DNA of 64,000 nucleotides from IMG/VR virus record IMGVR_UViG_3300028177_000001, positions 1-64,000 of that record; one strand, written 5' to 3'. Below the pieces are notes generated by a model, which saw only the letters and a program-made list of their open reading frames with translations, was not told where the DNA came from and ran no database searches. This document shows positions 1 through 64,000 of the stretch, one piece after another. A program made the translations under genes and the position numbers. Within the stretch, counting starts at the first letter, position 1, and each line of letters opens with the position of its first letter.

Positions 1-1
1 T

Positions 2-241
2 GACTGGGACTGCGACGACCCGGACGAGGCTCGCTGCAAGAAGTGCGGGACCGGTCCCTTCCGGACCACGGTCAGCCGCGTGGAGAAGATCAAGAAGGCC
101 CGCAAGGACCACGACGACTACATCAAGGCGGGCGACAGCTACCAGCGGACGGTCGAGCGCGGCTTCTACCCTGGCGGGGGCACGCGGATCATCGTCAGCA
201 AGGTGCTGCTCCGCAAGGCGGTCCCCCAGGAGGCTACGTGA
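2..241 (+). CDS. hypothetical protein, 5'-truncated by window edge (CxxC motif)
   Basis: Open frame from position 2 to TGA at 239-241: DWDCDDPDEARCKKCGTGPFRTTV...QEAT*; GC3-rich codons. Confidence 0.6.
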   Translation, partial: DWDCDDPDEARCKKCGTGPFRTTVSRVEKIKKARKDHDDYIKAGDSYQRTVERGFYPGGGTRIIVSKVLLRKAVPQEAT

Positions 242-310
242 GCAAGACCCACGCAAGACTGCGGCCGAAGCCCGCGCCTTTGCGAAGCCTGCCCACTGGA
301 CCTGGGTCGA

Positions 311-1180
311 TTAGACCAGGCCTCTCCGGGCCAGGACACGGCGAATGGCCAGACGTTGCTCTACGTGTGGCGCATTCCAGTTGACGACCCCCTGGTTTAG
401 CATCGCTGCTGCCTCGGGAGCTTCGGGGCCGTTGATGACAGGCATCTGCTTGCGGTCGGGGGCCCAGCTGGGAACAGAAGTATTCATCTGACCCGCATTC
501 CGAGCCACCTGCTGGATGCCTTCCTCCACAGACCCAAAGGACTTCTCCAGGATCGACTGCACCTTCTCCGGGGACATGGTCCCGTACTTGTCGCTGGCCC
601 CATTCTGAACGTAGCTCTGCAGTTCCGAGGCTACCTTGCGTGGGTTTAGGTCCGCGATGGAGCCAGAGCCGGGGTTGCCGTTGCGCACGCCGAACTTGCC
701 CTTGGACACCAGGTTCAACACCTTGATCAGCTCCTTCCCGTTCACACCGGCGCGGTAGCCCCCGACCTTCCCCTTAGAACCTGCTGCCAGAACCGTAGCA
801 GCCCAGCGATGGTGCCCGTCCAGGATGTGCCCGTCCTTTGAGATCATGGCGCCGAGGTCTCCCCCGACCTTTCCGGTGTCCAGCATCTTGAGAGCAAGCT
901 TCAGTGCAGAGGGAAGTCGGATCGTAGTCTGCGAAGGCTTCAACGAAGCGGCGGACCAGGACCCTCGCGACACAGGGATCTTGTCGTCGTTGGCGTTGCC
1001 GTCGTCCAGTCCCGAAGTGGAGATGAACTCGGCGATGGAGGGGTCAACCGCGTCCAGTCTCCCAGCCTGCTGGACCTGGTCCTCAATCTGCTCTTCTGAG
1101 TATTCCGCCCGACGCAGAAGATGCTCCCGCAAGTCGGGGTGCTGCTTCGCCAAACGTGTCAGAAGCCTACGGGTGTTCAT
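311..1180 (-). CDS. ParB/Srx-like domain protein with peptide tags, probable virion-internal protein
   Basis: ILDGHHRWAA motif typical of ParB-N/Srx; N-terminal LLTRLAKQHPDLREHLL and C-terminal IRRVLARRGLV tags. Confidence 0.7.
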   Translation of the reverse strand: MNTRRLLTRLAKQHPDLREHLLRRAEYSEEQIEDQVQQAGRLDAVDPSIAEFISTSGLDDGNANDDKIPVSRGSWSAASLKPSQTTIRLPSALKLALKMLDTGKVGGDLGAMISKDGHILDGHHRWAATVLAAGSKGKVGGYRAGVNGKELIKVLNLVSKGKFGVRNGNPGSGSIADLNPRKVASELQSYVQNGASDKYGTMSPEKVQSILEKSFGSVEEGIQQVARNAGQMNTSVPSWAPDRKQMPVINGPEAPEAAAMLNQGVVNWNAPHVEQRLAIRRVLARRGLV

Positions 1181-1194
1181 GCTCGCTCCTGGTC

Positions 1195-4100
1195 TCAGCT
1201 GTCGGTCTCGGATGCGTCATCGCTGGGGAACGGAGCCAGAGTGACAGTCGGGCTGAGACCAGCCTTACTGTGTCCGCCCACCATGGGCTTCCCTTCCAGC
1301 CGGTAGCGGTCGGCGGCTGCCGTCCCCTCTCCGTAGCCTGTTGGGCTGATCTGTCCGTCCAGAGTGTATCCCTGACCCGCCAGAGGACCGTTGCCCATGA
1401 CGCCATTGGTCAGAATGACCATCTGAACCTCGTCCCCGTGAGAGCGGACGGAGGGAGCGCTGTAAGCCGACTCACTGTAGTTGCGGACCAGGAGGGCTCG
1501 ACCCACCAGGACACCGCCCTTGAGGACTGGCGCAGCCCCGTCCGGGAACGCGCCGCCTGCCCAGTCCAGCGGACCGCCTGAGGGGGTCGGGTCCAGCACG
1601 TAGGCGGAACCCCCGCCTCGGAACAGGCGGAAGTTCTTGGTGCCTGATGTCGTAGCGAGGGTCCAGGCCACGTACTTCAGCAGCCCGCCGTCGGACAAGC
1701 CGATCTGACCGCCTCCTTCGAGACGACCGAACTCCTGGGACCCCTGGACGGGAGCCTCCAGAGACGCAGTAGCACCTCCCCCCGCGCTAACACGCAAGGC
1801 CGAGAGTCCGTCCCGGAGAGGGTCCTCTCCCAGGAAGTCGGAGTCCTGCAGCAGAATCCCCAGCGGGAGCCTCTCTGTGAGACCCGCCATGCGCACGGGA
1901 GTGGTGCTGAAGGATCCCAGCTTCGCGTTCATCGGGTTGTCCGTGCCTCCCAGGAGGGCCGAACCTGTAAGGCTCGTGAGCCCGTACTGCGAGAGAACAC
2001 CCTGGGGAACCAGGTTGAACCCGAGGACCGCCCGCGTAGCACTCGGAGCCAGGGCGACCGAAGTCTGGTTCCCCTCTGCTCCGGGAAGCAAGGACACCAG
2101 GTGGCAGATGTTCGACCCGCTCCAGAACGCCGTGACCTGGGCCACGTTCCTGCAGAAGTCACTGGCGGCGATGAAGTCGGCCAGTGCCTTCGCAGCCAGC
2201 GAAATCGATGCTCCGGTGAAGCTTGTGTTAGACACCAACGCCAGGGACTGGGTGCCTCGCTTCAAGGTGATAGTCTCGCCAGCCGAGACCGCAGTCGTGG
2301 AGAGGGCAACGATGTCCAGAGTAGCCCGACCTGCGCTCTGGTCCTGAGCCTGAGTGAACACTCGGGGGGTGAACTGCCAGATGGGGTCGGAAGAGGTCGC
2401 CGCAATCCGGGTGGGGGCTACTCCGTCGGTGGTGATGCCTCCGATATCCAGAGGGGTTCCTGCGTAGACACGACCGCCGATCTTACCGGTGCCCAGGGTC
2501 GTGTAGAAGTCCATCGAGGCGAGGACCTCGAGCGACCGAGGGTTGGAGAGAGCCGGGACCTGGGAGTAGTTGTCTGTGCTGTCGTACTGCAGAATGGCTG
2601 TGGCCAGACTGGTAGAAGACGAAGCCGGCACCTGTCCGTAGCGGTTGCTGTAGTCCGACACCACCTTGGTGTTGCCGTCGCGAGTCATGTAGGGGTCGCC
2701 CTGGTAGACGGTCCGCTCGTATGCGACGTACAGCTGCTCGTTGTAGGGCAGAGGCAACGGCAGGATGCAAGACACCTGCGGAGCCAGAGCGGCGACCGAA
2801 GTCCCCAGTGTGGACGAACCGTCCGGGAGCGTCTTCCGCATCATGATGTAGTTGTTGAGGTTGATGAACCCTCGGCCGAAGCCGAAGACCACGCACTCCA
2901 CTACATATTCGAGATCATCGAACCCCTCTCCTGAGATGTACTGGCCAGAGAGTCGGACGTCAATGAGGTCGGACGGGATGACGTAGGTGTGGTCGTCGGC
3001 ATTCCCTGTGACATCCGACGCACCGCCCTTCGCGATGAAAAGGGTCTTCTTGTCCCTGTCTTCGCGGAGGAGGTTGATCGGGCGTCCCGAAGCGGTGCTC
3101 TTGGTGACCCTGTCGGGATCCCAAGCGCCCGAGCCCGAGAACTCCCGCAAGTCGTAGACACCGTAGAGACGAGCAATCCCGAGGAAGGGCGGGAGCTGGA
3201 TGCCCTTCAAGCCCTTGGGAGTGTCCGAAGAGATGACATTGACGTCGGTGTGGATACGAGCCTGGTACCCGACCGCCGCGCCCGCCAGCGTGAAGAACTC
3301 CCCGTAATCCCGAGCCGAGGTTGTCCCTGTCTGGAAGAAGATCGAGGGAACTACAGTGGTGCCGTTATCCGGCCCGCCAACCACGCGGAACACGTCATCC
3401 GTGTTGGTCTGGGAGTCCCCGAACAGGTGGTTGATTCCGTAGAACACCGGGCCTGTGGTGCCGGGGGTCTGACGGAAGGGGATGTCCTGTCGACCGAACC
3501 GAGGCATGAACTCCGGAGGGAATGCGTAGGCGTAGTCTGCAGTCGACTCGAAGATGCCCGCGCCGTCTACAGAGCCTCCGGAGAAAGCCCCCGCTGTGTA
3601 GGTGGCCGGAAAGAACCGGTTCGTGGCTCCCGTAGTGGCTTGGTAGCGGTACAGGGCAAGGTCGGTGCGCTGGAAGGGCCGAACCATCAAGGTCTTGGAC
3701 CCTGCGTCGACGAATACCTCAGCTTCGCGCCGGTACTCGCCTGCGTGGGAGCCGTCTCCGTAGAACGGGGCACGCGGAGCAGACAGTCCCAGGCTGGGCA
3801 AACGGTTCCAGGTCTGGATGTGCTGGAAGGGGAAGTAGAACTCCCCGGCTGCCACCCCAGCTTCTCCGGCGATGCTGGAGTCAAGAGCGGTGGGGGCTTC
3901 CCGAACGAGTTCTGCAGTGTCCACACTGGGCATTGCAACCCTGTGAATCTGCTTAGCGACCCGCGCAGTGCCTCCCCGGCTGGGGGAATACTGCACGGTA
4001 GTGTCCAGAATCGCCTGTGTGGGGATAGGCGAGACAGTCACCAAGCCGTCCCAGGGGTTGGTGGTCCCCCCCGAGACTGCCTGCAGGTCGGTCAAGACGA

Positions 4101-6561
4101 TGACCGCTGCGGCCTCGCCCGACGTGGTCCCGTCCTGAGTGTGCATGTGCTGGGAACGCACCGAGCAGTCCAGGCCCGTGTTGGCGATCAGGCCCGCAGT
4201 GCCCTCGCCGACTCGCACCACTACCATGCTGTCGGTGTCTGCCCCTGACTCAGTGGTGAAGCCAGCCGTTCCCGCTCCCACAACACGGAAGACGCCCCCG
4301 TTTTCAGCGTTGGTCGCGTCCCCGGTGAGCACCAGGTACAGCTCCGAAGACGCGCCAGAACGGTCCCGCCCACCCGACGTGAGCATGTCGTACAGAGTCC
4401 GAGTGCTGTTCAGCAAGATCTCCGTGACACCCGTGGTGGACAGACTGGTCACATCTCCTGTGGGGAACCAGGTCCCAGCCGTGTCGAAGTTGAGACCGGA
4501 GATCTTGACCTGGGAGAGACCAGTGGGGGTAGACCCCGCTGCGATGGTCTGGGTCGAGGATGAGGTGAGGTTCGAGTTGACCACTCCGCCCAGGACGATG
4601 TAGGGGCGTTCGAAGTTGTACTCGGGCAGAGGGAACATCGGGCCGGGGTGGGTCGCGCCGCTCTCGTCCGCACCGGCTGGGTCGCCCCATTCCTCGCCCA
4701 GGAACCGCAGGAGGAAGGGGTACTGGTTCCCTGACACACCGCCCGCTGCTGTAGTGTCAATCTCATCCCTTGTGAGCCAGTACTCCCGAGGGGACACGAA
4801 CCGTACAATGTCGTTGTTAGCCGTGTCGCGAACAGTGGCTCGTGCGCCCCCGTTGCCCGTAGCTCCGCCAATGTACAGGTTGATGACGGTACGGTCTGAC
4901 CAACCACCGAGGTTCGCCTGGTAGCCGTCCGGCACGAAGGTCGCTGCGGGGCCCCAGGAAGAGGCACCCGAAGTGTAGTTGGAGTTGGGCCCGATGGTGC
5001 CAGGGGAAGCGATAGTAGGCTTCAGAATCAGGGAGATGTTGTTCTGTACCACCGACGCGTCGGAGAACACGGTGCGGATTCCGTCCGGACCGTCGAGCTC
5101 TTCGGTCTGGGAGGGCACCGCAGTGTTGCTGTTGGCGTGAAGTGTATCCACCTCAAGAACGACAGGACCCTGTGTGTCGCTGATGCCGGACTGCTTGTAC
5201 GAGCTCTTCAAGGAATCCTGGAACAACTTGCCCAGGTTGTGGCGCAGCAGTGCCTGGTAGTCCCATTCACCGGGGGTCACACCCTTTCGGAGATCCAGAA
5301 TGTCCGAGGAGGTGATCTGGTCCGCGAACTTGCCGTCAGGGCGGAAGTTGAAGAACTGGACCGTAGCACCCAGGGCGTGGGAGGCAGCCGCAGTACCGTC
5401 TCGTCCCCGCCCACCCGTGGAGCGTACCGTGATGGTTCCAGGAGTGGTGGACGTGGTGACCGCCGAGATGGAGATGACCTCATCGTCGATCTTCAGGAAC
5501 ACGGAGTCCCAGTCGATGTCGGCGTTGTCCAGCCCGGAAGACGCCAAGCCGTCGACCTGGATGAGACCCGTGTCATCCTCGTCGATAGCCGACGTGAGGG
5601 TCACCGCTGTGAAGGTGCGAGTCCCTTCCAGCGCGGCGGTGATAGCTGCGACCTTGGGGTTGCGGTTCAGAGCCCCGTTCTGGTTTGCATTGCCGTTCAC
5701 AGTGCGGGCGACGAACGCCCCAGTGTTGCGACGGAACACCCCGCACACCGGGATGGCGTAGGAGTAGCCGTCCACAGTCGCCAGAGCGTTGGTGGAGTCT
5801 CCGTCACCGGAACGCCAGAGCCCGGGATCGCCGAGCGTGGTCTTCATGTTCGTCCAGGTGAACCCTGTCTGCGCCGCTGTGGCCGCCCCCCGAGCCAGCA
5901 CGTTCGGATCGTCCAGACCGTCCGGATAGGACGACAGGTCAACCGAGTCTCCCAGACCGGTTCCACTACCCATCACGCGCAGTCGGTACTGAATCTGGAC
6001 GCGCTCGGTCGTCTCGAAGCCGATGGCGGGATCTTCAATGTCATCGGAGATGTTGGTCCCGCCGAACTCAGCGTTGCCGTACTTGTAGATGGTGCTGAGG
6101 GAGGGCTTGTTGGCGGTGCTCGGGTTCGGGGCCACCTGTGCCAGCCACACCTCCAGGAAGACCAGGTCCACCCGAGAGTCGGAAGAAGGGGGCTGCCAGA
6201 GGTTGACTCGGTTTGCGGTATCGGAGTCGGAGACACCGGTGCCCGACACGGGGATGATCCAGCCGTTCACGTTGGCCCAGAGGACTGGGTCCAAGTCGCC
6301 GGACGCCGGGTTGCCCAGCTTGAACCAGTTGGACCAGTCCGTGTCCGTGACGAAGTCCTGGTCTGCCTGGAACGGGTCAAGAAGGAACCCGGAATGCATT
6401 TCGGCCCGGACGGCGTTCGCAACGCGCTCCCACTCCGCCTGCATCATCAGGTTCAGTTCGGAGTCGAGGGGCGGCTTCGAAGCCTGCCACACGACCAGCG
6501 CAAACTGCCTGTCGCTGGCCGAAAGGGTGCGGGTTACCCCGCTACCGAGATCTTGAGCCAT
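1195..6561 (-). CDS. large virion structural protein (DUF4815-like N-terminus; baseplate/tail associated), 1788 aa
   Basis: N-terminal VVWQASKPPLDSELN resembles DUF4815-type jumbo-phage proteins; G/T/S/A-rich beta composition; clear paralogue of 11130..14417. Confidence 0.75.
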   Translation of the reverse strand: MAQDLGSGVTRTLSASDRQFALVVWQASKPPLDSELNLMMQAEWERVANAVRAEMHSGFLLDPFQADQDFVTDTDWSNWFKLGNPASGDLDPVLWANVNGWIIPVSGTGVSDSDTANRVNLWQPPSSDSRVDLVFLEVWLAQVAPNPSTANKPSLSTIYKYGNAEFGGTNISDDIEDPAIGFETTERVQIQYRLRVMGSGTGLGDSVDLSSYPDGLDDPNVLARGAATAAQTGFTWTNMKTTLGDPGLWRSGDGDSTNALATVDGYSYAIPVCGVFRRNTGAFVARTVNGNANQNGALNRNPKVAAITAALEGTRTFTAVTLTSAIDEDDTGLIQVDGLASSGLDNADIDWDSVFLKIDDEVISISAVTTSTTPGTITVRSTGGRGRDGTAAASHALGATVQFFNFRPDGKFADQITSSDILDLRKGVTPGEWDYQALLRHNLGKLFQDSLKSSYKQSGISDTQGPVVLEVDTLHANSNTAVPSQTEELDGPDGIRTVFSDASVVQNNISLILKPTIASPGTIGPNSNYTSGASSWGPAATFVPDGYQANLGGWSDRTVINLYIGGATGNGGARATVRDTANNDIVRFVSPREYWLTRDEIDTTAAGGVSGNQYPFLLRFLGEEWGDPAGADESGATHPGPMFPLPEYNFERPYIVLGGVVNSNLTSSSTQTIAAGSTPTGLSQVKISGLNFDTAGTWFPTGDVTSLSTTGVTEILLNSTRTLYDMLTSGGRDRSGASSELYLVLTGDATNAENGGVFRVVGAGTAGFTTESGADTDSMVVVRVGEGTAGLIANTGLDCSVRSQHMHTQDGTTSGEAAAVIVLTDLQAVSGGTTNPWDGLVTVSPIPTQAILDTTVQYSPSRGGTARVAKQIHRVAMPSVDTAELVREAPTALDSSIAGEAGVAAGEFYFPFQHIQTWNRLPSLGLSAPRAPFYGDGSHAGEYRREAEVFVDAGSKTLMVRPFQRTDLALYRYQATTGATNRFFPATYTAGAFSGGSVDGAGIFESTADYAYAFPPEFMPRFGRQDIPFRQTPGTTGPVFYGINHLFGDSQTNTDDVFRVVGGPDNGTTVVPSIFFQTGTTSARDYGEFFTLAGAAVGYQARIHTDVNVISSDTPKGLKGIQLPPFLGIARLYGVYDLREFSGSGAWDPDRVTKSTASGRPINLLREDRDKKTLFIAKGGASDVTGNADDHTYVIPSDLIDVRLSGQYISGEGFDDLEYVVECVVFGFGRGFINLNNYIMMRKTLPDGSSTLGTSVAALAPQVSCILPLPLPYNEQLYVAYERTVYQGDPYMTRDGNTKVVSDYSNRYGQVPASSSTSLATAILQYDSTDNYSQVPALSNPRSLEVLASMDFYTTLGTGKIGGRVYAGTPLDIGGITTDGVAPTRIAATSSDPIWQFTPRVFTQAQDQSAGRATLDIVALSTTAVSAGETITLKRGTQSLALVSNTSFTGASISLAAKALADFIAASDFCRNVAQVTAFWSGSNICHLVSLLPGAEGNQTSVALAPSATRAVLGFNLVPQGVLSQYGLTSLTGSALLGGTDNPMNAKLGSFSTTPVRMAGLTERLPLGILLQDSDFLGEDPLRDGLSALRVSAGGGATASLEAPVQGSQEFGRLEGGGQIGLSDGGLLKYVAWTLATTSGTKNFRLFRGGGSAYVLDPTPSGGPLDWAGGAFPDGAAPVLKGGVLVGRALLVRNYSESAYSAPSVRSHGDEVQMVILTNGVMGNGPLAGQGYTLDGQISPTGYGEGTAAADRYRLEGKPMVGGHSKAGLSPTVTLAPFPSDDASETDS

Positions 6562-6606
6562 GAACCTTCTCCCAGAACGCGCTGTTCATCTTACTCCCGA
6601 GCCTGT

Positions 6607-6621
6607 ATAGGGAAGGAACCG
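6607..6621 (-). promoter_or_regulatory. putative late promoter variant (CGGTTC-N5-CTAT)
   Basis: Near-match to the recurrent CGGTRG-N5-CTAT motif, about 45 nt upstream of the 6561 start. Confidence 0.5.
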
Positions 6622-6636
6622 TCATGGTCCCCCTAC

Positions 6637-7446
6637 TCAGGGCAGGTTCGGGAACAGCACGATGTACCCCAGCAGGTAGAGCTTCTCTGTACCGTCGTTC
6701 ACGAAAGCCAGCCGGAAGTCGGTGCCTGACGTAACAAGGTCCGTTGCCTCGAGGTACTGGACCTCGAACCAACTCGCTCCGTCGTCCACGCTGGCGTAGA
6801 CAAGAAGTCCGGCAGGAGTGGGGAGCTGTTCTACCTGATCCTTGCGGACCGGGGTGTTGGTGTTTGCAGTGACGTTGTAGCCTTGCACCACATCTTCAGA
6901 TGTAGTCGCCGTGGCTACCTTCCACCAGACCAAAACCTCGTCAGTGCCGGGAGTGCCCGGATTGTACGAGGTGATGTCGATGGTGTCTGTGATAAGGGCA
7001 CCGTAGAGGTCGTTGGGACCCCCCGTGTTCGTCGGGAGCATCGCGATGCTTCCGGGAGCGATCCCTGCCGGGCCCCCTACTCGACCCACCTGGCAACGAG
7101 CGAAAGTGCCGGGGAGACCAGAGGGCACCGTCCCGGTAGTGATGTTTCCCGCTATGGGCAAGGGTGCCGCGTTCAGGTCCAGTGTCGACTGGTCCGCCGC
7201 TTCGAGAAAGAAGTTCGACAGCTGGTTGTCGTAGTTCGGATACCGCGCCAGAAAGGACGTCGCGATTTGAACGGGCAGGGACCCGCTGTTCTGCGGGGTG
7301 AGATACGAAGCGGAGTTGACGTCAAGAGACACCCCTGGCGGAGTGTTCAAGATGAACTTTCCGTTCACCAGCGTGGTGCCTCCCACAACGGGCTCGACGG
7401 AAGTTTCGAGAACGAGCCCTGATGCGAGACTGGAGATGATCTGCAT
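6637..7446 (-). CDS. virion structural protein (hypothetical)
   Basis: 269-aa ORF within the structural cluster, tightly spaced, T/G/P-rich. Confidence 0.65.
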   Translation of the reverse strand: MQIISSLASGLVLETSVEPVVGGTTLVNGKFILNTPPGVSLDVNSASYLTPQNSGSLPVQIATSFLARYPNYDNQLSNFFLEAADQSTLDLNAAPLPIAGNITTGTVPSGLPGTFARCQVGRVGGPAGIAPGSIAMLPTNTGGPNDLYGALITDTIDITSYNPGTPGTDEVLVWWKVATATTSEDVVQGYNVTANTNTPVRKDQVEQLPTPAGLLVYASVDDGASWFEVQYLEATDLVTSGTDFRLAFVNDGTEKLYLLGYIVLFPNLP

Positions 7447-7454
7447 GGTCTACA

Positions 7455-10400
7455 TCAGTCCTGGTTGTTGACGGTGGTGGAGTTGACGCCGAATGCAGCA
7501 GTGAAGCCACCCCCACCGTTGCCCCAATTGCCGGCGCCAGCTGCCGTGCGCTCCACGTTGCAGGAGCACTGACTATCATCGGGGATGAAGTTTGCTCCCG
7601 CAGTGGCCCCTGTGGTGGCTCCGTAGAACACGTTCCCCAAGAACACCATTGTGAATTGGGTGGCCGCGCCTCCCGCAGCATCGCAGTTCATGCTGAAGTC
7701 GGTCGCCCCGGCCAACCTGACTGTGTTGTTTGACACAGACATCGTGTGAACGGCGGCATTCGGGAGATCAATATCCAGGCCTGTCACCGACGCTGACCCG
7801 GAGCGGAGGACATTACCATCGATAGCGATAGTATCCGAGGTGTCGTCAGCCACGAACCAGACACCCTTCGTGGTGAAAGAATCAACTGTGTTCCCGCGGA
7901 TCGAAACCGTCTCCAAGCGGTCGTAACCCCTCAGGTAGACTCCCATCGTACAGTCAATGATCGTGTTGTCGGACAGAGAGATATTCTTGGAGAGCCCAGC
8001 CGCGACCTGGTTCCCTGACGCCAGAACACCGATGGCAACCCCCTCGCAGGTGTTGCCATCCAGCTTGGCCTGGGTCATATCTCCGGTGACCAGGACGTCA
8101 ACGCCGTTCGAGAACGCATCCCGCACTGTGTTGTTCTGAGCGACCAGAGTGTCCAGGGAATTAGACCCGGTCCCCGTTCCGCTGAGGGCTACTCGGACCC
8201 CGGCACCGCTGGTGGTAGTCCGGACGAGGTTGTCCGAGAGGACCCAGCCGCCGTAGCTCGAGGTCCCCGAATTGATTGAATTCGATGCCTCGACATAGAT
8301 TGCGTTGTTCTCGCTTCGGAGCACCGTGTTCCGGCAGATTGACAGATTCTGGACCGTGCCTTCCTGATTTAGGATGACATGGATCCCGTCACCGGAGGTT
8401 GCAGCTGTCACCGCCGAGTCATCCACCTGATTATCGAAGATCTGAGTGGATACCAGAGTGATGTCGCCCGTTCCAGCATCCAGGGCCTCAACCAGGATGC
8501 CTGCCTGGTCCGTAGGGGTTCCTGGACCCCCCAAGGCAATCTGGCAGGTCAGGCCAATCTTGTTGCGGCTCAGCTGCGTTGAGGTGAACCCACAGCCTCC
8601 TGAGAACTGGAGGCAGACACCGCTTCGACGAGTCCGGTAGACATTGTTGTCGCAGACCCTGGCCGAATTGATCTGGTTGGCGAAAGTGTCTGACCCCTGG
8701 GAAACCTCAACCCAGATTCCATACTCGCCGCCGTCGGAAACTCCAGAGAGACTGTCTCCCCAGTAGATTTGGTTCCCCGTGATGGCGTAGCCCTCGACGG
8801 TATGGTCGGCACCTGTGCCTACGGAATGGACTTCCGTGAAGATCCCGTAGGGGAGGGCAAACCCAGAACCGTGCACGTCGTTGGCAACCGTGTCTCGGAC
8901 GACGTTGTTCTCGATTCGAATGTCTCGGCAGTTTCGTGCGTAGATAGCGCGAGACTGAATATCAATGACGCCTCCGCCCCCGTTAGCCCAACCCTCAGTT
9001 CCGGCGTCGTTGATGCTCGCGCCGATCTTCACCAGGGTGTTGTTTGCTACCAGGGGGCTGTCGCAGAACTCCAGGCCGATTCCCTTGGAGCCGCGACCGA
9101 CGAAGGTATCGACCCAGCCAGAAATGTCCTGCGCCTGCGCGCAGTGGTGGATGTGGTTCCCTGTCACGCTGGCGTAGCGGACTGCATCCGCTACCTTGTC
9201 GCCCCTGAGGATCACACCACCGGCGCAGCGCCAGATCTCGTTGTCTGAGATATTGACGTACTCAGGCGTGCTGGTGTCGTTGGCTCCGACGTAGATGCCG
9301 TCTGCCGTCGGGGTGAAGATATTGGCAGCCAGACCGTTGTCGATGGAGTTGCCCGAAATGCTGATGTTCGAGACCGCCCCGAAGACGTACACCCCTTGAG
9401 TAACGCAACTCTTGAAAGAGTTGCCGGACACGACGATGTCGTGGGTGAAGGTCGTGGCTCCTGTCAGACCCAGGACCTGAACACCCTTTCCTGTGTTCTC
9501 AAAGATGTTGCCCGAGACAACCATTGCCTGGCTGCCTGCGGCAACAGCCACCCCGATGCCGCAGTTCTGGATGGTGCTTCCCTTGACAGAAGAGAACCCC
9601 ATCTGAGCAGGGAAGGCGACCCCGTTCCCGCTCGCTCCGTTCACGAAACCGAGGATGACGCAGTTGGAGACGTGAGACGGGACCGTTCCGGCCAGGAAGT
9701 CGACCCCGACGGGGACCTCTCCCGACCAAGAGCTCCGGTTGCATGTGATGTAGCAATCTGAGACCAGCGTGGAGCCAGAGGTCCGAATCCCTGTTGTGCC
9801 CGTAGTGGCGTCCACGAGGATTGTGCACCCTACGACCTTCACCTGGCCGCCCAGACTGGTCAGAGCGACATCCGCACCCTGCAGCGTGGAGCCTCGGACG
9901 GAGCAACCGTCCCCCGCCACGACAACACCTTCGGCGAACCCTGAAACGCGGGAGTTCACAATGTGGGTGTCGCCCTCTCCGGCAAAGGGTCCCGATGCGT
10001 TCAGTCGGATTCCGTAAGTCCCCGCAGTGCCCTGCTCGGTGCACACCACCCCGTAGAGGACCGTGTCCTGGGGACGGTCGATGAAGATGCCCACCCCTGT
10101 GGCGTCCACGGACGTGTTCTTGATGGTGGCTCGGTTGTATCCACTCGCCCAAGAGAGGTTGATGGCTGTGACCCACTCCTGGGCTCCCCCGGTGAAGACG
10201 CAGTCCTCTACCTGAAGGTCGCGCACAGTGGCTGCGCTACCCTCAAGGGCTGTGGATCCTGTGTGCTCACACTGGAATGTGATCTTGTGGAACTGAGTTC
10301 CCGTTCGACCCGCCAGGTTGAACATCGGCGCCAGCGTAGCCCCGGTGACGAAGGCAGAGTCCTTCCCGTCTCCGACGAATCGGATGCCGTCAATGGGGAT

Positions 10401-11123
10401 AGTGGCCGTGGCCGCGATGGTGATGTTCCCCCGGACCACAATGGTCTGGGTCTCCGCCTGCGAGGCGTTGGCAGGGCTGTAGGTCTGGAGGTACAGCAAG
10501 GCTGCCTCCAGAGTCATAAAGCAACCCTCGGCGTTGGCGTTGGTCGCGGCGTCGGAGTTACGAAGCGTGAGGGGGCACTTCCGGTCCAGCTGCGGCACGA
10601 AGAACCGAGCGTCCTGACTGGTCCCCGTGTTGATAGTTCCAGCGACTGCCACTACCCGGCTGATCAGGACTGGCTCGCCTGCGAGGGCTGGAGGGCTTCC
10701 GCTCGAAGCCAGGTTCCCAGTTGCTGGATCTACGTAGACCCAGCGTGTCCCGTCAGCCAAAGCGATGGTCAAGCCAGTCACCGTGACCAGGCTGGCGCCG
10801 ATGATGACCTGAGTGGCATCCATCGTGAGGACGTTGCCCATCGAAGTCCAGGTACCACCGGAAACCACGCCGTTGGTCCGACCGGCGGAAAGACCGCCTC
10901 CGAGTTCCTGGAGTGCTCCCTCCACCTCGTCCGCTGTGAAGTAGTTGGCGGCGTCCGTGATACGAATCGCCACCGCCATGTGGGCCTGGGAGGGATCCTT
11001 GACGTGTGCCTTGAGAGAAAGGGTGTCCCGGTCCGGGTTTCGGAGTGCTGTGTCGTCGACCGACTTCGGGGCTGCAGCGCCCACTCCGACCGTGATGCCT
11101 GCCGGATCTACATTACGAGGCAT
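7455..11123 (-). CDS. right-handed parallel beta-helix tailspike / receptor-binding protein
   Basis: Many PbH1-type repeats (ISGNxF, ISDNEI, VTGNHI, ITGNQI, IDGNVL) with Asn/Cys ladders, behind an N-terminal virion-attachment-like region. Confidence 0.8.
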   Translation of the reverse strand: MPRNVDPAGITVGVGAAAPKSVDDTALRNPDRDTLSLKAHVKDPSQAHMAVAIRITDAANYFTADEVEGALQELGGGLSAGRTNGVVSGGTWTSMGNVLTMDATQVIIGASLVTVTGLTIALADGTRWVYVDPATGNLASSGSPPALAGEPVLISRVVAVAGTINTGTSQDARFFVPQLDRKCPLTLRNSDAATNANAEGCFMTLEAALLYLQTYSPANASQAETQTIVVRGNITIAATATIPIDGIRFVGDGKDSAFVTGATLAPMFNLAGRTGTQFHKITFQCEHTGSTALEGSAATVRDLQVEDCVFTGGAQEWVTAINLSWASGYNRATIKNTSVDATGVGIFIDRPQDTVLYGVVCTEQGTAGTYGIRLNASGPFAGEGDTHIVNSRVSGFAEGVVVAGDGCSVRGSTLQGADVALTSLGGQVKVVGCTILVDATTGTTGIRTSGSTLVSDCYITCNRSSWSGEVPVGVDFLAGTVPSHVSNCVILGFVNGASGNGVAFPAQMGFSSVKGSTIQNCGIGVAVAAGSQAMVVSGNIFENTGKGVQVLGLTGATTFTHDIVVSGNSFKSCVTQGVYVFGAVSNISISGNSIDNGLAANIFTPTADGIYVGANDTSTPEYVNISDNEIWRCAGGVILRGDKVADAVRYASVTGNHIHHCAQAQDISGWVDTFVGRGSKGIGLEFCDSPLVANNTLVKIGASINDAGTEGWANGGGGVIDIQSRAIYARNCRDIRIENNVVRDTVANDVHGSGFALPYGIFTEVHSVGTGADHTVEGYAITGNQIYWGDSLSGVSDGGEYGIWVEVSQGSDTFANQINSARVCDNNVYRTRRSGVCLQFSGGCGFTSTQLSRNKIGLTCQIALGGPGTPTDQAGILVEALDAGTGDITLVSTQIFDNQVDDSAVTAATSGDGIHVILNQEGTVQNLSICRNTVLRSENNAIYVEASNSINSGTSSYGGWVLSDNLVRTTTSGAGVRVALSGTGTGSNSLDTLVAQNNTVRDAFSNGVDVLVTGDMTQAKLDGNTCEGVAIGVLASGNQVAAGLSKNISLSDNTIIDCTMGVYLRGYDRLETVSIRGNTVDSFTTKGVWFVADDTSDTIAIDGNVLRSGSASVTGLDIDLPNAAVHTMSVSNNTVRLAGATDFSMNCDAAGGAATQFTMVFLGNVFYGATTGATAGANFIPDDSQCSCNVERTAAGAGNWGNGGGGFTAAFGVNSTTVNNQD

Positions 11124-11129
11124 GGGGGA

Positions 11130-14100
11130 TCACTCCGAAGCCAGAAGAAGGATGCCACGGGTGCGGTAGACAGCTGCGCAAGTGTCGTTGCTCGTATCTA
11201 CGAACCGCACCGTGTTGTCGGCGTCCAGAATAGCGAAGCGGCTCACCACTACCAGGAGGACCTCATCCTTTCGGTACAGGACAGTGTCCGCAGAAGCGCG
11301 AGCCAGGAAGGGGAACCACACCTTGTGCGCGGACACTCCCGAGAGAGGCTGGGCCATCGCCGTGGGGCGATACGTGCTCGTGTCCGACACCTTGTATGCG
11401 ACCCGAAACTCTGAATCCACGTCCAGGCTTGAGAAGGCGAAGTCCTGGTTTCCATGAGCCGGAACCATCTGGTGCAAACTCAACAGGCCAGTAGCGGCGG
11501 AGAAGTCCCCGACTGAAATCCGGGCGCTTCCTGCAATGACCCATTCGGCTGTGAAGGGTGAAGTGCTCAGGTCGCCGTTCACGGCAATCTGATCCAGAGG
11601 GTTGGTGTACGGGAAGGGTGCGTCCACGCTTCCCGCGCTCATGGTACCGGTCCAGAGCTCCCTGGACATCACCAAGGGCTTGACGGTCAAAGTCGAGGGC
11701 AGCGGCACTGTGCCGGGGGCTCCCGCTTGCACACCCAGAGTCTGCGGGGCGTCGGTGCGGTAGTAGCAGGCAATCTGGTAACCCACTGCACCCCAGTTGG
11801 GCAAGGGGTCCTGAGCGAAGTAGTCAATGCTCACCAGGGTCTGACCCGCTCCGGAGAACGGAGACCCACCCTGCACCACCAGCAACCTCTGACTGGACCC
11901 GTAGGTCGTAGCAGCGGTGTTCACTGGGCGAGTAAGCGTGCTCACTGTATCGGTGACCGTCACTGTGGTAGTCGCCGACCCGTAGATGCGTCGAGGGAGA
12001 GTCACCAGCAAAGGAGAGTCACTCACCACAGTTTCGGTGATGGGAGTGCCCGAACCCGCACCAGAACCATCATTGGCGGCATACTCCACGCCGAGCTCTC
12101 GGAATCCAGTTCGGATCTGAGGCTGGAGCAAAACCTCCCAGTCGTCCGGTCGCTGTGCTGTGTCGTTTTCGAGCACGGGTCCGTTCCCGTACACTGCTGC
12201 AGCCGGGACTACCTCCACGCTCGGAGTGTCTGTGGTGCCCGACCCCGCAGGGTAGGTGATCTCGAGCTCGATGAAGATGCGTCGGGGAGAGTTGTTGTCC
12301 CCAGCGGCAGCCACTCCCACCAGGTCATAGGCAGCGACAGAGATGCCCCCGGTGGCCTGGACGTTGTTTCGCCCGAGAGTGATCTCTACAAGAGGGGTGC
12401 CAATCCCCTCCACCTTGTCGATCTGGCACGTCTTGCTCACGGATCCGGAGTAGTTGCCGTCGTCGTGGATGACGCGCAGGACATCTGTCACCTTGGTGCC
12501 CAGAGGCCACAAGTTCGAGACCCCGCCCCCGCCCGTGGGCGTGCCGGAGGGAGCGTTGGCCCATCCTCCGAGACCGGTGGCATCCAGAGCGTCCAGGTCA
12601 ATGCTGATGACATCCCCGGCTTCCCAGGTGGTGTAGCCTCCGGTGGACTTGGTCACGTACTTGCCAGGCTGCGCGCCGATCAAGTCCGTGGGCAGGATGG
12701 GGAAGATGCGCCGTTCGACCACAGGCCAGTCAGCGAACCGACGACGAACGTGATCGAAGTCGCCGATCTGGTCCCCTCGGTTCGTAGACCCGCTGGTGGG
12801 CGGCGTGCCCCCCTTGGACCCGGACCGGCCGATCTCATTACAGACCAGGAACTGGGTTCCCACGTCTCCGGTTCCGCCGCCGAGCTGGTTCTTGTCTGAT
12901 GCGTCAAGAGCCCAGGTGGCGAAGTTCCCGTCCATGAGCGCGGTCATCTGACGCTCAAGCTCGGCCTTCATGTCGATTCCGCCGGGAGACACCTGACGCC
13001 GAAGGTCCAGAAGATCCGCCACGAGGATCTGGTCGTGGTATCGTCCGTCCGGTCGGTCGGAGGTATTCGCCGGGATCGCTCCGACCAGAGGGTTAGTGAA
13101 CCCCCCGTGGGTCTGCGGAAGTGCGCCGTTGGTGTTGGTCAGAGGACTCCAGCCCGCGCCAGCGCCGCTGTTGTACGAGTCGTTGCGACGGAAAGCGAAG
13201 GCAATCGGGATGGCGTAGACGTAGCCGTCCACTGTGCCCAGGGCCGTTGCCGCCGTGGAGCTCCCGTCTCCTGCAATCCAGAGCCCGGCGTCTACCGTGT
13301 CGTATGCCACCGCGCTGGAGTTGCTTAGAACCGTCGCGCCGTCCGCCTTTACAAAGGGGTAGCCTGCCACAGCAGCGCTCTGCACTCCCTGAGCAGTGAC
13401 GTTCGAGTTGGAGAACCCGTCTTGCGTCTTGAAGTTCACCGCCTCCGACTGGCCCGTGGTGCGAATCCGATACTGGACCTGGACCCGCTTGGTGGACTCC
13501 GTGCCGATGGTGGGGTCCGCGATGTCGTCGGCGAGGTTCACTCCGGCAGGGGCTTGCACGTTTCCGTGGCGGTACAGTGTTGCCTGGGTCGGCTTGTTCC
13601 CTGTGTCCGAACCTCCCGAGAAGGTAGTCGGCCCTGCGCCCCCGTTGACCTGGATGCAACCACCCGTGCCCAGAGTGAGGGTCAGCGTGATTGCGTTGCC
13701 CGCGACCCCGGCCAGGGCGTCCGCAGCCTTGAGGTTCACCAGCGCGGAGTTCGAAACATCCACGGCAGCGGTGCAGATGCTCGTGAAGCTGTTGGTGCCC
13801 AGGTTGATGGCCGCCGCGATAGCAGCGGCGGTCGCATTGCCGTTCGCCCCGATCACGAACTCATCGGCTACAGCCGGTCCTGGAGAGACAGCCGTGAGGG
13901 GAGTGCCGTTGATGGTGATGATGTCGCCGGCAGTCACGTTTGCGTTCGTGATTATCTCAGTGGTGGCAGAAGCCCTGGGGCTGGTAGACACTACGCAACG
14001 CCAGACCTCGAGAAAGACGAAGTCGGTCCGCTTGACGTCGGGAGGGGATCCCCCGAACACTGGAGCCGCGTCGAGAGTGATGTCGCACTGCCCAGCGGTA

Positions 14101-14417
14101 GTAGTCGAGGTGTACTCGACCACCACGGGCATGTTCGAAACCAGAGCCACCCGCTTCTTCATCACGAAGGTGTTGACGGTAGCCGAAGCAGAGAAGTCGT
14201 TGTTCACCAGGGGGATCTGTCCCCTGAGCCACCCCGAGGGGAGCTGGTGGTCCTGGATCAGACGACGGATCTCTTTGCTGACCTCTTGCGAAAGGTTCAG
14301 CTCAGAGTCAAGGACAGGCTTCCCGCTTTGATAGACCGCCTCGTCCCACGAACGCTCGCCGGGAACGAGGTATCGCGAGACTGCCGTCCCCGGGAAATAC
14401 TTGTCTCGGATGGCCAT
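11130..14417 (-). CDS. large virion structural protein (DUF4815-like), paralogue of 1195..6561
   Basis: AVYQSGKPVLDSELN N-terminus; shared blocks FLEVW, DDIxDPxIG, RVQxQYRxR, TVDGYxYAIP, RPDGxxxDQI. Confidence 0.75.
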   Translation of the reverse strand: MAIRDKYFPGTAVSRYLVPGERSWDEAVYQSGKPVLDSELNLSQEVSKEIRRLIQDHQLPSGWLRGQIPLVNNDFSASATVNTFVMKKRVALVSNMPVVVEYTSTTTAGQCDITLDAAPVFGGSPPDVKRTDFVFLEVWRCVVSTSPRASATTEIITNANVTAGDIITINGTPLTAVSPGPAVADEFVIGANGNATAAAIAAAINLGTNSFTSICTAAVDVSNSALVNLKAADALAGVAGNAITLTLTLGTGGCIQVNGGAGPTTFSGGSDTGNKPTQATLYRHGNVQAPAGVNLADDIADPTIGTESTKRVQVQYRIRTTGQSEAVNFKTQDGFSNSNVTAQGVQSAAVAGYPFVKADGATVLSNSSAVAYDTVDAGLWIAGDGSSTAATALGTVDGYVYAIPIAFAFRRNDSYNSGAGAGWSPLTNTNGALPQTHGGFTNPLVGAIPANTSDRPDGRYHDQILVADLLDLRRQVSPGGIDMKAELERQMTALMDGNFATWALDASDKNQLGGGTGDVGTQFLVCNEIGRSGSKGGTPPTSGSTNRGDQIGDFDHVRRRFADWPVVERRIFPILPTDLIGAQPGKYVTKSTGGYTTWEAGDVISIDLDALDATGLGGWANAPSGTPTGGGGVSNLWPLGTKVTDVLRVIHDDGNYSGSVSKTCQIDKVEGIGTPLVEITLGRNNVQATGGISVAAYDLVGVAAAGDNNSPRRIFIELEITYPAGSGTTDTPSVEVVPAAAVYGNGPVLENDTAQRPDDWEVLLQPQIRTGFRELGVEYAANDGSGAGSGTPITETVVSDSPLLVTLPRRIYGSATTTVTVTDTVSTLTRPVNTAATTYGSSQRLLVVQGGSPFSGAGQTLVSIDYFAQDPLPNWGAVGYQIACYYRTDAPQTLGVQAGAPGTVPLPSTLTVKPLVMSRELWTGTMSAGSVDAPFPYTNPLDQIAVNGDLSTSPFTAEWVIAGSARISVGDFSAATGLLSLHQMVPAHGNQDFAFSSLDVDSEFRVAYKVSDTSTYRPTAMAQPLSGVSAHKVWFPFLARASADTVLYRKDEVLLVVVSRFAILDADNTVRFVDTSNDTCAAVYRTRGILLLASE

Positions 14418-14458
14418 CTACGTCTCCACTGCCTCAGCGTTGCTCAACGCGGTCAGCG

Positions 14459-14641
14459 TCATAGTCGTACCCGACGTCCCACGCGGAGTCGCTGGTGGGC
14501 AGGAGTCCGCTGAACATCAGCTGGCCCTTTCGAGGCTTCGGTGGATAGGGAGTGCACCGGGGACGTGCCCGGTCTCGGGGTCTTCTGGGGTGTTGAACGA
14601 GCAACCTGGGGTCGGGCCTTCTTTCTGCATGAGCATCCCAT
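14459..14641 (-). CDS. small basic protein starting MGCSCRKK
   Basis: GGAGG RBS 4 nt before ATG; first gene after the late-type motif at 14665-14679. Confidence 0.5.
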   Translation of the reverse strand: MGCSCRKKARPQVARSTPQKTPRPGTSPVHSLSTEASKGPADVQRTPAHQRLRVGRRVRL

Positions 14642-14664
14642 CTAACCTCCGCACCCTCGTGCAC

Positions 14665-14679
14665 ATAGCTGATCTACCG
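14665..14679 (-). promoter_or_regulatory. putative late promoter CGGTAG-N5-CTAT
   Basis: Exact consensus match heading the structural operon. Confidence 0.65.
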
Positions 14680-14680
14680 G

Positions 14681-14710
14681 AGGGGTTCCCGGAACTTCCG
14701 ACCGACGTAA
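14681..14710 (+). promoter_or_regulatory. putative early/middle promoter GGTTCCC-N13-GACGTAA
   Basis: aggggttccc-N13-gacgtaa, 16 nt upstream of the 14727 ATG. Confidence 0.65.
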
Positions 14711-14726
14711 GGTAGGTGAGGGAACT

Positions 14727-15731
14727 ATGTCCGTCACGTGGGTCAAGCTTGTTGCAGGTGTGGAGGGTGCTCCAGATACCTGGGTGGACGACGGGGAAAC
14801 CCACGTCGGCCTGGTGATGGGCCTCCCGTACACCCGCGAGCAACGCGTGATGTCTGACGTCTGGGCCAGGGTGACGCTGGTCAACGTCTGGAACCCAGAA
14901 ACTGAAAAGCCTGAGCCTCTCGCGCTGCACTACGGGTTCGAGCTCAACAGTCGCACCGGCACCTCGACTATCGACATCGACCCGAAGATCCAGGCAGCGT
15001 GGGACCTGAAGCAAGCGGAGGCTGCTGAGGCAGCCCGCATCGCAGCAGAAAGGTTCGCGGAAGAGGAGGCAGAACGCCTCGCTGAAGCCGACCTCAAGAA
15101 GATTTCAAAGGGCATCCGAGTGGTCGTAGTCCGGGGGCGCAAAGTCCCCAAGGGGACCCAGGGAGTAGTGATTTGGGAGGGCCCTGGCGACTGGGGGCCT
15201 CGGGTAGGGATCAAGGATGGCCAGGGCCCTCCCCACTGGCTGGATACATCCTATGTGGAGGCTGTAGTCCCCGGCGTGCTGCCTGGCGAAACCCCCGAGG
15301 GCGGGTGGCGCGCTCTTCGGGAAAAGATCCGCGCCGAAGAAAACGAGTGGAAGAGCACCTTCCCTAAGAAGGACGACTGGGTCCGCATCCTGGAATCCGG
15401 GATTGAGGGCAAGGTCTTCTGGGCTCAGGATGAGCGCATCGGGTTGAACCGCCGAGGCGCAGAGAGTTCCGAGGACGCGATCTGGGTGAACGTCTGGGAA
15501 GTCGAAATCCTGGACAAAGACGGCAATGTGGTGGGCCAGGCATCCCGCGAGAACCCGCGTCGCGGCGCGGCCCACCCCCTGGAGCACATGGCCCACCCCC
15601 TGTGTGACATCCGAACGGTCTCGAAAGACCCGGACGGTGACTGGGCTGCTTTCTCTGACGCAGGAACCCTGATTTTGAAGCTCTCCCCGGAGGGAGCCTC
15701 CCAACTACAGAAGCTTCTGGGGCAAACGTGA
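14727..15731 (+). CDS. hypothetical protein (SH3/KOW-like beta segments)
   Basis: 334-aa ORF, GAGG RBS, segment RVVVVRGRKVPKGTQGVVIWEG; overlaps the next gene by 4 nt. Confidence 0.75.
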   Translation: MSVTWVKLVAGVEGAPDTWVDDGETHVGLVMGLPYTREQRVMSDVWARVTLVNVWNPETEKPEPLALHYGFELNSRTGTSTIDIDPKIQAAWDLKQAEAAEAARIAAERFAEEEAERLAEADLKKISKGIRVVVVRGRKVPKGTQGVVIWEGPGDWGPRVGIKDGQGPPHWLDTSYVEAVVPGVLPGETPEGGWRALREKIRAEENEWKSTFPKKDDWVRILESGIEGKVFWAQDERIGLNRRGAESSEDAIWVNVWEVEILDKDGNVVGQASRENPRRGAAHPLEHMAHPLCDIRTVSKDPDGDWAAFSDAGTLILKLSPEGASQLQKLLGQT

Positions 15732-16927
15732 ACAACATACCTCTGTGCCCCTTCTGCGACAGCGGCAACTACACCTCCCAAGGCGGGACCTACGGGGGCG
15801 CGTTCAGCCAGTCCTCGTACAAGTGTGAAGGGTGCAACTGCCTCGTACAGGGCCTCTCCCAGCGGGCGGGTCGCATCTACGGCTTCATCCAACGAGCCGG
15901 TCTGAAGACCAGAGGCGTGGGCAAGGAGAAGATCTGGCTGTTCCCCGAATCCTGGGTCGACTGGGTCAACAAGAGTCTGGTCGTTGCCTGGGCGGATCGC
16001 GAATCTCGCATCAAGGCGCACGAGGACGCGGAATGGGCCCAATGGCTTGCGGAGGTCTTCTACGTTCGGTTCCCTGAGATGAAGGGCTGGGAACACCCCG
16101 ACCGTCCGGGTCACTCTGCCTTTACCGACACGACCATCAGCTACTACGACAGCCCCCCCGAGGCGCAAGCGTTGCTGGACGACTTCTTCGGAGGCCCGAA
16201 CACTGTCCGGCGAACGGGGACCTATGTCCCCTTCCCGAAGGAACTCGCCACCCCCCTGTACCCGCCCGGTCTGCCGAACATCCCTGGCGTCTTGGTCACC
16301 TACCTCAACGGGGATGTCTGGGAACAAGTCGACCCCGATTTCTCCCAGACCCTTCCGGTGCCTGAGCACCCTGCAGTAGTCTCAGATCGGGACTTCTTCC
16401 GGGAAGTGTGGTGGGGCGTCGAAGCGGAGCTTGGAGAGCCCCTCCCAGACCCGGAGGATGTTGAGAACCAGTACCGTGGGCGAGCCCCGTGGCACCAGTT
16501 CACCTACCACGGCGCAATGTTCACCGTGGGGTGGCGGAGGCGGGTTGTCTCCATCCGGGTGGAGTTCCCGAACCTGGTCCCCACGGGCGACATCCGAGAG
16601 AAGGCATTCGTAGACAAGACCACCTACGAAGCCCACGGACCGTTCACGACCCGGACCATTGACGAATACTTGACCTCCTTCAAAGACGAAAGCCCCGAGC
16701 TTCTGGAACACGTCAGGGAAGGTCTGGTGAGGCAGCACCCAGACGGTCTCATCCGAGAACGGGAGGGAGGCTACCACGACTGGCGCGACGAGGCCGAAGT
16801 CATCCTGATCCACGCCTGGGGTAAGGCGAAGTGTATTGAGTACCTGGCGAGCTTGTGCTCTATGGCTCGAGACAGCCAGGCCGCGCCCGTAGCCCAGGCC
16901 GCGCCCGAGACGGCAGCGAGCCTGTAG
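15728..16927 (+). CDS. hypothetical protein with N-terminal zinc ribbon
   Basis: CPFC...CEGC at the N-terminus; GTGA overlap with the upstream gene. Confidence 0.75.
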   Translation: MNNIPLCPFCDSGNYTSQGGTYGGAFSQSSYKCEGCNCLVQGLSQRAGRIYGFIQRAGLKTRGVGKEKIWLFPESWVDWVNKSLVVAWADRESRIKAHEDAEWAQWLAEVFYVRFPEMKGWEHPDRPGHSAFTDTTISYYDSPPEAQALLDDFFGGPNTVRRTGTYVPFPKELATPLYPPGLPNIPGVLVTYLNGDVWEQVDPDFSQTLPVPEHPAVVSDRDFFREVWWGVEAELGEPLPDPEDVENQYRGRAPWHQFTYHGAMFTVGWRRRVVSIRVEFPNLVPTGDIREKAFVDKTTYEAHGPFTTRTIDEYLTSFKDESPELLEHVREGLVRQHPDGLIREREGGYHDWRDEAEVILIHAWGKAKCIEYLASLCSMARDSQAAPVAQAAPETAASL

Positions 16928-16933
16928 CGAAGG

Positions 16934-18160
16934 CTACTCCTGCCCCAGGTGGTCCCGGCCTGCCTGCCATGCTTCGTGCAAGCCCTCGACAGTGCGGGGA
17001 AACTCCACCTTAGTGAGGATCCCCTTGCCTCGGACCCACGGCTCAAGCCGGATGGGGCCCGCGACCACCCCCCAGCTGAGGGTCACTGAGCGATCAGAGG
17101 ACTTGTCTGGGTCATACTCCTGGCCTGAGACCCGGAAGGAAGCAGGGTTCGGATCCCCGTCCCACCTCATGACCATCGAGGGGTAGCTGAACCGCACCAG
17201 CCGGGAGATAGCGTCCCCGCCCAGCATGACCACCAGGTGCTGGAACACCGGGCACTCCTTCATCCACAGGAGTCTCTGCGCCTTGGACTTCGCCTGGTAT
17301 TCGGCGTACCGCTTCTCTGCGGCCAGCTGGAACTCTGACTTGATCTCCCCGACCAGAACCAGCGTCCCGTTCTCGTTCTTGAAGCGGATCTCGTGGTCGG
17401 TGATCTGCTCCCACTTCTCGGGAGCGTCCTCCTGGTCAGGGAAGGCAGCGTCATGGGCCTCATACGCGGCTCGAGCTGCGGCGATGTCGTCCTCCGGTCT
17501 CTTCTGGTGCTTGAGCCTGCTTACCTCGGTGAGCAGTCGGCTCTCCTTGAGCTCCCGCTCAGAGTGCCTCAACCCAGACTCCTTCCAGAGCCAGTCGTGG
17601 GACCGCCAGACGAGCATCCCATCTTCCCAGTGGAGGGAGGTCCGGTCTGAGGTGTCCAGACCACCGACCTCTTCCGGGAGGCCCAGCTCAGGCCAGCCCT
17701 TCTCGATCGGATCGGACACGTCGAAGAACTTGTACTCGTACGGGCAAGCCCAGTAGCAGCCCTCCACCTTCAGGGTGACCCCGTCCGGCATGAGCTCATA
17801 GTCCGCCCAGCAGAAACCGAAGCCCTTGGCCGCCTCGTCCGGTAGGAAATCCCTCCGACGAGCAGTGTCCAGTTCGATGAAGGTCTGGCCCTGGTAGTCT
17901 TCCCCGCACAGAAGGTAGTCGTGCCCCGAGGGGTGGTCCTCGACCCAGAGGAAGGGGAAGCCGCTGTAGTTCCTCTTCACGTCAGCGAGTGCCGCTCCGG
18001 TCTCTGCGTGTGAGACCCGGCCCCTGGTGTAGGACCAGCTCCCCTTCTCCGTGGTGTACGAGTCCACCGTGAGGATGTAGGTGCCACACGGGGAGGTGTG
18101 CACGCTTCTGCGCTCGTGTACGCGGTTCTCTTCGATGTAGTAGTCGGTCGGTTCAGACAT
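16934..18160 (-). CDS. hypothetical protein
   Basis: 408-aa ORF, GGAGA RBS, overlaps the preceding minus-strand gene. Confidence 0.75.
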   Translation of the reverse strand: MSEPTDYYIEENRVHERRSVHTSPCGTYILTVDSYTTEKGSWSYTRGRVSHAETGAALADVKRNYSGFPFLWVEDHPSGHDYLLCGEDYQGQTFIELDTARRRDFLPDEAAKGFGFCWADYELMPDGVTLKVEGCYWACPYEYKFFDVSDPIEKGWPELGLPEEVGGLDTSDRTSLHWEDGMLVWRSHDWLWKESGLRHSERELKESRLLTEVSRLKHQKRPEDDIAAARAAYEAHDAAFPDQEDAPEKWEQITDHEIRFKNENGTLVLVGEIKSEFQLAAEKRYAEYQAKSKAQRLLWMKECPVFQHLVVMLGGDAISRLVRFSYPSMVMRWDGDPNPASFRVSGQEYDPDKSSDRSVTLSWGVVAGPIRLEPWVRGKGILTKVEFPRTVEGLHEAWQAGRDHLGQE

Positions 18161-18587
18161 CGGTCTTCTCCCAGGGAGGTGTGGGCTTGGGGTTCTTACC
18201 CTCCCATCCCTTCATGCGGTCCCCCATGTTCTTGTTGAAGAGGCTTCTACCCCACTCCTGGAGTCGGTCCAGGATTCCCTGGCTGGTCTCGGCCCCCACC
18301 CCACGACGGGCCTGGTGCCATGCCTCCAGGTTCTCGCGCCACTCCCAGACCTGCTGAGCGTGGGTCGGGCAGAACGCCCTGTAGAACCTCTGGTGTCGGG
18401 GCGCGGGGTGGCTGTAGAAGTACCAGCCCTCCCGAGAACGCTCCCTGCTGTAGGTGTCGCCGATCAGACAGGGCGTCGTCGGGTCGTCCTGAGGCTCCTT
18501 GATCGGACCCCAGACCTCGAGGTGGTCTTCGCAACCCTCCTCGGCGCACTGGACTCGCCAGCCCCACTGGATGTTTGACTGGCTCAC
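18153..18587 (-). CDS. hypothetical protein (Cys/His metal-binding residues)
   Basis: 144-aa ORF in an overlapping operon; CAEEGC and CPTH. Confidence 0.7.
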   Translation of the reverse strand: MSQSNIQWGWRVQCAEEGCEDHLEVWGPIKEPQDDPTTPCLIGDTYSRERSREGWYFYSHPAPRHQRFYRAFCPTHAQQVWEWRENLEAWHQARRGVGAETSQGILDRLQEWGRSLFNKNMGDRMKGWEGKNPKPTPPWEKTDV

Positions 18588-19015
18588 GAGTCACCTCCGT
18601 ACTTCCGGCTGAGCTTACGCAGCTGCTCGCGCTCCTGCTTCTCGCGGTAGGCTGCCTGGCGCTCGGCCTCCTTCTTCTCTCGAATGGCCTCCTGCTTCTT
18701 CTCCTCCTCGGCCTTCAGGCGCATGTCCTCGAGGATGGCGCTCTGATCGAGCCAGAGGTAGCTGAGGGGAATGGAGAAGGTGTGCCTGTCGTAGCCACAG
18801 CAACCCCGACCACAGGCTCGGGCCTCGGCCACGATCTCGATGGTCTCGGTGTCCGCGTCGATGTCGAGGGACTCGATGTAGGGGTTGTAGCTGAAGTGCT
18901 CCTGCCACTCCGGATCCACGTCGTACCGCTCCCGCCAGTAGGTCCGGGCCAGCTCGTCGAGATCGTGAGCGGCTCGCGCCATGCGGAGGATCTCCTCCTG
19001 CGTGGGGGTACTCAT
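18584..19015 (-). CDS. hypothetical protein with C-terminal coiled coil
   Basis: 143-aa ORF, ATGA overlap; CGRGCC motif and E/K/R-rich tail. Confidence 0.7.
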   Translation of the reverse strand: MSTPTQEEILRMARAAHDLDELARTYWRERYDVDPEWQEHFSYNPYIESLDIDADTETIEIVAEARACGRGCCGYDRHTFSIPLSYLWLDQSAILEDMRLKAEEEKKQEAIREKKEAERQAAYREKQEREQLRKLSRKYGGDS

Positions 19016-19389
19016 GCTGCCATCCTCATGTTGCAGGCCGAGGCCTCTTCCTGGGGGAGGATCCAGAACTCCGCGATGGAGCGAGCCCCCTCCAGGGAGA
19101 ACAGCTCAGCCTGCTCAGCGGAATAACACACGCGGAGCACCCGCCCGACGGAGCCCTGCTCGGCCACGATGGCATAGATGCCCGAGGCAGACTCCTGTCC
19201 CGGCTGGAGGGTGTCTCCAGTGCGGAACTTGAAGCGCTCAATGCGCCCAGTCCCCCCGAGCCCCTTCTGATTCACCCAGTCCAGGACCGAGCGAGAGAAG
19301 GAGAAGCGGGCGAGCTTGCCGTCGGGGCGGATGAGGCCCCAGATGCGGTCGGAGGCGCAACCCCCGCTGGAACAACTACGCTGCGACAC
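19012..19389 (-). CDS. hypothetical protein
   Basis: Start reassigned to the GTG at 19389 after GGAGG; the longer ORF-track start overlaps the true upstream gene. Confidence 0.55.
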   Translation of the reverse strand: MSQRSCSSGGCASDRIWGLIRPDGKLARFSFSRSVLDWVNQKGLGGTGRIERFKFRTGDTLQPGQESASGIYAIVAEQGSVGRVLRVCYSAEQAELFSLEGARSIAEFWILPQEEASACNMRMAA

Positions 19390-19876
19390 GGCGCACCTCC
19401 TTGCCCTTGCGCCAGGCTTCGAGCTGAGAGGCGTCACCACCGAACCGCTTGATGATCTTCTCGATCTCCTTCCAGTCGGGCGCGTTGTCGGGGCGGTGCT
19501 TCGCCTCGATCTTCTTGCACGGGGTGCCGCGCAGGTAGCCGTAAGCCAGGAGGCAAGACCGAGTGTGCGAACGGACGTCGACGCGACGGTGGGAAGCCAG
19601 CTCGAGCCGGTCCTGGTGAGCCTGGTTTGCCTTGTCCGAGTCGGCGTGGTTCTTCGCACGGAGGCGAAGCTTCGCGGCTTCGTCGAGGGCAGCCTGCTTC
19701 TCCGCGTCATCGTCCGACCAGCGGGCGAACCGCTCGAGGGAGTCGGCGCGGCGCGTCATCTTCTCGGCGGAGGCGTAGAACTCGCGGCTCTTCGCCTTCC
19801 GCTCTTCACGGCGGATGTGGCGAGCCTCGTCGGCGAGGGTGTGGATCTTGATCTTGAGGTGGGTAGCACGGGACAT
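19376..19876 (-). CDS. conserved-looking phage hypothetical protein (basic, helical)
   Basis: AGGAG RBS; LKIKIHTLADEARHIRREE N-terminus. Confidence 0.7.
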   Translation of the reverse strand: MSRATHLKIKIHTLADEARHIRREERKAKSREFYASAEKMTRRADSLERFARWSDDDAEKQAALDEAAKLRLRAKNHADSDKANQAHQDRLELASHRRVDVRSHTRSCLLAYGYLRGTPCKKIEAKHRPDNAPDWKEIEKIIKRFGGDASQLEAWRKGKEVRRVAA

Positions 19877-20065
19877 GGGATTCTCCTGAATGGTTGGTGA
19901 GTGTCTTTCGTTCGACAGTCACCGCCCAGGAGGGCCGCGTGCTCGGGGGGTGCAAGGCGCAAGGGGCCTGACCCTATCTTATGGTGCTCCAGATCAGCAT
20001 CGTCATGCCTACGTTGTTGAGAGAGTATACCCGAATGAAGTTTCGCCTACCCCCTCGGGAAAAGA

Positions 20066-20142
20066 TGGCAGTCCCGACCAGACTTGAACTGGCGACCCGG
20101 GATGTATAACCACCCCTGCTCTACCAACTGAGCTACAGGACC
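20066..20142 (-). tRNA. tRNA-like gene with atypical 8-nt anticodon loop (identity undetermined)
   Basis: GGTCCTG/CGGGACT acceptor stem, GCTC-AGTTGGTA-GAGC D arm, GGGGT-GGTTATAC-ATCCC anticodon arm, GCCAG-TTCAAGT-CTGGT T arm, discriminator G, encoded CCA; 77 nt. Confidence 0.8.
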
Positions 20143-20155
20143 TTATTCGTACATC

Positions 20156-20184
20156 TTACGTCGAAAGGTTCCCACGGGAACCCC
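20156..20184 (-). promoter_or_regulatory. putative early/middle promoter GGTTCCC-N13-GACGTAA driving the tRNA
   Basis: Exact consensus match ending 13 nt before the tRNA 5' end. Confidence 0.65.
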
Positions 20185-21510
20185 TCAAAGGTAGAACTGT
20201 TCGGACACGTCTTCGGCTGAAATCGCTTGTGGGACCTTCGCACCGAGTCTGTCTACGTCGACCTCGTAGCTCTGACCTGTAAGCACCGAGGCCATCCTGC
20301 GCTCGAGCTTCAAGATCGACGGTGCGAGGCGAACCTGGTCGCCACTGATGCCTGCGGTGCCCAGGGGTCCGCCCGTTGCCCCCAGTACAGTGTCCAGACG
20401 GTAGGTGCCCGCGTTGACGCCCGAGGCGATCGTGATTGTGGTATCAACCGCGAGCAACCCCCAGTCACGAGTTGTATCCTCGACTACGTTGTCGGAGAGG
20501 GCCCGGAGTGTGCCGGAGCCCCCAGAGGACACAGTGTACGCAACAGGGGTGGCCGAGGCTCCGCTCAACAGGGCTCGTGTGCTTAGAACCCTGTATGTGC
20601 CCGCGTTGGCCCCTGCCAGAACACGCAGCGCAGCGCCGACCCGGATTGAAGCAAACGAGAAGGAGGTGTCCGAGAACAGGGTCCTGTCAGTCAGGGTGGA
20701 GCCCGCCGACCCCACGATGGACTTTGACCCCAGGCACCACTTGCGGAGGTCCGCATAGTAGTAGGGCTCGATGTCCCAGGAGTTCGGAGCGGCTCCGTCG
20801 TCTGCGAGCTTTGCGAAGGCGTCCTTGAAGAGGTAGCTGTACGCATACAGGACGTGTGCAGGCTTCAGTGCTGCCAGAACCAGCGCCGCATTGTCCTGCG
20901 TCACAAACGGGTCCGTTGGGAAGCCTCCAGAGGCAGTCTCGATGAACACATCGATTGCGAACTGGTCCTCAATCGTGTACGCCCCGTCCGGGTCACGGGG
21001 CGGGGTCTCCAGATACCGCTCCACCACAGTGGCAATGAAGGTGGAGTCCAGAGCCTCGAGACCGCCCTCCAGCGAAGCCTTAGTGGCCCCCTGCATGAGC
21101 AGGAGAACCATCTTGTGGAGGAACTCCCGGTAGTTCAGGTCCCCCGAGATCTGGGGGATGCCCGTCTTGTCCGTGGCCCCTGGGAACACGAAGCTGCCAA
21201 TCATCTCCCAGAGGAAGTCCGTGCGGGTGAAGTCCCAGGCCGAGTCCTTGTAGATCTCGGCAGTGTTGATTTGGATGTCCGCCAGCTGTTCGGCCATGGC
21301 CTGGAACTGAAGGGAGTACCACGGACCGTTCGTGGATGCGACATAGTTCGACGGGAGGAGACCCCGGAACGCCGACATGATGGAGTCGACGAGGGCTCGC
21401 TTTTCATCCAGGTAGTCCTGGCCAGGACTCACCGGGTTGGGAGCGGGGTTCTGCGTCAGCGAGAACGGGATGAGGCTACTGACCTTCAGGGCGTCGTCGT
21501 CGTGGGCCAT
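20185..21510 (-). CDS. baseplate wedge-like virion protein
   Basis: N-terminal LLPSNY...QFQAMAEQLA...FLWEMIG...YREFL...QGAT pattern resembles baseplate wedge/gpI-like proteins; beta-rich C-terminus. Confidence 0.55.
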   Translation of the reverse strand: MAHDDDALKVSSLIPFSLTQNPAPNPVSPGQDYLDEKRALVDSIMSAFRGLLPSNYVASTNGPWYSLQFQAMAEQLADIQINTAEIYKDSAWDFTRTDFLWEMIGSFVFPGATDKTGIPQISGDLNYREFLHKMVLLLMQGATKASLEGGLEALDSTFIATVVERYLETPPRDPDGAYTIEDQFAIDVFIETASGGFPTDPFVTQDNAALVLAALKPAHVLYAYSYLFKDAFAKLADDGAAPNSWDIEPYYYADLRKWCLGSKSIVGSAGSTLTDRTLFSDTSFSFASIRVGAALRVLAGANAGTYRVLSTRALLSGASATPVAYTVSSGGSGTLRALSDNVVEDTTRDWGLLAVDTTITIASGVNAGTYRLDTVLGATGGPLGTAGISGDQVRLAPSILKLERRMASVLTGQSYEVDVDRLGAKVPQAISAEDVSEQFYL

Positions 21511-21533
21511 CTACTTTCCTCGGATCCGCATTG

Positions 21534-22178
21534 TCACCGGGCTCGGGAGACGACCTTCTTGATACCCTTGGCCGGGAGCCAGCGCACACTGCGGTTGCTG
21601 GGACGACGACCCCGAATCCCGTACAGGTACTCCAGCTCGTCGGCTCGGTCCTTCCGGTCCTTGAGAAGCTTCAGGTAGTCTGCCTTCTGGAACTCGGAGA
21701 AGCGCTCGATCCCGACCTTGCCCGTACTGTAGTTGACGGAGCGAACCACCTCGTGCTTGGAGCCGTTCCGATACTTGTAGTAGATGACGTCCCCTTCCTT
21801 GAGGTCCCAGGAGCGGAGGAGCGCGGCACCGTCGTCGGCTCGATCCTGCCTTACCTTCTCGCTGTCCCGCTTCCTTTGAACGGACTCATCCAGAATCTTC
21901 TTCTTGCGACTACGCCCGACGTATTGCATGATCCTCTGGTTGCCGGGATCCGCGTAGAGGTTCGACTTTCGCTTTCCCCGGAAGTCCTGGCCGTCGTCGG
22001 TCACAGTTCGGACCGTGTAGGGCCACTTGGTGGCACGGTAGTTGTGCTCGACCTCAGCCACGATCGCCTGGACCCACCCCATCCGAGAGGTCTTGACCTT
22101 TACGATGTCGCCGACCTGCATGGTCACACCATACTTGGCAGCATGTCTCTCAGCGACACGGGATGCGGAAGGCTTCAT
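21534..22178 (-). CDS. tagged hypothetical protein (SASRVAERH; SH3-like segments)
   Basis: ATG at 22178 with AGGAG RBS, downstream of a late-type motif; MQVGDIVKV and LKEGDVIY beta-barrel starts. Confidence 0.7.
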   Translation of the reverse strand: MKPSASRVAERHAAKYGVTMQVGDIVKVKTSRMGWVQAIVAEVEHNYRATKWPYTVRTVTDDGQDFRGKRKSNLYADPGNQRIMQYVGRSRKKKILDESVQRKRDSEKVRQDRADDGAALLRSWDLKEGDVIYYKYRNGSKHEVVRSVNYSTGKVGIERFSEFQKADYLKLLKDRKDRADELEYLYGIRGRRPSNRSVRWLPAKGIKKVVSRAR

Positions 22179-22204
22179 GGTTTGTCTCCTAACTGAAATC
22201 TGGC

Positions 22205-22219
22205 ATAGTCTCGATACCG
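22205..22219 (-). promoter_or_regulatory. putative late promoter variant (CGGTAT-N5-CTAT)
   Basis: Near-match to the consensus, 26 nt upstream of the start. Confidence 0.55.
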
Positions 22220-22301
22220 AAGGACACTGCCAGTCGTTTAGAGAGGTTCCGTCCAGAACAAGAGCAGGGAAGCCTCCCTGTCCCGCAGGGTAGAACACGG
22301 C

Positions 22302-23030
22302 ATGGGCATGCACACAACGGGGCGTCTGGCATACTGGCACATGCCTAAGACAGGAGGGTTCTCAGTCTACAGGGTGCTGAGGGAACTGTGTCCAGGCTAC
22401 TTGAAGCAGAGCGGCCCGGTGCGACACAGCCCCCTGGCGGATGTGGATCCGGCTCTCTATGGAGGGAAGCTCCTCTTCGGCACTGCTCGCGATCCTTGGT
22501 CGTGGTACGCATCTCTCTACCAGCACGCTGCTTCAGGAAACGACGGGCTCGCACGGTTGAAGCGTTGGGGTGAGGGAGACCCCTCCTTCAAGGCGGTCCT
22601 CCGTTCCTGGACGCAACCGACAGAAGACGCTGTTGGAGACCAGTTCGGCCCTGTGTGGGGCTATCCAGAGAACCAGGCATCCGCTCTGCGCCAAGACTTC
22701 CTCGCCTGCGGTCTGGGACTGTACTCCTGGATGTTCAATCACGTGTACGGGGCTCCAGCTCTGCCTCAAGTGTTCATCCCGACTCTGAACCTCGAAGCAG
22801 GCCTGGCCGACATTACAGGGCTCCCCCTTGAGAAGATCTCTGTCGTCCGCATGCAGAACAAGGCTCAGCACCGACCCAAGTCCGCCTTCGCTGACCCCCG
22901 GAGCGAGTTCGACAACGAAATGCTCGACTGGGTGGAGGCAGCGGAAGACGAAGGAATCACCACCTTCGGCTGGCAGCCGTTCAAGGCTCCTGACTGGACC
23001 ACCTTCAGACACACAACGGTTCCCGCTTGA
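22302..23030 (+). CDS. sulfotransferase-family protein
   Basis: 5'-PSB-like motif HMPKTGG and 3'-PB-like motif RDPWSWYAS. Confidence 0.65.
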   Translation: MGMHTTGRLAYWHMPKTGGFSVYRVLRELCPGYLKQSGPVRHSPLADVDPALYGGKLLFGTARDPWSWYASLYQHAASGNDGLARLKRWGEGDPSFKAVLRSWTQPTEDAVGDQFGPVWGYPENQASALRQDFLACGLGLYSWMFNHVYGAPALPQVFIPTLNLEAGLADITGLPLEKISVVRMQNKAQHRPKSAFADPRSEFDNEMLDWVEAAEDEGITTFGWQPFKAPDWTTFRHTTVPA

Positions 23031-23043
23031 AAAGCGGACGTAA
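23018..23043 (+). promoter_or_regulatory. putative early/middle promoter GGTTCCC-N12-GACGTAA
   Basis: Consensus boxes with a 12-nt spacer upstream of the transglycosylase gene. Confidence 0.55.
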
Positions 23044-23066
23044 GAGAGGCGCAGGCCCCCGCAGAT

Positions 23067-23663
23067 ATGGGGCACTGGAGAACCTCTATGCTCCGAACGC
23101 TGAAGCTGGCTCTGCTGTTCTCGGAAGGTCTGGTTGCGACCTACCTGGGACTGGCTGTGTTCCACGAACTACAACTCCCGGAGGAAGCCCCCGTGGCTCA
23201 TGAGCAGATCGCTGAGCCCATACCGGAACCTGAGCCGAGAGTGCCCGCCGCCTGGATGGCGCGCTGCGGTCCGCTGGCGCCCCCAGACCTGGACCTCCTC
23301 GTAGAAGAAGCAGCTGCTGAGGTCAACGCTGACCCTCTTCTTCTGGCCACCATCGTGTTGAAGGAGTCCAGCTGCAACCCACAGGCTGTGGGAAGCTCCG
23401 GCGAGATCGGACTGACCCAGGTCCACCCCAAGTTCTGGCTGGGCAGTCTGAAGGACGAGGGGATTGTCGCGGGGCAAGAGGACCTCTTTGTTCCGCAGAA
23501 CAACCTGCGCGCCTCGGCTTTCATCCTTGCGAGGCAGTTGCTTCGTTCTGAGGGGAGTGCGTGGGGAGCCTTTCGCCGGTACAACGGTGCAGGCCCCAGG
23601 GCCAGACGCTATGCCCGTGACGCCGTCGCGGTACATCAAAGCCTGGTGCTCTTAGCCCAGTAA
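23067..23663 (+). CDS. membrane-anchored lytic transglycosylase (SLT domain)
   Basis: N-terminal hydrophobic anchor; catalytic ESS, GLTQV and AFRRYNG motifs; start may be 23088. Confidence 0.85.
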   Translation: MGHWRTSMLRTLKLALLFSEGLVATYLGLAVFHELQLPEEAPVAHEQIAEPIPEPEPRVPAAWMARCGPLAPPDLDLLVEEAAAEVNADPLLLATIVLKESSCNPQAVGSSGEIGLTQVHPKFWLGSLKDEGIVAGQEDLFVPQNNLRASAFILARQLLRSEGSAWGAFRRYNGAGPRARRYARDAVAVHQSLVLLAQ

Positions 23664-23685
23664 ACGCCGTCAGAGCACTGGCTTA

Positions 23686-23718
23686 GGGGGGTCTACGCCT
23701 CCCCAACCCGGTAACTCT
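23686..23718 (+). promoter_or_regulatory. putative promoter GGGGGGTCTAC-N11-CCGGTAACTCT
   Basis: Both boxes and the spacing are identical to those at 42557-42589; heads the acidic-protein/topoisomerase operon. Confidence 0.65.
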
Positions 23719-23739
23719 CTACCTCAACCCGGAGAACCC

Positions 23740-24210
23740 GTGAACGACATTGAACTCAGGTACAAGCTTCTCAGCGACGTGCGAGAGATGCTGATCAAGC
23801 AGTGGGAAGACAAGCAGCAGGTCGAACGAGCTACTGCCGAGTTCGAAGAGCGAGCCCCCAAGAAGGTGAACCTGCCTACGGTCCGTCGGATCATGCGCAC
23901 CGCCGAGGAGCTCTTCGACTTCGTGAAGAACATCAACCAGCCGGACCGAACCAAGCCTGACGAGGCGGCTGCCGCCGAGTTTGAGGCCGACCCCGAGTTC
24001 GAGATCGAGGTGGCCGACATCCTCGAGGATGAGGTTGACCCGGACGACGAGGACGACGACATCGATGACGAGGACGACGACATCGACGAGGACGACATCG
24101 ACGACGACGACGACATCGACGACGACGACGACATCGACGACGACGACGACATCGACGAGGACGACGACATCGACGAGGACGACGACCCCGACACCGACTC
24201 CGAAGGATAG
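23740..24210 (+). CDS. small protein with long poly-acidic tail
   Basis: GGAGA RBS and GTG start; helical N-terminus, then about 55 residues almost entirely D/E. Confidence 0.8.
   Translation: MNDIELRYKLLSDVREMLIKQWEDKQQVERATAEFEERAPKKVNLPTVRRIMRTAEELFDFVKNINQPDRTKPDEAAAAEFEADPEFEIEVADILEDEVDPDDEDDDIDDEDDDIDEDDIDDDDDIDDDDDIDDDDDIDEDDDIDEDDDPDTDSEG
24043..24186 (+). repeat. coding tandem repeat, about 18-nt unit encoding I-D-(D/E)-D-D-D
   Basis: atcgacgacgacgacgac-type units repeated about 7 times with length variants. Confidence 0.9.
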
Positions 24211-24218
24211 GACCACTC

Positions 24219-26096
24219 GTGCCAGCACCCACCCAGACTGTCGAAGAGAAGTACAGGAAGCTCACTGACATCGAGCATGTCCTGCACCGTCCCGGCATGT
24301 ACGTCGGCTCTACCGAGCCCCGAGAAGAAGTGCTCTACCTATTGGTGGAAGACGACCTTCTTGAGGCTCGGTCGGTCACGTACAACCCTGCCTTCCTGAA
24401 GCTCTTTGACGAGGTGGTCTCCAACTCGGTAGACGAGCACCGGCGCAACAAGAAGCTGAACGCCATTAAGGTGGTGGTTGACCCGGAGCGCGGAACCATC
24501 CGAGTCTGGGACAACGGGGGGATCCCTGTCGTCAAGCATTCGGAGCACGACGAATGGGTTCCCGAGATGATCTTCTCGAACCTGAAGGCGGGCTCCAACT
24601 TCAACGACGACGAGGATCGGTTGGTCGCGGGCACCAACGGGGTCGGCTCTACGCTGACCAACATCTTCTCCCGACGCTTCCAGATCAAGACGTGCGACGG
24701 CAAGCATGTGTTTGAGCAGGAGTTCCGGAAGAACATGACCGAGCGGGATGATGCCCAGGTGTTGCCCACCTCCACCGCTCGGGGCATGACCCAGATCACC
24801 TTCACTCCTGACCTGAAGCGGTTCGGGATGAAGAAGATCGACGACACCCACGTCGAGATCATGCGGATGCGGTGTGTGGAGCTGGCGGCGTGCAACCCCA
24901 AGCTTCGGATCTACTTCAACGGGACCCGGTACAACTTCCCGAAGTTCAAGGACTACTGCGACCTCTACACCGACGACCTCATCTACGAAGAGGCGAAGCG
25001 GTGGAAGGTCGGCATCTCTCCCTCGTCCGGATCCTTCGAACAGATCTCGTTCGTGAACTCCGTGATGACCCGGGACGGGGGCACGCACGTAGACCAAGTC
25101 ATCGACCAGGTGGTGAACTGGCTGCGCGAGCGAATCAACAAGAAGCACAAGATCGACCTCAAGCCGTCGGAAATCCGTAACCACCTTCGGGTGTTCGTCC
25201 AGTCCGACATCGTCAACCCGGCGTTCTCCTCCCAGACCAAGGAGAAGCTGATTACGTCGCCCCGTGCCTTCGGGTCTCGGTTCTCGGCCAGCGAGGACAT
25301 GCTCAAGGCGGTCCTGAAGTCCGAAGTGCTACAGCGCATTCTGGACTGGGCTCAGCAAAAGGAACTGGCGGCTGAGAGGAAGGAGCTTCGGGACCTGAAC
25401 CGAGCCCTGGACAAGGAGAAGGTCCTCAAGCTCATCGATGCCAAGGCGAAGAAGGGGCGGCAACGCTGCTCCCTTGCCTTGTTCGAGGGGGACAGTGCCT
25501 CCAGCGCCTTCCGCAAGTACCGAGACCCCCAGTTCCAGGGAGCCTTCCCGCTCCGAGGCAAGGTCCTCAACGTGGCGGGTCTGCCCCCGACGCGCATCAT
25601 CCTGAACAAGGAAATCAAGAGCCTGCTTACAGCCACAGGTCTCAAGCTGGGGGAGGAACCGAAGGACCTGCGCTACGGCAAGATCCTCATCTACGCCGAC
25701 GCCGACCCTGACGGCGACTCCATCACCGGCCTCCTGCTCAACTTCTTCGGGCGCTACTGGCCGGAACTCTTTGAGCAGAAGCGGATTTTCCGGGTGATGA
25801 CCCCCCTTGTGGTCGTGTCTAAGGGTGCGAAGAAGCACAGCTTCTACACGCCCCAGGACTTCGAGAAGTGGCTGGAGGGGCGGAACGACCTGCCAAAGTG
25901 GGACATCTCCTACAAGAAGGGACTCGCCGCGCTCGAAGATGCGGAGTACCTGGAGATCATCCAGAACCCGCGAATGTTCGCAATCACCCCTGGCGCAGAT
26001 CTCCGAGGTGTCCTGAACACCTGGTTTGAGGGCGACGCCCAGGGTCGCAAGCTGAAGATCCTTCAGGAAGACGAGGCCGACGATGTCAGTAGCTGA
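24219..26096 (+). CDS. type IIA DNA topoisomerase, ATPase/TOPRIM subunit (T4 gp39+gp60-like)
   Basis: HVLHRPGMYVGS, DEVVSN, GTNGVG (GHKL ATPase), EGDSA, PLRGKVLN, DADPDG (TOPRIM), YKKGL. Confidence 0.95.
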   Translation: MPAPTQTVEEKYRKLTDIEHVLHRPGMYVGSTEPREEVLYLLVEDDLLEARSVTYNPAFLKLFDEVVSNSVDEHRRNKKLNAIKVVVDPERGTIRVWDNGGIPVVKHSEHDEWVPEMIFSNLKAGSNFNDDEDRLVAGTNGVGSTLTNIFSRRFQIKTCDGKHVFEQEFRKNMTERDDAQVLPTSTARGMTQITFTPDLKRFGMKKIDDTHVEIMRMRCVELAACNPKLRIYFNGTRYNFPKFKDYCDLYTDDLIYEEAKRWKVGISPSSGSFEQISFVNSVMTRDGGTHVDQVIDQVVNWLRERINKKHKIDLKPSEIRNHLRVFVQSDIVNPAFSSQTKEKLITSPRAFGSRFSASEDMLKAVLKSEVLQRILDWAQQKELAAERKELRDLNRALDKEKVLKLIDAKAKKGRQRCSLALFEGDSASSAFRKYRDPQFQGAFPLRGKVLNVAGLPPTRIILNKEIKSLLTATGLKLGEEPKDLRYGKILIYADADPDGDSITGLLLNFFGRYWPELFEQKRIFRVMTPLVVVSKGAKKHSFYTPQDFEKWLEGRNDLPKWDISYKKGLAALEDAEYLEIIQNPRMFAITPGADLRGVLNTWFEGDAQGRKLKILQEDEADDVSS

Positions 26097-27576
26097 GCGT
26101 ACAGTCGAGGATTTCTTTGACACCGAGTATCGGGCCTATGCCTTGTACACGGTGGGGCATCGTGCGATTCCTTCTCTGGTCGACGGGTTCAAGCCCTCCC
26201 AGCGCAAGATTGCCTACGCGGCGAACCTGCTCTGGAAGACAGGCAAGGAGAAGCCGCTCAAGGTGTTCCAGCTGGGAGGACAGGCAGCTGCCCTCGCCTT
26301 CTACCACCACGGGTCTCTGGACGACACCATCATCGGGATGACCCAGGACTTCAAGAACGGCATGCCCATCTTCCAGGGGGTGGGTCAGTTCGGCTCTCTG
26401 CGGAGCCCCAAGGCGGGTGCGCCCCGCTACGTGGGTGTGCGGTTCAACGACAACTTCCGACTGCTGTACAAGGACTTCGGTCTCACCACCGCGCAGGAGG
26501 AAGAGGGCGAGCAGATTGAGCCCAAGTTCTTCCTGCCCGTGATTCCCACGGTGCTACTGAACGGGGGCTCCGGGATCGCAGTCGGGTTCGCCACGAACAT
26601 CCTCAACCGCCACCCCCTCACCCTCATCGACGCCGTCACCGAGATCCTGAAGAAGGGGACCTGCGACACCCCTCTCACTCCTTGGATCAACGGGTTCTAC
26701 GGCGAGGTCAAGGAGCAGGACCGAAACAACGGGCGCAGCTGGGAGTTCCACGGGGCATACACCGTCAAGAACACCACCACGGTCGAGATCACCGAGGTCC
26801 CGCCCTCGTTCACCTACGAGAAGTATGAGACCCTGCTCGAGAAGTTGTCGGAGGAAGGGGTCATCCGCTCGTACGAGGACTCCTCTTCGGACCGGGTCCG
26901 CTACACCCTGAAGTTCACGCGGGCCGCTCTGGGCAACCTGATGGACTCCGACAAGCTGGGCCAACTGCTCAAGATGACCGAGACGGTCACGGAGAACATC
27001 ACCACCCTGGATGAAGAAGGGAAGCTGAAGATCTTCGAGTCCCCCACGGACCTGGTGCTGTACTTCACCGAGTTCCGGCTGGGCTACTATGCCAAGCGAA
27101 AGGTCCACCTGCTCGCAGGCCTGGACAGAGAGATCTCGGTTCTGGAGGGCCGGACCCGGTTCATCCGGGGGGTCATCGACGGGAAGGTCAAGCTGGCCAA
27201 CGCCCCCAAGAAGGAAATCGTCGCGCAGATCGAGGCCATGGGTATCCAGAACCAGGACGGCAAGTACGACTACCTGCTGACAATGCCCATCTACTCGCTC
27301 ACCCAGGAGAAGTACGCGGACCTCACCAAGAAGCTTGAGGAGCGTAGTGCCACTCGGAAGAAGACCGAGGCTACGACCCCGAAGGAGTTCTACCTGGAAG
27401 ACCTGACCGCCCTGCGCAAGCAGTTGGTGAAGGCCGGTTGGGGCAAGAGCTTGGTGGTCGAGACAACCAAGATCGAAGAGAACCCCGAGGGCCCTGTGAA
27501 GACCTGGCTGGCTGAGTCGGACGAGCCTAAGAAGAAGGCGTTCGACATCCTACAGGAGCTACTGAAGGGGAACTAA
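26083..27576 (+). CDS. type IIA DNA topoisomerase, DNA breakage-reunion subunit (T4 gp52-like)
   Basis: RAIPSLVDGFKPSQRK, YHHG, APRY catalytic Tyr, LLNGGSGIAVGFATNI; no GyrA beta-pinwheel CTD. Confidence 0.95.
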   Translation: MSVAERTVEDFFDTEYRAYALYTVGHRAIPSLVDGFKPSQRKIAYAANLLWKTGKEKPLKVFQLGGQAAALAFYHHGSLDDTIIGMTQDFKNGMPIFQGVGQFGSLRSPKAGAPRYVGVRFNDNFRLLYKDFGLTTAQEEEGEQIEPKFFLPVIPTVLLNGGSGIAVGFATNILNRHPLTLIDAVTEILKKGTCDTPLTPWINGFYGEVKEQDRNNGRSWEFHGAYTVKNTTTVEITEVPPSFTYEKYETLLEKLSEEGVIRSYEDSSSDRVRYTLKFTRAALGNLMDSDKLGQLLKMTETVTENITTLDEEGKLKIFESPTDLVLYFTEFRLGYYAKRKVHLLAGLDREISVLEGRTRFIRGVIDGKVKLANAPKKEIVAQIEAMGIQNQDGKYDYLLTMPIYSLTQEKYADLTKKLEERSATRKKTEATTPKEFYLEDLTALRKQLVKAGWGKSLVVETTKIEENPEGPVKTWLAESDEPKKKAFDILQELLKGN

Positions 27577-27580
27577 CAGG

Positions 27581-27607
27581 GCTTCCCTCGGGCGGGCGGC
27601 GACGTAA
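27581..27607 (+). promoter_or_regulatory. putative early/middle promoter GCTTCCC-N13-GACGTAA
   Basis: One mismatch to the consensus, same spacing, intergenic. Confidence 0.6.
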
Positions 27608-27628
27608 CATAGCCGAGGAACCGCTACC

Positions 27629-28030
27629 ATGTCTGAACTCACTGCCCACATCGCCGCCCTCAACGCTGCCACCCTCGCCTGGGTCGCCGAGGACCCCTCC
27701 AACCGTGGGGCTGGCCTTCTCGTTGAGGACGAGAGCTTCTGGGCCTCTCGGGGCATCCACACGGTTGAGGAGTACGAGCGCTCCATGGCGATGCAGGTCT
27801 ACTCCGACGTGTACAAGGAGAACCACGGCATCCGGCCTCGTTGGGTCTCCTTCGAAGGTCTCTCGGCTGCAGAGATCAACGCCATGGTGGACGCCCTCTA
27901 CCGCGACGCGGAGTCGCCGGAGATGAAGGCGGTCCGCGATGACCTCGCTGACGCGGCGGACGCCGCTGCGGCGGGTTCGGACCATCTCACCTTCAACCCC
28001 TTCGGGTCTCTCGCGGACCTGAAGTCTTAG
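27629..28030 (+). CDS. phage hypothetical protein
   Basis: GAGGA RBS; YSDVYKENHGIRPR motif; strong GC3 bias. Confidence 0.75.
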   Translation: MSELTAHIAALNAATLAWVAEDPSNRGAGLLVEDESFWASRGIHTVEEYERSMAMQVYSDVYKENHGIRPRWVSFEGLSAAEINAMVDALYRDAESPEMKAVRDDLADAADAAAAGSDHLTFNPFGSLADLKS

Positions 28031-28042
28031 CACGGAGCAAGT

Positions 28043-28510
28043 ACGAACGACACCAGACGATTCGCGGTTGGTGACCGCGTGCGCAGGTTCAACGGAGAGA
28101 GCACTGCTCTCCTTGGGAGAACCGCGTGGTACAGAGAAGGCGAGGTCGGGGTGCTCATCCCGGAATCGCTCAAGAGCGACGGCCGAGATCGTGTCGTCGT
28201 CCGTTGGACCCTGATCGTTCAGGGGGCAGATTACTCCTACCCTCCCGGAGAAGACCAGCTGACGGTCGTCCGAGAGGACACCCTCACAGCGGTTCCCCCG
28301 GCTGAGATTGAGGCCCACGATCGGCTGGAAAAACTCAGCCGGACCGGGTTGCCCGGGGACGACGATGAGAACCGATTCCTGTACGCATTCCGGGCAGCTC
28401 CTCGAATCGTGAAGCACCGTTGGAAGAAGGCGTACGACCGCATCCGTCTCGGACGGCTTTCAGACCTTCACGATTACGAGGACCAGTCCTACCACGACTG
28501 GCAAATGTAG
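28043..28510 (+). CDS. hypothetical protein (FAVGDRV SH3-like start); probable ACG start
   Basis: GGAG 5 nt upstream of an in-frame ACG; the ORF track starts at GTG 28079, inside the FAVGDRV motif. Confidence 0.55.
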   Translation, partial: TNDTRRFAVGDRVRRFNGESTALLGRTAWYREGEVGVLIPESLKSDGRDRVVVRWTLIVQGADYSYPPGEDQLTVVREDTLTAVPPAEIEAHDRLEKLSRTGLPGDDDENRFLYAFRAAPRIVKHRWKKAYDRIRLGRLSDLHDYEDQSYHDWQM

Positions 28511-28537
28511 GTTTCCTACTCAGGTCGGAAGACGTAA
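28511..28537 (+). promoter_or_regulatory. putative early/middle promoter GTTTCCT-N13-GACGTAA
   Basis: Exact downstream box and conserved spacing; intergenic. Confidence 0.55.
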
Positions 28538-28557
28538 CTGTAGTGGAGGCGAAAGCC

Positions 28558-28920
28558 ATGTGCGATCTCGACTACGACGACTACGATCCTGACTACGGCG
28601 ACCCCCGATCCGACGAGGACCTGACCTGTCTCCTGGATCCTGGTTGCTGGGAGTCTGAAGGTCTCAGCTGCATCGACAAGTCTGGTTGGGGCCCTCGCAC
28701 CGTCCTCAGCCCCAAGCTCTGCCCGTGGTGCTCGATGGAACACCGAGCGGCCTGGGACGAGTACCACTACGAGATGGCCGAGTGGGAAGAGGCGGCGGAC
28801 GGCCTGTGCGACGAGGACATGACCTCCCGCCAGTTCAAGGCTTGGTCTGCTCGTACCAAGCCCCACGCGCCGGACAGCGATCCTCGCGACGGCTACAGCT
28901 ACGAAGAACTCTACGGCTAA
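28558..28920 (+). CDS. acidic Cys-containing hypothetical protein
   Basis: GGAGG RBS before ATG 28558; CPWC motif. Confidence 0.7.
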   Translation: MCDLDYDDYDPDYGDPRSDEDLTCLLDPGCWESEGLSCIDKSGWGPRTVLSPKLCPWCSMEHRAAWDEYHYEMAEWEEAADGLCDEDMTSRQFKAWSARTKPHAPDSDPRDGYSYEELYG

Positions 28921-28950
28921 ACCGGCTTCCCATTCAAACCGAGGAACGAC

Positions 28951-29214
28951 ATGTCCCTGCCTATCCCCGCCAAGAGCGTCACCGCTGAGCTCGGGTCCGT
29001 GGAAGTCACGCCCAAGCAGGTGGCTCTTCTCATCAAGCTCTACGAGGGCTACTACATCCCCAACGAGGGGCGCTACCTGACTCTGGGTCGGGGCACCTCG
29101 TCTCTCAGGGAGAAGGGCCTGATCAACGTCCGCGAGGGCGGGGCTCAGCTCAGCTACCGGGGCATGGTCGTCATCTTCACCCTGGCCCAAATGGCCCGAG
29201 AGAAGGCAGAGTGA
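28951..29214 (+). CDS. small hypothetical protein (winged-helix-like)
   Basis: GAGGA RBS; SSLREKGLINV...LSYRG resembles a winged-helix wing. Confidence 0.6.
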   Translation: MSLPIPAKSVTAELGSVEVTPKQVALLIKLYEGYYIPNEGRYLTLGRGTSSLREKGLINVREGGAQLSYRGMVVIFTLAQMAREKAE

Positions 29215-29313
29215 CAAAGCTCCTCAAGAGTCACCTAAGATGAGCAAAGCCGAGAAAGCCTTGATGGTTGCGGCCATCATCTATGTCATCTATGTGATGT
29301 AGCTCTGGCGCAT

Positions 29314-29669
29314 TCACTCGTCGTGTGCGATGATGAGGTGGCCCTCGGGCAGATGCGTCTCGTGCTCCAGGGCGATCTCTCCAGGGCGATCTGACGAAGG
29401 CGCGTCCACGCGGCCTGGGCGCCTGTGCCCGGTTCGGGGACCCAAGTGTCGCCGTACTCCATCTCGAGGATCTGAAAGCCCATCCAGGCAGGTCCGCTCT
29501 CGTATGAGGTGCCGAAGCGGGCTCCACGGAGACCCTTGCCGTAGGATCCAATCGGTTCCGCCTCTGGGAGGGAATGGAACCACTCGTCCCAGCCGTCCTC
29601 GCTCGGGCACTCGAACCCGATGTCTTCCTTGAAGACGCCGAAGTAGATGCGGGTGAGCTTTTCTCCCAT
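29314..29669 (-). pseudogene. hypothetical gene frameshifted near its 3' end by a 14-bp tandem duplication
   Basis: CTCCAGGGCGATCT occurs twice (29365-29378, 29379-29392); removing one copy restores ...RQIALEHETHLPEGHLIIAHDE*. Confidence 0.6.
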
Positions 29670-29689
29670 GAGTCAGATTACCTCCGACC

Positions 29690-29708
29690 CCTGGGTTCAG
29701 ACCCCTGT
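29690..29708. repeat. 19-bp direct repeat, copy 1 (CCTGGGTTCAGACCCCTGT)
   Basis: Identical to 30826-30844. Confidence 0.9.
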
Positions 29709-29729
29709 TGAGCCCTACCACACCCTGAA

Positions 29730-30749
29730 TCAATCGTGGTCGAAGGCTTCCCAGTAGAGGGCCCTGACGCCCAGCAGCTGCGCCGTCTCCCGGGGTGCTT
29801 GGCCCACGCCATAACGACCACGGAAACGCCGGGTGGAGATCACGTAGCCCGTCCCGAAACCTCCGGGGGTGAGGGTGAAGCTCTTTCCAGAGGCCAGGGT
29901 CTTCTTGGCCTCCGCCAGACGCTTCGGCGTCAAGGTGAACGTACCAGCCCCCTGCCCGAGAGCTACCGTCGCGGCACCCTGGTAGGAATCGATCCTCTTG
30001 AGAGCCTTCTGAACCTGCTTCGCGACCAGTCCGTTGATCTGGGCGAGGTCCTTGACGTCCCCGTACTCCCCCACGTAGAAGGAGTCGTCGATACCTCGAC
30101 GACTAAAGGACATCCATCCCGTCCCCGTCTTGAAGTCGGTGTGTCCGGCAGCTTCGATCCCATTGTTGCCGAAGCTAAGGTTCGCTGCGATGCGGATGTT
30201 CTCCTCAGGGGAGAGGATGCTGACCCAGTAGGTCTCGGGGTCCTTGTCCCATTGTTGCTTGAAGGGCCCCACGGAGCCCCACCCCTCGGTCCGGGACCAG
30301 CCTGGCGGGGTCTTCAAGAACTTCGAGGCTCGCTTGAGTTCTGTGGGATCCTTCGGAGCGTATTTCGCGAGGATCTCGTCCAGAACTCCCCCCACCACGC
30401 GGGACACCTTGCCCGAATCAAAGTCCAAGAGTTTGAGCGCGTCCTCGACTTTCCAGACGGGCTTGTGGGCTCCCCCCTGGACCTTCGGAGTGTAGCCTTT
30501 GCCCCTCACCTGAGGCTTGTCCCACCTCGAAGACCAAGACAACTCCAGCTCGACTCGGGCGTCTCCCTTATCAAACTGCACGTTCTCATGGATGTCGTAG
30601 ATCCTCCCCTGAGTGACCTTCTTAGAGGCTCCGGAGACGCGGAGGCTCTTGATGAAGTCTTCCACGGCTTCGGTCCGACGAGCAGACTCATCTTGAGAGG
30701 GGCCTGTTGCGATCAGCCCCTCAGCTGCAAGGATCTTCCTTAGCCTCAT
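29730..30749 (-). CDS. tagged hypothetical protein (MRLRKILAAEGL), flanked by direct repeats
   Basis: GGGAGA RBS before ATG 30749; multi-domain mosaic. Confidence 0.75.
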   Translation of the reverse strand: MRLRKILAAEGLIATGPSQDESARRTEAVEDFIKSLRVSGASKKVTQGRIYDIHENVQFDKGDARVELELSWSSRWDKPQVRGKGYTPKVQGGAHKPVWKVEDALKLLDFDSGKVSRVVGGVLDEILAKYAPKDPTELKRASKFLKTPPGWSRTEGWGSVGPFKQQWDKDPETYWVSILSPEENIRIAANLSFGNNGIEAAGHTDFKTGTGWMSFSRRGIDDSFYVGEYGDVKDLAQINGLVAKQVQKALKRIDSYQGAATVALGQGAGTFTLTPKRLAEAKKTLASGKSFTLTPGGFGTGYVISTRRFRGRYGVGQAPRETAQLLGVRALYWEAFDHD

Positions 30750-30825
30750 CGCGTTCTCCCTTAGAGGTTGAAGCTCCAATAGGGGACGTATTGGCCCTCT
30801 GACCCTCGCGAACACGCTCCCGATA

Positions 30826-30844
30826 CCTGGGTTCAGACCCCTGT
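30826..30844. repeat. 19-bp direct repeat, copy 2
   Basis: Identical to 29690-29708; contains the TGA stop of 30833..31309. Confidence 0.9.
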
Positions 30845-31309
30845 CGGACTGCCCAGGAACTCCACTTCGACCGTATCAAAGCGAGCGTAGCGGATGTCTC
30901 CGTCAGGGCGGCGCTGCCAGGCACCGTTGACTGTCATGTCGAACTCCACCACGAAGCCCAGAGGCTTACCGTGGCGGGACAGGAGGATTCTCACCGGAAG
31001 GTCGTGGTCCGCCGACACCTTGGTAAAGGGCTGGGCCTTCACCCCCCAGAACACCGGCGCTGCCTCTTCGGAGACGTCCTCCGTAGCCAGGGCGCATTCG
31101 TGGTCGGTGCCCTCATCTGCGATCTCGCCTGTGGGCTCCCTCAGACGGAAGACCATCCCCTTCTTGAGCTCCCGCCACGGGATCGCCTGGAACCGGGAGT
31201 CCTTGAAGACCTCCACGGTACGCATCGGCCCGCTGGCTTCAGCAGTGGCGGGGAGCAGCGCCGCAACGGTGGCGCAAGCGGAGAGCGAGAGGAAGGTACG
31301 TCGTTCCAT
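30833..31309 (-). CDS. hypothetical protein with twin-arginine (Tat)-like signal peptide
   Basis: MERRTFLSLSACATVAALLPATAEA: RRxFL motif, hydrophobic core, AxA cleavage site. Confidence 0.65.
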   Translation of the reverse strand: MERRTFLSLSACATVAALLPATAEASGPMRTVEVFKDSRFQAIPWRELKKGMVFRLREPTGEIADEGTDHECALATEDVSEEAAPVFWGVKAQPFTKVSADHDLPVRILLSRHGKPLGFVVEFDMTVNGAWQRRPDGDIRYARFDTVEVEFLGSPTGV

Positions 31310-31330
31310 ACAAGAATCCTACCCCGGCTA

Positions 31331-31360
31331 AGGGGTTCCCGTAGACGCCCCCGGACGTAA
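31331..31360 (+). promoter_or_regulatory. putative early/middle promoter GGTTCCC-N13-GACGTAA
   Basis: Exact consensus match (aggggttccc-N13-gacgtaa). Confidence 0.65.
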
Positions 31361-31387
31361 CTAAAGCGTCCCCCTCCTGGAGCTACC

Positions 31388-31624
31388 GTGCCCTACTCCG
31401 AGAAATTGGCCTTCTGGACCAACATCCTCAACACCAGCTCGTACACGGCCCTGACGGATGTCACGACCACGGAGGTCCGCAAGGCTCTCCGCGCTCTGAA
31501 GGGTGCCAAGGGTGCTTCCTACACTCGGAAGTTCCTGTACAAGGACGGCGTGCTGCGGAAGTGGCTGGACTCGGACGACTTCGTCAGCCTGGGTCACCTC
31601 GTAGAAGGTGCTCGGGGTCTGTAG
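31388..31624 (+). CDS. hypothetical protein
   Basis: GGAG RBS and GTG start directly after the promoter motif. Confidence 0.65.
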   Translation: MPYSEKLAFWTNILNTSSYTALTDVTTTEVRKALRALKGAKGASYTRKFLYKDGVLRKWLDSDDFVSLGHLVEGARGL

Positions 31625-31651
31625 GCATCACCCAGCGGGTAGAGCCTGAGA

Positions 31652-31957
31652 GTGCCTCGGGATCTCTACATACTGCAGATGGCTGTCACAGGAGACCTCA
31701 AGGTGGGCCGGTCCTCCGACGTAGAGCGCCGTCTTGCTGAGCTGCAGACAGGCGCTCCGCACAAGCTCAAGGTGCTCCTGGTAGCAGCGGGCCAGGGCTG
31801 TCGGGAACGCCAGGTACACCAAACTCTCCGCCAGTACCGCAACCGAGGTCAGAAGGGGGAGTGGTTCCGGGAAGAGGCCATGGGCAGCATCCCGGACGAT
31901 CTCTTCGAGTTGTTCCCCGACGCAGTCCTGGAAGACCCCGACTGGTGGAAGAGATAA
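31652..31957 (+). CDS. GIY-YIG superfamily protein (T5orf172/MUG113-like)
   Basis: LYILQ...LKVGRS...RRLAELQTG...ERQVH...GEWF. Confidence 0.85.
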   Translation: MPRDLYILQMAVTGDLKVGRSSDVERRLAELQTGAPHKLKVLLVAAGQGCRERQVHQTLRQYRNRGQKGEWFREEAMGSIPDDLFELFPDAVLEDPDWWKR

Positions 31958-31967
31958 GAGATAGAGG

Positions 31968-32297
31968 CTACAGAGCAGCCCTGGGGTCCGCGAAGGCTTT
32001 CTCAAGAAGACGGTCCACAGCCTTGAATCCCTCGACCTTTCCGTAGTCCTCCCCAAACTGCTCCCCGCCTCCGGCTCCGAGAACTTCGACAGCGTCTTCG
32101 TCGAAAACGAAGCCTCCTCGAACCATCTCCTCCAGGGCGTCCGCCAGAGGGCGATCGTAGGTCCGGACGAGGTAGTCTGCGTTCAGCTCGTTGTCCAAAG
32201 CCAGGGCTTCGAGAATCGCAGGCGCGGCCCGCAGAGGTTCGAAAGCAGTCATTGTATCAGGCATGTGGGATTCTCCAGAGGGTTTGACGTAGGGCAT
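31968..32297 (-). CDS. hypothetical protein
   Basis: 109-aa ORF in a compact minus-strand operon. Confidence 0.6.
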   Translation of the reverse strand: MPYVKPSGESHMPDTMTAFEPLRAAPAILEALALDNELNADYLVRTYDRPLADALEEMVRGGFVFDEDAVEVLGAGGGEQFGEDYGKVEGFKAVDRLLEKAFADPRAAL

Positions 32298-32300
32298 CCG

Positions 32301-32696
32301 TCACGGCCCGAAGATCGAGAACACGTCCTGTTCCTCTTCGGGCACCACGGGGGAAGGGCCCTCCGTCGGGGACCTCTTCAAGGTGGATCCGTGCATCCAC
32401 AACAGTCGCCCCAGGGGGATGTTCTCCTGCTCGCATTCCCAGAAGCGGTCCCACATGGCAGTGATGGGGTCTTCGGGCTCTGTCCCTCGGACCGTCCAGT
32501 AGTTGAGGTGCAGGCCCTGGTCCGACTTCTCGGCGAAGACGACTGACATCGCGCCTTCCTCCCAGACGTGGATGAAGATCTCGTTCTTTCCCCGGAAACC
32601 CTTCACGGCACCCTCGAAGACCTCCACGGACAGGTAGCCCGTCAGGCGGAGACGCTCGGATAGGGCTGCGCAGAAGAGGGCGGGGTCCAGGAGCAC
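32301..32696 (-). CDS. hypothetical protein
   Basis: 131-aa ORF abutting its neighbours. Confidence 0.6.
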   Translation of the reverse strand: MLLDPALFCAALSERLRLTGYLSVEVFEGAVKGFRGKNEIFIHVWEEGAMSVVFAEKSDQGLHLNYWTVRGTEPEDPITAMWDRFWECEQENIPLGRLLWMHGSTLKRSPTEGPSPVVPEEEQDVFSIFGP

Positions 32697-33295
32697 TATG
32701 CGCTGAACATGTCCAGGGTTCCCGGCTCCTGGGCGGCACTCCCCCAGGCCTCAGCTTCGGCCAGGGTGATCGTCTCGCCGTCCCGGATGCGCCGCTCGAT
32801 CTCAACCGAGCAGCGTTCCCAGACCTCGCCCAGACCGCTCGGTCCTCGCTGCGCCGTGGACTTGGGGTGCTCGTCCGAGAACCCGTAGCTGCGGTCTCGC
32901 TCGGAACCCGCCTTCTTGCTGCCCGGCTTCGCGAAGCAGTATCGGAGACGATTGTGCGGGTGTGAGGACGAGAAGTCCTTCAAGGCCCCGTCGTAGTCCG
33001 AGGCTTCCGCCTTCCGACGCCGCACTTCGTTGAAGTGCGGGCCGAACTCGGGAAAGAGTCTGTTGAACACCGTCGCCAGTTCCTTCTGGGTAGGGAAGGC
33101 GTGCGCAGAGGCCATGTGCTCGTCGGCCCAGCCCAGGGAATAGGCGGACAGGAGGCATGCAACCCGAGCCGTCTTGCCGATGGGCGAAGAGGACCAGGGA
33201 TACTTGGGGGCGGAGTTGCCGGTCTGGTTGCTCGTGCCCGGCTTCGCCAGACGGTCGTCGCCACCCTGTCTCACTTTCAGCATGTAGATCCTCAC
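32696..33295 (-). CDS. hypothetical protein
   Basis: 199-aa ORF downstream of a promoter-like motif. Confidence 0.65.
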   Translation of the reverse strand: MRIYMLKVRQGGDDRLAKPGTSNQTGNSAPKYPWSSSPIGKTARVACLLSAYSLGWADEHMASAHAFPTQKELATVFNRLFPEFGPHFNEVRRRKAEASDYDGALKDFSSSHPHNRLRYCFAKPGSKKAGSERDRSYGFSDEHPKSTAQRGPSGLGEVWERCSVEIERRIRDGETITLAEAEAWGSAAQEPGTLDMFSA

Positions 33296-33310
33296 TGTTG
33301 TGCAAGGGAA

Positions 33311-33337
33311 CTACCGCTCGGAACCCAGAGGCGAACC
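33311..33337 (-). promoter_or_regulatory. putative early-type promoter variant GGTTCGC-N13-GCGGTAG
   Basis: Degenerate match with the conserved 13-nt spacing. Confidence 0.4.
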
Positions 33338-33438
33338 CCGCTACTGCTCACGAACCCTACGTGAGTAGCAAGGACAAGTCCTGGGCCTGGATTAGAATCT
33401 CCTGGGCCAGACCCCTGCCCCCCACACCCATCAGAAAA

Positions 33439-34335
33439 CTATGTGAAATTCCTGGGGCTGAGCACACCACGTCCAACGTGTGGACCGAAGGAGCTACGAA
33501 CCCCTCGGCCGAAGCGAGGCTGTGCCAGACCGCGCATGTACTTCTCGGTGCGCTGCTTCGCCTCGGTCATCTTGTCCCACTGCTCTTCGGCGTTGCGCTT
33601 CAGGTCCATGTACTTCGAGGACTTATCGATGTTCAGCGAGATCCCGCCGATTGAATAGTCAAACTCGTCAGAGACCCAGTTGTAAGCAAGAGCCTGCGCC
33701 GCGTTGACCAGCGCTCCCCACAAGAGGGCAGCCTGCCAGGAGGGCTTACCAGAGCAGACCTTGTCGATGGTGCTGTACTGGTCTGTGTTGGGCGGGTGGA
33801 TGTTCCACTTCCAGAGTGCAATCTCCAGGTACTCCGCGAACTCCTCGTCCGTCCAGATATAGCCGAACACCTGATTGTAGCATCCTACTGTACCCTCTCC
33901 CTCAGGCGGGCGGAATTTGTAGTTCTTGTCGGGGTTGTTATCCCGTGTCAGGATGCGCATCTTGTTGACGAGCCCCTGGACACAAGAGCTGTAGATGCTC
34001 TCGGCTGCAAGGGAGCTGGTTGCGACAACCCCGAACTCTTGCACGACGCCTTCTTCGGAAGAGGAGGCCGTCTGGCGGAACAACCACCGCACTCGGTAGC
34101 ACCCTGGGATAGCCCCAGACGGGATCTGCAAGGAGGCGTAGTACTCACCCACAGCAGGATTCACCGGAGTGCGCGCAGTCGAGCCAATGACTACCTCAGC
34201 ACCTGTCTCGGGCACGACGAAGTAGATGGCATAGGAGATGCTGTAGGCAGCTGCCGGGTTTTCGAGGGTGTCCTCCAGGAAGACGTCCAGGTCGCCGCGC
34301 CCCAGTTCCTCGCCTTGCGTGAACACTGTGCCCAT
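33439..34335 (-). CDS. putative head-completion/neck protein
   Basis: Ig-like N-terminus, helical C-terminal region with DYSIGGISLNIDKS; GGAGG RBS; late-type motif upstream at 34362-34376. Confidence 0.5.
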   Translation of the reverse strand: MGTVFTQGEELGRGDLDVFLEDTLENPAAAYSISYAIYFVVPETGAEVVIGSTARTPVNPAVGEYYASLQIPSGAIPGCYRVRWLFRQTASSSEEGVVQEFGVVATSSLAAESIYSSCVQGLVNKMRILTRDNNPDKNYKFRPPEGEGTVGCYNQVFGYIWTDEEFAEYLEIALWKWNIHPPNTDQYSTIDKVCSGKPSWQAALLWGALVNAAQALAYNWVSDEFDYSIGGISLNIDKSSKYMDLKRNAEEQWDKMTEAKQRTEKYMRGLAQPRFGRGVRSSFGPHVGRGVLSPRNFT

Positions 34336-34370
34336 GTAGAACCTCCGCCCCGAGGCGAATGATAGCTTCT

Positions 34371-34619
34371 CTACTGAGTCTCGTAGATCTGACGCTTTAG
34401 GTCGCGCACGGTCTGGGCGTAGGACAGAGCAGGCACCTTCGCTCTATCAGAGAAGTATTGGTCTTTGAGGGACCGCATCGCCGGACCGCCTTGCCCTTCG
34501 AAGACAAAGGTGACCTGCTTCCCTTCTCGTTCCAGGTGCAGCAACGGAACCGCCGCGACCTTGAGATACGCAGCGAAGTAGAGGTCGCTGGTCCTGTATT
34601 GGGAGAACGGTTCGTCCAT
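34371..34619 (-). CDS. DUF5659-like small protein
   Basis: YRTSDLYFAAYL...LEREGKQVTFVFE pattern. Confidence 0.6.
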   Translation of the reverse strand: MDEPFSQYRTSDLYFAAYLKVAAVPLLHLEREGKQVTFVFEGQGGPAMRSLKDQYFSDRAKVPALSYAQTVRDLKRQIYETQ

Positions 34620-34722
34620 GTGGAACCCTACCCCCAACGTGACTAAGCCCGCGAGGGCTTATCCACCTCGCGGGCTTAGTGCATCTCCAGGAGAGGAGTG
34701 GGTCTTGGCCCCTACTTCTGGA

Positions 34723-35403
34723 TCAGGTGGTCGAAGTGAGAGCCGTTCCCTGGTAGTCGTAGACAGCCAGCGCGGCTCCGGTGGTGCCGCCGTAGCTGTA
34801 GGCCGTCAGGGCGAGCTTGGAGAGCACGCCGTCACCGCAGGAGACCTGCAGAGCACCGGTGAGGTAGAGCTCCCGCATGCCGTCGGTGGCGAGGCTCGAG
34901 AAGGACCCGAGCTGGGCACCAGCGGTCAGAGCGCCGACCGTGCTGCCGGAGGGCAGCGTGTAGGTGCGACCCGACAGGATCTGGAGAACCTCGATGACCG
35001 AACCGGTGGAGCCACCAGTGTTGATCGTCGTGCCCGCGCCCGCGCCGCCTGTGACGAGAGCAGCGTTGATCTCGGTCGCGCCCAGGTCGGTGCCGGCGTC
35101 CAGGATGTCGATGATGTCCTGCGCAGCCGCGTTGGCGATGGTCACCGTGACGGTGACGGTGCCCGTGGCGTTGATGACGTTGTCGATCAGGTACGCTGCC
35201 AGGCCCGCATACTCAGCCGTGGTAGCGTTGGTCGCCAGAGCGCCCACCGTCTCGTTGGTAACGCGGGACCCCACGTAGCCGGACTGCCCGACCGGCTCGT
35301 AGATGAGGCTGCGCTGCGAAGTGTTCGGCTTCAGATCGGTGATCTGAAGGCCAGCCGAATCCATGTCAGTGCGGATGCGGCAGATGTATGCCTTGTAGGC
35401 CAT
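34723..35403 (-). CDS. putative virion structural protein
   Basis: AGGAG RBS; A/G/T-rich; strong GC3 bias suggests high expression. Confidence 0.65.
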   Translation of the reverse strand: MAYKAYICRIRTDMDSAGLQITDLKPNTSQRSLIYEPVGQSGYVGSRVTNETVGALATNATTAEYAGLAAYLIDNVINATGTVTVTVTIANAAAQDIIDILDAGTDLGATEINAALVTGGAGAGTTINTGGSTGSVIEVLQILSGRTYTLPSGSTVGALTAGAQLGSFSSLATDGMRELYLTGALQVSCGDGVLSKLALTAYSYGGTTGAALAVYDYQGTALTSTT

Positions 35404-35471
35404 GATGGTGCTCCTGAAGAGTGAATGGGACGGACCCTACTAAGAAGAAGTCGTATCGGCTTTCTACCGGA

Positions 35472-36155
35472 CTATCCCTGAATGCCGTTGACCAGCACCG
35501 CGATGAGTCGGAATGCAACGGTCGCCCCATCGCCCCTGATAAACAGAGTAGTGGCGCCCGTCTGGGTAAAGGACAGATTCTCGCCGGTGGTGATCTCAAT
35601 CTCCGGAGTCCCCTTCATGAAGGCGATGTAGAGCGAGTCGGCACCGTCGTTGTAGATGGTGACGTCGTCTGTGAACCGGGGGAAGTCCACCGCCATTGCG
35701 TCGGCGGGTGGGAGGCCGCTCGACAAACCGGACACATTGGGGGCCGTGCCGCTCAGAGGAAGCATGGACCGCCCCGAAGCGAAGAATCCCGGAGGCGGGA
35801 TCACGAGGATCGGTCCGGGACCCAGGTTGTTCCCCGCCGTGTCTACCTCGGACACAGTCAAGAAACTGATGCTGGCGTCCCCAGGCACTGTAGCCGAGGC
35901 ATAGTCAACAGGGTCGTACGAGAACCGTGTGAGTCCTCGGTTTGACTCTTCAACCCGGTTCTTGCCGTTGCGAGCCAGGGTGCGCGAACGGTATGTTGCG
36001 TCCTTGGCAAGGGTCTGGATGGCCCCCGCTCCCGCGTGAGCCGCGTCCAGCGTGAGAGCTGCGCCGAACACGTAGGAAGCAACCCCCGCCCTGCTTCGGA
36101 CGGACAGGTCCACCACACCAGGGTGGCGCTCTACCAGATATGCGGAAACAGTCAC
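35472..36155 (-). CDS. putative virion structural protein
   Basis: AGGAG RBS; beta-rich; late motif at 36186-36200. Confidence 0.65.
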   Translation of the reverse strand: MTVSAYLVERHPGVVDLSVRSRAGVASYVFGAALTLDAAHAGAGAIQTLAKDATYRSRTLARNGKNRVEESNRGLTRFSYDPVDYASATVPGDASISFLTVSEVDTAGNNLGPGPILVIPPPGFFASGRSMLPLSGTAPNVSGLSSGLPPADAMAVDFPRFTDDVTIYNDGADSLYIAFMKGTPEIEITTGENLSFTQTGATTLFIRGDGATVAFRLIAVLVNGIQG

Positions 36156-37162
36156 GAACGACTCCTATCAACGAGAGAGAAGTTCATAGCTGACCCACCG
36201 GGATTCTCAGCCGAATACCGAGCAGCCACCCTCCGCGAAGATGCAGACTTGAGAGACCGTGGAAACACATCCACGATGCCCGTGACCGTCAAGCCCTGCA
36301 CTCGCTGAACCGGCCCCTTCTTGATGAGATCGTTGGAATACTTCGGACCCACCCCGTCGTCAACAGAAAGTGTGAGGTGGGGGGTGCCCGCTTCAGCCTT
36401 CAAAGGGCGCTGAAGGTCTACCTGCAACACCTGACCATTGCTGTCCTCGGCGTACCCCACGACCTGCGCCGAACCCCGCTGACCCACCAAAGCAACCAGA
36501 GGGGAGTTCTTGTCCCGGCTCAAGGTGATGTGGTCCCCGTGCGCTTTGTGGTGCGTGTAAGGCCAGCGCTCCGTGACCGCCGCCCGAGAACGGGCATCCA
36601 GGAACAAGGCCAGGTAGCTGAACCGGTCTGGAAGAGGTGAAGTCTCGGTTGATTCTCCGCATTCCGGGGTCTGAGGCTTGGCGCGAACCAGCTGCGTGAA
36701 AACACGGCTGGGGTCGATCCCCATGAGGTCCGCGACCCTCTCAAACTCCTTCAGATGCGAAGGCCGGTCGTCCCACACCCGAATCGTGTCGATGTGAGGG
36801 TAGCGTGACAAGAACTTCGCGATCAGCTTCTTCTTCCAGGACAGCGTTCCGCTCGGGGGCGCCAGGTGTACCTCGTCGAAGTTGAGTCCCTTCTGCTTGA
36901 GAAGCTCGGGCACTCTGTACCGGAGCCCAGACTGCGCCGGGCGTCCCGTGGTCATGACCGCGTACACGTCAGAGTTAGAGATCGACTGCTTGGCCTTCGA
37001 TACAGTGGGGCCCACCCACCAGGAGGAGTCAGGGCGCTCGGGCACGCAAGGCGGAATCAGCGACTCTACGTTGTTCCACCACCCGTTTCCGCCCCACGTC
37101 GCAGGAGGGAAGGGAGAACGGAACAGTGTTCCATCGAAGTCGTAGAAGTGGAGCTCGGCCAT
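36152..37162 (-). CDS. HAD phosphatase (Swiss-army-knife RNA-repair type) fused to a 2H cyclic phosphodiesterase
   Basis: FYDFDGTLFRSP, MTTGR, WDDR (HAD motifs); DHITL and PHLTLS (paired HxT); C-terminal tag SSRRVAARY. Confidence 0.75.
   Translation of the reverse strand: MAELHFYDFDGTLFRSPFPPATWGGNGWWNNVESLIPPCVPERPDSSWWVGPTVSKAKQSISNSDVYAVMTTGRPAQSGLRYRVPELLKQKGLNFDEVHLAPPSGTLSWKKKLIAKFLSRYPHIDTIRVWDDRPSHLKEFERVADLMGIDPSRVFTQLVRAKPQTPECGESTETSPLPDRFSYLALFLDARSRAAVTERWPYTHHKAHGDHITLSRDKNSPLVALVGQRGSAQVVGYAEDSNGQVLQVDLQRPLKAEAGTPHLTLSVDDGVGPKYSNDLIKKGPVQRVQGLTVTGIVDVFPRSLKSASSRRVAARYSAENPGGSAMNFSLVDRSRS
36186..36200 (-). promoter_or_regulatory. putative late promoter CGGTGG-N5-CTAT
   Basis: Exact consensus match 30 nt upstream of the 36155 start. 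Confidence 0.6.
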
Positions 37163-37303
37163 ATACCCCTTTCCGGGTATATGGGCTCTACCTAAGCATC
37201 CGGCGGAGGTCGCCCCTCTTGATGCGCCGCCAGACCCGGACGGTGACCACGTAGCCGCAGAACAGAAGCATGCCCGTTAGCACGGCTCCGGCAGCCAGGG
37301 TTC

Positions 37304-37693
37304 TTAGGGCTTTTTCTCCGAAGCTGCGCGCTGGGTATACCCGGAGGTCTTCTTGCCCTTGGACTGGGCCAACTTCGCGGCGTCGGACCAGGACTCCGTC
37401 CTTTCGCCCTCCACGTTCGGGACCAACTTGATACCAGCCTCCTGCTTCCTCTCTTGCTTCTTGGAGTCCAGCCGCTGGTTCTTCCGGCGCATCTGGCCTG
37501 CGATCCGGTTGTTCTTGCTGGCCCATCCGTCTCCCTTCAGAATAAATCCGCCCCCCGCAGCTGCCGTGAGGGTCCTTCGAGCAGGACCCTCGGTACAGGT
37601 CGGACAGTCCTGCGGCTCATCATAGCGCGACATCGGCAGCACCTTTTCGAAGGGCTCGTCGCAGGCGTCGCAATGGTAGGTGTATGTCGGCAT
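37304..37693 (-). CDS. FmdB-family zinc-ribbon protein
   Basis: MPTYTYHCDACDEPFE...CPTC...GGGFILKGDGW. Confidence 0.85.
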   Translation of the reverse strand: MPTYTYHCDACDEPFEKVLPMSRYDEPQDCPTCTEGPARRTLTAAAGGGFILKGDGWASKNNRIAGQMRRKNQRLDSKKQERKQEAGIKLVPNVEGERTESWSDAAKLAQSKGKKTSGYTQRAASEKKP

Positions 37694-37714
37694 CGAAACT
37701 CCCGAGCCTGCGTT

Positions 37715-38935
37715 CTACCCGCGAGCTTCACCCAGGTGGCGTTGCGCAACCCGCTCTGGGCTCGGCATCGGAACAGGAAGCCCGCTGAAGTCCCAGCCGT
37801 CGGCAGAGCCTCGCTTGCCCCGAGGCTTCTTCGACAGACTGTAGCCTCGAGCTTTCTCCAGCGCGGCAGCCACGTGCTTGCAACACCAGTGCTGACCCTT
37901 GGGGTCCTTCGCCTCAGGATTCGCAGCTGTGCCTCGGGGCTTGCCGTACAGGTACTTGTTCGCTTTTCCCCAGTGCTCCGGTCCCTGCCACTGCCAGAAG
38001 GGGCAGGTGCAAGACACCTTGACCTGGAGCTTGCTGAGGGCGAGAGTGTTCCCCTTGCGGAACCCCTTGATGCGGATCTTGTAGACTTCGCCCTTAGAGC
38101 CTGTCGCCTTGAACACCCACAGGCCGCTGTCGGGGGAGAACCTCAGGGAGGAGACCTGCACTCCCGGAGCCTTGCTCATCACAGAGGGGCCCGTGTTGGA
38201 GAGGATCTCGTCCAGGGTAGCAGCCGTTCGGGCACGGCCTGTGCGCGCCATGAGCTTGTCGAAGAGCTGCTCTGATTCTCGGCGGGAACCCCACTTCTTG
38301 AGGAACTCGTCGATAGAGTAGACCTCCGCCCGACCCTGCCGGGCGTCCTCGCCTACCCAGATCAGAGGTTCAAAGGGGTCGATATCTCTATGGGACAGGG
38401 TGCACTTCACCACCAGCTTGGCTGCAGAAGCCCATGCTTGCGCGGAGGGCTCGTCTTCCGCCCAGACAGTCATTCCGGTGAAGTTGGCAAACCGGATCCA
38501 GCCATTCTTTGACAGAACCTGGCCTGGTGTCCCGTGGGCGTCCAACTTCTGGTATTCTTCAAGCAGGGAGGGGACCCCGTGGATGAACTCCGTGGCCCAC
38601 TGCTCGTGTCCCCGCCTCGTCTTATGGACCTTCCCGTGCGGATCGATCCAGGCGTAAGAGATCCCGGAAGGGTTGCACTCAGAGGCATAGCGTGCCGCTA
38701 CCCGGCGAGCCGACGCCGAGTAAGTGAGGTTGTCGCGGAGGGTCTCGCTCATCTGAGTGGGGATCACCTTGCCCGAGGAGGGGTTCATGCTGTCTCTCTC
38801 AGGCAGGTTTCCGAACCCAGGGTTCCCCGGAGGCATGCCCAGCTCCTTCTCCCCCTTTCCGGGCATGGGCTCATTCGCTCGGTCCGGTCCTGATTCCTGC
38901 TCGTACAAGAACGTGATGCCTTCAGCGCGCCTCAC
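37715..38935 (-). CDS. tagged mosaic protein with C-terminal SWIM zinc finger
   Basis: CTCPFW...CKHVAA (SWIM CxCx(n)CxH); two RVAxR tags. Confidence 0.75.
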   Translation of the reverse strand: MRRAEGITFLYEQESGPDRANEPMPGKGEKELGMPPGNPGFGNLPERDSMNPSSGKVIPTQMSETLRDNLTYSASARRVAARYASECNPSGISYAWIDPHGKVHKTRRGHEQWATEFIHGVPSLLEEYQKLDAHGTPGQVLSKNGWIRFANFTGMTVWAEDEPSAQAWASAAKLVVKCTLSHRDIDPFEPLIWVGEDARQGRAEVYSIDEFLKKWGSRRESEQLFDKLMARTGRARTAATLDEILSNTGPSVMSKAPGVQVSSLRFSPDSGLWVFKATGSKGEVYKIRIKGFRKGNTLALSKLQVKVSCTCPFWQWQGPEHWGKANKYLYGKPRGTAANPEAKDPKGQHWCCKHVAAALEKARGYSLSKKPRGKRGSADGWDFSGLPVPMPSPERVAQRHLGEARG

Positions 38936-40407
38936 AACAGCCCTTCTTTCGCCAGGAGGGCGCGTAGAGAAGCAGACCGAGTCTTCTGGGACTCAACCTC
39001 TCCGTAGAACAGATGCGGATCGTAGCTGTCTGAGATAGTTTCGTCCCCTTCCTCGGCGTCCTCGGCGTCTCGTTCATCCTCGTTGCCCTCGTGGTCTTCG
39101 AGGGTCTGTACCACCAACCCCTCACTCACCTTGTCGAGCTGTTCGGCGTCAAGCCTGGAGAGATCGTCTTCCCCCACCAGCTCGAAGCAGCGAGCCTTGA
39201 ACTCTTTCGAGTCGGGGTCCACGCCCTGGAGACAAGCACACTGGCGAAGTAGCGCCTCGTCCAGATCTTCGTATGCCTCGGGACCTACCTCTACGTCTAC
39301 GAGATTGAAGAATGCATCCATGTCCTCGTCGGACATGAGGGTCGTGGCGCGGAGGAAGACCTCGACAGGCAACGACTCCATCTGAGGTACGTTCGTGGCC
39401 GACATCACGTAGGTGACCATCCCGGTCATAGGAGAGACCGAGTGCACGTAACCCAGGTGCATTTCCGGGCCGAGGACGAAAGCGATGTCCGGGACCGTGA
39501 GCACCGAGCCCTGCCTGGGCGGCTTCCGCTTGTACCGCTTCGGGTTCTTACGGTACATCTCCCGACGCTTCATGCACCGCTTGTTCTTCTTACACTTGAG
39601 GTGGTAGTACCGCTTCGCCTTAGTGCGGGTGCGACCCCTGGTCTTCTTGTACTCGCGAGCATCCTCGCGCTTCTCCTGGGGGGTCTGACGCCGCTGCGGG
39701 CGACCGTTCTCCCCGCCGCGCTGAGTCGGAGGCAAGAACTTAGCAGCGGCCTCCTCGTGCCTCTCAGCCGTACACGTCGGGCACGGCTCGTGAGCCCCGG
39801 GAAGCACCGAACCCGTACGACGGCGGTTCATCCCGCGCCGACGCTTCTCGCTCCGCTTCCGGGCGGGGTTGTTCTTCCAGCTCGACTTTGAACGCCTGAT
39901 CTTCTGCTTCTGGCGGATTTTGGATCGGTTCCGTCTGTAGTACTGGCGGCTCTTGGTGCGGGACTGCCCCTTCTGGCGACGCTGACGCTTGCCCGGCTTC
40001 CACCGCTGCTTCCAGGCCGACTCCCGCGTCATCAGCACATGGCCGCGCTCGCGGCCGACCTCTACGATGCCCCTCTGCTTCAGCATCCTCTCCGCCGTGG
40101 GGCTAATCACATCCAGACTGAGGGTGAAGTCCTCCCCGTATGCGTCCCGGAGCTCCTCGTACTCATCAAGAGCCATGTCCATGAGTTCGGAACCCAGACG
40201 CTTCCGCTGCCAGGCAGGGTCCACCACTACGTCGAACTCGAAGCCATTGTTGTCCGAAGCGGTGAACAAGGCGGACACGAACTTGCCGTCGACTACATGC
40301 CCAGCCAGAAAGTCCTTGTTAGACAGAATGTTGACGCCGACCGACCGGGCGAGCTCCCAGGGGTCGTTCTCTGCGTCATTTGAATCCCATTCCAGACGAG
40401 GCTTCAT
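38932..40407 (-). CDS. tagged mosaic protein: GNAT-like domain, very basic R/K region, acidic C-terminal domain
   Basis: VVDPAWQRKRLGSEL (GNAT motif A); R/K-rich central part; ends LRALLAKEGLL. Confidence 0.7.
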   Translation of the reverse strand: MKPRLEWDSNDAENDPWELARSVGVNILSNKDFLAGHVVDGKFVSALFTASDNNGFEFDVVVDPAWQRKRLGSELMDMALDEYEELRDAYGEDFTLSLDVISPTAERMLKQRGIVEVGRERGHVLMTRESAWKQRWKPGKRQRRQKGQSRTKSRQYYRRNRSKIRQKQKIRRSKSSWKNNPARKRSEKRRRGMNRRRTGSVLPGAHEPCPTCTAERHEEAAAKFLPPTQRGGENGRPQRRQTPQEKREDAREYKKTRGRTRTKAKRYYHLKCKKNKRCMKRREMYRKNPKRYKRKPPRQGSVLTVPDIAFVLGPEMHLGYVHSVSPMTGMVTYVMSATNVPQMESLPVEVFLRATTLMSDEDMDAFFNLVDVEVGPEAYEDLDEALLRQCACLQGVDPDSKEFKARCFELVGEDDLSRLDAEQLDKVSEGLVVQTLEDHEGNEDERDAEDAEEGDETISDSYDPHLFYGEVESQKTRSASLRALLAKEGLL

Positions 40408-40847
40408 CAGGCATCGTTCCGACGGTAGCGTTCTACAACGCAGCTGGTCATAGTGCGGCGCTGCAAGGTGACTGTGGAGTCGTTCACGGGGTGGCCGCGC
40501 TCCTCGCCGGGCTCGGCCAGGGTTCGGGGCTGGATGTCTGACCTGGAGTCCGGGGTGTTCATCTCGAACTTGCCGATGTCTCGGCCCTCGCCTCCGGGCG
40601 TCGCCGAACCAGGCAGAGGCAACGCCGAGTCAGGCTCTCGGTCCAGGTTCGAGGGCAAGCCCAGACTGGAGTCCTCGTTCACCAGTGTCTTGACTCCGAA
40701 CTCGGGCTCCGAGAAAGAGCCTGTGCGACTCTCCAGGAGCTCCAGGAGCTCGGGGTCCACCCTTTGATGCTTGCGGCTGGGAGAGACGAAGATGTCGCGG
40801 GCGGCGCTGAACGCACGGGCGACCCGGTCAGAAGAAGGGGTGTGCAT
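40407..40847 (-). CDS. tagged hypothetical protein (PSSDRVARAF)
   Basis: ATG at 40847, 2 nt after the upstream stop; TGATG overlap downstream. Confidence 0.65.
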   Translation of the reverse strand: MHTPSSDRVARAFSAARDIFVSPSRKHQRVDPELLELLESRTGSFSEPEFGVKTLVNEDSSLGLPSNLDREPDSALPLPGSATPGGEGRDIGKFEMNTPDSRSDIQPRTLAEPGEERGHPVNDSTVTLQRRTMTSCVVERYRRNDA

Positions 40848-40849
40848 GA

Positions 40850-42502
40850 CTACAGTCCTGTGGAGGTGCGGAGATCCCACGGACCCCAGTGCCCGTACTG
40901 ATTGATCTTCTTGCTGAACTCCTCGGGCTTGTAGACGTGGACGTTGTCTCCAATCCTGCCGAGGGCGTAATAGAACGCTCTGGGCATCTTGAGGTTCCGA
41001 CCGTTCGACTTGTCGATCACCGTGTTCCCGTCCTCAACCCAGCAGTGGCCGTACTTGATCCCCTCAAGCGATCCCTGGCCGGTGACTTCGCCGTGCACAA
41101 GCCGTAGGGACTTGTCGTTGCCGGGGAACATCGCCTCGTTCATGAAGTAGCTGCCGTTGGCCTCGTAGCAGTCGCCGATACTCTTGGCGATACGAACGGG
41201 ACCGAACCGCTCCTCGTACCAGTCCAAATGCCCGTCTTCGTCTGCCTTGTCTGCCTCGCTGGGGGTGCGACCCAGGATCCTGAAGATCACCGCATAGACC
41301 ACCTCTCCGATAGGGAGAGAGGCCAGCGCCATGTACTTAGGATTGCCTGTCATGGCCGACAGTGCAGCAGGGATGACAAAGTGTTCCGCGATTTCAAACA
41401 GGGCGAAGCCGACCCCGAGCTTCCAGCCGTGCTTCTTCACAGCGGTGATTATGGCCTTGACGGTTGTGACCGGGGAAACCGCGTGCCATGAGGCCTGGAG
41501 GGCACGCTTGACCACCTCTTCGGTGATTCGCTTCCGGACCTCGCGGAGACCCTCTTCTACCAGTTCACGCTGAACTTGGGGCGGGAGCCTTCCGGGCTTG
41601 ACTCGGTGTGGGTTAGAGAACCCCCACTGATAACCCTCCTGCCAGTCGGAAGTCTGGGAGCGATCGGGATCAGAGAAGATGTCCCTGTCGGCGTCCCACT
41701 TGCCTCGGGTAGCCCCTTCCATAAACTCGTCTACGTCTGCGTCGACCTCTTCCTCCACAATCGCCTTCACCAGGACCGGAGCGAGCTCCTTGATGATTGC
41801 GTCCATAGCGTCGTCGACGGGTCCCTGGACAAACTCCCTGTGGTGCTTCCAGATTACATCGAAGGGCTGGACGACCCACTGCAACCAGATGTCGCTGAGG
41901 CCTGCCTCTCGATAGCGGCTTGCCACTCTTTCTGGGGACACACTCATGTCGGACCATCCCTGGAAGGCTTCGCAGTCTTCTCTGTCTGTACGTCGAACCT
42001 TCGGCCCATTTCGGAAGTATGTGGTGATCAGCGAAGCCCCGATCCCCTTCTGGCCTCGCCGAGACACAGGCTGGAAGACCAAGACCGGTCCGAGCGTGGA
42101 TCCATCGTACCGAATCGGCTTGCCCCACTCTATGTCAGACTGCCATTCCCGGTACTGGGCCGAGCCCTGGGACTTCCCATTTGCCCAGTCCTTGTGGAAG
42201 TCCCGAAGCGACTGGCGGACATCACTGAGGTTGATTCCACGCTGGTCCATGCGGTACTGAAAGTGTGCAGAGAGCATGACCCCCTTGAACATCGTGCCCT
42301 GGATGCCCTTCTCCGTCCGCGCCTTGTAGACCTTTGAGGCCTCCGAGTTGGTGAAGTCCTCCGCGTCTTCTACGTCTTGAATGAGGTCTTCGCGCAACCG
42401 AGGGTTCTGTACGGTGTCCGTGACCCGCTCAATCACCTGACAAGGCCCGCCTGGATACCCCAGGGGCGGGTTCAGATCTGCGGTAACGAATACGGAACCC
42501 AT
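40850..42502 (-). CDS. tagged mosaic protein: RNase/toxin-like domain, helical domain and Cys-His peptidase/transglutaminase-like domain
   Basis: SAHFQYRMDQRGINLSDV...LITTY; SPERVASRY; GDCYEAN...GHCWVE; GGAGA RBS before ATG 42502. Confidence 0.65.
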   Translation of the reverse strand: MGSVFVTADLNPPLGYPGGPCQVIERVTDTVQNPRLREDLIQDVEDAEDFTNSEASKVYKARTEKGIQGTMFKGVMLSAHFQYRMDQRGINLSDVRQSLRDFHKDWANGKSQGSAQYREWQSDIEWGKPIRYDGSTLGPVLVFQPVSRRGQKGIGASLITTYFRNGPKVRRTDREDCEAFQGWSDMSVSPERVASRYREAGLSDIWLQWVVQPFDVIWKHHREFVQGPVDDAMDAIIKELAPVLVKAIVEEEVDADVDEFMEGATRGKWDADRDIFSDPDRSQTSDWQEGYQWGFSNPHRVKPGRLPPQVQRELVEEGLREVRKRITEEVVKRALQASWHAVSPVTTVKAIITAVKKHGWKLGVGFALFEIAEHFVIPAALSAMTGNPKYMALASLPIGEVVYAVIFRILGRTPSEADKADEDGHLDWYEERFGPVRIAKSIGDCYEANGSYFMNEAMFPGNDKSLRLVHGEVTGQGSLEGIKYGHCWVEDGNTVIDKSNGRNLKMPRAFYYALGRIGDNVHVYKPEEFSKKINQYGHWGPWDLRTSTGL

Positions 42503-42542
42503 GCGCGTTTCTCCAGACGTATACTCTCTCAGGGAGTTTTTG

Positions 42543-42557
42543 ATAGGCCCTGTACCG
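42543..42557 (-). promoter_or_regulatory. putative late promoter variant CGGTAC-N5-CTAT
   Basis: Heads the 42502-to-37304 tagged-protein operon. Confidence 0.55.
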
Positions 42558-42589
42558 GGGGGTCTACATGAACTGAGCCCGGTAACTCT
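42557..42589 (+). promoter_or_regulatory. putative promoter GGGGGGTCTAC-N11-CCGGTAACTCT
   Basis: Boxes identical to 23686-23718; upstream of the vWA gene. Confidence 0.65.
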
Positions 42590-42627
42590 AAGGGTGCAGA
42601 GATACACACTTTCCCCTGGAGCGCCCC

Positions 42628-44994
42628 ATGAATCCCGGTAGTCGTTTTGCCCGGACTGGAAGCAACGTCTTCTACCTCCGCGAAGTCCCCGTCCCCGTTC
42701 CCACCGTGTCCCCTGAGGTCACCCACCACGTCATGGTGGTCGACCGCTCCGGCAGCATGTGGGGCGACATCGAGAAGCTCAAGCAGAGCATCGAACAGGC
42801 CCTCACCGTCGAGGACTACACCGACGCGGACACGCTGACCACGCTGATCAGCTTCTCGGGTCACGGCGACGTCACGCTCCACTGGAAGGGGATTCCGGTC
42901 TCCGAGGTCATGAAGCTGGGCAGCGCGCAGCTGACCGCTCTCCGCTCCATCCGGGCAACCTACCTCACGGGCATCTCCCAGGGCCTCTTCATGGCCCTCG
43001 AGCAGATCGACCCGACCGTCACCACAGGACTGACCCTGTTCACGGACGGCTACGCCAACTCGCCGAGCAGCTACTCCGAGATCCAGTCCCTGGACGCCTT
43101 CGTGGCCAAGGCCCGCGAGAACCCTCGGCTCTTCATGAACTGCATCGGCTACCGCAGCTGGTGTGACTGGCCCCGCATGCAGGCCATGACCAACGCGCTG
43201 TCCGGCCAGACCGTGAAGGCCACTTCCTTCAAGGACGTGCTGAACGCCATGAAGGACACACAGGCTCTCTTGTCCGGCAACCTGCGCCCGGTCCTCCAGG
43301 TGGACGCCCAGGCGGACGGCTCGATGCTGATGGCTGTGAACCACACCACCGGACAGGTGAACGCCAGCAACGGCGACCTTTCCCTGCGCGGCGTCGGCGA
43401 GAGCGACGAAGTCTCCGTCTACGCGGTTCTGGCAGCTCCGGCCACCTACAACATCCCCAAGGGTGTCACGGCCATCCCGAAGGACGAGTCCTTCCTGTTC
43501 GGGGCGCTGGCCACAGCGTACACCTCCCTGTCGGCCCTGCGCCTCGCGAAGGAAGTCCTGTTCGCCTCCGGCAACAAGACCCTCTGGAGTGAGCACCAGG
43601 CGGCCATGACCCCCTCCACCCTGTCCGCAATGCTGTCCGACCTGGCGGCGTGGATCAAGGACGGCGCCAACACCAACTACGAGATGGGCCGCAACGTTCG
43701 TCCGAAGTACAGCCTGTTCGACCTGGCCGACGCTGTCAACGCCCTGCCCCCGTGCCAGCTGGGGGTGGCCTCCGACGAGTTCTACCAGAGCTACCGTCGC
43801 CGGTCTCTCAAGCGCATCCCCGGCGTCCGACTGGACGACGGCACCGTGCAGCCCCCGACCACCAAGCTGGACACGAAGGGAGAGCGGACCTACATCCGCG
43901 CCGTCGAGTTCAACACTTCCGACGCCTCTGTGCAGCTGGGCACCACCTGCGCGGCTCGTGTCGTGGACGTGGCGAGCGGCGAAGTCTACCGGGAGGTTGA
44001 GTTCGTCGACCTGACCAAGGTGTCCGACTTCCGCACCTACACGCTGATCTCCTCCGGTGAGCGGAACATCGAGGTGCTGGCTCTGGAGGTCTACACCGAG
44101 AGCGCCTGGAACGCGCTGACTCCCTTCCTGATCCCGAGCATCGTCGACAAGGGCTTCACTCCGGGAATGAAGGTTCGCCTCCAGCTGAAGAAGTTCCGCC
44201 TGGACGGGGACCAGTGTCCCACCACGCAGGACATCAACCTCGCACTGGAGAAGCGTCTCACCTCCGAGGCTCACGTCAAGGCTCTGTCGGCCATGCAGGA
44301 CAAGGGAGGAGCCTCCTCCTTCAGTCCGGCCCAGGTGGCTGCCCTCAAGGAGAAGAACCTCACCCCGGCTCTGTACTTCTCGGCTCCCACGACCTACGAG
44401 TACACCGACCGCGACGACGCCATCGCCAAGGGCGAGATCGACTCGTTCACCCGCTACAAGATCTTCTTCGGAACGACCAGCATCCTGAGCAGCAAGAGCT
44501 TCCGGTCGGGCAACGCCTTCCTGCAGCGTCGCTACGCCGTGACGGACGCAGCTGGCGAGAAGGGGGCCAAGCCGAAGCTTGACGGCTACCTGGCCGGTGA
44601 CCAGTACGCCGTGAAGCCTCCGGGACGCGGCGCGGACACGGCGGCTGACGTCTTCATGGCCCCCATCGTCGACGGCATCCTCTTCGGAGACCGCTTGAGC
44701 AACGAGCAGATCACCGCCTCCCTGAAGGACCACAAGCGGAACGTGGCTGAGACGAACGAGTTCCTCCAGGGGCTCGTCATGGAGATCGGCTGCACGGGCC
44801 TCCTGCCCGCTGACCTCGACGCGGTGATGACACGCTACGACCCCGACGCCTTCGCGACCAAGTTCAGCGTGAAGCTGGGCAAGGCCGAGAAGGAGGGCAT
44901 CTTCTACGTGTCCGACGACGGTCTGGTCATCAGCATTCTGCCCGAGACCAGCTGGTACACGGTCAGCGTCCCCGACGCGGTGGCGGCCAAGTAG
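42628..44994 (+). CDS. von Willebrand factor A domain protein with long unassigned C-terminal region
   Basis: MIDAS-like VVDRSGSM, LISFS, T in ATYL, LFTDG. Confidence 0.85.
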   Translation: MNPGSRFARTGSNVFYLREVPVPVPTVSPEVTHHVMVVDRSGSMWGDIEKLKQSIEQALTVEDYTDADTLTTLISFSGHGDVTLHWKGIPVSEVMKLGSAQLTALRSIRATYLTGISQGLFMALEQIDPTVTTGLTLFTDGYANSPSSYSEIQSLDAFVAKARENPRLFMNCIGYRSWCDWPRMQAMTNALSGQTVKATSFKDVLNAMKDTQALLSGNLRPVLQVDAQADGSMLMAVNHTTGQVNASNGDLSLRGVGESDEVSVYAVLAAPATYNIPKGVTAIPKDESFLFGALATAYTSLSALRLAKEVLFASGNKTLWSEHQAAMTPSTLSAMLSDLAAWIKDGANTNYEMGRNVRPKYSLFDLADAVNALPPCQLGVASDEFYQSYRRRSLKRIPGVRLDDGTVQPPTTKLDTKGERTYIRAVEFNTSDASVQLGTTCAARVVDVASGEVYREVEFVDLTKVSDFRTYTLISSGERNIEVLALEVYTESAWNALTPFLIPSIVDKGFTPGMKVRLQLKKFRLDGDQCPTTQDINLALEKRLTSEAHVKALSAMQDKGGASSFSPAQVAALKEKNLTPALYFSAPTTYEYTDRDDAIAKGEIDSFTRYKIFFGTTSILSSKSFRSGNAFLQRRYAVTDAAGEKGAKPKLDGYLAGDQYAVKPPGRGADTAADVFMAPIVDGILFGDRLSNEQITASLKDHKRNVAETNEFLQGLVMEIGCTGLLPADLDAVMTRYDPDAFATKFSVKLGKAEKEGIFYVSDDGLVISILPETSWYTVSVPDAVAAK

Positions 44995-45053
44995 CCGCCT
45001 GCTGGGATACCCGTTCCCCCCCTCCTGCCTCGGGGGTCCAGGCCCTGCAACTT

Positions 45054-45094
45054 GAACGGCCCTCTCCCTTCGGGGTGGGGGCCGTTCTCGTTTT
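45054..45094 (+). terminator. intrinsic terminator
   Basis: GAACGGCCC...CCC-TTCG-GGG...GGGCCGTTC stem with UUCG loop, followed by TCGTTTT. Confidence 0.75.
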
Positions 45095-45111
45095 CAGGGT
45101 AGAACTAACAC

Positions 45112-45903
45112 ATGGGTGAAGACGTCCTCTGGCTGGGGGATTGCCTGCACGCGCCGAACCCGGATAGGTTCGAACTCTTGTACGTAGACCCGCCGTTCGG
45201 CCCCGTTGGGGAGGACACCTACTACGGGGTTGGTGCGGATCTGCCTGAATACCTGGAGTACCTCTCTAAGAGAATCCTTAGATTCTGTGCAGGGCGCACC
45301 GACTTCAACCTGGTAGTGCACCTGGACCCTAAGTTCAGCCACTACGTCAAGGTGGCCCTGGACAAAGCCCTGGGCCGAGCAAACTTTCGCAACGAGATCA
45401 TCTGGGGTTGGTCGGGTCCCTCTGTTGCCCAGAGACACCTTCCCAGAAAGCATGGCGTTCTCCTGTGGTGGGGTCTGGGCGACTATCCCTTCAACCCGAT
45501 CCGTGTGCCCTACCAGCCAGGGCTCTCGGTGGGGGGCTCTTCCTCCTGGGACCCCGGCGCGGAAGTTCAAGAGTATCTTGAGCGAGGGAAGCTCATAGAG
45601 GACTGGTGGGTAGACATCCCTCCCTTGATCCGCAACGAAGCAGAGAAGCGGGGATACCCCACGCAGAAACCGTTGCGCCTTCTGGAACGGGTCGTGGGCA
45701 TGCTCTCTAATCCGGGTGGTCTGGTGTTCGACCCTATGATGGGGTCGGGCACCACGGGGGTTCCAGCCCTGCGAGCTGGAAGAAAGTTCCAGGGCTGTGA
45801 TGCCAACCCGGCAGCTGTGGAACTGACAAGGCAAGCCCTGCGCGGGCATCCAGCTACCGTTCTGGTTCTTCTAAGAGAGGGTTCTCTTCAACCTCAGGGG
45901 TAA
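45112..45903 (+). CDS. orphan DNA N6-adenine/N4-cytosine methyltransferase (beta class)
   Basis: YVDPPF (motif IV) precedes YPTQKP and FDPMMGSGTT (motif I); no adjacent restriction enzyme. Confidence 0.9.
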   Translation: MGEDVLWLGDCLHAPNPDRFELLYVDPPFGPVGEDTYYGVGADLPEYLEYLSKRILRFCAGRTDFNLVVHLDPKFSHYVKVALDKALGRANFRNEIIWGWSGPSVAQRHLPRKHGVLLWWGLGDYPFNPIRVPYQPGLSVGGSSSWDPGAEVQEYLERGKLIEDWWVDIPPLIRNEAEKRGYPTQKPLRLLERVVGMLSNPGGLVFDPMMGSGTTGVPALRAGRKFQGCDANPAAVELTRQALRGHPATVLVLLREGSLQPQG

Positions 45904-45911
45904 CATCAAGC

Positions 45912-46199
45912 ATGAACAAGCGCATCGCACAGAAGATCGCAAAGGCATACAACCCGGCGTCTCCGCCCAGCCCTCGGGTCGCTGCCGCCTTCCGTCGTCT
46001 GAAGCTTCCCTTCCCCGAGGCAACGGCCATTCGCGGAGAGAGCCGACTGGTGGTCATGCTGGACGAGGCTCCGGGTCTCGTCCCAGACTACAGTGGCATG
46101 GGAGTCGCTGCCCTTACGCAAGCCTGCAAGGACCGAGGACTGACGGGCTACTCCCAGCTCCGAAAGGCTGGTCTGGTCAAGCTCCTCCGGGGGGAGTAG
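45912..46199 (+). CDS. small protein with Rho-N/HeH-like C-terminal motif
   Basis: LTQACKDRGLTGYSQLRKAGLVKLL. Confidence 0.7.
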   Translation: MNKRIAQKIAKAYNPASPPSPRVAAAFRRLKLPFPEATAIRGESRLVVMLDEAPGLVPDYSGMGVAALTQACKDRGLTGYSQLRKAGLVKLLRGE

Positions 46200-47152
46200 T
46201 GTTCGGCATCGACGGACTGTACGATTACATCTTGATAGACGGACAGCATCTTGTACACAGGGCTGCGCATGCCTACGGAGATCTTAGCTTCGTAGACACG
46301 AACGGGAACGAAGTGCACACCGGGATCATCTACGGGTTTCTCCGCTTGGTCGCCCAGACCTGGAAGAACTACGCCGACCCGAACACTCAGGTGGTTGTGT
46401 GTTGGGAGGGCGGCTACAAGCACCGCACCGCCCTGTACCCCGCCTACAAGGCGAACAGACGCGAGCAGCCCGACGAGGAGAAGCAGGAATACCTGGACGT
46501 CATGTTCTCACAGCAGAGGGCTCTCCAGAAGATCCTCCGCGTCGCTGGGTGGAGCCAGGCCCGAGCGTCGGGCTACGAGGCTGATGATGTTCTCGCAACT
46601 CTCGCCTACCAGCACGGGGACTCCAACGTCGCCCTGTACACCGGTGACCAGGACCTACACCAGTGCGTCACCGACAAGGTGCATGTGGTCTCGGCTGTTC
46701 CAGGCGGAGGCAAGTCGGACAAGATCTGGAAGATCGCTGATGTCGTAGAGAAGTGGGGGCTGGAGCCGGAGCGTGTTCCGGAGGCCAAGGCCCTGGCCGG
46801 AGACTCTGGGGATAACATTCCGGGGTGCCCCGGCTGCGGTCTGGGGTGGGCGAAGAAGCTCCTCGACGGCCCTCGAAGCGTCACAGAGGTGCTCTCCCTG
46901 GCGGAAGCCGGAGTCCTCGAGGGCACGTACAACGGCAAGGCCTGGAGGGCTCCTTCGCTCACGGAGAAGCTTGCAGCCAATCGGGAGCAGGTCCTAATCT
47001 CCTGGGAGCTGGCCAAGGTGGTCCGCGACTGCCCTGTAGAGATTGACGAGGGGGAACGGGACCACGTCAAGCTCAAGGCGATCCTGGAGAGACTCCACAT
47101 GTTCTCTCTGGCTGACGGCAGGAACTGGGAGAGACTCTCCGACGTCAGGTGA
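46199..47152 (+). CDS. 5'-3' exonuclease / flap endonuclease (Pol I N-terminal domain family)
   Basis: ILIDG, YKANR, GYEADDVLATLA, TGDQDLHQ, ALAGDSGDNIPG (H3TH). Confidence 0.92.
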   Translation: MFGIDGLYDYILIDGQHLVHRAAHAYGDLSFVDTNGNEVHTGIIYGFLRLVAQTWKNYADPNTQVVVCWEGGYKHRTALYPAYKANRREQPDEEKQEYLDVMFSQQRALQKILRVAGWSQARASGYEADDVLATLAYQHGDSNVALYTGDQDLHQCVTDKVHVVSAVPGGGKSDKIWKIADVVEKWGLEPERVPEAKALAGDSGDNIPGCPGCGLGWAKKLLDGPRSVTEVLSLAEAGVLEGTYNGKAWRAPSLTEKLAANREQVLISWELAKVVRDCPVEIDEGERDHVKLKAILERLHMFSLADGRNWERLSDVR

Positions 47153-47278
47153 GCAATAGAAATGCTATGCCGGGAACGAGTCCTAACCGACGGGGCGGGA
47201 CGAACCTAACCGTGAACTGTCCCGAGTGTCGACGAAAGCTCGAGGCCGCTGGCGTCTACGTGCCGGGCCTCTAAGAGC

Positions 47279-47893
47279 TCAGGCCGGGTAGATCATGAGG
47301 GTTCCCGGGTCGTACCAGGAACCGTACAGGCCGTGCCTGTCCATGTACTTCTTGAGCTTGGGATCGAACTCGTCGGGGTAGCCGGACCGCTGGTAGTTGG
47401 CGAGCCCCTCCTCTCCGAAGGAAGTCCAGATGCCACCGTAGCCAGAGCCGAACGCTTCAGTGGTGTCGATCCGGGCTGATCGAGGGAACATCCGTCGAAG
47501 GGCGCTGATGTGCTTCTTCATGGACGAGGAAGCAGAGACGCTGCCCATACGAAACGTCTCCCTCTCGCGGTCGCCCGGAGTCCTCTTCCAAGGCTGGGCC
47601 TCGGAGTTCCAGGCCTGAATATCAAACCTGTACCTGCCCTCAAGCCAGGACCCGTCCCACCAGTCTACAGCCACGATCATTCCGGGCTCAGTGCGTTCTT
47701 CTTCCGAGTGGCCTGCCACGGGCTTGGTCAGTCTGGGGATGAGCTTGATGACCCGACCCTTGTAGTCGCCGCCGGCATCCCCGTCTACGTGGACAAACTG
47801 GCCGAGGCGGTAGCTCCTCGCAGGTCGAACCAAACGTCGGACGCTCTCCTTGGAGAGACCCTCTTCGGCCAGGATGTTGCGAAGCTTGCCCAT
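47279..47893 (-). CDS. tagged two-domain hypothetical protein (MGKLRNILAEEGL)
   Basis: TGATG overlap with the upstream gene. Confidence 0.7.
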   Translation of the reverse strand: MGKLRNILAEEGLSKESVRRLVRPARSYRLGQFVHVDGDAGGDYKGRVIKLIPRLTKPVAGHSEEERTEPGMIVAVDWWDGSWLEGRYRFDIQAWNSEAQPWKRTPGDRERETFRMGSVSASSSMKKHISALRRMFPRSARIDTTEAFGSGYGGIWTSFGEEGLANYQRSGYPDEFDPKLKKYMDRHGLYGSWYDPGTLMIYPA

Positions 47894-48675
47894 CAGATGT
47901 TGCATTCCTTCGTCTGGCGGTCGATGTACCGCTTGAGGGTCATCAGCTCCTTCCGGGTCCGGGCGGGATCCAGGACCAAGCGCGGGTTCTTCTCCATCCG
48001 TTGGAGTGGGGCACGCAGGTGCTTGCGGACTTCCTTGGCCATGCTGCTGTTGGGCAAAGCATCAACGATAGAGAAGAGGTCAGCGAGGGTTCCCCGCAGA
48101 CCGGGGGCGTCCTCCTGATCGAGTTCTATCATGGCCTCCAAGAGTCCCTTAGAGATCTCCCTCAGCTGCGGCACACACTTGGTGATCCCCTGGGTGCCCC
48201 AGCCGAAGCCGACGGTCCGATCCAAACCCACAGGATACTGACCGAGAGGGCGAGTCTTCATTGCGTCCTTGTAGCCCCGTGAGCGAACCCGCTTCGCAAG
48301 TTCCATGTCCAGAAGCCGCTGGGCGACATTCTCTTCGAGGTCGAACTTGTCAAACCGTGCGCCGTCCACGCGACGACGATCAGGACCGTCGTCGGTCAGA
48401 GCACCCCAGCGGCGCTGGTAGCTCCAGAGACCGTCCGGCTGCTCGGTGATCAACCCCTCGTAGAACTTGCTGTTGTTCTTGGCCGCGTCGATCTTGTAGG
48501 TCATGAACCCACGCTTCTCGCGGAGGTCCTTCGGGGTGACCAGGACTGGACGGTGCGCCGTCTTCACCCGCTTCAACCCGGCGAGAATCGCACGGCGTTC
48601 GGTCGAACCCTTCGGCAGCGTCGACGCAATCCGGATCAGGTTTGAGCAGTCGGAAGCAGTGAGGGTGCGAGGCAT
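47893..48675 (-). CDS. tagged protein with WGR-like domain
   Basis: N-terminal ASDCSNLIRIASTLPKGSTERRAILAGLK; NSKFYEG...QRRWGA resembles WGR; AGGAG RBS; motif variant at 48702-48716. Confidence 0.7.
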   Translation of the reverse strand: MPRTLTASDCSNLIRIASTLPKGSTERRAILAGLKRVKTAHRPVLVTPKDLREKRGFMTYKIDAAKNNSKFYEGLITEQPDGLWSYQRRWGALTDDGPDRRRVDGARFDKFDLEENVAQRLLDMELAKRVRSRGYKDAMKTRPLGQYPVGLDRTVGFGWGTQGITKCVPQLREISKGLLEAMIELDQEDAPGLRGTLADLFSIVDALPNSSMAKEVRKHLRAPLQRMEKNPRLVLDPARTRKELMTLKRYIDRQTKECNI

Positions 48676-48724
48676 GAGATTCTCCTATGTAGGGGAACCT
48701 GGGATATACTCTCTACCGGGACCC

Positions 48725-48937
48725 TCACCCCAGCGACATGACCCATTCCTCCCAGCGCTTCAATGCGAGGAGGTCCGTGGCGTCGGGCGGTCGGCCGAGG
48801 GTGATCTCGCCGACCCTGCGTGTGACCTCGCCGACCGGGAGTTCATACTCCCGAACGAGACCGTCCCACTTCCGACCCGGCGTGCGGGAAAGACACCCAC
48901 GCACCCGACTGACGAAGTTGGCGGTGCCGTCAGCCAT
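48725..48937 (-). CDS. small hypothetical protein
   Basis: Start overlaps the upstream stop (ATGGCTGA). Confidence 0.45.
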   Translation of the reverse strand: MADGTANFVSRVRGCLSRTPGRKWDGLVREYELPVGEVTRRVGEITLGRPPDATDLLALKRWEEWVMSLG

Positions 48938-49289
48938 TCCGCTTCTTGTCTCGCTGGTCCTCGAGGATCTTCTCGAAGGACTTGATGCCGACGAGATGGA
49001 TTCCCAGGGACTCTGCGTAGTTCTGGAGCATGTAGGGATGCCACGTGCCCCCGTCCAAGCGCAGACGCCGTGAGTCCAGAGCGGAGCGGTCGTCTTGCTC
49101 GTCCAGAACCACCGGGGGGAAGACGAAGATGATCTGGTTCAGCCCCTTGGAGATGAACAGGTACGCCTCTCCCTTCTTCAGGTCGCCGGGGAAGTGGCCC
49201 TCCTTCTTGTAGAGGTCCAGGTTGGTGGCTTCGCTCCTCTGGAAGGAGCAGACAACAATGCCCTTCAGACGAAGTCTGGTATCGCTCAT
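48930..49289 (-). CDS. hypothetical protein with distant resemblance to IS66 accessory TnpB (Orf2)
   Basis: SFQRSEATNL / GEAYLFISKGLNQIIFV / RRLRLDGGTWHP parallel the recalled IS66 Orf2 blocks. Confidence 0.45.
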   Translation of the reverse strand: MSDTRLRLKGIVVCSFQRSEATNLDLYKKEGHFPGDLKKGEAYLFISKGLNQIIFVFPPVVLDEQDDRSALDSRRLRLDGGTWHPYMLQNYAESLGIHLVGIKSFEKILEDQRDKKRNG

Positions 49290-49837
49290 GAAAGATCTCC
49301 GATGTCAAGCTCGTGGAGGACGAGCACAGACAGCTTGCCCTCCGCTGTGAGTGTGAGGGACTGCGCCCCGACCCGGTGCATCCAGGCCTGGGCAGTCTTG
49401 AAGGACTCCAGACTGCCGTTGGGCTCGACCGAAGGCACCACAGGGTCCACGGGGGCCGGAAGGAAGCTCGGCTCTTCCTCTACAACTTCTGTGGGCAGAG
49501 CGATCTCCGTAATGGGGTTGTCGTTCGGAACAGCCTTGTGCTCCTCCAGCCACCGCGTCATCGTTCGGTAGCTGGGTGCGCGACCCAGCTTGGCCCGGCA
49601 AGCCTGCTGAACCGCGTGCCGAGTCATCCCCTCGACCAGGAGAAGCTTCCGGGCGTAGTCGTACACCTCAGAGCGAGGAACGACCACAGCCGTCTCGGCG
49701 CGCAGGCCCTGGCGCATCTTGGCCAGAAGAGAGGTTGAGATTCCCTTCCCGAACTCGGTCTTGACCGCATCCAGGATGGAGATGTTGGTCTTCCCCTGGC
49801 GAAGTAGATCCAATGCGAAGTCGTTTTTCTCGGACAC
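49286..49837 (-). CDS. putative tandem-HTH DNA-binding protein
   Basis: Two HTH-like segments (ILDAVKTEFGKGISTSLL; VQQACRAKLGRAPSYRTMTRWL); GGAGG RBS. Confidence 0.6.
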   Translation of the reverse strand: MSEKNDFALDLLRQGKTNISILDAVKTEFGKGISTSLLAKMRQGLRAETAVVVPRSEVYDYARKLLLVEGMTRHAVQQACRAKLGRAPSYRTMTRWLEEHKAVPNDNPITEIALPTEVVEEEPSFLPAPVDPVVPSVEPNGSLESFKTAQAWMHRVGAQSLTLTAEGKLSVLVLHELDIGDLS

Positions 49838-49899
49838 AAACCCTCCAGGTCTGGGAAGAGTTACCGCTGAACCCCTTGCGCAGCCCCCTACACGCGGGG

Positions 49900-50457
49900 T
49901 TAGGTCGCGGAGAGGTTGAGGAGGGTCCGTTTTCTCCCAGACACCTCGAACAACTTACACCCCTCGGCCTCCCAGGAGGAATGAGAGAACACTGCGTAAA
50001 AGTCCCTGGTGTCAAAGCTGAACTGAACTCGGTCCTGGCATACCATGCGGGCGCTCTTGCCTTCGACACTGATGCGACCGATCTTCCAGGCGATCATGAT
50101 TGCCGCTTCGCCGGTGAGCCTCTTGAGAACCCACTCCCCCGCCAGGGATGCTTCCTCTTCGCCGACTGATGTTATGAGGTTGTCCACTACGTCGTCGTCA
50201 AGGTCAATGTGGCTGATCCTCAGGTCCTGGCCGACCGTGCCCCTCATCTTCATGATGGATGAGTAGAACTCGCCTTGCCCTCGGGCCAGAGCCAGACAGA
50301 TCTTGCCAACTCCCAGACCGAGAGCCCCCTCGAGAGCCAGCACGTCCTGGCCGAATGTCTCGTAGCATTCAACCAGGCCCGCCTTGTAGGCCCGCAAGTA
50401 CAGCATGGCCTCTCGACGGGTTCGAAAGATCTGGGAGTCGGGGACAAGCATTTTCAT
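49900..50457 (-). CDS. hypothetical protein
   Basis: 185-aa ORF. Confidence 0.6.
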   Translation of the reverse strand: MKMLVPDSQIFRTRREAMLYLRAYKAGLVECYETFGQDVLALEGALGLGVGKICLALARGQGEFYSSIMKMRGTVGQDLRISHIDLDDDVVDNLITSVGEEEASLAGEWVLKRLTGEAAIMIAWKIGRISVEGKSARMVCQDRVQFSFDTRDFYAVFSHSSWEAEGCKLFEVSGRKRTLLNLSAT

Positions 50458-50589
50458 AGGCAGAGGGATACCGCTCGCATTTCCAGACGAGGCTCCCGGA
50501 GCTACAACCTGGCGGAGATTCCACCTGCAGGGTAGAGGAAGCTGGCGAGGGGTAAGCTCTTACAGAGGAACTCAAACCCCGAGGATGCT

Positions 50590-50853
50590 GTGACCCAAGA
50601 GCTGATGCCGGTCCCTGACCTGGTCCGTGAGATTGTGAAGAACCTTGTGGACTTCCCGGACGAGGTACACGTAGAAGTCACCGCGTCGGAGCGGACTTCG
50701 ATCCTGGAGATCTGCGTGAACCCTCGGGATGTAGGAAAGGTCCTCGGCAAGCGGGGGGTCAACATCACCGCCATCCGCCAGCTGGCACACGCTGCGGGCG
50801 GGCGAGAGAAGGTCCGGTATGTCGTCGATGTCCACGAACCGGAGCGCTACTGA
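50590..50853 (+). CDS. khpA: KH-domain RNA-binding protein (KhpA/YlqC family)
   Basis: IVKNLVDFPDEVHV...VNPRDVGKVLGKRGVNITAIRQL; GKxG loop; 87 aa; GAGGA RBS. Confidence 0.85.
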   Translation: MTQELMPVPDLVREIVKNLVDFPDEVHVEVTASERTSILEICVNPRDVGKVLGKRGVNITAIRQLAHAAGGREKVRYVVDVHEPERY

Positions 50854-50862
50854 GAGCTCCGA

Positions 50863-51135
50863 TTAGAACAGCCGACGGAACTCAGGAGGGAGCCGTCCGC
50901 GTCCAAGATCCCGCTCTACGTCATCGCGGAAATCCTGTGCTTCTGCCTCTACGTCATGCATAACAGGAACCTTGAGTTCTTCCTGTACACCGCCACCCTC
51001 AGCGTCCCAAAGCTCCAGGATGACCGTCATTCCACGCTGGGTCTCCTCAATCCGTAGGACGGCCGAGATGAACTCGGTTCCGTTCAAAGTCTCCGAGGGG
51101 ACGTCGAGACCCTTCCCCGGCCATAGCCGCCCCAC
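50863..51135 (-). CDS. small hypothetical protein (start uncertain, possibly 51030)
   Basis: Acidic ORF; a late-type motif at 51123-51137 overlaps the predicted GTG, so the real start is probably downstream. Confidence 0.45.
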   Translation of the reverse strand: MGRLWPGKGLDVPSETLNGTEFISAVLRIEETQRGMTVILELWDAEGGGVQEELKVPVMHDVEAEAQDFRDDVERDLGRGRLPPEFRRLF

Positions 51136-51271
51136 CGGGTCAGGGGATAGCCGCAGATCTCAGGGGCATCTCCGAGATGAACTCTGAGGTGAGGGCTTCC
51201 ATGAGGGGAACTCCAAGCAGGGCTCTACTGGAGTACCCGAAGCCTCGGACCACTTTGACCTCGTTGGTCTC

Positions 51272-51718
51272 TCACCCGGAAAACATCGTTCCGGTGAACC
51301 ACCACCCAGCCTTCCCAGCCTCCTGCTCGAAGTACCGTTGGATCTGGGTGTGGAGCTTGGCCGGGGAGCTGTCCTTTTTCACGAAAGCTGCGAGTTGATT
51401 CAGAAACAGTTTTCCGGGGTCAACTTGGTCCCCCTTGTAGTGGAAGGTGGGTAGACTCGAGGCAGGCCAACCTGACAAACGGACCTTCACCCTTGCACCG
51501 TTCGACATACCCTTTTCGGTAAGAACCGCCTTGTCGTCTCCTACGCCCTTGGGACCCTTCTTGACAAGAGTCAACCTACCTCCCGAGAGAGTGATTGCAT
51601 CCGCCCGAGAGGACTTCAGGCCCGCCAGGATGGCCTTGCGCTCGTCCGAGCCCTTCTCCAGGGAGTGGGCCAGCTTGATGAGGGAAGAGCGATCAGAAGC
51701 CGTGAGAGACTTGGGCAT
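51272..51718 (-). CDS. tagged hypothetical protein (ASDRSSLIKLAHSLEKGSDERKAILAGLK)
   Basis: GGAG RBS; preceded by the tandem promoter array. Confidence 0.75.
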   Translation of the reverse strand: MPKSLTASDRSSLIKLAHSLEKGSDERKAILAGLKSSRADAITLSGGRLTLVKKGPKGVGDDKAVLTEKGMSNGARVKVRLSGWPASSLPTFHYKGDQVDPGKLFLNQLAAFVKKDSSPAKLHTQIQRYFEQEAGKAGWWFTGTMFSG

Positions 51719-51743
51719 GATGCGGAGACTCCGTAGAAGGTAG

Positions 51744-51814
51744 GTAGCTCTACCGTGAGATAGTAGCTCTACCGTGGGATAGTAGCTCTACCGTGAGATA
51801 GTAGCTCTACCGTG
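51744..51814. repeat. 19-bp tandem repeat x4 (GTAGCTCTACCGTG-RGATA) = tandem late-promoter motifs
   Basis: Cores at 51744, 51763, 51782 and 51801; on the minus strand three read CGGTAG-AGCTA-CTAT. Confidence 0.9.
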
Positions 51815-52133
51815 CCTGGCGCTTGCTCTTCCTCTCGCGGTAGTCGGCGGGCTTCCGTCGTACGTCATCGTGGCAATCCCAGCCCTGAGGCCCCGTGCGG
51901 ACGTACTTCCCGTCGCACTGGATAGCCCGAGAGCCGTAGGCTTCCTCTACCGTGAGGCGAGACCACAACTTCGAGGTCTTCTTCGGAAAGTTCCCCTTCC
52001 ACGGCCACTGAACCATAGGCTCGCGGCAAGAAGGGCACACAGGCTCGCGAGACTCGAGCTTCGGAACACGTGCCCCGAGCCTACAGTCGATGCAGGCGTA
52101 CTGGACACGGATGATTTCTGTGGCGAGTCCCAT
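51807..52133 (-). CDS. zinc-finger hypothetical protein
   Basis: CIDC...CPSC; stop codon lies in the first repeat unit. Confidence 0.65.
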   Translation of the reverse strand: MGLATEIIRVQYACIDCRLGARVPKLESREPVCPSCREPMVQWPWKGNFPKKTSKLWSRLTVEEAYGSRAIQCDGKYVRTGPQGWDCHDDVRRKPADYRERKSKRQAR

Positions 52134-52163
52134 GTAGAGACTCTACCCGTCGAACCTACCGCT

Positions 52164-52781
52164 CTACGGGAGAGGCGTGTTGGTTCTCTCGGCCATCTGT
52201 GTGAGGTCACCGATAATCTCGGTGACCATACTCCCGACCATATCCCCCACATGGTTGGACGGCAGGAGCTTCTCAAACCCGTGCAGCTTCCGCGCCTTGT
52301 CGATAGTCACGTGCACTCGTAGTCCCAGGTCCTGGATAAAAGCCTGAGACTTCGGGGGGAGCTTCCAGAAATCTCGACCCCAGTCGTTGTGTGCAGAATT
52401 CTTCAGGCCAGCCAAGATGGCCTTCCTCTCCTCGCTGCCCTTCTCCAGGGAGGAGGCCAGTCGGATCAAAGCCGAGCGATCAGAAGCGGCCAGGCGGGCG
52501 AAGCCTCCAGGCTTCCATGCGTCCGCGACGGGGTACTTCTTGCGAGGGTCGTAGAGCTCGATGGTGGTCACCGGACCGACCGAGACCCCCTTGCCAGAGA
52601 CCAGCTTCTGCGCTTCCCGAGGGTCCAGGTAGGTCTTCCCCCGTGTACCCATGGAAAGGTCCTCGTTCACCGGGAGTTCGAGCTTCCAGCTACGCTGGTG
52701 CTCACCCATGCCAATGATGGGCTGGTAGATAGAAACTACGGTGACGGTTTCGCCGGGGGCCAGCTGGATCTTGGGGGGCAT
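52164..52781 (-). CDS. two-domain protein with internal tag (ASDRSALIRLASSLEKGSEERKAILAGLK)
   Basis: GAGGA RBS; late motif at 52809-52823. Confidence 0.75.
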   Translation of the reverse strand: MPPKIQLAPGETVTVVSIYQPIIGMGEHQRSWKLELPVNEDLSMGTRGKTYLDPREAQKLVSGKGVSVGPVTTIELYDPRKKYPVADAWKPGGFARLAASDRSALIRLASSLEKGSEERKAILAGLKNSAHNDWGRDFWKLPPKSQAFIQDLGLRVHVTIDKARKLHGFEKLLPSNHVGDMVGSMVTEIIGDLTQMAERTNTPLP

Positions 52782-52808
52782 AGTGTCCTCTTATACACTA
52801 AGACCCAC

Positions 52809-52823
52809 ATAGTAAACCTACCG
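52809..52823 (-). promoter_or_regulatory. putative late promoter CGGTAG-N5-CTAT
   Basis: Exact consensus match. Confidence 0.6.
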
Positions 52824-52878
52824 CGTCGACCGCTAACTATGACTTTCTAAGGAACTCCCTCCCCGGCCGAAAGCCTGG

Positions 52879-53520
52879 TTAGAAGGTAATCCTCCAGGTA
52901 ATCGAGAGCCTTGCGGTCGCAGGCTTCGAGATCACGCTGAAAGTCAAGTAGTTGACAGCGATGTCGTACAGCGTCAGGTCCCGCGTCACGTCCCTTGTAG
53001 GGTACGTGTCCGGGTTGTCGTTCTTCACCAACGGGTTCGACGAGATCGTAGAGAGGATCGCCATCTCGTTCAAAGGACCGACCGCCTCGGCCTCATCGTA
53101 GGTCACGGTCCAGTCGATGATGTTCGTCGGAATGGCCACCGCGTTGCCGCTGGCGTCTCTGTAGGTCGAGGAGGCCCACACCTTCCGCTCGATCTCGGCG
53201 TTCAGCTTTCGCTGGGACGTGCTGGGGGCGTCCGGGGAGAGCAACGCTCCCGTGGCCCCTGTGCCCACTGCGAGCATGTTCGCCCCGTTCCTGGACGTAG
53301 GGGCGCTGAACAAAATAGCCGCCAGGACACCGGCATCGAGAGTGATCACATTGGGTACGTGACGCTCTTCCAGAACCTCGCCGGTCTTTCCGTCTGTGAG
53401 GGTGAGGAAGACCTCACCCTTTGCGTCCTTCAGCCGAGCCGTGTCCGGAAAGGTGAGGTCCATTCCCATGCGTGCACTCTCCCCCGGACGATTGAATCGG
53501 TCACTGTTGCGTGCAGACAT
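52879..53520 (-). CDS. tail/baseplate-associated structural protein (tail-fibre N-terminal-like fold)
   Basis: NVIT...LAVGTG...LNAEIERK...EAVGPLNEMAI...LSITWRITF pattern common in phage tail proteins; GGAGA RBS. Confidence 0.6.
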   Translation of the reverse strand: MSARNSDRFNRPGESARMGMDLTFPDTARLKDAKGEVFLTLTDGKTGEVLEERHVPNVITLDAGVLAAILFSAPTSRNGANMLAVGTGATGALLSPDAPSTSQRKLNAEIERKVWASSTYRDASGNAVAIPTNIIDWTVTYDEAEAVGPLNEMAILSTISSNPLVKNDNPDTYPTRDVTRDLTLYDIAVNYLTFSVISKPATARLSITWRITF

Positions 53521-53547
53521 CGGTATCTCCGGAACTGGTGCAGGACG

Positions 53548-53562
53548 ATAGCGACACTACCG
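53548..53562 (-). promoter_or_regulatory. putative late promoter CGGTAG-N5-CTAT
   Basis: Exact consensus match. Confidence 0.6.
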
Positions 53563-53576
53563 TCCGTCCGAGGAAC

Positions 53577-54707
53577 CTACGCCAGCGCGTCCAGGAAGCC
53601 CTGGGCAATCCTCTTGACGGCGTCGCTGGGCTCCTGAGGCAAGATCGCCTTGAGTGCAGCGGCGTTGCCCTGGTACTGCTTCAGGTTCTTGCTGCGGACC
53701 TTCCAGTGAAGGGAAGAGTCCCAGATGATCTCGCCGTTGGAGGAATCCTCCGTGAGGGCCTGCTCTGCGCGCACGTTGGCCTCAGCCAGAGGACGAAGCA
53801 CGTCGATCTTGCGGAGAACCACTCGCAGGAGCACCTTGACATCGGCCAGGGTCACCGGCTGGTCGTCCCAGGACTGCCCTGTAGCCGACCAGGTGCGCAG
53901 TGCCGCCTCGGGATCCTTGGGCGCTGCCCGATGCTTCGACGCTCCGATCTTCGCGATCTCCGTCCCGGACTCCGCGCCGCCGACCGAAGAAGCTCCGCGT
54001 CCGACCTCTACGTCCTCATCTTTGAAGAGGCCTGGGGCGGGCACTCCGGCGGAAGCCGCGTCGGGAAGCAGGTCTTCCAGGATCTCTCCGGTCCGGGCTT
54101 CTTGCACATCGCCAGTTGCGCGAGCGACCTTCTCCACACCCACTGCAGAACCGTTGTCCAGCTGGTTGCGGATCTTGTCGTCGCCCTTGCCGATCTCCAC
54201 TGGGTCTGCACTCGCGGAAAGCTTCATGCGGCCGACGACCACCCCGTCGTCAGAGTTGCGGACCTCCAGCTTCCTCTTCAGGGGCGCGGGATCCGAAGTC
54301 TCGCTGAGTGTTCCAGCCTTCCCAGCCACGTGTGTGGCAGGAGCTCCGTCAGGACGAACCTGGGAGATGGACCCCAGGTTCCGCTCTTCGTCAGCCACGG
54401 TCATCATACCGAGACGCTCACGCTTCTCACCAGAAGCCAGAGCCTGGCGCACCTCCACCCCAGCGGCCTTGGGCGTAAAGGAGGTCTCGGCAGACTCCAC
54501 GGGGACGATCCACCCCACCTTGAGGGCTCCCCGAATGCCGTCTGGCTGGGGAACGGTCAACACTTCCCCGTTCTCGCGGGTCAGGGTGTTCCCCTCAAAC
54601 CCGACTACCTCGTTGATGTTCAACTGCGTCGGGGGCTCAATGCCTCCCAGGTGGATGAGACGAAGAACGCGGTACTGGTTTTCAGGCATGTGTGCTCCGG
54701 ATTTCAA
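53577..54707 (-). CDS. hypothetical protein
   Basis: 376-aa ORF; start could be 54689 (MPENQ, GGAG RBS). Confidence 0.7.
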   Translation of the reverse strand: MKSGAHMPENQYRVLRLIHLGGIEPPTQLNINEVVGFEGNTLTRENGEVLTVPQPDGIRGALKVGWIVPVESAETSFTPKAAGVEVRQALASGEKRERLGMMTVADEERNLGSISQVRPDGAPATHVAGKAGTLSETSDPAPLKRKLEVRNSDDGVVVGRMKLSASADPVEIGKGDDKIRNQLDNGSAVGVEKVARATGDVQEARTGEILEDLLPDAASAGVPAPGLFKDEDVEVGRGASSVGGAESGTEIAKIGASKHRAAPKDPEAALRTWSATGQSWDDQPVTLADVKVLLRVVLRKIDVLRPLAEANVRAEQALTEDSSNGEIIWDSSLHWKVRSKNLKQYQGNAAALKAILPQEPSDAVKRIAQGFLDALA

Positions 54708-55036
54708 CTTACCCCCGAGACGGGCGGCATTATGAACAGCACGGCGGGCTCTCCCTCTTGGGGAGCCCTGGCGTTGCCGATTTTGTGCTGGATGGTCGCA
54801 AGGAAGTCGCGATGTACTCGTACCCTTGATACTACCCGTGCGCAGTTATCCGCCGCCGAGTACAGGCAGAAGTCGAGCAAGACCTCGGCTCCGTCTGAGG
54901 TCAGACGGATGGCATTCGCGAAAGTCCCGAACACGTCCTGGGGGTCTTCTACTGGGCATGCTACATCTTGGAAAGCTACTGACACCTTATTGCTCCAGTC
55001 TCTGCATGACCGCGTCGAACAGATAGCAGAACGCAC
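54704..55036 (-). CDS. DUF3467-like protein
   Basis: FANAIRLTSDGAEVLLDF...VVSRVRV pattern; start uncertain. Confidence 0.55.
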   Translation of the reverse strand: MRSAICSTRSCRDWSNKVSVAFQDVACPVEDPQDVFGTFANAIRLTSDGAEVLLDFCLYSAADNCARVVSRVRVHRDFLATIQHKIGNARAPQEGEPAVLFIMPPVSGVS

Positions 55037-55295
55037 TCGAAGCGAAGCCGAACAGGACTACCCCGTACACCCCGCTTACCACAGGGGCGGCTCCGAAGAG
55101 CACCCCGAAGGCGTAGATAACCCACCCTGTATGGAACCCCGTACAGTAGGAACAACCGAACATTCTCTGGAAGAAGTTGCCCTGCTCTTCCCGACCGAAC
55201 GGCAGCTTGTAGAGGGCGCGGTTCAACACCGGGAGCTTCTCGTTCATCAGACCGAAGCATGCACCGTAAGATGCCAATAGCAGGTAGAGGGTCAC
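54987..55295 (-). CDS. DUF1360-like small membrane protein
   Basis: Hydrophobic helices with CSYCTGFH (CxxC) motif. Confidence 0.6.
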   Translation of the reverse strand: MTLYLLLASYGACFGLMNEKLPVLNRALYKLPFGREEQGNFFQRMFGCSYCTGFHTGWVIYAFGVLFGAAPVVSGVYGVVLFGFASSAFCYLFDAVMQRLEQ

Positions 55296-55337
55296 ATCCT
55301 CTACCTACCCTCGGGGTAGACTTCAACAGGAGGCTAA

Positions 55338-55529
55338 ATGGCATTCACCAAGACGAGTATCGCAGTGGTTCCCCCAGTGGTGGTTGAGGGTGTGCCTAAG
55401 CCTTCTCAGCCCCAGGTTTCCGACGCGCCCTTGAAAACGGAGCGGGAGGTCGGAGAGGAACGAGACGGGCGGTTCTGGGACGGCGAGAAGTGGGTCACTC
55501 GCGAAGAGTGGCTGAAGACTCAGGACTAA
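55338..55529 (+). CDS. small hypothetical protein
   Basis: AGGAGG RBS; FWDGEKWV motif. Confidence 0.6.
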   Translation: MAFTKTSIAVVPPVVVEGVPKPSQPQVSDAPLKTEREVGEERDGRFWDGEKWVTREEWLKTQD

Positions 55530-56260
55530 GTTCCGCGCATAGCGTTTAGGCGAGCCATCTCTCGGGGGTTTCGCTGAAGCTTCCGCCACGCTGCAGACAT
55601 CTCGCCGTACCAGGCGTCAGCGTAGACCTCTCCCAGGATGGTTGTCTTTTCCCGCAGGTTCCATCGCCCATACTCCCCACCTGTGTACAGGCCCGTGCGG
55701 AGTGCTTCGCGAAACTGTTCCCAGAGCTTCTCCGCCCGGCCTGAGAGCGACCACTCCCAGTTCATGGACATGTCCCCCGCAGCTGTCTGGAGGAAGCTAT
55801 CGAAGTCTTCAGCCTTACGCTTGGGGTCCCGCACATACCAGTCCGCGATGTCGGAGCCTTCCCCTCGGACGGACTTGTTCAACGCATCAACCAGCTTATC
55901 CCAGAGCTTGTTGATGTCGGGTCCCCGCTTAGGCACGTTGCGTGTTAGGCCGGGAGTGACCTCGCGAGGCAAGCCTGTCACACGCGCCCGGTACTTGTCC
56001 TTCAGGACACGCAGGTACTTGTCGGGCACCTGCATCTCTTCGCGGAGATACTGCCCTGAAGCGACACCCGGCTTGACCCCCATCTCCTCCCGAAGGAACT
56101 TCGAGAACATCACCGTCTTGATGACGAACTTCTTGCCGCCCTCAGTGTGGTAGGTCTCCGCTGCAGAGGCGACCATCTTCTTCAGGATCTGGCGCTCCTT
56201 GCTCTCGGCGGGAAGGGAGCTGGCGAGCCTGAGCAGGGCGGGAGAGACGTGGTGCGGCAC
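55526..56260 (-). CDS. tagged hypothetical protein (ALLRLASSLPAESKERQIL)
   Basis: N-terminal variant of tag A. Confidence 0.7.
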   Translation of the reverse strand: MPHHVSPALLRLASSLPAESKERQILKKMVASAAETYHTEGGKKFVIKTVMFSKFLREEMGVKPGVASGQYLREEMQVPDKYLRVLKDKYRARVTGLPREVTPGLTRNVPKRGPDINKLWDKLVDALNKSVRGEGSDIADWYVRDPKRKAEDFDSFLQTAAGDMSMNWEWSLSGRAEKLWEQFREALRTGLYTGGEYGRWNLREKTTILGEVYADAWYGEMSAAWRKLQRNPREMARLNAMRGT

Positions 56261-56268
56261 AAGATTTC

Positions 56269-56775
56269 CTACGGGATTACGAGTACAGCCACTACAGCAC
56301 CGACCAGCAATCCGCCGGTGATGCCCCAGGCTGTGAAGCTATTGCGACGAGCTCGCTGCGCGTTGTTCTCGGCGATTAGAGCTCGGGTTTCCAGGGTCTG
56401 AACCTGGCCGGTGAGATCTTGCACCAGGAGCTCGTCCTCGCCGAACTGATCCGAGCAGGTCTGCAGTGCGGTGTACGTGCGGTCTTGCCATTCCAGGGTC
56501 GACTCAACACACTGGTCCAGCGCGGGCTGGCACACGTTGAGTTTCTTGGCCTGGACGATAGCAGACCTGTAGTGCTTGTCTGGCAGAAGCCAGTACTTCG
56601 AGGGCACCTGGTACAGAACCGAATCCACCGTGAAAGTGGAGCCCTCCGGAACCAGCAAGATCTCCTCGGCTGCCTCAACCACAGTCTCTGCGGTCTCTAC
56701 TGCAGGCTCGGCAGAGGTCTCGGAGGGGGCGGGCTCTTCAGCCCATGCAACGGAAAGCAAGAGTGCGAGCATCAC
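56269..56775 (-). CDS. exported protein with signal peptide, coiled coil and C-terminal TM helix
   Basis: MMLALLLSVAWA|EE; coiled coil; C-terminal WGITGGLLVGAVVAVLV. Confidence 0.65.
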   Translation of the reverse strand: MMLALLLSVAWAEEPAPSETSAEPAVETAETVVEAAEEILLVPEGSTFTVDSVLYQVPSKYWLLPDKHYRSAIVQAKKLNVCQPALDQCVESTLEWQDRTYTALQTCSDQFGEDELLVQDLTGQVQTLETRALIAENNAQRARRNSFTAWGITGGLLVGAVVAVLVIP

Positions 56776-57113
56776 GAGCCCCCTCCGAAGAGGTCTTCAC
56801 CCTCAGACTTGAGGACCTCGTCGGTTGCCTTTTCAACCTCGTCCTCTGCGGCTGCCATCTCCAGCATTGCCTCCTCGTGGTCAGCTACAATCTCGGCGGC
56901 TGAGGAAGCGGTGTCGACCTGAGCCTTCTCCACCGTCTTTGAGGAAGCGTTCCTACGACGTGCCGCCTCGGCCGCTGCTGCGACTGCCGCAGCCCCAACC
57001 CCTGCAGTCACAGTCGTGTCTCCCGTCATCAGGTAGACCGCGACCGCCACCCCGATCAGCAGAACAGCGACACCCAGACCCACCCACAGGGTCTTGTTGC
57101 TACTCCAGTCCAC
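56772..57113 (-). CDS. membrane protein with N-terminal TM helix and coiled coil
   Basis: LWVGLGVAVLLIGVAVAVYL, then an A/E-rich helix; overlaps the next gene. Confidence 0.65.
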   Translation of the reverse strand: MDWSSNKTLWVGLGVAVLLIGVAVAVYLMTGDTTVTAGVGAAAVAAAAEAARRRNASSKTVEKAQVDTASSAAEIVADHEEAMLEMAAAEDEVEKATDEVLKSEGEDLFGGGS

Positions 57114-57438
57114 GAGATACTTCCTTCTTCAACCAGGCGCTGGCGACCCGAGAGGGAGAGCAGGAACCGCGTCGTCCCTTGAGCATGCCCCGGAGTTCCT
57201 TCTTGATCTCGCGGGCTACCGGACCTTGCCACCGACCAGAGTTGGCGAGAAAGTACATCACGATGCTCTCGGCGTCGTCAGCCCCGTACATGTCGTCCAG
57301 GTAGTCCAGGGACGCCATCGCGACCACATACGGACGCGCCGACGCGCCGACCGGGTTCCAGTCGTCGATGATGTCGCGGGCAATAAGGTGTAGCTTCCGC
57401 ATCAGCATTCTCGGGTCAGTTGGCTGCCTGGATGACAC
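57100..57438 (-). CDS. phage hypothetical domain with C-terminal tag (SPSRVASAW)
   Basis: IARDIIDDW...PYVVAM...YGADDAESIVMYFLANSGRWQG...IKKELR, a pattern recalled from many phages; late motif at 57462-57476. Confidence 0.7.
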   Translation of the reverse strand: MSSRQPTDPRMLMRKLHLIARDIIDDWNPVGASARPYVVAMASLDYLDDMYGADDAESIVMYFLANSGRWQGPVAREIKKELRGMLKGRRGSCSPSRVASAWLKKEVSRGLE

Positions 57439-60400
57439 CCGTTGTTACCACGGGGTTCATAATAGCCAGGCCACCGCTCAGGATAAACTCGGTGCCAGGG
57501 TAGGGTGCGCCCCCAGCGAGCAGGCTTCGAACACTCAAAGCTGTCAGCCCTCCCCAGGGACCGAGCTTTGAATACGTCGTGGTCGCGTAGGCTGTCATCT
57601 CGTAAGCAGCCGCGCCGTTTCCCGTAGTCCCTGGAGTCCCATTCGGAACCAGAGTCCCAGACACCGCAGAGGGAGGGACGTTGTCGCTGAGCGTGCCCGG
57701 AATGTTCAGGTTCTCTGCGCGAGGGGTCACATCCGCCAGGACCATACGGAAGTCCTGGTTCATTCCCATCCCGCCTGGCGGCACCGCCCCGTCCGGGCCA
57801 CGAGCATTCGGGTAAGCGATCGCCGTGCCCAACAGGCCGTCCGTGAGACCGCCTCCCGAGGCCATGAGGATGCTGGTGGGGGCAAAGTGAGAAGCCGAAC
57901 CCTTGATGGTGGGGGACTGCTTACCCCAGGTGCCTCCAGGCCCTCCTGGAACAGAGTGCGCGTCTGTGGTGAACAGTCCGGCGATGCCGATCTCTGAAAG
58001 TCCTTCTCCCGGGCCAGGCCCGTCACACAAGCTGGAAAGGTGAACGCTGTCCCCGTCCTCCTTCTCGCAGAACTCCAGGCTCCCATACAGAGCATCTGCT
58101 CCGTCTGCGAACTCCACGAACCGATACGGATCGTTCAGCACCAGAGCTTCAGCGTCGTCCAGGATATCCAGAGGATCGTTGATCTTGGATCCCGCGAAGA
58201 CCGACGAGGTGGACGCAGCGTCCCGGCTCTTCGGAATCGGCGGGGTGCCCTCGTTGAGGATAGTGACCGAGTCGTCGATCGGCTGAGTGCACAAGTAGGT
58301 CTTGGAGACCGGGCGACCGGGAGCGAACGTCACCGTGACGGGATACTGCGCGGCTGGGAGAGCTGTCGAGAAGATCAGGTTCTGGCTGTCCGAGTCAAAC
58401 CCGTAGGTGGTGGACGCCACCGTTGCCCCGTCTACCTGCACCACGAACACCCGGCTGGCATACATGGCGGAGTCGGGGATGTAGACCAGAGTTGAAGTTC
58501 GGGAGGTAATCGTGGACACGGTCGGGGTCGTGTCCGACAGGAGCTCACCCGAGGTAACAGTGTACGAACGGTTTAGAACCATGCCTTGAGGCGCGATTCC
58601 GAACCCGTCAACGGCCCCTCTGATGCGATAGCGCATGAAGTCCCAGCGTTGCTGAGTGACAGCGCGGGGGTCCGGGGCTCCAAAGTGGACCGTTCCCCTG
58701 TCCTGCTTCAAGACAGGGAGAGCGGAATACTCAACAGTGGCCCATGCAGCAGAAGGGTCAGTCGTCTCGGTGGCGAAGTCCCCAGTGGCCGTCGGAGGCA
58801 AGGCCAGATCCGGACGGAACAGACACACCCCCCAGGTGGGGTCCAGGTACAGACGCACGTGGACAAGGCTCTGCCAGTCCATTTGCACAGGGATCGCTGT
58901 AAGGGACGAGTTCAACGCCCCACTTGAGTCCGCCCTGGGAATCTTGTACGAATCGATGTCGTCGGGAGTGCCCGCGCCGTCCCTTGTGAGGATACCGAAC
59001 GTTCGACCCAGAGTAGACCCAGCCAGGGCCAGTGGGCGAAGAGGAACCGCGCTCGTAGAGTGCAAGGTGAAGGCGCAGACCCCGGTTCCCTCGGCCCCGA
59101 CAAACCCTCGGGCCGAACCTGTGAAGGACACGAAGCCCGAGAACGCTGTGCTGCCCACCACCGTGTCATCTACAGACAGCACTACGATGTCAGCTACCGG
59201 GTCGCAGACCAGACGGTAGGTGTGAACAGCCAGGTCGTTCCAAACATGCGCAATCGTAGCGACTGTGTCTCGGTTGTTGTCTACCAGGAGGATGCTGTCC
59301 GTGGTCAGTAGCAGCCCCACTGTTCGAACTGTCGGAGCCAGGGCGGCTGTGGGGACCTGGGCCCCGAAGAGGAAGCCCACCCCCAGAGTGCCCACGGTGC
59401 CAGACTCCACCGAGAGACGGGCTTCAGAAATCAAGCCCTCGTAGTTGGCAGTGGTAGGGACAGCGAGATCCCGATACCAGGTGCCTTCCTCAGTTGCTGT
59501 CTTCGTGTACTCCAGAGTCTGACCCCGCACAAAGGCAGCAGCCAGGGTCGACGATGGAGAAGACAGCCAGCCTGCGTCAACGGGAGCCTGCAGCCCAGAC
59601 AACGAGACCTGGGGCAAGTCAGTAACCAGGTTCCTTGCTGTCGCAGACTGAGAGTACAGCAAGGTGGCCAGCCGGGCTTCCCGAGTGGCATCCCGCACTA
59701 CGACATGGGCGTCGCCTGCGCCCAGCATGCCGGACTCAACCTTGAACTTCGCTTCCGTGTCCGTAGTGACGCGGTTGGTCAGGTACGGCTCCACGCGGTG
59801 GTAGCTGAACTCCTGGTCAATGGAAGCGTCGGAGGAGCCGGATGTAGACTTGAGAAGAACCGAGCTCCCCGAAGCATCAGTCTGGGAATACCCCAGACCC
59901 CCCACGATGTACCAGGGATCGTTCGGGTCCTCCTCGGGAACGACGTTCATCTCGCTGAAGGCAGTGATGCCCTGCACAGAGAAGGTCATACGCAAGGGGT
60001 TCGAGGCATACTGAGAAAGATCCCAGATGGTCGAGTTGGTCGCCCTACGAGAGACCGAGCCCCAGAAGGCGACTCCCTTCTCGGTTGCGGGAAGTAGCAG
60101 GGCGGTCTGGGCTGGGTAGGGCGCCAGCTTGGCCACGGTGACGACCGTGCCCGCGACTGCACCCCCCATAATCAGAGTTGCGGAGCCTGCGGGGAACTCC
60201 ACGGCCCCTCGCAGAGAAACCAGGTTGGTCTCCCAGAGTGTCTCGAACAAAACTGTGAAGGTGTCGTTGCCGTATCCCTTGTAGTCCGCAGGCAAGGCGG
60301 GGGTGAAGGTCACGGCGACTGTGGTGCCGTCCGTCGACGCAGTCAACCCACAGGAGGCGATCGTGTAGACACCCGCCTGATTGCCCGAGGCTACCCGGAA

Positions 60401-62794
60401 ACGACTGCCTGCCAGAACTCCCGGAGGCAAGGCCGAGGTGTCCAAGGTCAACGTGGTTGACGAAGTCGCGGTGCCCAGCGCTGAAGGACCGATTTCCCAG
60501 CTGGCTTCCAGATGCGGGTTGTTCCCGTCTTTCAGCACGCCGATGTGCTGAACCCCGGACACCAGCAACGCCCCGACCAGGAAGAGGAAGTTCCCGTCGT
60601 GTACGCCGAAGCCTACTCCAGTAAACACTCCGTCCAGGACATAGCTCTCAAGGTAGAACCTGCCCGATGAAGTGACCGATGTCTGCAGAGACAGGTCCAG
60701 GTCCCGCTTGTATGCTGCAGCGGTTCCAGTCTCGTAAGGGCCAGAAGACGCATCGATAACACGGTAGGTGCCGTCCCCTACCAGACCTCCCGTGTCCACC
60801 CCGGACAGCGTCCAGGGAGTGTCCGCGTCGGCAGGCAGGACACCCCCGTTGAAAATGCCCGTCTGCTGAAGAGAGTCAGCAGACACTCCTCCGATGGACA
60901 CAGCCGTAGGGTCCTGGTTGAGCAGGAGCGTAGTGGGCTGGTTCAGCAGGGCGGAGTAGCCCTTCTGGAACCCGATGTACCGGTGCCCGATCCTCTTGGG
61001 GGACTGCCTGGTGAGGGGGCCCAGCGCGATCCCCTGGGGGAATCGGTTCGTCTTAGTAGCCCCTGTGGCTGTAGAGGGCGTGGGGGAAACAGCACCTGGA
61101 GTATGCCCCACAGACCTGTCCCAGGTGTTGAGAGACAGACCTCGGGTGTTGAGACCGGCCATTCCGAATGCCGGGTTCGAGATCCAGGTGTAGTCAGCGA
61201 CGACAGTGACGGTTCCGGGGGCCGTGCGTGGGATCGGGATGGTGGGATAGATCTCCCCCACATAGGGATTCACTCCAGACACAGCCACTGCAGTACCGTC
61301 TACTCGTACAGCCACATCCTCCTTGCCCGCTGGGGTTGCGTCTCCCCAGCCGCGCACCAGGGGTCCCCTCTTGGTGAAGATTGTCGCCTGCGCCAGAACA
61401 CTACTGCCTGTGAACGAAACAGCGAGTCCGTGGATGAAGTTCCAGGCACTGGTGAACAGAGTAGAGGACGCCGAGAGGCCCATTCCCTTCAAGGCGAACA
61501 GGCTTACTGCAGGAGGAGTAGAAAGAACAACCGCTGTCCCCGCGTTGTATGTGGATGAACCGGTCGCAGAAGCGATAGAGAAGGTGAGAAGCGGAGTCCC
61601 GTTCAAGAGGACTGAGTAGAAGCTCCCCTTCTGATTGCGAACCAAGGACACTACTGCGTCGGCAGTATCCCACGCAGCCGGAGCTTGCAGGGAGAGCGCC
61701 CCGCTCGTGACGCTAATGACCTTGGTGCCTGCCACATCCTCCAGGAGAAGGTTGACCTGGGTTGCGCCGTCTGAGATAGCGAACAGAACCAGGCTGGAGT
61801 TGAACAGGGCCGGGACAATGGAAGCCCCTACCGAGCTGAACGTGAAGTCTGCCCTGTAGGAGGACCCGGGAAGCATTCGGCCTGCCGTATCCTCAAACGT
61901 CCATCCGTAGGACGTGCCTGCTGCCTTCGATAGAATCAAGCCCGACGCCGAAGCTACTGAAGTGCCCGTTCCGACAACCGTGCCCGTGAAGGTAGGGTCC
62001 GCAGACGGCAGCACTGAGCCGTCGTAGTCGTACGAGAGAGCAGGGCCGACTGTGAGGTTGTATGTTGCGGACGTCATCGGGTGGACGTCCAGATCCACCC
62101 TGGACTTCAAGACCGCGCTCTGAGACGCTGACACCAGGCTGGGGGCCACTGGGTAGGTCGTCGTCACAGCATAGGAGGCAGTGCTGTTCACACCCGGACT
62201 AAACCCAGCCTCCGTGAGGAGAGTTTGAGCCAGGCTCCGAGAGTCCTTGAAGTCCAGGCGAACCGTGCGACCGTCATCCGGGCTCGGAAGCGAAACAGTG
62301 ACAGTAGTGGTGTCGCCGTAGCTGGAGAAGGTGGCCGGGCTCGGGGAGATTTCGTTCCCTGCCAGGTCCTCCACTGATGACACAGTGGCCTGGTACTGCC
62401 CTCCCAGAGAAGATCCGGAGTGCGTGACAATGACAGAGGTGTAGCCCCCGTAGGAACCCGCTGTGCCCAGAGCTACCGATACCGTCGTGAGAGGGGCACC
62501 GTACACTGCTGTAAAGAGGTAGTTCCCCGCGAGGACGAGAGCGGCGTTGCTCCGCATCTCCTCGCTAAAGAACACCTCGACCCGGAAGCCGTCCAGGGAG
62601 CTCGCCCCTGTCACCTTCGGGGGGATGACATCCAGCGAGCCGTAGGAGTTCACCCCAAAGCCCGAACCGCCGAAACCTCCAGTCGTTGCGAATGGGAGTC
62701 TCGGAAACGCAGACGAGCCGTAGGCCGAGTGGCCGTAGGCAGCGCCTCCGTATCCGAGGCCACCCAACGTCAGTCCCGGAAGATATACCGGCAT
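57416..62794 (-). CDS. very large virion structural protein (baseplate/tail), 1792 aa
   Basis: Ig-like N-terminal repeats and repeated HTYRL/LamG-like beta segments; late motif at 62822-62836. Confidence 0.7.
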   Translation of the reverse strand: MPVYLPGLTLGGLGYGGAAYGHSAYGSSAFPRLPFATTGGFGGSGFGVNSYGSLDVIPPKVTGASSLDGFRVEVFFSEEMRSNAALVLAGNYLFTAVYGAPLTTVSVALGTAGSYGGYTSVIVTHSGSSLGGQYQATVSSVEDLAGNEISPSPATFSSYGDTTTVTVSLPSPDDGRTVRLDFKDSRSLAQTLLTEAGFSPGVNSTASYAVTTTYPVAPSLVSASQSAVLKSRVDLDVHPMTSATYNLTVGPALSYDYDGSVLPSADPTFTGTVVGTGTSVASASGLILSKAAGTSYGWTFEDTAGRMLPGSSYRADFTFSSVGASIVPALFNSSLVLFAISDGATQVNLLLEDVAGTKVISVTSGALSLQAPAAWDTADAVVSLVRNQKGSFYSVLLNGTPLLTFSIASATGSSTYNAGTAVVLSTPPAVSLFALKGMGLSASSTLFTSAWNFIHGLAVSFTGSSVLAQATIFTKRGPLVRGWGDATPAGKEDVAVRVDGTAVAVSGVNPYVGEIYPTIPIPRTAPGTVTVVADYTWISNPAFGMAGLNTRGLSLNTWDRSVGHTPGAVSPTPSTATGATKTNRFPQGIALGPLTRQSPKRIGHRYIGFQKGYSALLNQPTTLLLNQDPTAVSIGGVSADSLQQTGIFNGGVLPADADTPWTLSGVDTGGLVGDGTYRVIDASSGPYETGTAAAYKRDLDLSLQTSVTSSGRFYLESYVLDGVFTGVGFGVHDGNFLFLVGALLVSGVQHIGVLKDGNNPHLEASWEIGPSALGTATSSTTLTLDTSALPPGVLAGSRFRVASGNQAGVYTIASCGLTASTDGTTVAVTFTPALPADYKGYGNDTFTVLFETLWETNLVSLRGAVEFPAGSATLIMGGAVAGTVVTVAKLAPYPAQTALLLPATEKGVAFWGSVSRRATNSTIWDLSQYASNPLRMTFSVQGITAFSEMNVVPEEDPNDPWYIVGGLGYSQTDASGSSVLLKSTSGSSDASIDQEFSYHRVEPYLTNRVTTDTEAKFKVESGMLGAGDAHVVVRDATREARLATLLYSQSATARNLVTDLPQVSLSGLQAPVDAGWLSSPSSTLAAAFVRGQTLEYTKTATEEGTWYRDLAVPTTANYEGLISEARLSVESGTVGTLGVGFLFGAQVPTAALAPTVRTVGLLLTTDSILLVDNNRDTVATIAHVWNDLAVHTYRLVCDPVADIVVLSVDDTVVGSTAFSGFVSFTGSARGFVGAEGTGVCAFTLHSTSAVPLRPLALAGSTLGRTFGILTRDGAGTPDDIDSYKIPRADSSGALNSSLTAIPVQMDWQSLVHVRLYLDPTWGVCLFRPDLALPPTATGDFATETTDPSAAWATVEYSALPVLKQDRGTVHFGAPDPRAVTQQRWDFMRYRIRGAVDGFGIAPQGMVLNRSYTVTSGELLSDTTPTVSTITSRTSTLVYIPDSAMYASRVFVVQVDGATVASTTYGFDSDSQNLIFSTALPAAQYPVTVTFAPGRPVSKTYLCTQPIDDSVTILNEGTPPIPKSRDAASTSSVFAGSKINDPLDILDDAEALVLNDPYRFVEFADGADALYGSLEFCEKEDGDSVHLSSLCDGPGPGEGLSEIGIAGLFTTDAHSVPGGPGGTWGKQSPTIKGSASHFAPTSILMASGGGLTDGLLGTAIAYPNARGPDGAVPPGGMGMNQDFRMVLADVTPRAENLNIPGTLSDNVPPSAVSGTLVPNGTPGTTGNGAAAYEMTAYATTTYSKLGPWGGLTALSVRSLLAGGAPYPGTEFILSGGLAIMNPVVTTGVIQAAN
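57462..57476 (-). promoter_or_regulatory. putative late promoter CGGTGG-N5-CTAT
   Basis: Exact consensus match inside the 3' end of the upstream CDS. Confidence 0.55.
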
Positions 62795-62821
62795 TCAGCT
62801 CTCCCTGAGCTATCGAAGCGA

Positions 62822-62836
62822 ATAGGGGAGCCACCG
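62822..62836 (-). promoter_or_regulatory. putative late promoter CGGTGG-N5-CTAT
   Basis: Exact consensus match 27 nt upstream of the 62794 start. Confidence 0.6.
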
Positions 62837-62842
62837 TCAGGG

Positions 62843-63163
62843 CTACTTCTTGACGGCTTCCTTCTCTGCAGGCTTCTCGGCTTCCTTCTCTGCAGGCTTC
62901 TCGGCTTCCTTCTCTGCCCGCTTGGTCTCGGCTTCCATGGCCTGAGCGATGCGTTCGTGCTGCTCATCAGCTTCGGCGACGAACTTGTCCACGGCGGGCT
63001 TGTCGTTGTCGAGATCCTGGGTGGGGCGGGATCCGGGAAGCCATGGGATGTCCTGGCCTGCGTTGTCCAGGTTGTCGAAAGTCAGAGTAGGCTGACTACG
63101 AACAGGCCCCAGCATCCAGTTCTGGATGCTGTCGATGGGCACCGACCACTGCTTGACACTCAC
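62843..63163 (-). CDS. small protein with AEKEAEKP repeats
   Basis: 24-nt coding tandem repeat at about 62860-62917. Confidence 0.6.
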   Translation of the reverse strand: MSVKQWSVPIDSIQNWMLGPVRSQPTLTFDNLDNAGQDIPWLPGSRPTQDLDNDKPAVDKFVAEADEQHERIAQAMEAETKRAEKEAEKPAEKEAEKPAEKEAVKK

Positions 63164-63238
63164 CCAGGCTCCCGAAAAGGACTATGAGAGTCCGACAATC
63201 CCGGTGCACAGGATGTGGGTGGTGGGAGGTTGGTCTAC

Positions 63239-64000
63239 TCAAGTGTTGGGGTAGGACATTCGGTAGATGTCCCCTTCGGCCGTGATGTCAGCCCCGATCT
63301 CGAGAGCTGATCCGTTGAGCCGAAACTCTTTGTAAAGAGTAGGGTTCGCAGGGCCGACGTTATCAAGATCGTTTACTCCGTTCCGCGATAGGGTGATCAT
63401 TCCGATCAAAGCACTATTTGTATCGGGAGTCGCGGAAAGAGCCACGGAAGACACGGTGCCGTTCCATGTGAAGTCTGCCGAGGCAAACACATCCAACGTG
63501 ACTCCGGAAAGCAAGGCCCCCGAACTCGCGGCGGAGATGTTGATGGGCGAACCCCCAGTCGCTCCAAACTCATGGACAAAGTAGAGATCTCCCAGGACCG
63601 ATCCGCCGGTGCCGTCACCCACATACAGGGTTCCCGCGCCCGCTTCGAAGGCGGTCGGCGGAGAGTTGGTCTGGATGATGTACGTGGGGTCCAGGGGACC
63701 GGGGACCGTGAGCTTGCCTGTGACTGCGTTGTAGATCATGGGGTTAGGAGCGTTCGCCCCGAACGTGATCTCGTTCGCCGCAGAGACAGTGACTTCCATG
63801 ACGGAAGGGTAGGTGCCCTGCGTCATAGTCTGACCGGCGAACACTCCCAGCGCTGTATCCAGGCCGGTGTCCGCGCTCAGGAAGAACACCTCCGACATCG
63901 GCCCGTGGGAAACAGCGGTGAGTAGGATGACCCCTCCCCCTGCGTCAGTCGCGACCACGTACCGAGTTGCATTGAACTTGGCCAGGACTGCGACCAGATT
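63239..64000 (-). CDS. virion structural protein, 5'-truncated by window edge
   Basis: Frame open to position 64000 (NLVAVLAKFNATRYVVATDAG...); G/T/A-rich. Confidence 0.7.
   Translation of the reverse strand, partial: NLVAVLAKFNATRYVVATDAGGGVILLTAVSHGPMSEVFFLSADTGLDTALGVFAGQTMTQGTYPSVMEVTVSAANEITFGANAPNPMIYNAVTGKLTVPGPLDPTYIIQTNSPPTAFEAGAGTLYVGDGTGGSVLGDLYFVHEFGATGGSPINISAASSGALLSGVTLDVFASADFTWNGTVSSVALSATPDTNSALIGMITLSRNGVNDLDNVGPANPTLYKEFRLNGSALEIGADITAEGDIYRMSYPNT

Follow-up and report, generated by a model that had tools for sequence, protein, structure and literature searches.

Why should 14 proteins, otherwise unrelated and encoded in the late region of a huge phage, share the same few short peptides? 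The window, meaning the whole 64,000-nucleotide stretch that was analysed (from IMG/VR record IMGVR_UViG_3300028177_000001), derives from a phage of roughly 350 kb whose capsid protein matches gp27 of phage G, a giant Bacillus phage. Three short helical tags on unrelated late proteins of this phage G relative are a real sequence feature, as is now confirmed. All 14 tagged proteins of the window are on the minus strand, four with tag A, about 6-7 with tag B (7-8 sites) and four with tag C. Tag A is a two-helix unit of ~33 residues, mostly exactly N-terminal, and tags B and C each consist of one amphipathic helix, 10-15 residues long. Overall, positions vary from N-terminus to C-terminus, internal, or both ends of one protein. 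The sites are these.

51614..51709, minus strand: tag A, N-terminal (residues 4-35), 148-aa protein 51272-51718; HMM 63 bits
48568..48666, minus strand: tag A, N-terminal (residues 4-36), 260-aa protein 47893-48675; HMM 65 bits
52398..52493, minus strand: tag A, internal (residues 97-128), 205-aa protein 52164-52781; HMM 64 bits
56189..56239, minus strand: degenerate tag A (residues 8-24), 244-aa protein 55526-56260; HMM 16 bits, E 2e-4, six-frame window search
57118..57165, minus strand: tag B near the C-terminus, 112-aa protein 57100-57438; HMM 23 bits
41900..41947, minus strand: tag B, internal (residues 186-201), 550-aa protein 40850-42502, at the module 1/2 boundary; HMM 18 bits
40794..40844, minus strand: tag B, N-terminal (residues 2-18), 146-aa protein 40407-40847; HMM 21 bits
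38669..38719, minus strand: tag B, copy 1 (residues 73-89), 406-aa SWIM protein 37715-38935; HMM 19 bits
37721..37771, minus strand: tag B, copy 2, C-terminal (residues 389-405), same SWIM protein; HMM 22 bits
36203..36250, minus strand: tag B near the C-terminus (residues 305-320), 336-aa protein 36152-37162; HMM 19 bits
22128..22178, minus strand: tag B, N-terminal (residues 1-17), 214-aa protein 21534-22178; HMM 24 bits
47855..47887, minus strand: tag C, N-terminal (residues 7-17), 208-aa protein 47279-47905; HMM 18 bits
38935..38970, minus strand: tag C, extreme C-terminus, 491-aa GNAT protein 38932-40407; HMM 11 bits
30711..30746, minus strand: tag C, N-terminal (residues 2-13), 339-aa protein 29730-30749; HMM 15 bits
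314..349, minus strand: tag C, extreme C-terminus, 289-aa protein 311-1180; HMM 12 bits

When residues were shuffled within each of the 55 window proteins, the expected pattern counts were 0 for tag A, 0.18 for tag B (0.02 for its strict form) and 0.003 for tag C, against 3, 7 and 4 observed, and in 2,000 shuffles the observed counts were never reached; the patterns were set post hoc on the same data, and independent confirmation comes from other contigs. An HMM for tag A, trained on 69 instances from related contigs, detects three copies at E about 1e-19 (gene starts 48675, 52781 and 51718) and the degenerate one, in the protein starting at 56260, at E 2e-4, all four as proposed in a first-pass annotation; a further degenerate copy, which had been placed at the N-terminus of the protein starting at 1180, escapes it. 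The proposed tag B sites are present throughout (proteins starting at 22178, 37162, 38935, twice, 40847, 42502 and 57438), with 4 bits as the top reversed decoy. For tag C, where the top decoy is 3.7 bits, the sites in the proteins starting at 30749, 40407 and 1180, the latter two C-terminal, hold up; the remaining one had been given a gene start of 47893, the true start being 47905. A single plus-strand pattern match, at 45975, falls in a frame whose coding signature is poor. Since tag A copies differ at synonymous codon positions, conservation is at the protein level and not that of a DNA repeat. The 148-aa tag A protein is identical to a protein on an IMG/VR contig.

A profile search in related contigs, suggested at first pass, finds tags A, B and C again: tag A at 47 loci on 29 viral contigs, tag B in 52 matches scoring over the best decoy, and tag C in further contigs. 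In metagenomes tag A occurs in 1,753 representative protein clusters (942 with E <= 1e-10) and mostly occupies residues 4-37, so that more than 1,700 unannotated protein clusters carry it. It does not occur among Pfam hits, in GenBank phages or in bacterial genomes, and none of the tags was found in cultured relatives. Bacterial matches to ERKAILAGL number 25; most represent a RecG/Mfd-type helicase motif, and in none does the first half of the tag precede it. The supposition that the tags are portable modules on non-homologous payloads is borne out by 56 tag A proteins falling into 43 payload clusters, with the tag 60-95% identical between copies and the payloads without detectable similarity. 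Tag A genes form tandem arrays with variable payloads and in 13 contigs come immediately after a sheath-like gene. At numerous phage loci tag B is present and tags A and C are absent.

The setting is one of virion morphogenesis. A sheath-like gene is followed by genes for a zinc-finger protein, tag A, a tag C-like protein, two small untagged products, tag B, tag C, a peptidase with tag B, a tag B-like protein, two untagged products, TerL (phrog_2, E 2.5e-22), two further products and the portal (phrog_16240, E 3e-31). Three genes later come a protein of 297 aa with a tag B at each end, one of 775 aa, one of 919 aa combining tag B with PolyA_pol/HAD_SAK_1/2H, and one of 2120 aa with three tag B copies. 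Some genes beyond, a prohead-protease homolog is followed by an acidic scaffold-like protein, then one of 224 aa, then the capsid protein (PDB 6WKK, E 3.6e-66), and after that the window. Among 86 genes of this contig 25 are tagged; the sheath, TerL, portal, capsid and baseplate proteins and the plus-strand genes among the 86 are all without a tag. The tagged genes lie in the morphogenesis region, among sheath, terminase, portal, capsid and baseplate genes, in keeping with the late role that had been claimed. The first-pass annotation had also noticed no tag on plus-strand replication genes, and had held that equal frequency there would count against its reading; of 14 plus-strand genes in the window none is tagged (Fisher p = 0.011).

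A promoter-like motif, CGGTRG-N5-CTAT, which had been said to precede most tagged units, is present in 10 exact matches (0.15 expected) and in 16 with one mismatch. Without exception these lie on the minus strand, and for most of them the distance from motif end to the start codon downstream is 24-52 nt. Occurrences ahead of tagged genes, and two untagged neighbours, are as follows.

51760..51812, minus strand: promoter-like motif CGGTAGAGCTACTAT, exact, three tandem copies upstream of the tag A gene starting at 51718
52809..52823, minus strand: promoter-like motif, 28 nt upstream of the tag A gene starting at 52781
57462..57476, minus strand: promoter-like motif, 24 nt upstream of the tag B gene starting at 57438
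48704..48718, minus strand: promoter-like motif, one mismatch, 29 nt upstream of the tag A gene starting at 48675
42543..42557, minus strand: promoter-like motif, one mismatch, 41 nt upstream of the tag B gene starting at 42502
22205..22219, minus strand: promoter-like motif, one mismatch, 27 nt upstream of the tag B gene starting at 22178
20185..21510, minus strand: untagged neighbour, homolog of phage G baseplate protein gp189; tblastn E 3e-5 to gp189, E 1e-33 to LR745208
11130..14417, minus strand: untagged neighbour, tail-fibre-like, 1095 aa; tblastn to phage G gp211 and Tunturi_5 'tail fiber protein', both E 6e-11

Phage G gp188-189 are reportedly baseplate proteins, with confirmation from the virion proteomics of that phage. 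The motif is upstream of tagged and structural-looking genes alike, for example at 14545 and 14665 ahead of the tail-fibre-like gene, and elsewhere in the genome it precedes the double-tag-B gene and an islet of PLD, CHAP, tag A and tag A genes. From the genes downstream of it, its activity would be late.

The presumed cargo varies, and comprises small proteins as well as multi-domain 'polyvalent' enzymes. The kinds comprise ADP-ribosyltransferases, HAD/2H/nucleotidyltransferase RNA-repair modules, GNAT, a BECR-like RNase, SWIM, a hydrophobic-helix module and a C39-like cysteine peptidase; among the domains are ART-PolyVal, DUF4258, HAD_SAK_1, 2H, InPase, GNAT, PolyA_pol and ADPrib_exo_Tox. 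The same domain vocabulary characterizes phage polyvalent proteins, which are predicted to be packaged and injected (PMC5512222). Early payload assignments fared unevenly. Pfam-type matches bear out HAD_SAK_1 in the 336-aa protein (E 2.9e-20; two HxT motifs, HITL and HLTL, read from the translation are 2H-like), SWIM in the 406-aa protein (E 2.4e-5) and GNAT in the 491-aa protein (E 3.4e-5). Matches are weak for WGR (the 260-aa tag A protein, E 0.004) and for the RNase-like DUF4258. The ParB-like call on the 289-aa protein, whose translation has a DGHHR motif, finds no Pfam ParB match, and for the Cys-His peptidase-like call the Foldseek match is not significant.

Next to the tags there is, as had been remarked, a box of small residues. 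After tag A come K (45%), K (60%), A/T/S/V (72%) and A/S/G (70%); before tag B stands [T/A][A/P]S, also written [K/R]-T-A-S. Such a box recurs in the acidic scaffold-like protein beside the capsid gene. On residue frequencies and three visual matches, K-K-[A/T]-[A/S] is a candidate cleavage site for a maturation protease. We rate at about even the chance that the tags are docking peptides which load proteins into the virion and are probably trimmed at the adjacent K-K-A-S box. In this phage G-like huge phage, they would bring unrelated proteins, during late assembly, to one shared partner encoded by the phage itself; the scaffold or core, or else the procapsid's inner surface, is the most likely candidate. 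The cargo would end up inside the virion for delivery with the DNA, and the maturation protease may free it from its tag at the small-residue box, much as the T4 maturation protease does. The modular packaging code originally envisaged is partly supported: portability, morphogenesis context, the promoter-like motif shared with structural-looking genes, avoidance of the plus-strand replication genes, polyvalent cargo and adjacent box all point its way. However, a docking motif fits better than a removable leader of the T4 type, because tags are also C-terminal and at both ends of one protein; location at both ends, or within five residues of the N-terminus, is unlike such leaders. Also counting against packaging, neither the T4 targeting sequence nor encapsulin loading peptides nor any PDB chain resembles the tags in sequence, and some tag A genes are outside the morphogenesis block, beside PLD and CHAP genes.

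The most conserved tagged protein, the C39-like peptidase (Pfam Peptidase_C39_2), is pertinent both to packaging and to its closest competitor. Its minimal form, catalytic domain plus C-terminal tag B, is kept in phages of 37-65% GC, which favors a phage-internal partner for the tag. The arrangement resembles prohead proteases with a C-terminal targeting propeptide, as proposed for that of SPN3US, and also the T4 capsid targeting sequence (PMC7411985). Against packaging, tags as modelled were detected in only 35 of 80 peptidase loci. It is possible, if doubtful, that the tags are instead leader-like recognition helices for this peptidase, which would cut at the box to release modules from polyproteins or activate effectors with no capsid-loading role, as double-glycine leaders are cut by the peptidase domains of bacteriocin exporters. 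The AlphaFold model of the peptidase (pLDDT 89.5) finds its best matches in the peptidase domains of PCAT1, LahT150 and ComA (E 4e-6 to 3e-5). Enzymes of that type recognise leaders that form amphipathic helices and have small residues after them, and the tags are amphipathic helices flanked by K-K-[A/T]-[A/S] or T-A-S boxes. The peptidase gene sits amid the tagged genes, and tags mark module boundaries in multi-domain proteins. In the 550-aa protein the ends of local alignments with 99 homologs cluster at residues 170-199, so placing tag B at a boundary of shuffling modules; in its AlphaFold model, residues 183-213 fall below pLDDT 50 and include a short helix (190-197). In each of the two AlphaFold models, tag B forms a short helix of pLDDT about 50, in a linker between domains of pLDDT >90. 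However, in the model the helix is not docked on the peptidase, and the hydrophobic spacing and G-G/A/S site of double-glycine leaders are not reproduced in the tags. Cuts at an extreme N-terminus, or at the peptidase's own end, would be pointless. Structural matches to the fold include phage cell-wall lysin domains and PeiR as well, so the peptidase may not process proteins at all, and a separate prohead-protease homolog exists. Processing of this kind is, in any case, compatible with packaging and not exclusive of it.

Docking to another phage hub, whether tail lumen, baseplate or a self-assembling ejection complex, or pairing of tag A with B or C to bundle effectors, is unlikely. The position of tag A genes directly after a sheath-like gene in those 13 contigs, the adjacency of the window's tagged genes to baseplate-like and tail-fibre-like genes, and bivalent proteins with tags at both ends are what would be expected. 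The module starting with tag B has two hydrophobic helices, read from the translation (helices throughout the region in the model), reminiscent of membrane-inserting ejection proteins. However, one orthologous peptidase has tag A where the others have tag B, at the same position, which suggests that the two are equivalent and not complementary. The many loci with tag B and neither A nor C also count against this reading, and no candidate hub was found.

It is typical of hub-binding motifs to be short helices, at termini or in linkers, of proteins that are unrelated, and the payloads resemble host-directed enzymes. Binding to a host hub after expression (chaperone, protease adaptor, clamp, ribosome or secretion route), with no packaging into virions, would also suit the tag A genes outside the structural block. 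Yet it is improbable given the GC range over which the peptidase keeps tag B, which probably means very different hosts, the absence of tag A from bacterial proteins and the lack of tags on plus-strand replication genes. Least credible is that the tags are inherited remnants, being ends of duplicated or recombining segments, or recombination linkers with no addressing function, for although they coincide with shuffled-module boundaries and tag A genes form tandem arrays, tag A stays similar where payloads do not, synonymous codon divergence shows purifying selection on the peptide, the clusters carrying it are so numerous, and minimal proteins exist that are an enzyme plus a tag or tags only, such as an 87-aa protein comprising two tags and nothing else.

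The recurrence of three short helical tags on otherwise unrelated minus-strand proteins, to which the first-pass annotation had drawn attention, is borne out by pattern searches together with profile models, and 14 proteins of the window are tagged:

Tag A (about 33 residues), minus-strand proteins starting at 51718, 48675 and 52781: pattern searches and profile models.
Tag A, weak copy, minus-strand protein starting at 56260: profile model.
Tag B, minus-strand proteins starting at 22178, 37162, 38935 (twice), 40847, 42502 and 57438: patterns and profiles.
Tag C, minus-strand proteins starting at 30749 and 47905, and the C-termini of the minus-strand 40407 and 1180 proteins: patterns and profiles.

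A degenerate tag A that had also been listed at the N-terminus of the 1180 protein was not detected. With residues permuted within the 55 window proteins as control, tag A was observed 3 times against 0 expected, tag B 7 times against 0.18 and tag C 4 times against 0.003. Origin of tag A as a DNA repeat is ruled out by synonymous codon differences among its copies, and what selection keeps is thus the peptide. The tags are indeed missing from plus-strand genes (14 of 40 minus-strand genes tagged versus 0 of 14; p = 0.011). A plus-strand match to the tag B pattern, SPPSPRVAAAF at 45975-45992 (+), is probably chance; in the ORF that contains it (45912-46199) GC by codon position is a poor fit to coding, and a frame with better coding character overlaps it. 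Identity of tag B with a twin-arginine export signal is ruled out, there being no hydrophobic region after the tag. Attention is drawn separately to a 166-residue helical protein, 19376-19876 (-), which ends ...KEVRRVAA, perhaps a tag B core truncated at the C-terminus, and is under the profile threshold.

The window is the first 64 kb, with GC of about 62%, of the 288-kb IMG/VR contig 3300028177_000001, and a 350-kb assembly of the same phage exists. The major capsid protein, encoded 3.5 kb past the window end, matches phage G gp27 (PDB 6WKK; E 3.6e-66), and the uncultured huge phages LR745208 and LR745206 are further relatives. As some open frames abut, stop-codon recoding was considered and rejected: all three stops end genes (27 TGA, 20 TAG, 7 TAA), so the standard code applies. 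The late region is one long minus-strand block that runs from about 112 kb down to position 1 of the contig, in this order:

First in the block (-): SNF2 helicase, zinc ribbon protein, 1,744-residue sheath-like protein.
Next (-): Ros/MucR zinc-finger protein.
Next (-): tag A protein, tag C-like protein, two small untagged genes, tag B protein, tag C protein.
Next (-): C39-like peptidase with tag B, tag B-like protein, two further genes.
Next (-): large terminase (phrog_2, E 2.5e-22), two genes, portal (phrog_16240, E 3e-31).
Next (-): three genes, helical protein of 297 residues that has tag B at each end, 775-residue protein.
Next (-): 919-residue protein with tag B, nucleotidyltransferase (PolyA_pol), HAD_SAK_1 and 2H.
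Next (-): 2,120-residue protein with three tag B copies.
Next (-), contig about 70.4-71.9 kb (L087:503-2008, a locus of this contig): 501-residue homolog of phage G gp19 (BLASTP 3e-19).
Next (-), contig about 69.3-70.4 kb (L087:2020-3138): scaffold-like protein of 372 residues, very acidic, its gene two upstream of that for the capsid protein.
Next (-): 224-residue protein, capsid protein, then the window.
In the window, 20185-21510 (-): homolog of phage G gp189.
In the window, 11130-14417 (-): protein resembling a tail-fibre protein.

In the phage G study gp19 is named a head maturation protease, and gp188-189 are reported as baseplate proteins confirmed by its virion proteomics. Tags are carried by 25 of the 86 late-region genes, and by none of the recognised shell, tail and packaging proteins among the 86. 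The 297-residue double-tag protein was considered as a gp19 homolog and rejected for lack of any similarity. Two resemblances may be recorded here: the 501-residue gp19 homolog has three RVA tripeptides (VRRVAAS, SRSRVAFEF, LVRVASS) that have the look of degenerate tag B cores, none above profile threshold, and in the 372-residue acidic protein the residues ILIRLAEDD are reminiscent of helix 1 of tag A.

A promoter-like motif, CGGTRG-N5-CTAT, has 10 exact matches (0.15 expected), all on the minus strand and mostly ending 24-52 nt ahead of a start codon. Six tagged genes lie behind it; six untagged genes, mostly structural-looking, are preceded by it too. It is also found ahead of the gene for the 297-residue double-tag protein and, elsewhere in the genome, ahead of a four-gene islet:

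L056:7953-10393 (+), a locus on contig 3300028177_000003: PLD-like nuclease, lysin with PG_binding and CHAP domains, and two tag A proteins, in that order.

The islet sits within a minus-strand nucleic-acid block (ligase, CCA-adding enzyme, NUDIX, RF-1 domain). At 51760-51812 (-), ahead of one small tag A gene, the promoter-like motif, as CGGTAGAGCTACTAT, stands in three direct tandem copies (19-bp period).

Profile searching beyond the window, which had been proposed as a check, finds all three tags again in related viral contigs. Tag A is present at 47 loci in 29 viral contigs, its start usually being 3 residues past the initiator Met, and often on tandem arrays of small genes, with occasional C-terminal or internal copies. 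When the tag A profile was run exhaustively against 1.84 billion representative proteins, 1,753 clusters reached E <= 1e-3, 942 of them E <= 1e-10, and the tag lay mostly at residues 4-37. In many of these proteins there are 2-4 copies, including copies at both ends, and one 87-residue protein consists of two tags and nothing else. The payloads are unrelated (56 tag A proteins give 43 payload clusters), and among the few with a Pfam match are an ADP-ribosyltransferase exoenzyme domain, pentapeptide repeats and a fusellovirus VP2-like DNA-binding domain. For tag B, whose consensus is [T/A/K][A/P]S[A/P/S]xRVAx[R/A][F/Y/W/H][A/L], there are 52 matches in related loci above the best reversed-sequence decoy, five of the copies occurring in one 1,519-residue protein. 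Tag C (LRxILAxEGL) is at N-termini in four other contigs.

Searches of 50,697 GenBank phage records gave no tag A, nor any cultured relative with tags, and none was found in bacterial genomes. A degenerate DNA pattern for ERKAILAGL picks out 25 bacterial loci, mostly a RecG/Mfd-type helicase motif; these are rejected as homologs since none has the first half of the tag. Identity of the tags with a known domain is likewise rejected, as there is no Pfam or PHROGs match, the tag A profile drew nothing but noise from PDB sequences, and the motifs were not found in the literature searched. In one contig (L026:4007-4108 region) tag A runs directly into tag C-like sequence (ERKAILAGLAAEGLLS), and tag B often has xEAGL right after it. 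Judged by these cases, the three tags may have in common the ending ...[I/L][L/A]x(E)[A/G]GL, and possibly their origin as well.

A 550-residue protein (40850-42502, minus strand) is built of three modules that shuffle. Its module 2 opens with tag B as a conserved beginning (RVAxRHLEAG..DWLxWxxQPF), and it is at tag B that alignment ends from 99 homologs cluster. Those homologs join the modules to nucleotidyltransferase, InPase, ChaC, superoxide dismutase, C39, GNAT and HAD_SAK_1 domains. Tag B is again a low-confidence linker helix in the AlphaFold model, and the C-terminal Cys-His module has no significant Foldseek match (best E 0.8). The protein at 36152-37162 has HAD_SAK_1 and two HxT motifs, and ART-PolyVal and DUF4258 are present in related loci. 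In the GNAT protein at 38932-40407 (-), a middle part of some 180 residues, extremely basic and rich in K/R, is followed by an acidic region and then the C-terminal tag C; by composition the middle looks like a nucleic-acid-binding or DNA-condensing segment.

The most conserved gene of the neighbourhood is that for the C39-like peptidase, with 444 homologs:

L004:14302-15252 (-), a locus on the same contig at about 97-98 kb: C39-like cysteine peptidase, also at 80 related viral loci (L089-L168).

In a broad group of huge phages it ranks among the best-conserved genes; the 80 loci span 31-65% GC, their contigs are as long as 618 kb, and identity is about 58%. In its AlphaFold model (pLDDT 89.5) the enzyme has a papain-like domain for which the top Foldseek matches are the double-glycine peptidase domains of PCAT1, LahT150 and ComA, with further resemblance to PeiR and phage lysin domains, so that its substrate might be either phage proteins or cell wall. 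The fold is that of papain-like C39 enzymes and the catalytic His is conserved, H104 being invariant. The Cys is less clear; that of QYxCM is in the consensus with less than 90% conservation in the alignment. The peptidase is free-standing, having only the tag and a variable C-terminal domain, with no ABC exporter fused or adjoining. In most of its lineages tag B is either straight after the catalytic domain or at the extreme C-terminus, and minimal forms are just the catalytic domain plus 12-15 C-terminal residues carrying the tag, e.g. IMASRIASTHLNREGL or VVASHQKVALRYLSR. In the model the tag is a short helix (pLDDT about 50), and the linker that holds it joins two domains predicted with confidence. 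One ortholog has tag A in place of tag B at the same position, which argues that the tags do equivalent jobs. Among GenBank phages the peptidase is found only in the uncultured LR745208, where the tags are degenerate. Conserved peptidase-terminase-portal synteny is rejected, since at BLAST level no more than about 8-16 of 78 loci show it.

Short helices lying in flexible stretches that can be at any position and in 1-5 copies, that are equivalent to one another and are conserved far beyond their payloads, suggest docking motifs for a common conserved partner. That the partner would be a phage-encoded assembly component, with incorporation into the virion, is argued by the placement and apparent co-regulation of tagged genes with morphogenesis genes, by a cargo vocabulary that is that of injected polyvalent proteins (PMC5512222) and by the fact that the peptidase keeps tag B in phages that differ widely in GC. 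Most simply the partner would be the procapsid core, tagged cargo would be taken into the virion, and the maturation protease would trim at a box of small residues next to the tag. Such a box is seen as K-K-[A/T]-[A/S] after tag A and as [K/R]-T-A-S ahead of tag B, and recurs in the acidic 372-residue scaffold-like protein (SKKASL, SKKAFM, PKKASV). We infer that it is a maturation cleavage site by analogy to T4, in which the targeting sequence is followed by the site at which the protease cuts the scaffold as well (PMC7411985). From the proposal that the tags are a packaging or maturation code, then, portability, late-gene placement, apparent co-regulation and polyvalent-type cargo stand, and the loading reading is to that extent partly supported, packaging and cleavage being proposals. 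The fullest form of it is that a phage G-like clade has a modular address code in which three interchangeable helical tags, at either end or between domains, load an open-ended and rapidly exchanged set of more than 1,700 protein clusters, tag-trimming enzymes included, into the capsid; it is put forward tentatively, with rather less than even confidence.

Alternatives partly merge with loading. The tags could be recognition signals for the C39-like peptidase, which has a fold akin to double-glycine peptidases; as the only maturation protease that enzyme is rejected, since the phage G gp19 homolog is encoded two genes ahead of the capsid gene and the fold is also lysin-like. The tags could also dock to the tail or ejection complex, a possibility that, like the preceding one, overlaps with loading. 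Binding to a host hub could be envisaged too, against which the retention of tag B in phages of such disparate GC speaks. A resemblance of tag A to the coat-binding helix-loop-helix of P22 scaffolding protein has no sequence support and serves as analogy only.

A close parallel is the capsid targeting sequence of T4 (on IPI-III and Alt, and removed by gp21), also a short peptide common to unrelated proteins. Tag A is mostly N-terminal on small hypervariable proteins of tandem arrays, and further likenesses are ADP-ribosyltransferases in the cargo, genes among late and structural ones, and a conserved short box beside the tag that recurs in a scaffold-like protein (PMC7411985). In contrast to the T4 sequence, tag A is roughly threefold its length and seems to comprise two helices, and the phage employs three tags, which are also C-terminal, internal, multi-copy or at both ends; there being no significant tag A match in GenBank phages, T4-like phages carry no tag A. 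Encapsulin and microcompartment peptides are short helices, at either terminus or in linkers, that send unrelated enzymes into a protein shell, in encapsulins one of HK97 fold. The capsid protein here, as a gp27 homolog, presumably has that fold too, and the tags are likewise short and helical, but there is no motif similarity and here a virus packages DNA. By analogy the arrangement would work like the T4 sequence and the encapsulin peptides, and by sequence is a member of neither; three tags, any position, several copies and scale set it apart from both.

In cargo the resemblance is to polyvalent proteins, for which Iyer et al. 2017 (PMC5512222) give ART-PolyVal, HAD_SAK_1, 2H, DUF4258/BECR-like, InPase, GNAT and nucleotidyltransferase domains, extensive domain shuffling, a peptidase, and genes beside virion genes. 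Here also several such effector domains are in one polypeptide encoded among virion and late genes. Polyvalent proteins are described there as anchored via MuF or portal fusions and processed by a zincin-like metallopeptidase, whereas no Pfam match to either anchor domain or to such a metallopeptidase was obtained in the proteins scanned, a C39-like cysteine peptidase being present instead, and many cargo units stand alone as small genes that carry a tag of their own. The passages of that paper drawn on make no mention of conserved inter-domain tags, and the word 'linker' is absent from its main text. What the arrangement adds to the polyvalent-protein theme is an address element that is conserved, and another kind of peptidase.

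Prohead proteases provide another parallel. HK97 gp4 has a C-terminal targeting propeptide. One is likewise proposed for SPN3US prohead protease gp245, comparable to the tag B tail of the minimal C39-like peptidase (PMC7411985). The enzyme here is however a cysteine and not a serine peptidase, with the gp19 head-protease homolog present separately, and its tail motif is common to many non-protease proteins. A classical double-glycine leader ends G-G, G-A or G-S with hydrophobic residues at -4, -7 and -12. Likeness to such leaders and their C39 exporter peptidases lies in a C39-fold peptidase beside proteins with amphipathic helical tags and small residues. Tag A has an invariant internal G, usually followed by S, and small residues after the tag, at a spacing that is not the classical one. 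Neither an ABC transporter nor a G-G site at a set distance is present, and the tags are not confined to N-termini.

Functional reading aside, tag A defines a sequence family, large, virus-specific and unannotated, for which a database entry is merited; the same goes for the C39-like peptidase, which could be used as a new marker gene for this huge-phage group. Were the tags signals for loading, sequence alone would suffice to list the proteins that uncultured huge phages inject, anti-defence and host-takeover enzymes included, and more than 1,700 hypothetical protein clusters would gain a location and a likely role. Fast effector exchange would be explained, any domain becoming cargo once fused to a 10-33-residue tag. 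Foreign proteins, too, could be loaded into large capsids by means of such small natural tags. In the fullest form of the reading, the arrangement would be a natural plug-and-play cargo-loading system for an HK97-fold shell, far larger and more flexible than the T4 internal-protein one.

Some neighbouring genes are of interest in other respects. Adjoining the topoisomerase II genes are an SLT transglycosylase with an N-terminal membrane helix, 23067-23663 (+), and a 156-residue protein, 23740-24210 (+), whose C-terminal half is a near-pure Asp/Glu/Ile repeat (DDDIDDEDDDID...). Twin-arginine export-type signals at the start of two phage proteins, 30833-31309 (-) in the window and L056:11896-12672 (-) on contig 3300028177_000003 (MERRTFLSLSACATVAALLPATAEA; MDTTRRGFLQLLGIGGAVAAV), suggest export of these proteins to the host periplasm.

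What the first reader, a model, noticed from the sequence alone, without database searches (positions are those of the whole stretch)
6607..62836. Novel late-promoter motif CGGTRG-N5-CTAT
Exact matches, all on the minus strand: 14665, 36186, 51123, 51760/51779/51798, 52809, 53548, 57462 and 62822. Variants: 6607, 22205, 34362, 35455, 37179, 42543 and 48702. Almost all lie 20-55 nt upstream of structural or tagged genes. My rough estimate at 64% GC is about 0.2 exact hits by chance over both strands. The motif does not resemble sigma70 (TTGACA/TATAAT) or T4 late (TATAAATA) promoters. Inference: it is recognised by a phage-encoded sigma factor or RNA polymerase.
Basis: partly seen in the sequence, partly recalled or inferred. 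Interest (0 to 1): 0.68.

Follow-up and report, generated by a model that had tools for sequence, protein, structure and literature searches.

The report
Conserved late-type promoter motif, marine huge phage
A 15-base DNA word, CGGTRG-N5-CTAT, sits just upstream of dozens of genes, mostly virion genes, in an uncultured marine giant phage and its relatives. It is very probably one of two phage-specific promoter classes, but the protein that reads it was not found and no transcript start could be measured.

Summary

- **Counts.** CGGTRG-N5-CTAT occurs 10 times in the window, all on the minus strand, against 0.15 expected. It occurs 21 times in the whole 288-kb phage contig.
- **Placement.** 19 of the 21 sites lie in the 10.5% of the genome that is intergenic. 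Each points at a co-oriented gene, with the start codon usually 24-45 nt downstream.
- **Conservation.** Three related IMG/VR phage contigs carry 6, 27 and 19 exact copies, against 0 for a reversed-pattern control, with the same geometry. Orthologous genes keep the motif while the flanking DNA has diverged.

I found a second, mutually exclusive class, GGTTCC-N16-CGTA. It precedes small genes, the topoisomerase genes and one tRNA.

A promoter is the best reading, probably a late one.

"Read by a phage sigma or RNA polymerase" is unproven. The contig encodes one sigma, of the housekeeping type, whose −35-contact residues do not suggest this motif. I found no RNA polymerase, sigma54 or gp55 homologue. 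No RNA data exist. The block layout (hexamer, N5, tetramer, one helical turn apart) and the inferred distance to the start site resemble sigma54 promoters more than −35/−10 promoters.

The parts
14665..14679 (-). Exact motif CGGTAGATCAGCTAT, 247 nt upstream of the 1095-aa gene 11130-14417, in a 309-nt divergent intergenic region
14545..14559 (-).
36186..36200 (-). Exact motif, 30 nt upstream of gene 35472-36155. It lies inside the 3' end of gene 36152-37162. The orthologues in G006 and G007 also carry it.
51123..51137 (-). Exact motif, 92 nt upstream of the small ORF 50863-51030
51741..51812 (-). Tandem array with a 19-nt period: three exact copies (51760, 51779, 51798) plus one degenerate copy (51741), 41-79 nt upstream of the tagged gene 51272-51718
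52809..52823 (-). Exact motif, 27 nt upstream of gene 52164-52781, which carries the 33-aa tag at residues 97-129
53548..53562 (-). Exact motif, 27 nt upstream of the ATG at 53520 (213-aa gene, phrog_5417). The G001 orthologue has a one-mismatch copy.
57462..57476 (-). Exact motif inside the 3' end of the 1792-aa gene, 23-59 nt upstream of gene 57100-57402/57438
62822..62836 (-). Exact motif, 27 nt upstream of the 1792-aa gene 57416-62794
6607..6621 (-). Two-mismatch variant CGGTTCCTTCCCTAT, 45 nt upstream of the 1788-aa gene 1195-6561. The G001 orthologue has a one-mismatch copy.
22205..22219 (-). One-mismatch variant CGGTATCGAGACTAT, 26 nt upstream of gene 21534-22178
34362..34376 (-). One-mismatch variant CAGTAGAGAAGCTAT, 26 nt upstream of gene 33439-34335. 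The G006 orthologue has an exact copy.
35455..35469 (-). One-mismatch variant CGGTAGAAAGCCGAT, 51 nt upstream of gene 34723-35403
37179..37193 (-). Two-mismatch variant AGGTAGAGCCCATAT, 16 nt upstream of gene 36152-37162 (a weak candidate)
42543..42557 (-). One-mismatch variant CGGTACAGGGCCTAT, 40 nt upstream of gene 40850-42502, at a divergent junction. The G001 orthologue has a one-mismatch copy.
48704..48718 (-). One-mismatch variant CGGTAGAGAGTATAT, 28 nt upstream of the tagged gene 47893-48675.

Best explanation
CGGTRG-N5-CTAT is the core of one of two phage-specific promoter classes in a clade of uncultured marine huge phages. The pooled consensus is CGGTAG-nSnBY-CTAT.

This class ('class B') drives the virion/late genes and a family of 'tagged' genes. 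The other class ('class A', GGTTCC-N16-CGTA) drives small early/middle-type genes, the topoisomerase operon and a tRNA.

The most likely mechanism is host core RNA polymerase redirected by a phage-encoded specificity factor. That factor would read two short blocks on one face of the helix, with block centres 10 bp apart, and needs no −35 element. Transcription would start within about 14 nt downstream of CTAT, giving very short leaders.

Shown here: enrichment, placement, orientation, conservation and class exclusivity.

Inferred: that it is a promoter, that it is late, and where the start site lies.

Not identified: the factor.
For: 1. **Enrichment.** 10 exact sites against 0.15 expected in the window; 21 genome-wide.

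2. **Placement.** 19 of 21 exact and 23 of 32 one-mismatch sites are intergenic, where 10.5% of the genome is intergenic (binomial p = 4e-17). All point at a co-oriented gene, and CTAT is most often 24-45 nt from the start codon.

3. **Relatives.** G001, G006 and G007 carry 6, 27 and 19 exact sites against 0 for the reversed-pattern control. 6/6, 25/27 and 17/19 of these are intergenic.

4. **Orthologue footprints.** Across orthologue pairs the motif is present in both members in 20 pairs, only in G000 in 16, only in the relative in 20, and in neither in 135 (odds ratio 8.4, p = 2e-7). No pair swaps between class A and class B. The flanks and the N5 spacer diverge while the two blocks stay.

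5. **Divergent junctions.** By my count from the map, 13 of 38 G000 sites stand in front of genes whose upstream neighbour is on the other strand. The 84-nt divergent region 255856-255939 consists of little more than two back-to-back motif copies, 24 and 32 nt from the two start codons.

6. **Distance to the SD.** The SD never begins closer than 14 nt after CTAT and piles up at 14-18 nt (about 70 sites in three genomes). The class A bound is 7 nt after ACGTAA, as expected for a −10 hexamer.

7. **Gene content.** Class B sits in the module holding the terminase, portal, prohead protease, major capsid protein, a beta-helix protein and giant virion proteins. In G006 and G007 an exact copy precedes the first gene of the head operon. 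Class A precedes a tRNA gene, so at least that class acts on transcription.

8. **No competing signals.** There are no canonical sigma70 promoters or intrinsic terminators to explain expression.
Against: - There are no transcript 5' ends. All 14 public runs that hold this DNA are DNA metagenomes kept as contigs.
- No recognisable −10 element or A/T-rich melting region lies between CTAT and the SD. That stretch is G+C-rich.
- The reading factor is unidentified.
  - The only sigma on the contig is SigA/RpoS-like, with canonical −35-contact residues.
  - The unrelated phages carrying the nearest sigma homologues lack the motif.
- Some sites are not independent, because they precede paralogous 'tagged' genes.
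- Not every site precedes a structural gene. One precedes a GIY-YIG endonuclease-like gene and several precede small ORFs inside the tRNA region.
- Gene calls are my own simple codon-usage caller, so individual distances can be off.
Confidence: 0.68

Rival explanations
1. It is the binding site of a phage DNA-binding regulator, either an activator or a 'stoperator'-type repressor, rather than the promoter core. The real promoter would be elsewhere or poorly conserved.
For: - The motif is quasi-palindromic: RTAG-N5-CTAY, with both half-sites on one face of the helix.
- Four tandem copies 19 bp apart and palindromic back-to-back copies look like arrays of protein-binding sites.
- The phage encodes possible regulators. 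These are two response regulators, one with an unassigned ~95-aa C-terminal part, plus a histidine kinase, and a borderline Ros/MucR-like zinc finger fused to an AAA domain.
- Mycobacteriophage L5 stoperators are likewise asymmetric, numerous and oriented with transcription (from my own knowledge, not tested here).
Against: - No other conserved element that could be the promoter exists in these short intergenic regions within 45 nt upstream or 60 nt downstream of the motif.
- The 84-nt divergent region leaves no room for one.
- The motif keeps a sharp minimal distance to the SD, like class A.
- It is exclusive with class A and absent from class A regions, which fits a promoter class better than a global repressor.
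Confidence: 0.14
2. It acts in the RNA. It would be a 5'-UTR element such as an endonuclease processing site, a binding site for a translational activator or repressor, or a small hairpin.
For: - The strand-specific position in the leader region is equally expected for an RNA element.
- RNAalifold draws a 4-pair mini-stem, G3·U15, U4-A14, R5-U13 and G6-C12. The A/G choice at position 5 keeps pairing, as A-U or G·U.
Against: - The stem is worth only −0.95 kcal/mol and shows no compensatory change.
- Position 6 varies (A, C or T in 19 of 87 sites) while its partner C12 stays fixed.
- 13 sites are at divergent junctions with no upstream transcript to process.
- In the 84-nt divergent region the two copies overlap back to back, so each would have to lie upstream of its own promoter.
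Confidence: 0.08
3. It is the promoter of a phage-encoded RNA polymerase, either T7-like single-subunit or phiKZ-like multisubunit, encoded in the unsequenced ~21% of the genome.
For: - The motif has the size of a single-subunit polymerase promoter (15-17 bp, compact). It ends in CTAT, as T7 and SP6 promoters end in CTATA just before +1 (from my own knowledge).
- CheckV rates the contig 79% complete.
Against: - PF00940 finds T7 RNA polymerase in a positive control but nothing in G000, G001, G006, G007, G008 or the 485-kb relative LR745208.1.
- PF00623 and PF00562 find nothing in G000, and PF00623 finds nothing in LR745208.1.
- No predicted protein carries a DxDGD catalytic motif.
- The degenerate N5 spacer and the sharp 14-nt minimal distance to the SD do not fit a start site directly after CTAT.
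Confidence: 0.07

Closest known systems
T4-type late promoters (TATAAATA, read by gp55/gp33 with the sliding clamp)
   Same: Both are compact, phage-specific elements without a −35 box, placed a few tens of nt upstream of late/virion genes, with very short leaders. The phage shares T4-like replication genes: topoisomerase II, a UvsX-like recombinase and a Dda-like helicase.
   Different: The sequence is unrelated. Here there are two blocks separated by 5 variable bases, the surroundings are G+C-rich, and the motif probably lies further from the start site. No gp55 homologue was found (phrog_234 and phrog_12791; phmmer).
Sigma54 −24/−12 promoters (TGGCAC-N5-TTGC)
   Same: The layout is identical: hexamer, N5, tetramer, with GG at positions 2-3 and the two blocks one helical turn apart. 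The SD distance bound, compared with class A, puts the 3' block about 13 nt upstream of the start, as for the −12 element (by inference). There is no −35 or −10 box.
   Different: The near-invariant GC of the −12 element is AT here. No sigma54 DNA-binding or core-binding domain was found. The only sigma54-activator-like hit is a sub-threshold generic AAA match.
T7/SP6-type single-subunit RNA polymerase promoters
   Same: Similar length, high copy number and strict orientation. The CTAT resembles the CTATA at −5 to −1.
   Different: No RNA polymerase gene was found although the positive control worked. The centre of the motif is degenerate. The 14-nt minimal gap to the SD argues for a start site further downstream.
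Mycobacteriophage L5 stoperators (about 13-bp asymmetric repressor sites, GGTGG...)
   Same: Asymmetric, dozens of copies, intergenic, and oriented with transcription.
   Different: This motif keeps a fixed distance to start codons, is restricted to one gene class, and alternates with a second motif class. The resemblance is from my own knowledge and was not tested here.
ECF-sigma promoters (GGAAC-N16/17-CGT)
   Same: This applies to the second class found here, GGTTCC-N16-CGTA. It has a rigid 16-nt spacer, a CGTA '−10', and a start about 7 nt downstream.
   Different: The −35 word is GGTTCC, not GGAAC. G000 shows no ECF sigma. The relative G001 has a sub-threshold sigma70_r2 match (E 0.003) in a 306-aa protein that looks ECF-like by eye.

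Membership tests
Sigma70-type −35/−10 promoter | Two hexamers resembling TTGACA and TATAAT, 16-18 bp apart | tested here: not met
   The blocks are only 5 bp apart. Nothing is conserved within 45 nt upstream. No T is conserved at the −7 equivalent. Canonical promoters are not enriched anywhere in the genome.
Sigma54 −24/−12 promoter | GG and GC dinucleotides exactly 10 bp apart within TGGCAC-N5-TTGC | tested here: not met
   GG is present in more than 94% of 87 sites, but the GC position is A-T in more than 96%. The layout matches; the sequence does not.
Sigma54 −24/−12 promoter | A sigma54 (RpoN) and an AAA+ enhancer-binding protein are available | tested here: inconclusive
   The phage contigs have no PF04552 or PF04963 match and only a sub-threshold PF00158 hit. 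The host is unknown and could supply them.
T4-type late promoter | A/T-rich octamer TATAAATA at −13 to −6, and a gp55 homologue | tested here: not met
   The motif sequence differs. No gp55-like protein was found. TATAAT does not occur at all in the genome.
Single-subunit (T7-like) RNA polymerase promoter | The phage encodes a PF00940 polymerase | tested here: not met
   There is no match in G000, four related fragments or LR745208.1, while T7 itself scores E 1e-109. Caveat: G000 is about 79% complete.
Phage-specific promoter class (generic) | Over-represented, intergenic, co-oriented with genes, at a fixed short distance upstream of start codons | tested here: met
Phage-specific promoter class (generic) | Conserved at orthologous genes in related phages | tested here: met
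   (odds ratio 8.4, p = 2e-7).
Phage-specific promoter class (generic) | Transcripts start at a fixed distance downstream | not testable with these tools
   No RNA runs hold this sequence.
Structured RNA element | Base pairs supported by compensatory changes | tested here: not met
   Only a 4-pair mini-stem, −0.95 kcal/mol, with 0 compensatory pairs.

The most novel reading that the evidence does not exclude
Class B is a −24/−12-style promoter, with two short blocks one helical turn apart that end about 13 nt upstream of the start and no −10 or −35 box. It would be read by bacterial core RNA polymerase with a phage factor unrelated to sigma54. That would be a new mode of promoter recognition, used for late genes by a clade of marine huge phages whose DNA probably carries hypermodified thymidine.
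Probability: 0.15. Interest if true: 0.8.

Novelty: new variant of a known kind. Interest (0 to 1): 0.55.

Why it matters
Huge uncultured phages are known almost only from DNA sequence, and how they time their gene expression is essentially unknown.

Here the sequence alone gives a two-class promoter map. Without any culture, it sorts roughly 80 transcription units into 'virion/late' and 'early/middle' sets. The map is conserved across several marine phage contigs.

The late-class motif has an architecture that fits none of the standard sigma70, T4-late or T7 models, and no known reader is encoded nearby. It therefore points to an unidentified specificity factor.

In practical terms, the two motifs can be used to:
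- annotate start codons, operons and temporal classes in this clade;
- provide defined DNA baits for finding the factor.

Tried and rejected
- **RNA evidence.** The single run search found only DNA metagenome contigs, so read laying was not used and no start site could be tested.
- **Near-identity to known phages.** None was found.
- **Phage RNA polymerases.** PF00940, PF00623, PF00562 and a DxDGD motif scan were all negative. T7 served as a positive control.
- **Sigma54 and its activators.** Negative.
- **T4 gp55-like sigma.** Negative.
- **A second sigma in G000, by phmmer.** None.
- **ECF-like protein of relative G001.**
  - It is 306 aa, with a sub-threshold Sigma70_r2 match and motifs that look like regions 2 and 4 by eye.
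  - It has a homologue in LR745208.1 but none in G000, G006 or G007, and no PDB sequence match.
  - It remains a lead only.
- **A weak Sigma70_r2 hit in G006.** It lies on the non-coding strand of another gene and was discarded.
- **The distant relative LR745208.1.** It is 485 kb with terminase 54% identical, and has only 3 exact sites against 1 control. The motif is therefore specific to the closer sub-clade, or has drifted.
- **Functional annotation of downstream genes.** Most have no Pfam or PHROG match, so 'structural' rests on the module context and a few anchors.
- **ESM Atlas look-ups.** For two neighbours of the portal gene they gave only leads, beta-helix/tail-fibre-like and tail-terminator-like.
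- **Literature.** A search on the motif word returned only primer sequences. A search on huge phages and sigma factors found nothing on this motif.
- **Hairpin or RNA reading.** No support.

Full report
**What the window is**

The window is the first 64 kb of a single 288,255-bp viral contig with 62% G+C (IMG/VR record). CheckV rates it 79% complete and it shows no terminal repeats. It has no near-identical relative among deposited phages.
- Its topoisomerase II subunit is about 50% identical to those of metagenomic huge phages of 460-640 kb.
- Its terminase is 54% identical to that of LR745208.1 (485 kb) and 28% identical to that of a 309-kb Tunturiibacter (Acidobacteriota) jumbo phage.
- The DNA is found in marine and seawater metagenomes from 11 studies.
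- I called genes with a simple self-trained codon-usage caller: 366 genes, 89.5% coding. Distances to start codons depend on those calls.

**The observation**

- CGGTRG-N5-CTAT occurs 10 times in the window, all on the minus strand, against 0.15 expected from shuffles.
One further one-mismatch site, 14545, was missed.
- Three of the exact hits belong to a 19-nt tandem array of 3.7 copies at 51744-51814.
- Genome-wide there are 21 exact sites, 15 on the minus strand and 6 on the plus strand. 19 of them lie in the 10.5% of the genome that is intergenic (p = 4e-17). Every intergenic site has a co-oriented gene downstream.
- With one mismatch allowed there are 32 more sites. 23 are intergenic and have the same geometry.
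- Nothing is conserved outside the 15 bases, from 45 nt upstream to 60 nt downstream, apart from the Shine-Dalgarno (SD) region.
- Pooled over 87 sites from four genomes the consensus is CGGT(A>G)G-n(G/C)n(G/C/T)(C/T)-CTAT, followed by G+C-rich sequence.

**Conservation in relatives**

Terminase and a neighbouring gene led to related IMG/VR contigs.

| Contig | Size | Terminase identity | Exact sites | Reversed-pattern control | Exact sites that are intergenic |
|---|---|---|---|---|---|
| G001 | 181 kb | 64% | 6 | 0 | 6/6 |
| G006 | 141 kb | 73% | 27 | 0 | 25/27 |
| G007 | 113 kb | 72% | 19 | 0 | 17/19 |
| G008 | 159 kb | 68% | 4 | 1 | not analysed |

Counts are; intergenic fractions use my own gene calls. 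Nearly all intergenic sites are within 100 nt upstream of a co-oriented start.

Among reciprocal-best-hit orthologues, with median protein identity of 45-52%, the motif is kept at the same gene far more often than chance allows. It is present in both members in 20 pairs, only in G000 in 16, only in the relative in 20, and in neither in 135 (odds ratio 8.4, p = 2e-7). No gene switches between this motif and the second class described below. Aligned upstream regions show the two blocks conserved while the flanks and the N5 spacer differ.

Other contigs:
- The more distant LR745208.1 is not enriched, with 3 sites against 1 control.
- Three unrelated phages that carry the nearest homologues of the sigma factor have 0-1 sites.

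**A second promoter class**

K-mer enrichment in upstream regions revealed a more classical bipartite element.
- In G000 it reads gGGGTTCCC-N13-gACGTAAc, that is GGTTCC-N16-CGTA, with a rigid spacer. There are 33 intergenic co-oriented sites.
- In G001 it reads gGGGGGTTCC-N15-cCGTA(G/T/A)AG.
- It has the geometry of an ECF-sigma promoter.
- It precedes small genes at 160-270 kb, the plus-strand topoisomerase cluster in the window (sites at 14684, 23018, 27581, 28511 and 31334), and the tRNA gene at 20066-20142. At least this class therefore acts on transcription, not translation.
- Classes A and B occupy different gene sets (map).

Class B is concentrated at 1-117 kb. That region holds:
- the large terminase (92451-94394);
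- the portal (89818-91527);
- a prohead-protease-like gene (70425-71930);
- the major capsid protein (67490-68362, phrog_2522, E 4e-52);
- a 2100-aa virion-protein-like gene;
- a beta-helix protein (7455-11123);
- two unannotated proteins of about 1790 aa.

Further points on gene content:
- ESM Atlas look-ups for two neighbours of the portal gene point to tail-fibre-like and tail-terminator-like proteins, as leads only.
- In G006 and G007 an exact copy stands 69-70 nt upstream of the first gene of the head operon. G000 has a two-mismatch copy at the same distance.
- The replication and nucleotide-metabolism block at about 117-160 kb carries neither motif.

This pattern is what one expects of a late class, but timing was not measured.

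**Why a promoter rather than another kind of site**

- By my count from the map, thirteen G000 sites precede genes whose upstream neighbour is on the opposite strand, so read-through cannot supply their transcripts.
- The 84-nt divergent region between genes 255046-255855 and 255940-256596 consists of two overlapping back-to-back copies around the palindrome GCTCTACCGGTAGAGC. They lie 24 and 32 nt from the two start codons, and there is no room for anything else.
- The SD begins no closer than 14 nt after CTAT and piles up at 14-18 nt in G000, G006 and G007. The analogous bound for class A is 7 nt after ACGTAA, which is just where a start site lies after a −10 hexamer. The SD must be transcribed, so the class B start lies within 14 nt of CTAT. 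If both classes favour minimal leaders, it lies about 13 nt downstream.
- An RNA structure is not supported. RNAalifold finds only a 4-pair mini-stem worth −0.95 kcal/mol with no compensatory change.
- Canonical sigma70 promoters and intrinsic terminators are not enriched.

**Architecture**

The two blocks are 5 bp apart, with centres 10 bp apart, so they lie on one face of the helix.
- This is not a −35/−10 arrangement.
- It is the layout of sigma54 promoters (TGGCAC-N5-TTGC), including the GG, and the inferred distance to the start agrees. But the GC of the −12 element is replaced by AT.
- Two alternative readings cannot be excluded without 5'-end data:
  - CTAT as the upstream half of a −10 element, T-12 A-11 T-10;
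  - CGGTAG as an extended-−10-like block, with CTAT at the start site.
- The 5' block (cgGTAg) shares a GTA core with the class A '−10' (aCGTAa, or cCGTAg in G001).

**Who reads it**

G000 encodes one sigma70-family protein of up to 334 aa at 180502-181506.
- It has regions 1.2, 2, 3 and 4.
- Its best PDB matches are SigA and RpoS (E 1e-44 to 1e-40).
- Reading the alignment against E. coli numbering from my own knowledge, it keeps the −35-contact residues (RERxRQ) and Q437, but has H for T440 and Y for H455.
- That profile predicts something close to a housekeeping promoter, and the phage genome lacks such promoters. Its target is therefore unclear, and nothing links it to class B.

Searches for other readers were negative:
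- No T7-like polymerase, with T7 as a positive control.
- No multisubunit polymerase domains and no catalytic DxDGD motif.
- No sigma54 or enhancer-binding protein.
- No gp55 homologue.

The relative G001 has a 306-aa protein with a sub-threshold sigma70_r2 match. By eye it shows region-2-like and region-4-like segments. It has a homologue in LR745208.1 but none in G000's 288 kb.

Other conceivable DNA-binding candidates are listed under things noticed. The most likely mechanism is therefore an inference: host core polymerase plus an unidentified phage specificity factor.

**Verdict**

The promoter reading is well supported by indirect evidence and the 'late' label by association. The claimed reader (a phage sigma or polymerase) is not established. 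The motif is a new variant of a familiar kind of element, the phage-specific promoter class, with an unusual architecture that would be worth an experiment.

Noticed in passing
window 14684-14710(+), 20156-20182(-), 23018-23043(+), 27581-27607(+), 28511-28537(+), 31334-31360(+); about 33 sites genome-wide: A second promoter class, GGTTCC-N16-CGTA (gGGGTTCCC-N13-gACGTAAc), with ECF-like geometry and a rigid spacer. It lies 16-30 nt upstream of start codons and is conserved in relative G001 as gGGGGGTTCC-N15-cCGTAnAG.
   Followed up: yes
window 20066-20142(-): A tRNA-like gene with an unassigned anticodon ('ta' at position 35), 14 nt downstream of a class A promoter.
   Followed up: partly
G000 214-272 kb (outside the window): 42 further tRNA genes, all on the minus strand, covering nearly all amino acids. 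Small plus-strand genes, each with its own CGGTRG-N5-CTAT copy, are interspersed among them.
   Followed up: partly
window 51272-51718, 47893-48675, 52164-52781; G000 101828, 144370, 217936, 255940, 257088, 272847: A 33-aa peptide, LTASDRSSLIKLAxSLEKGSxERKAILAGLK (69-94% identical), is shared by at least 9 otherwise unrelated genes. It is usually at the N-terminus and is internal (residues 97-129) in 52164-52781. It may be a targeting or packaging tag.
   Followed up: partly
G000 about 144-214 kb (exact genes not located), plus the ThyA-like gene at 154080-155834: Genes of a thymidine-hypermodification pathway: a 5-hmdU DNA kinase helical domain (PF18723, E 4e-89), DUF3228, a glutamine-synthetase-like enzyme, a PLP enzyme, dUTPase/dCTP-deaminase and a 584-aa thymidylate-synthase-like protein. 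The virion DNA probably carries modified T, which could bear on how T-containing promoter words are read.
   Followed up: no
G000 191261-194271(-): A phage-encoded two-component system: a histidine kinase (192753-193853), a stand-alone receiver (193846-194271), a 214-aa response regulator with an unassigned C-terminal part of about 95 aa (192116-192760), and a third partial receiver.
   Followed up: partly
G000 190740-191000(+): A tandem array of about nine units built on GAGACACTGGGCGTAGACGTGGG, in a 669-nt intergenic region between divergent genes. It looks like iterons, so it may be a replication origin or a regulatory region.
   Followed up: no
G000 185949-190525(-): A protein with a borderline Ros/MucR-like zinc finger (25.2 bits against a 25.4-bit cut-off) fused to an AAA_5 ATPase, close to a VWA/CobT-like protein. 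Both are driven by class A promoters and both are conserved in G001.
   Followed up: no
whole G000: A/T-only hexamers are strongly avoided. TATAAT occurs 0 times against 27 expected, and all A/T-only hexamers together occur 44 times against 865 expected under base independence.
   Followed up: no
G000 181974-182550 (L001:2480-3070, minus strand): A long non-coding stretch upstream of the DUF3307 and sigma genes. It contains the duplicated words TCTCTTTTCGTAAAGGG and TGTAAAA, and neither promoter class.
   Followed up: no
window 42628-44994(+): A 788-aa gene with the strongest codon bias in the genome (GC3 0.90) and no Pfam match. In G001 the corresponding position holds the ECF-like sigma candidate.
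   Followed up: no
window 36152-37162(-), 38932-40407(-): A HAD domain of the 'Swiss Army Knife' RNA-repair type (PF10307, E 3e-20), and a 491-aa GNAT-domain protein.
   Followed up: no
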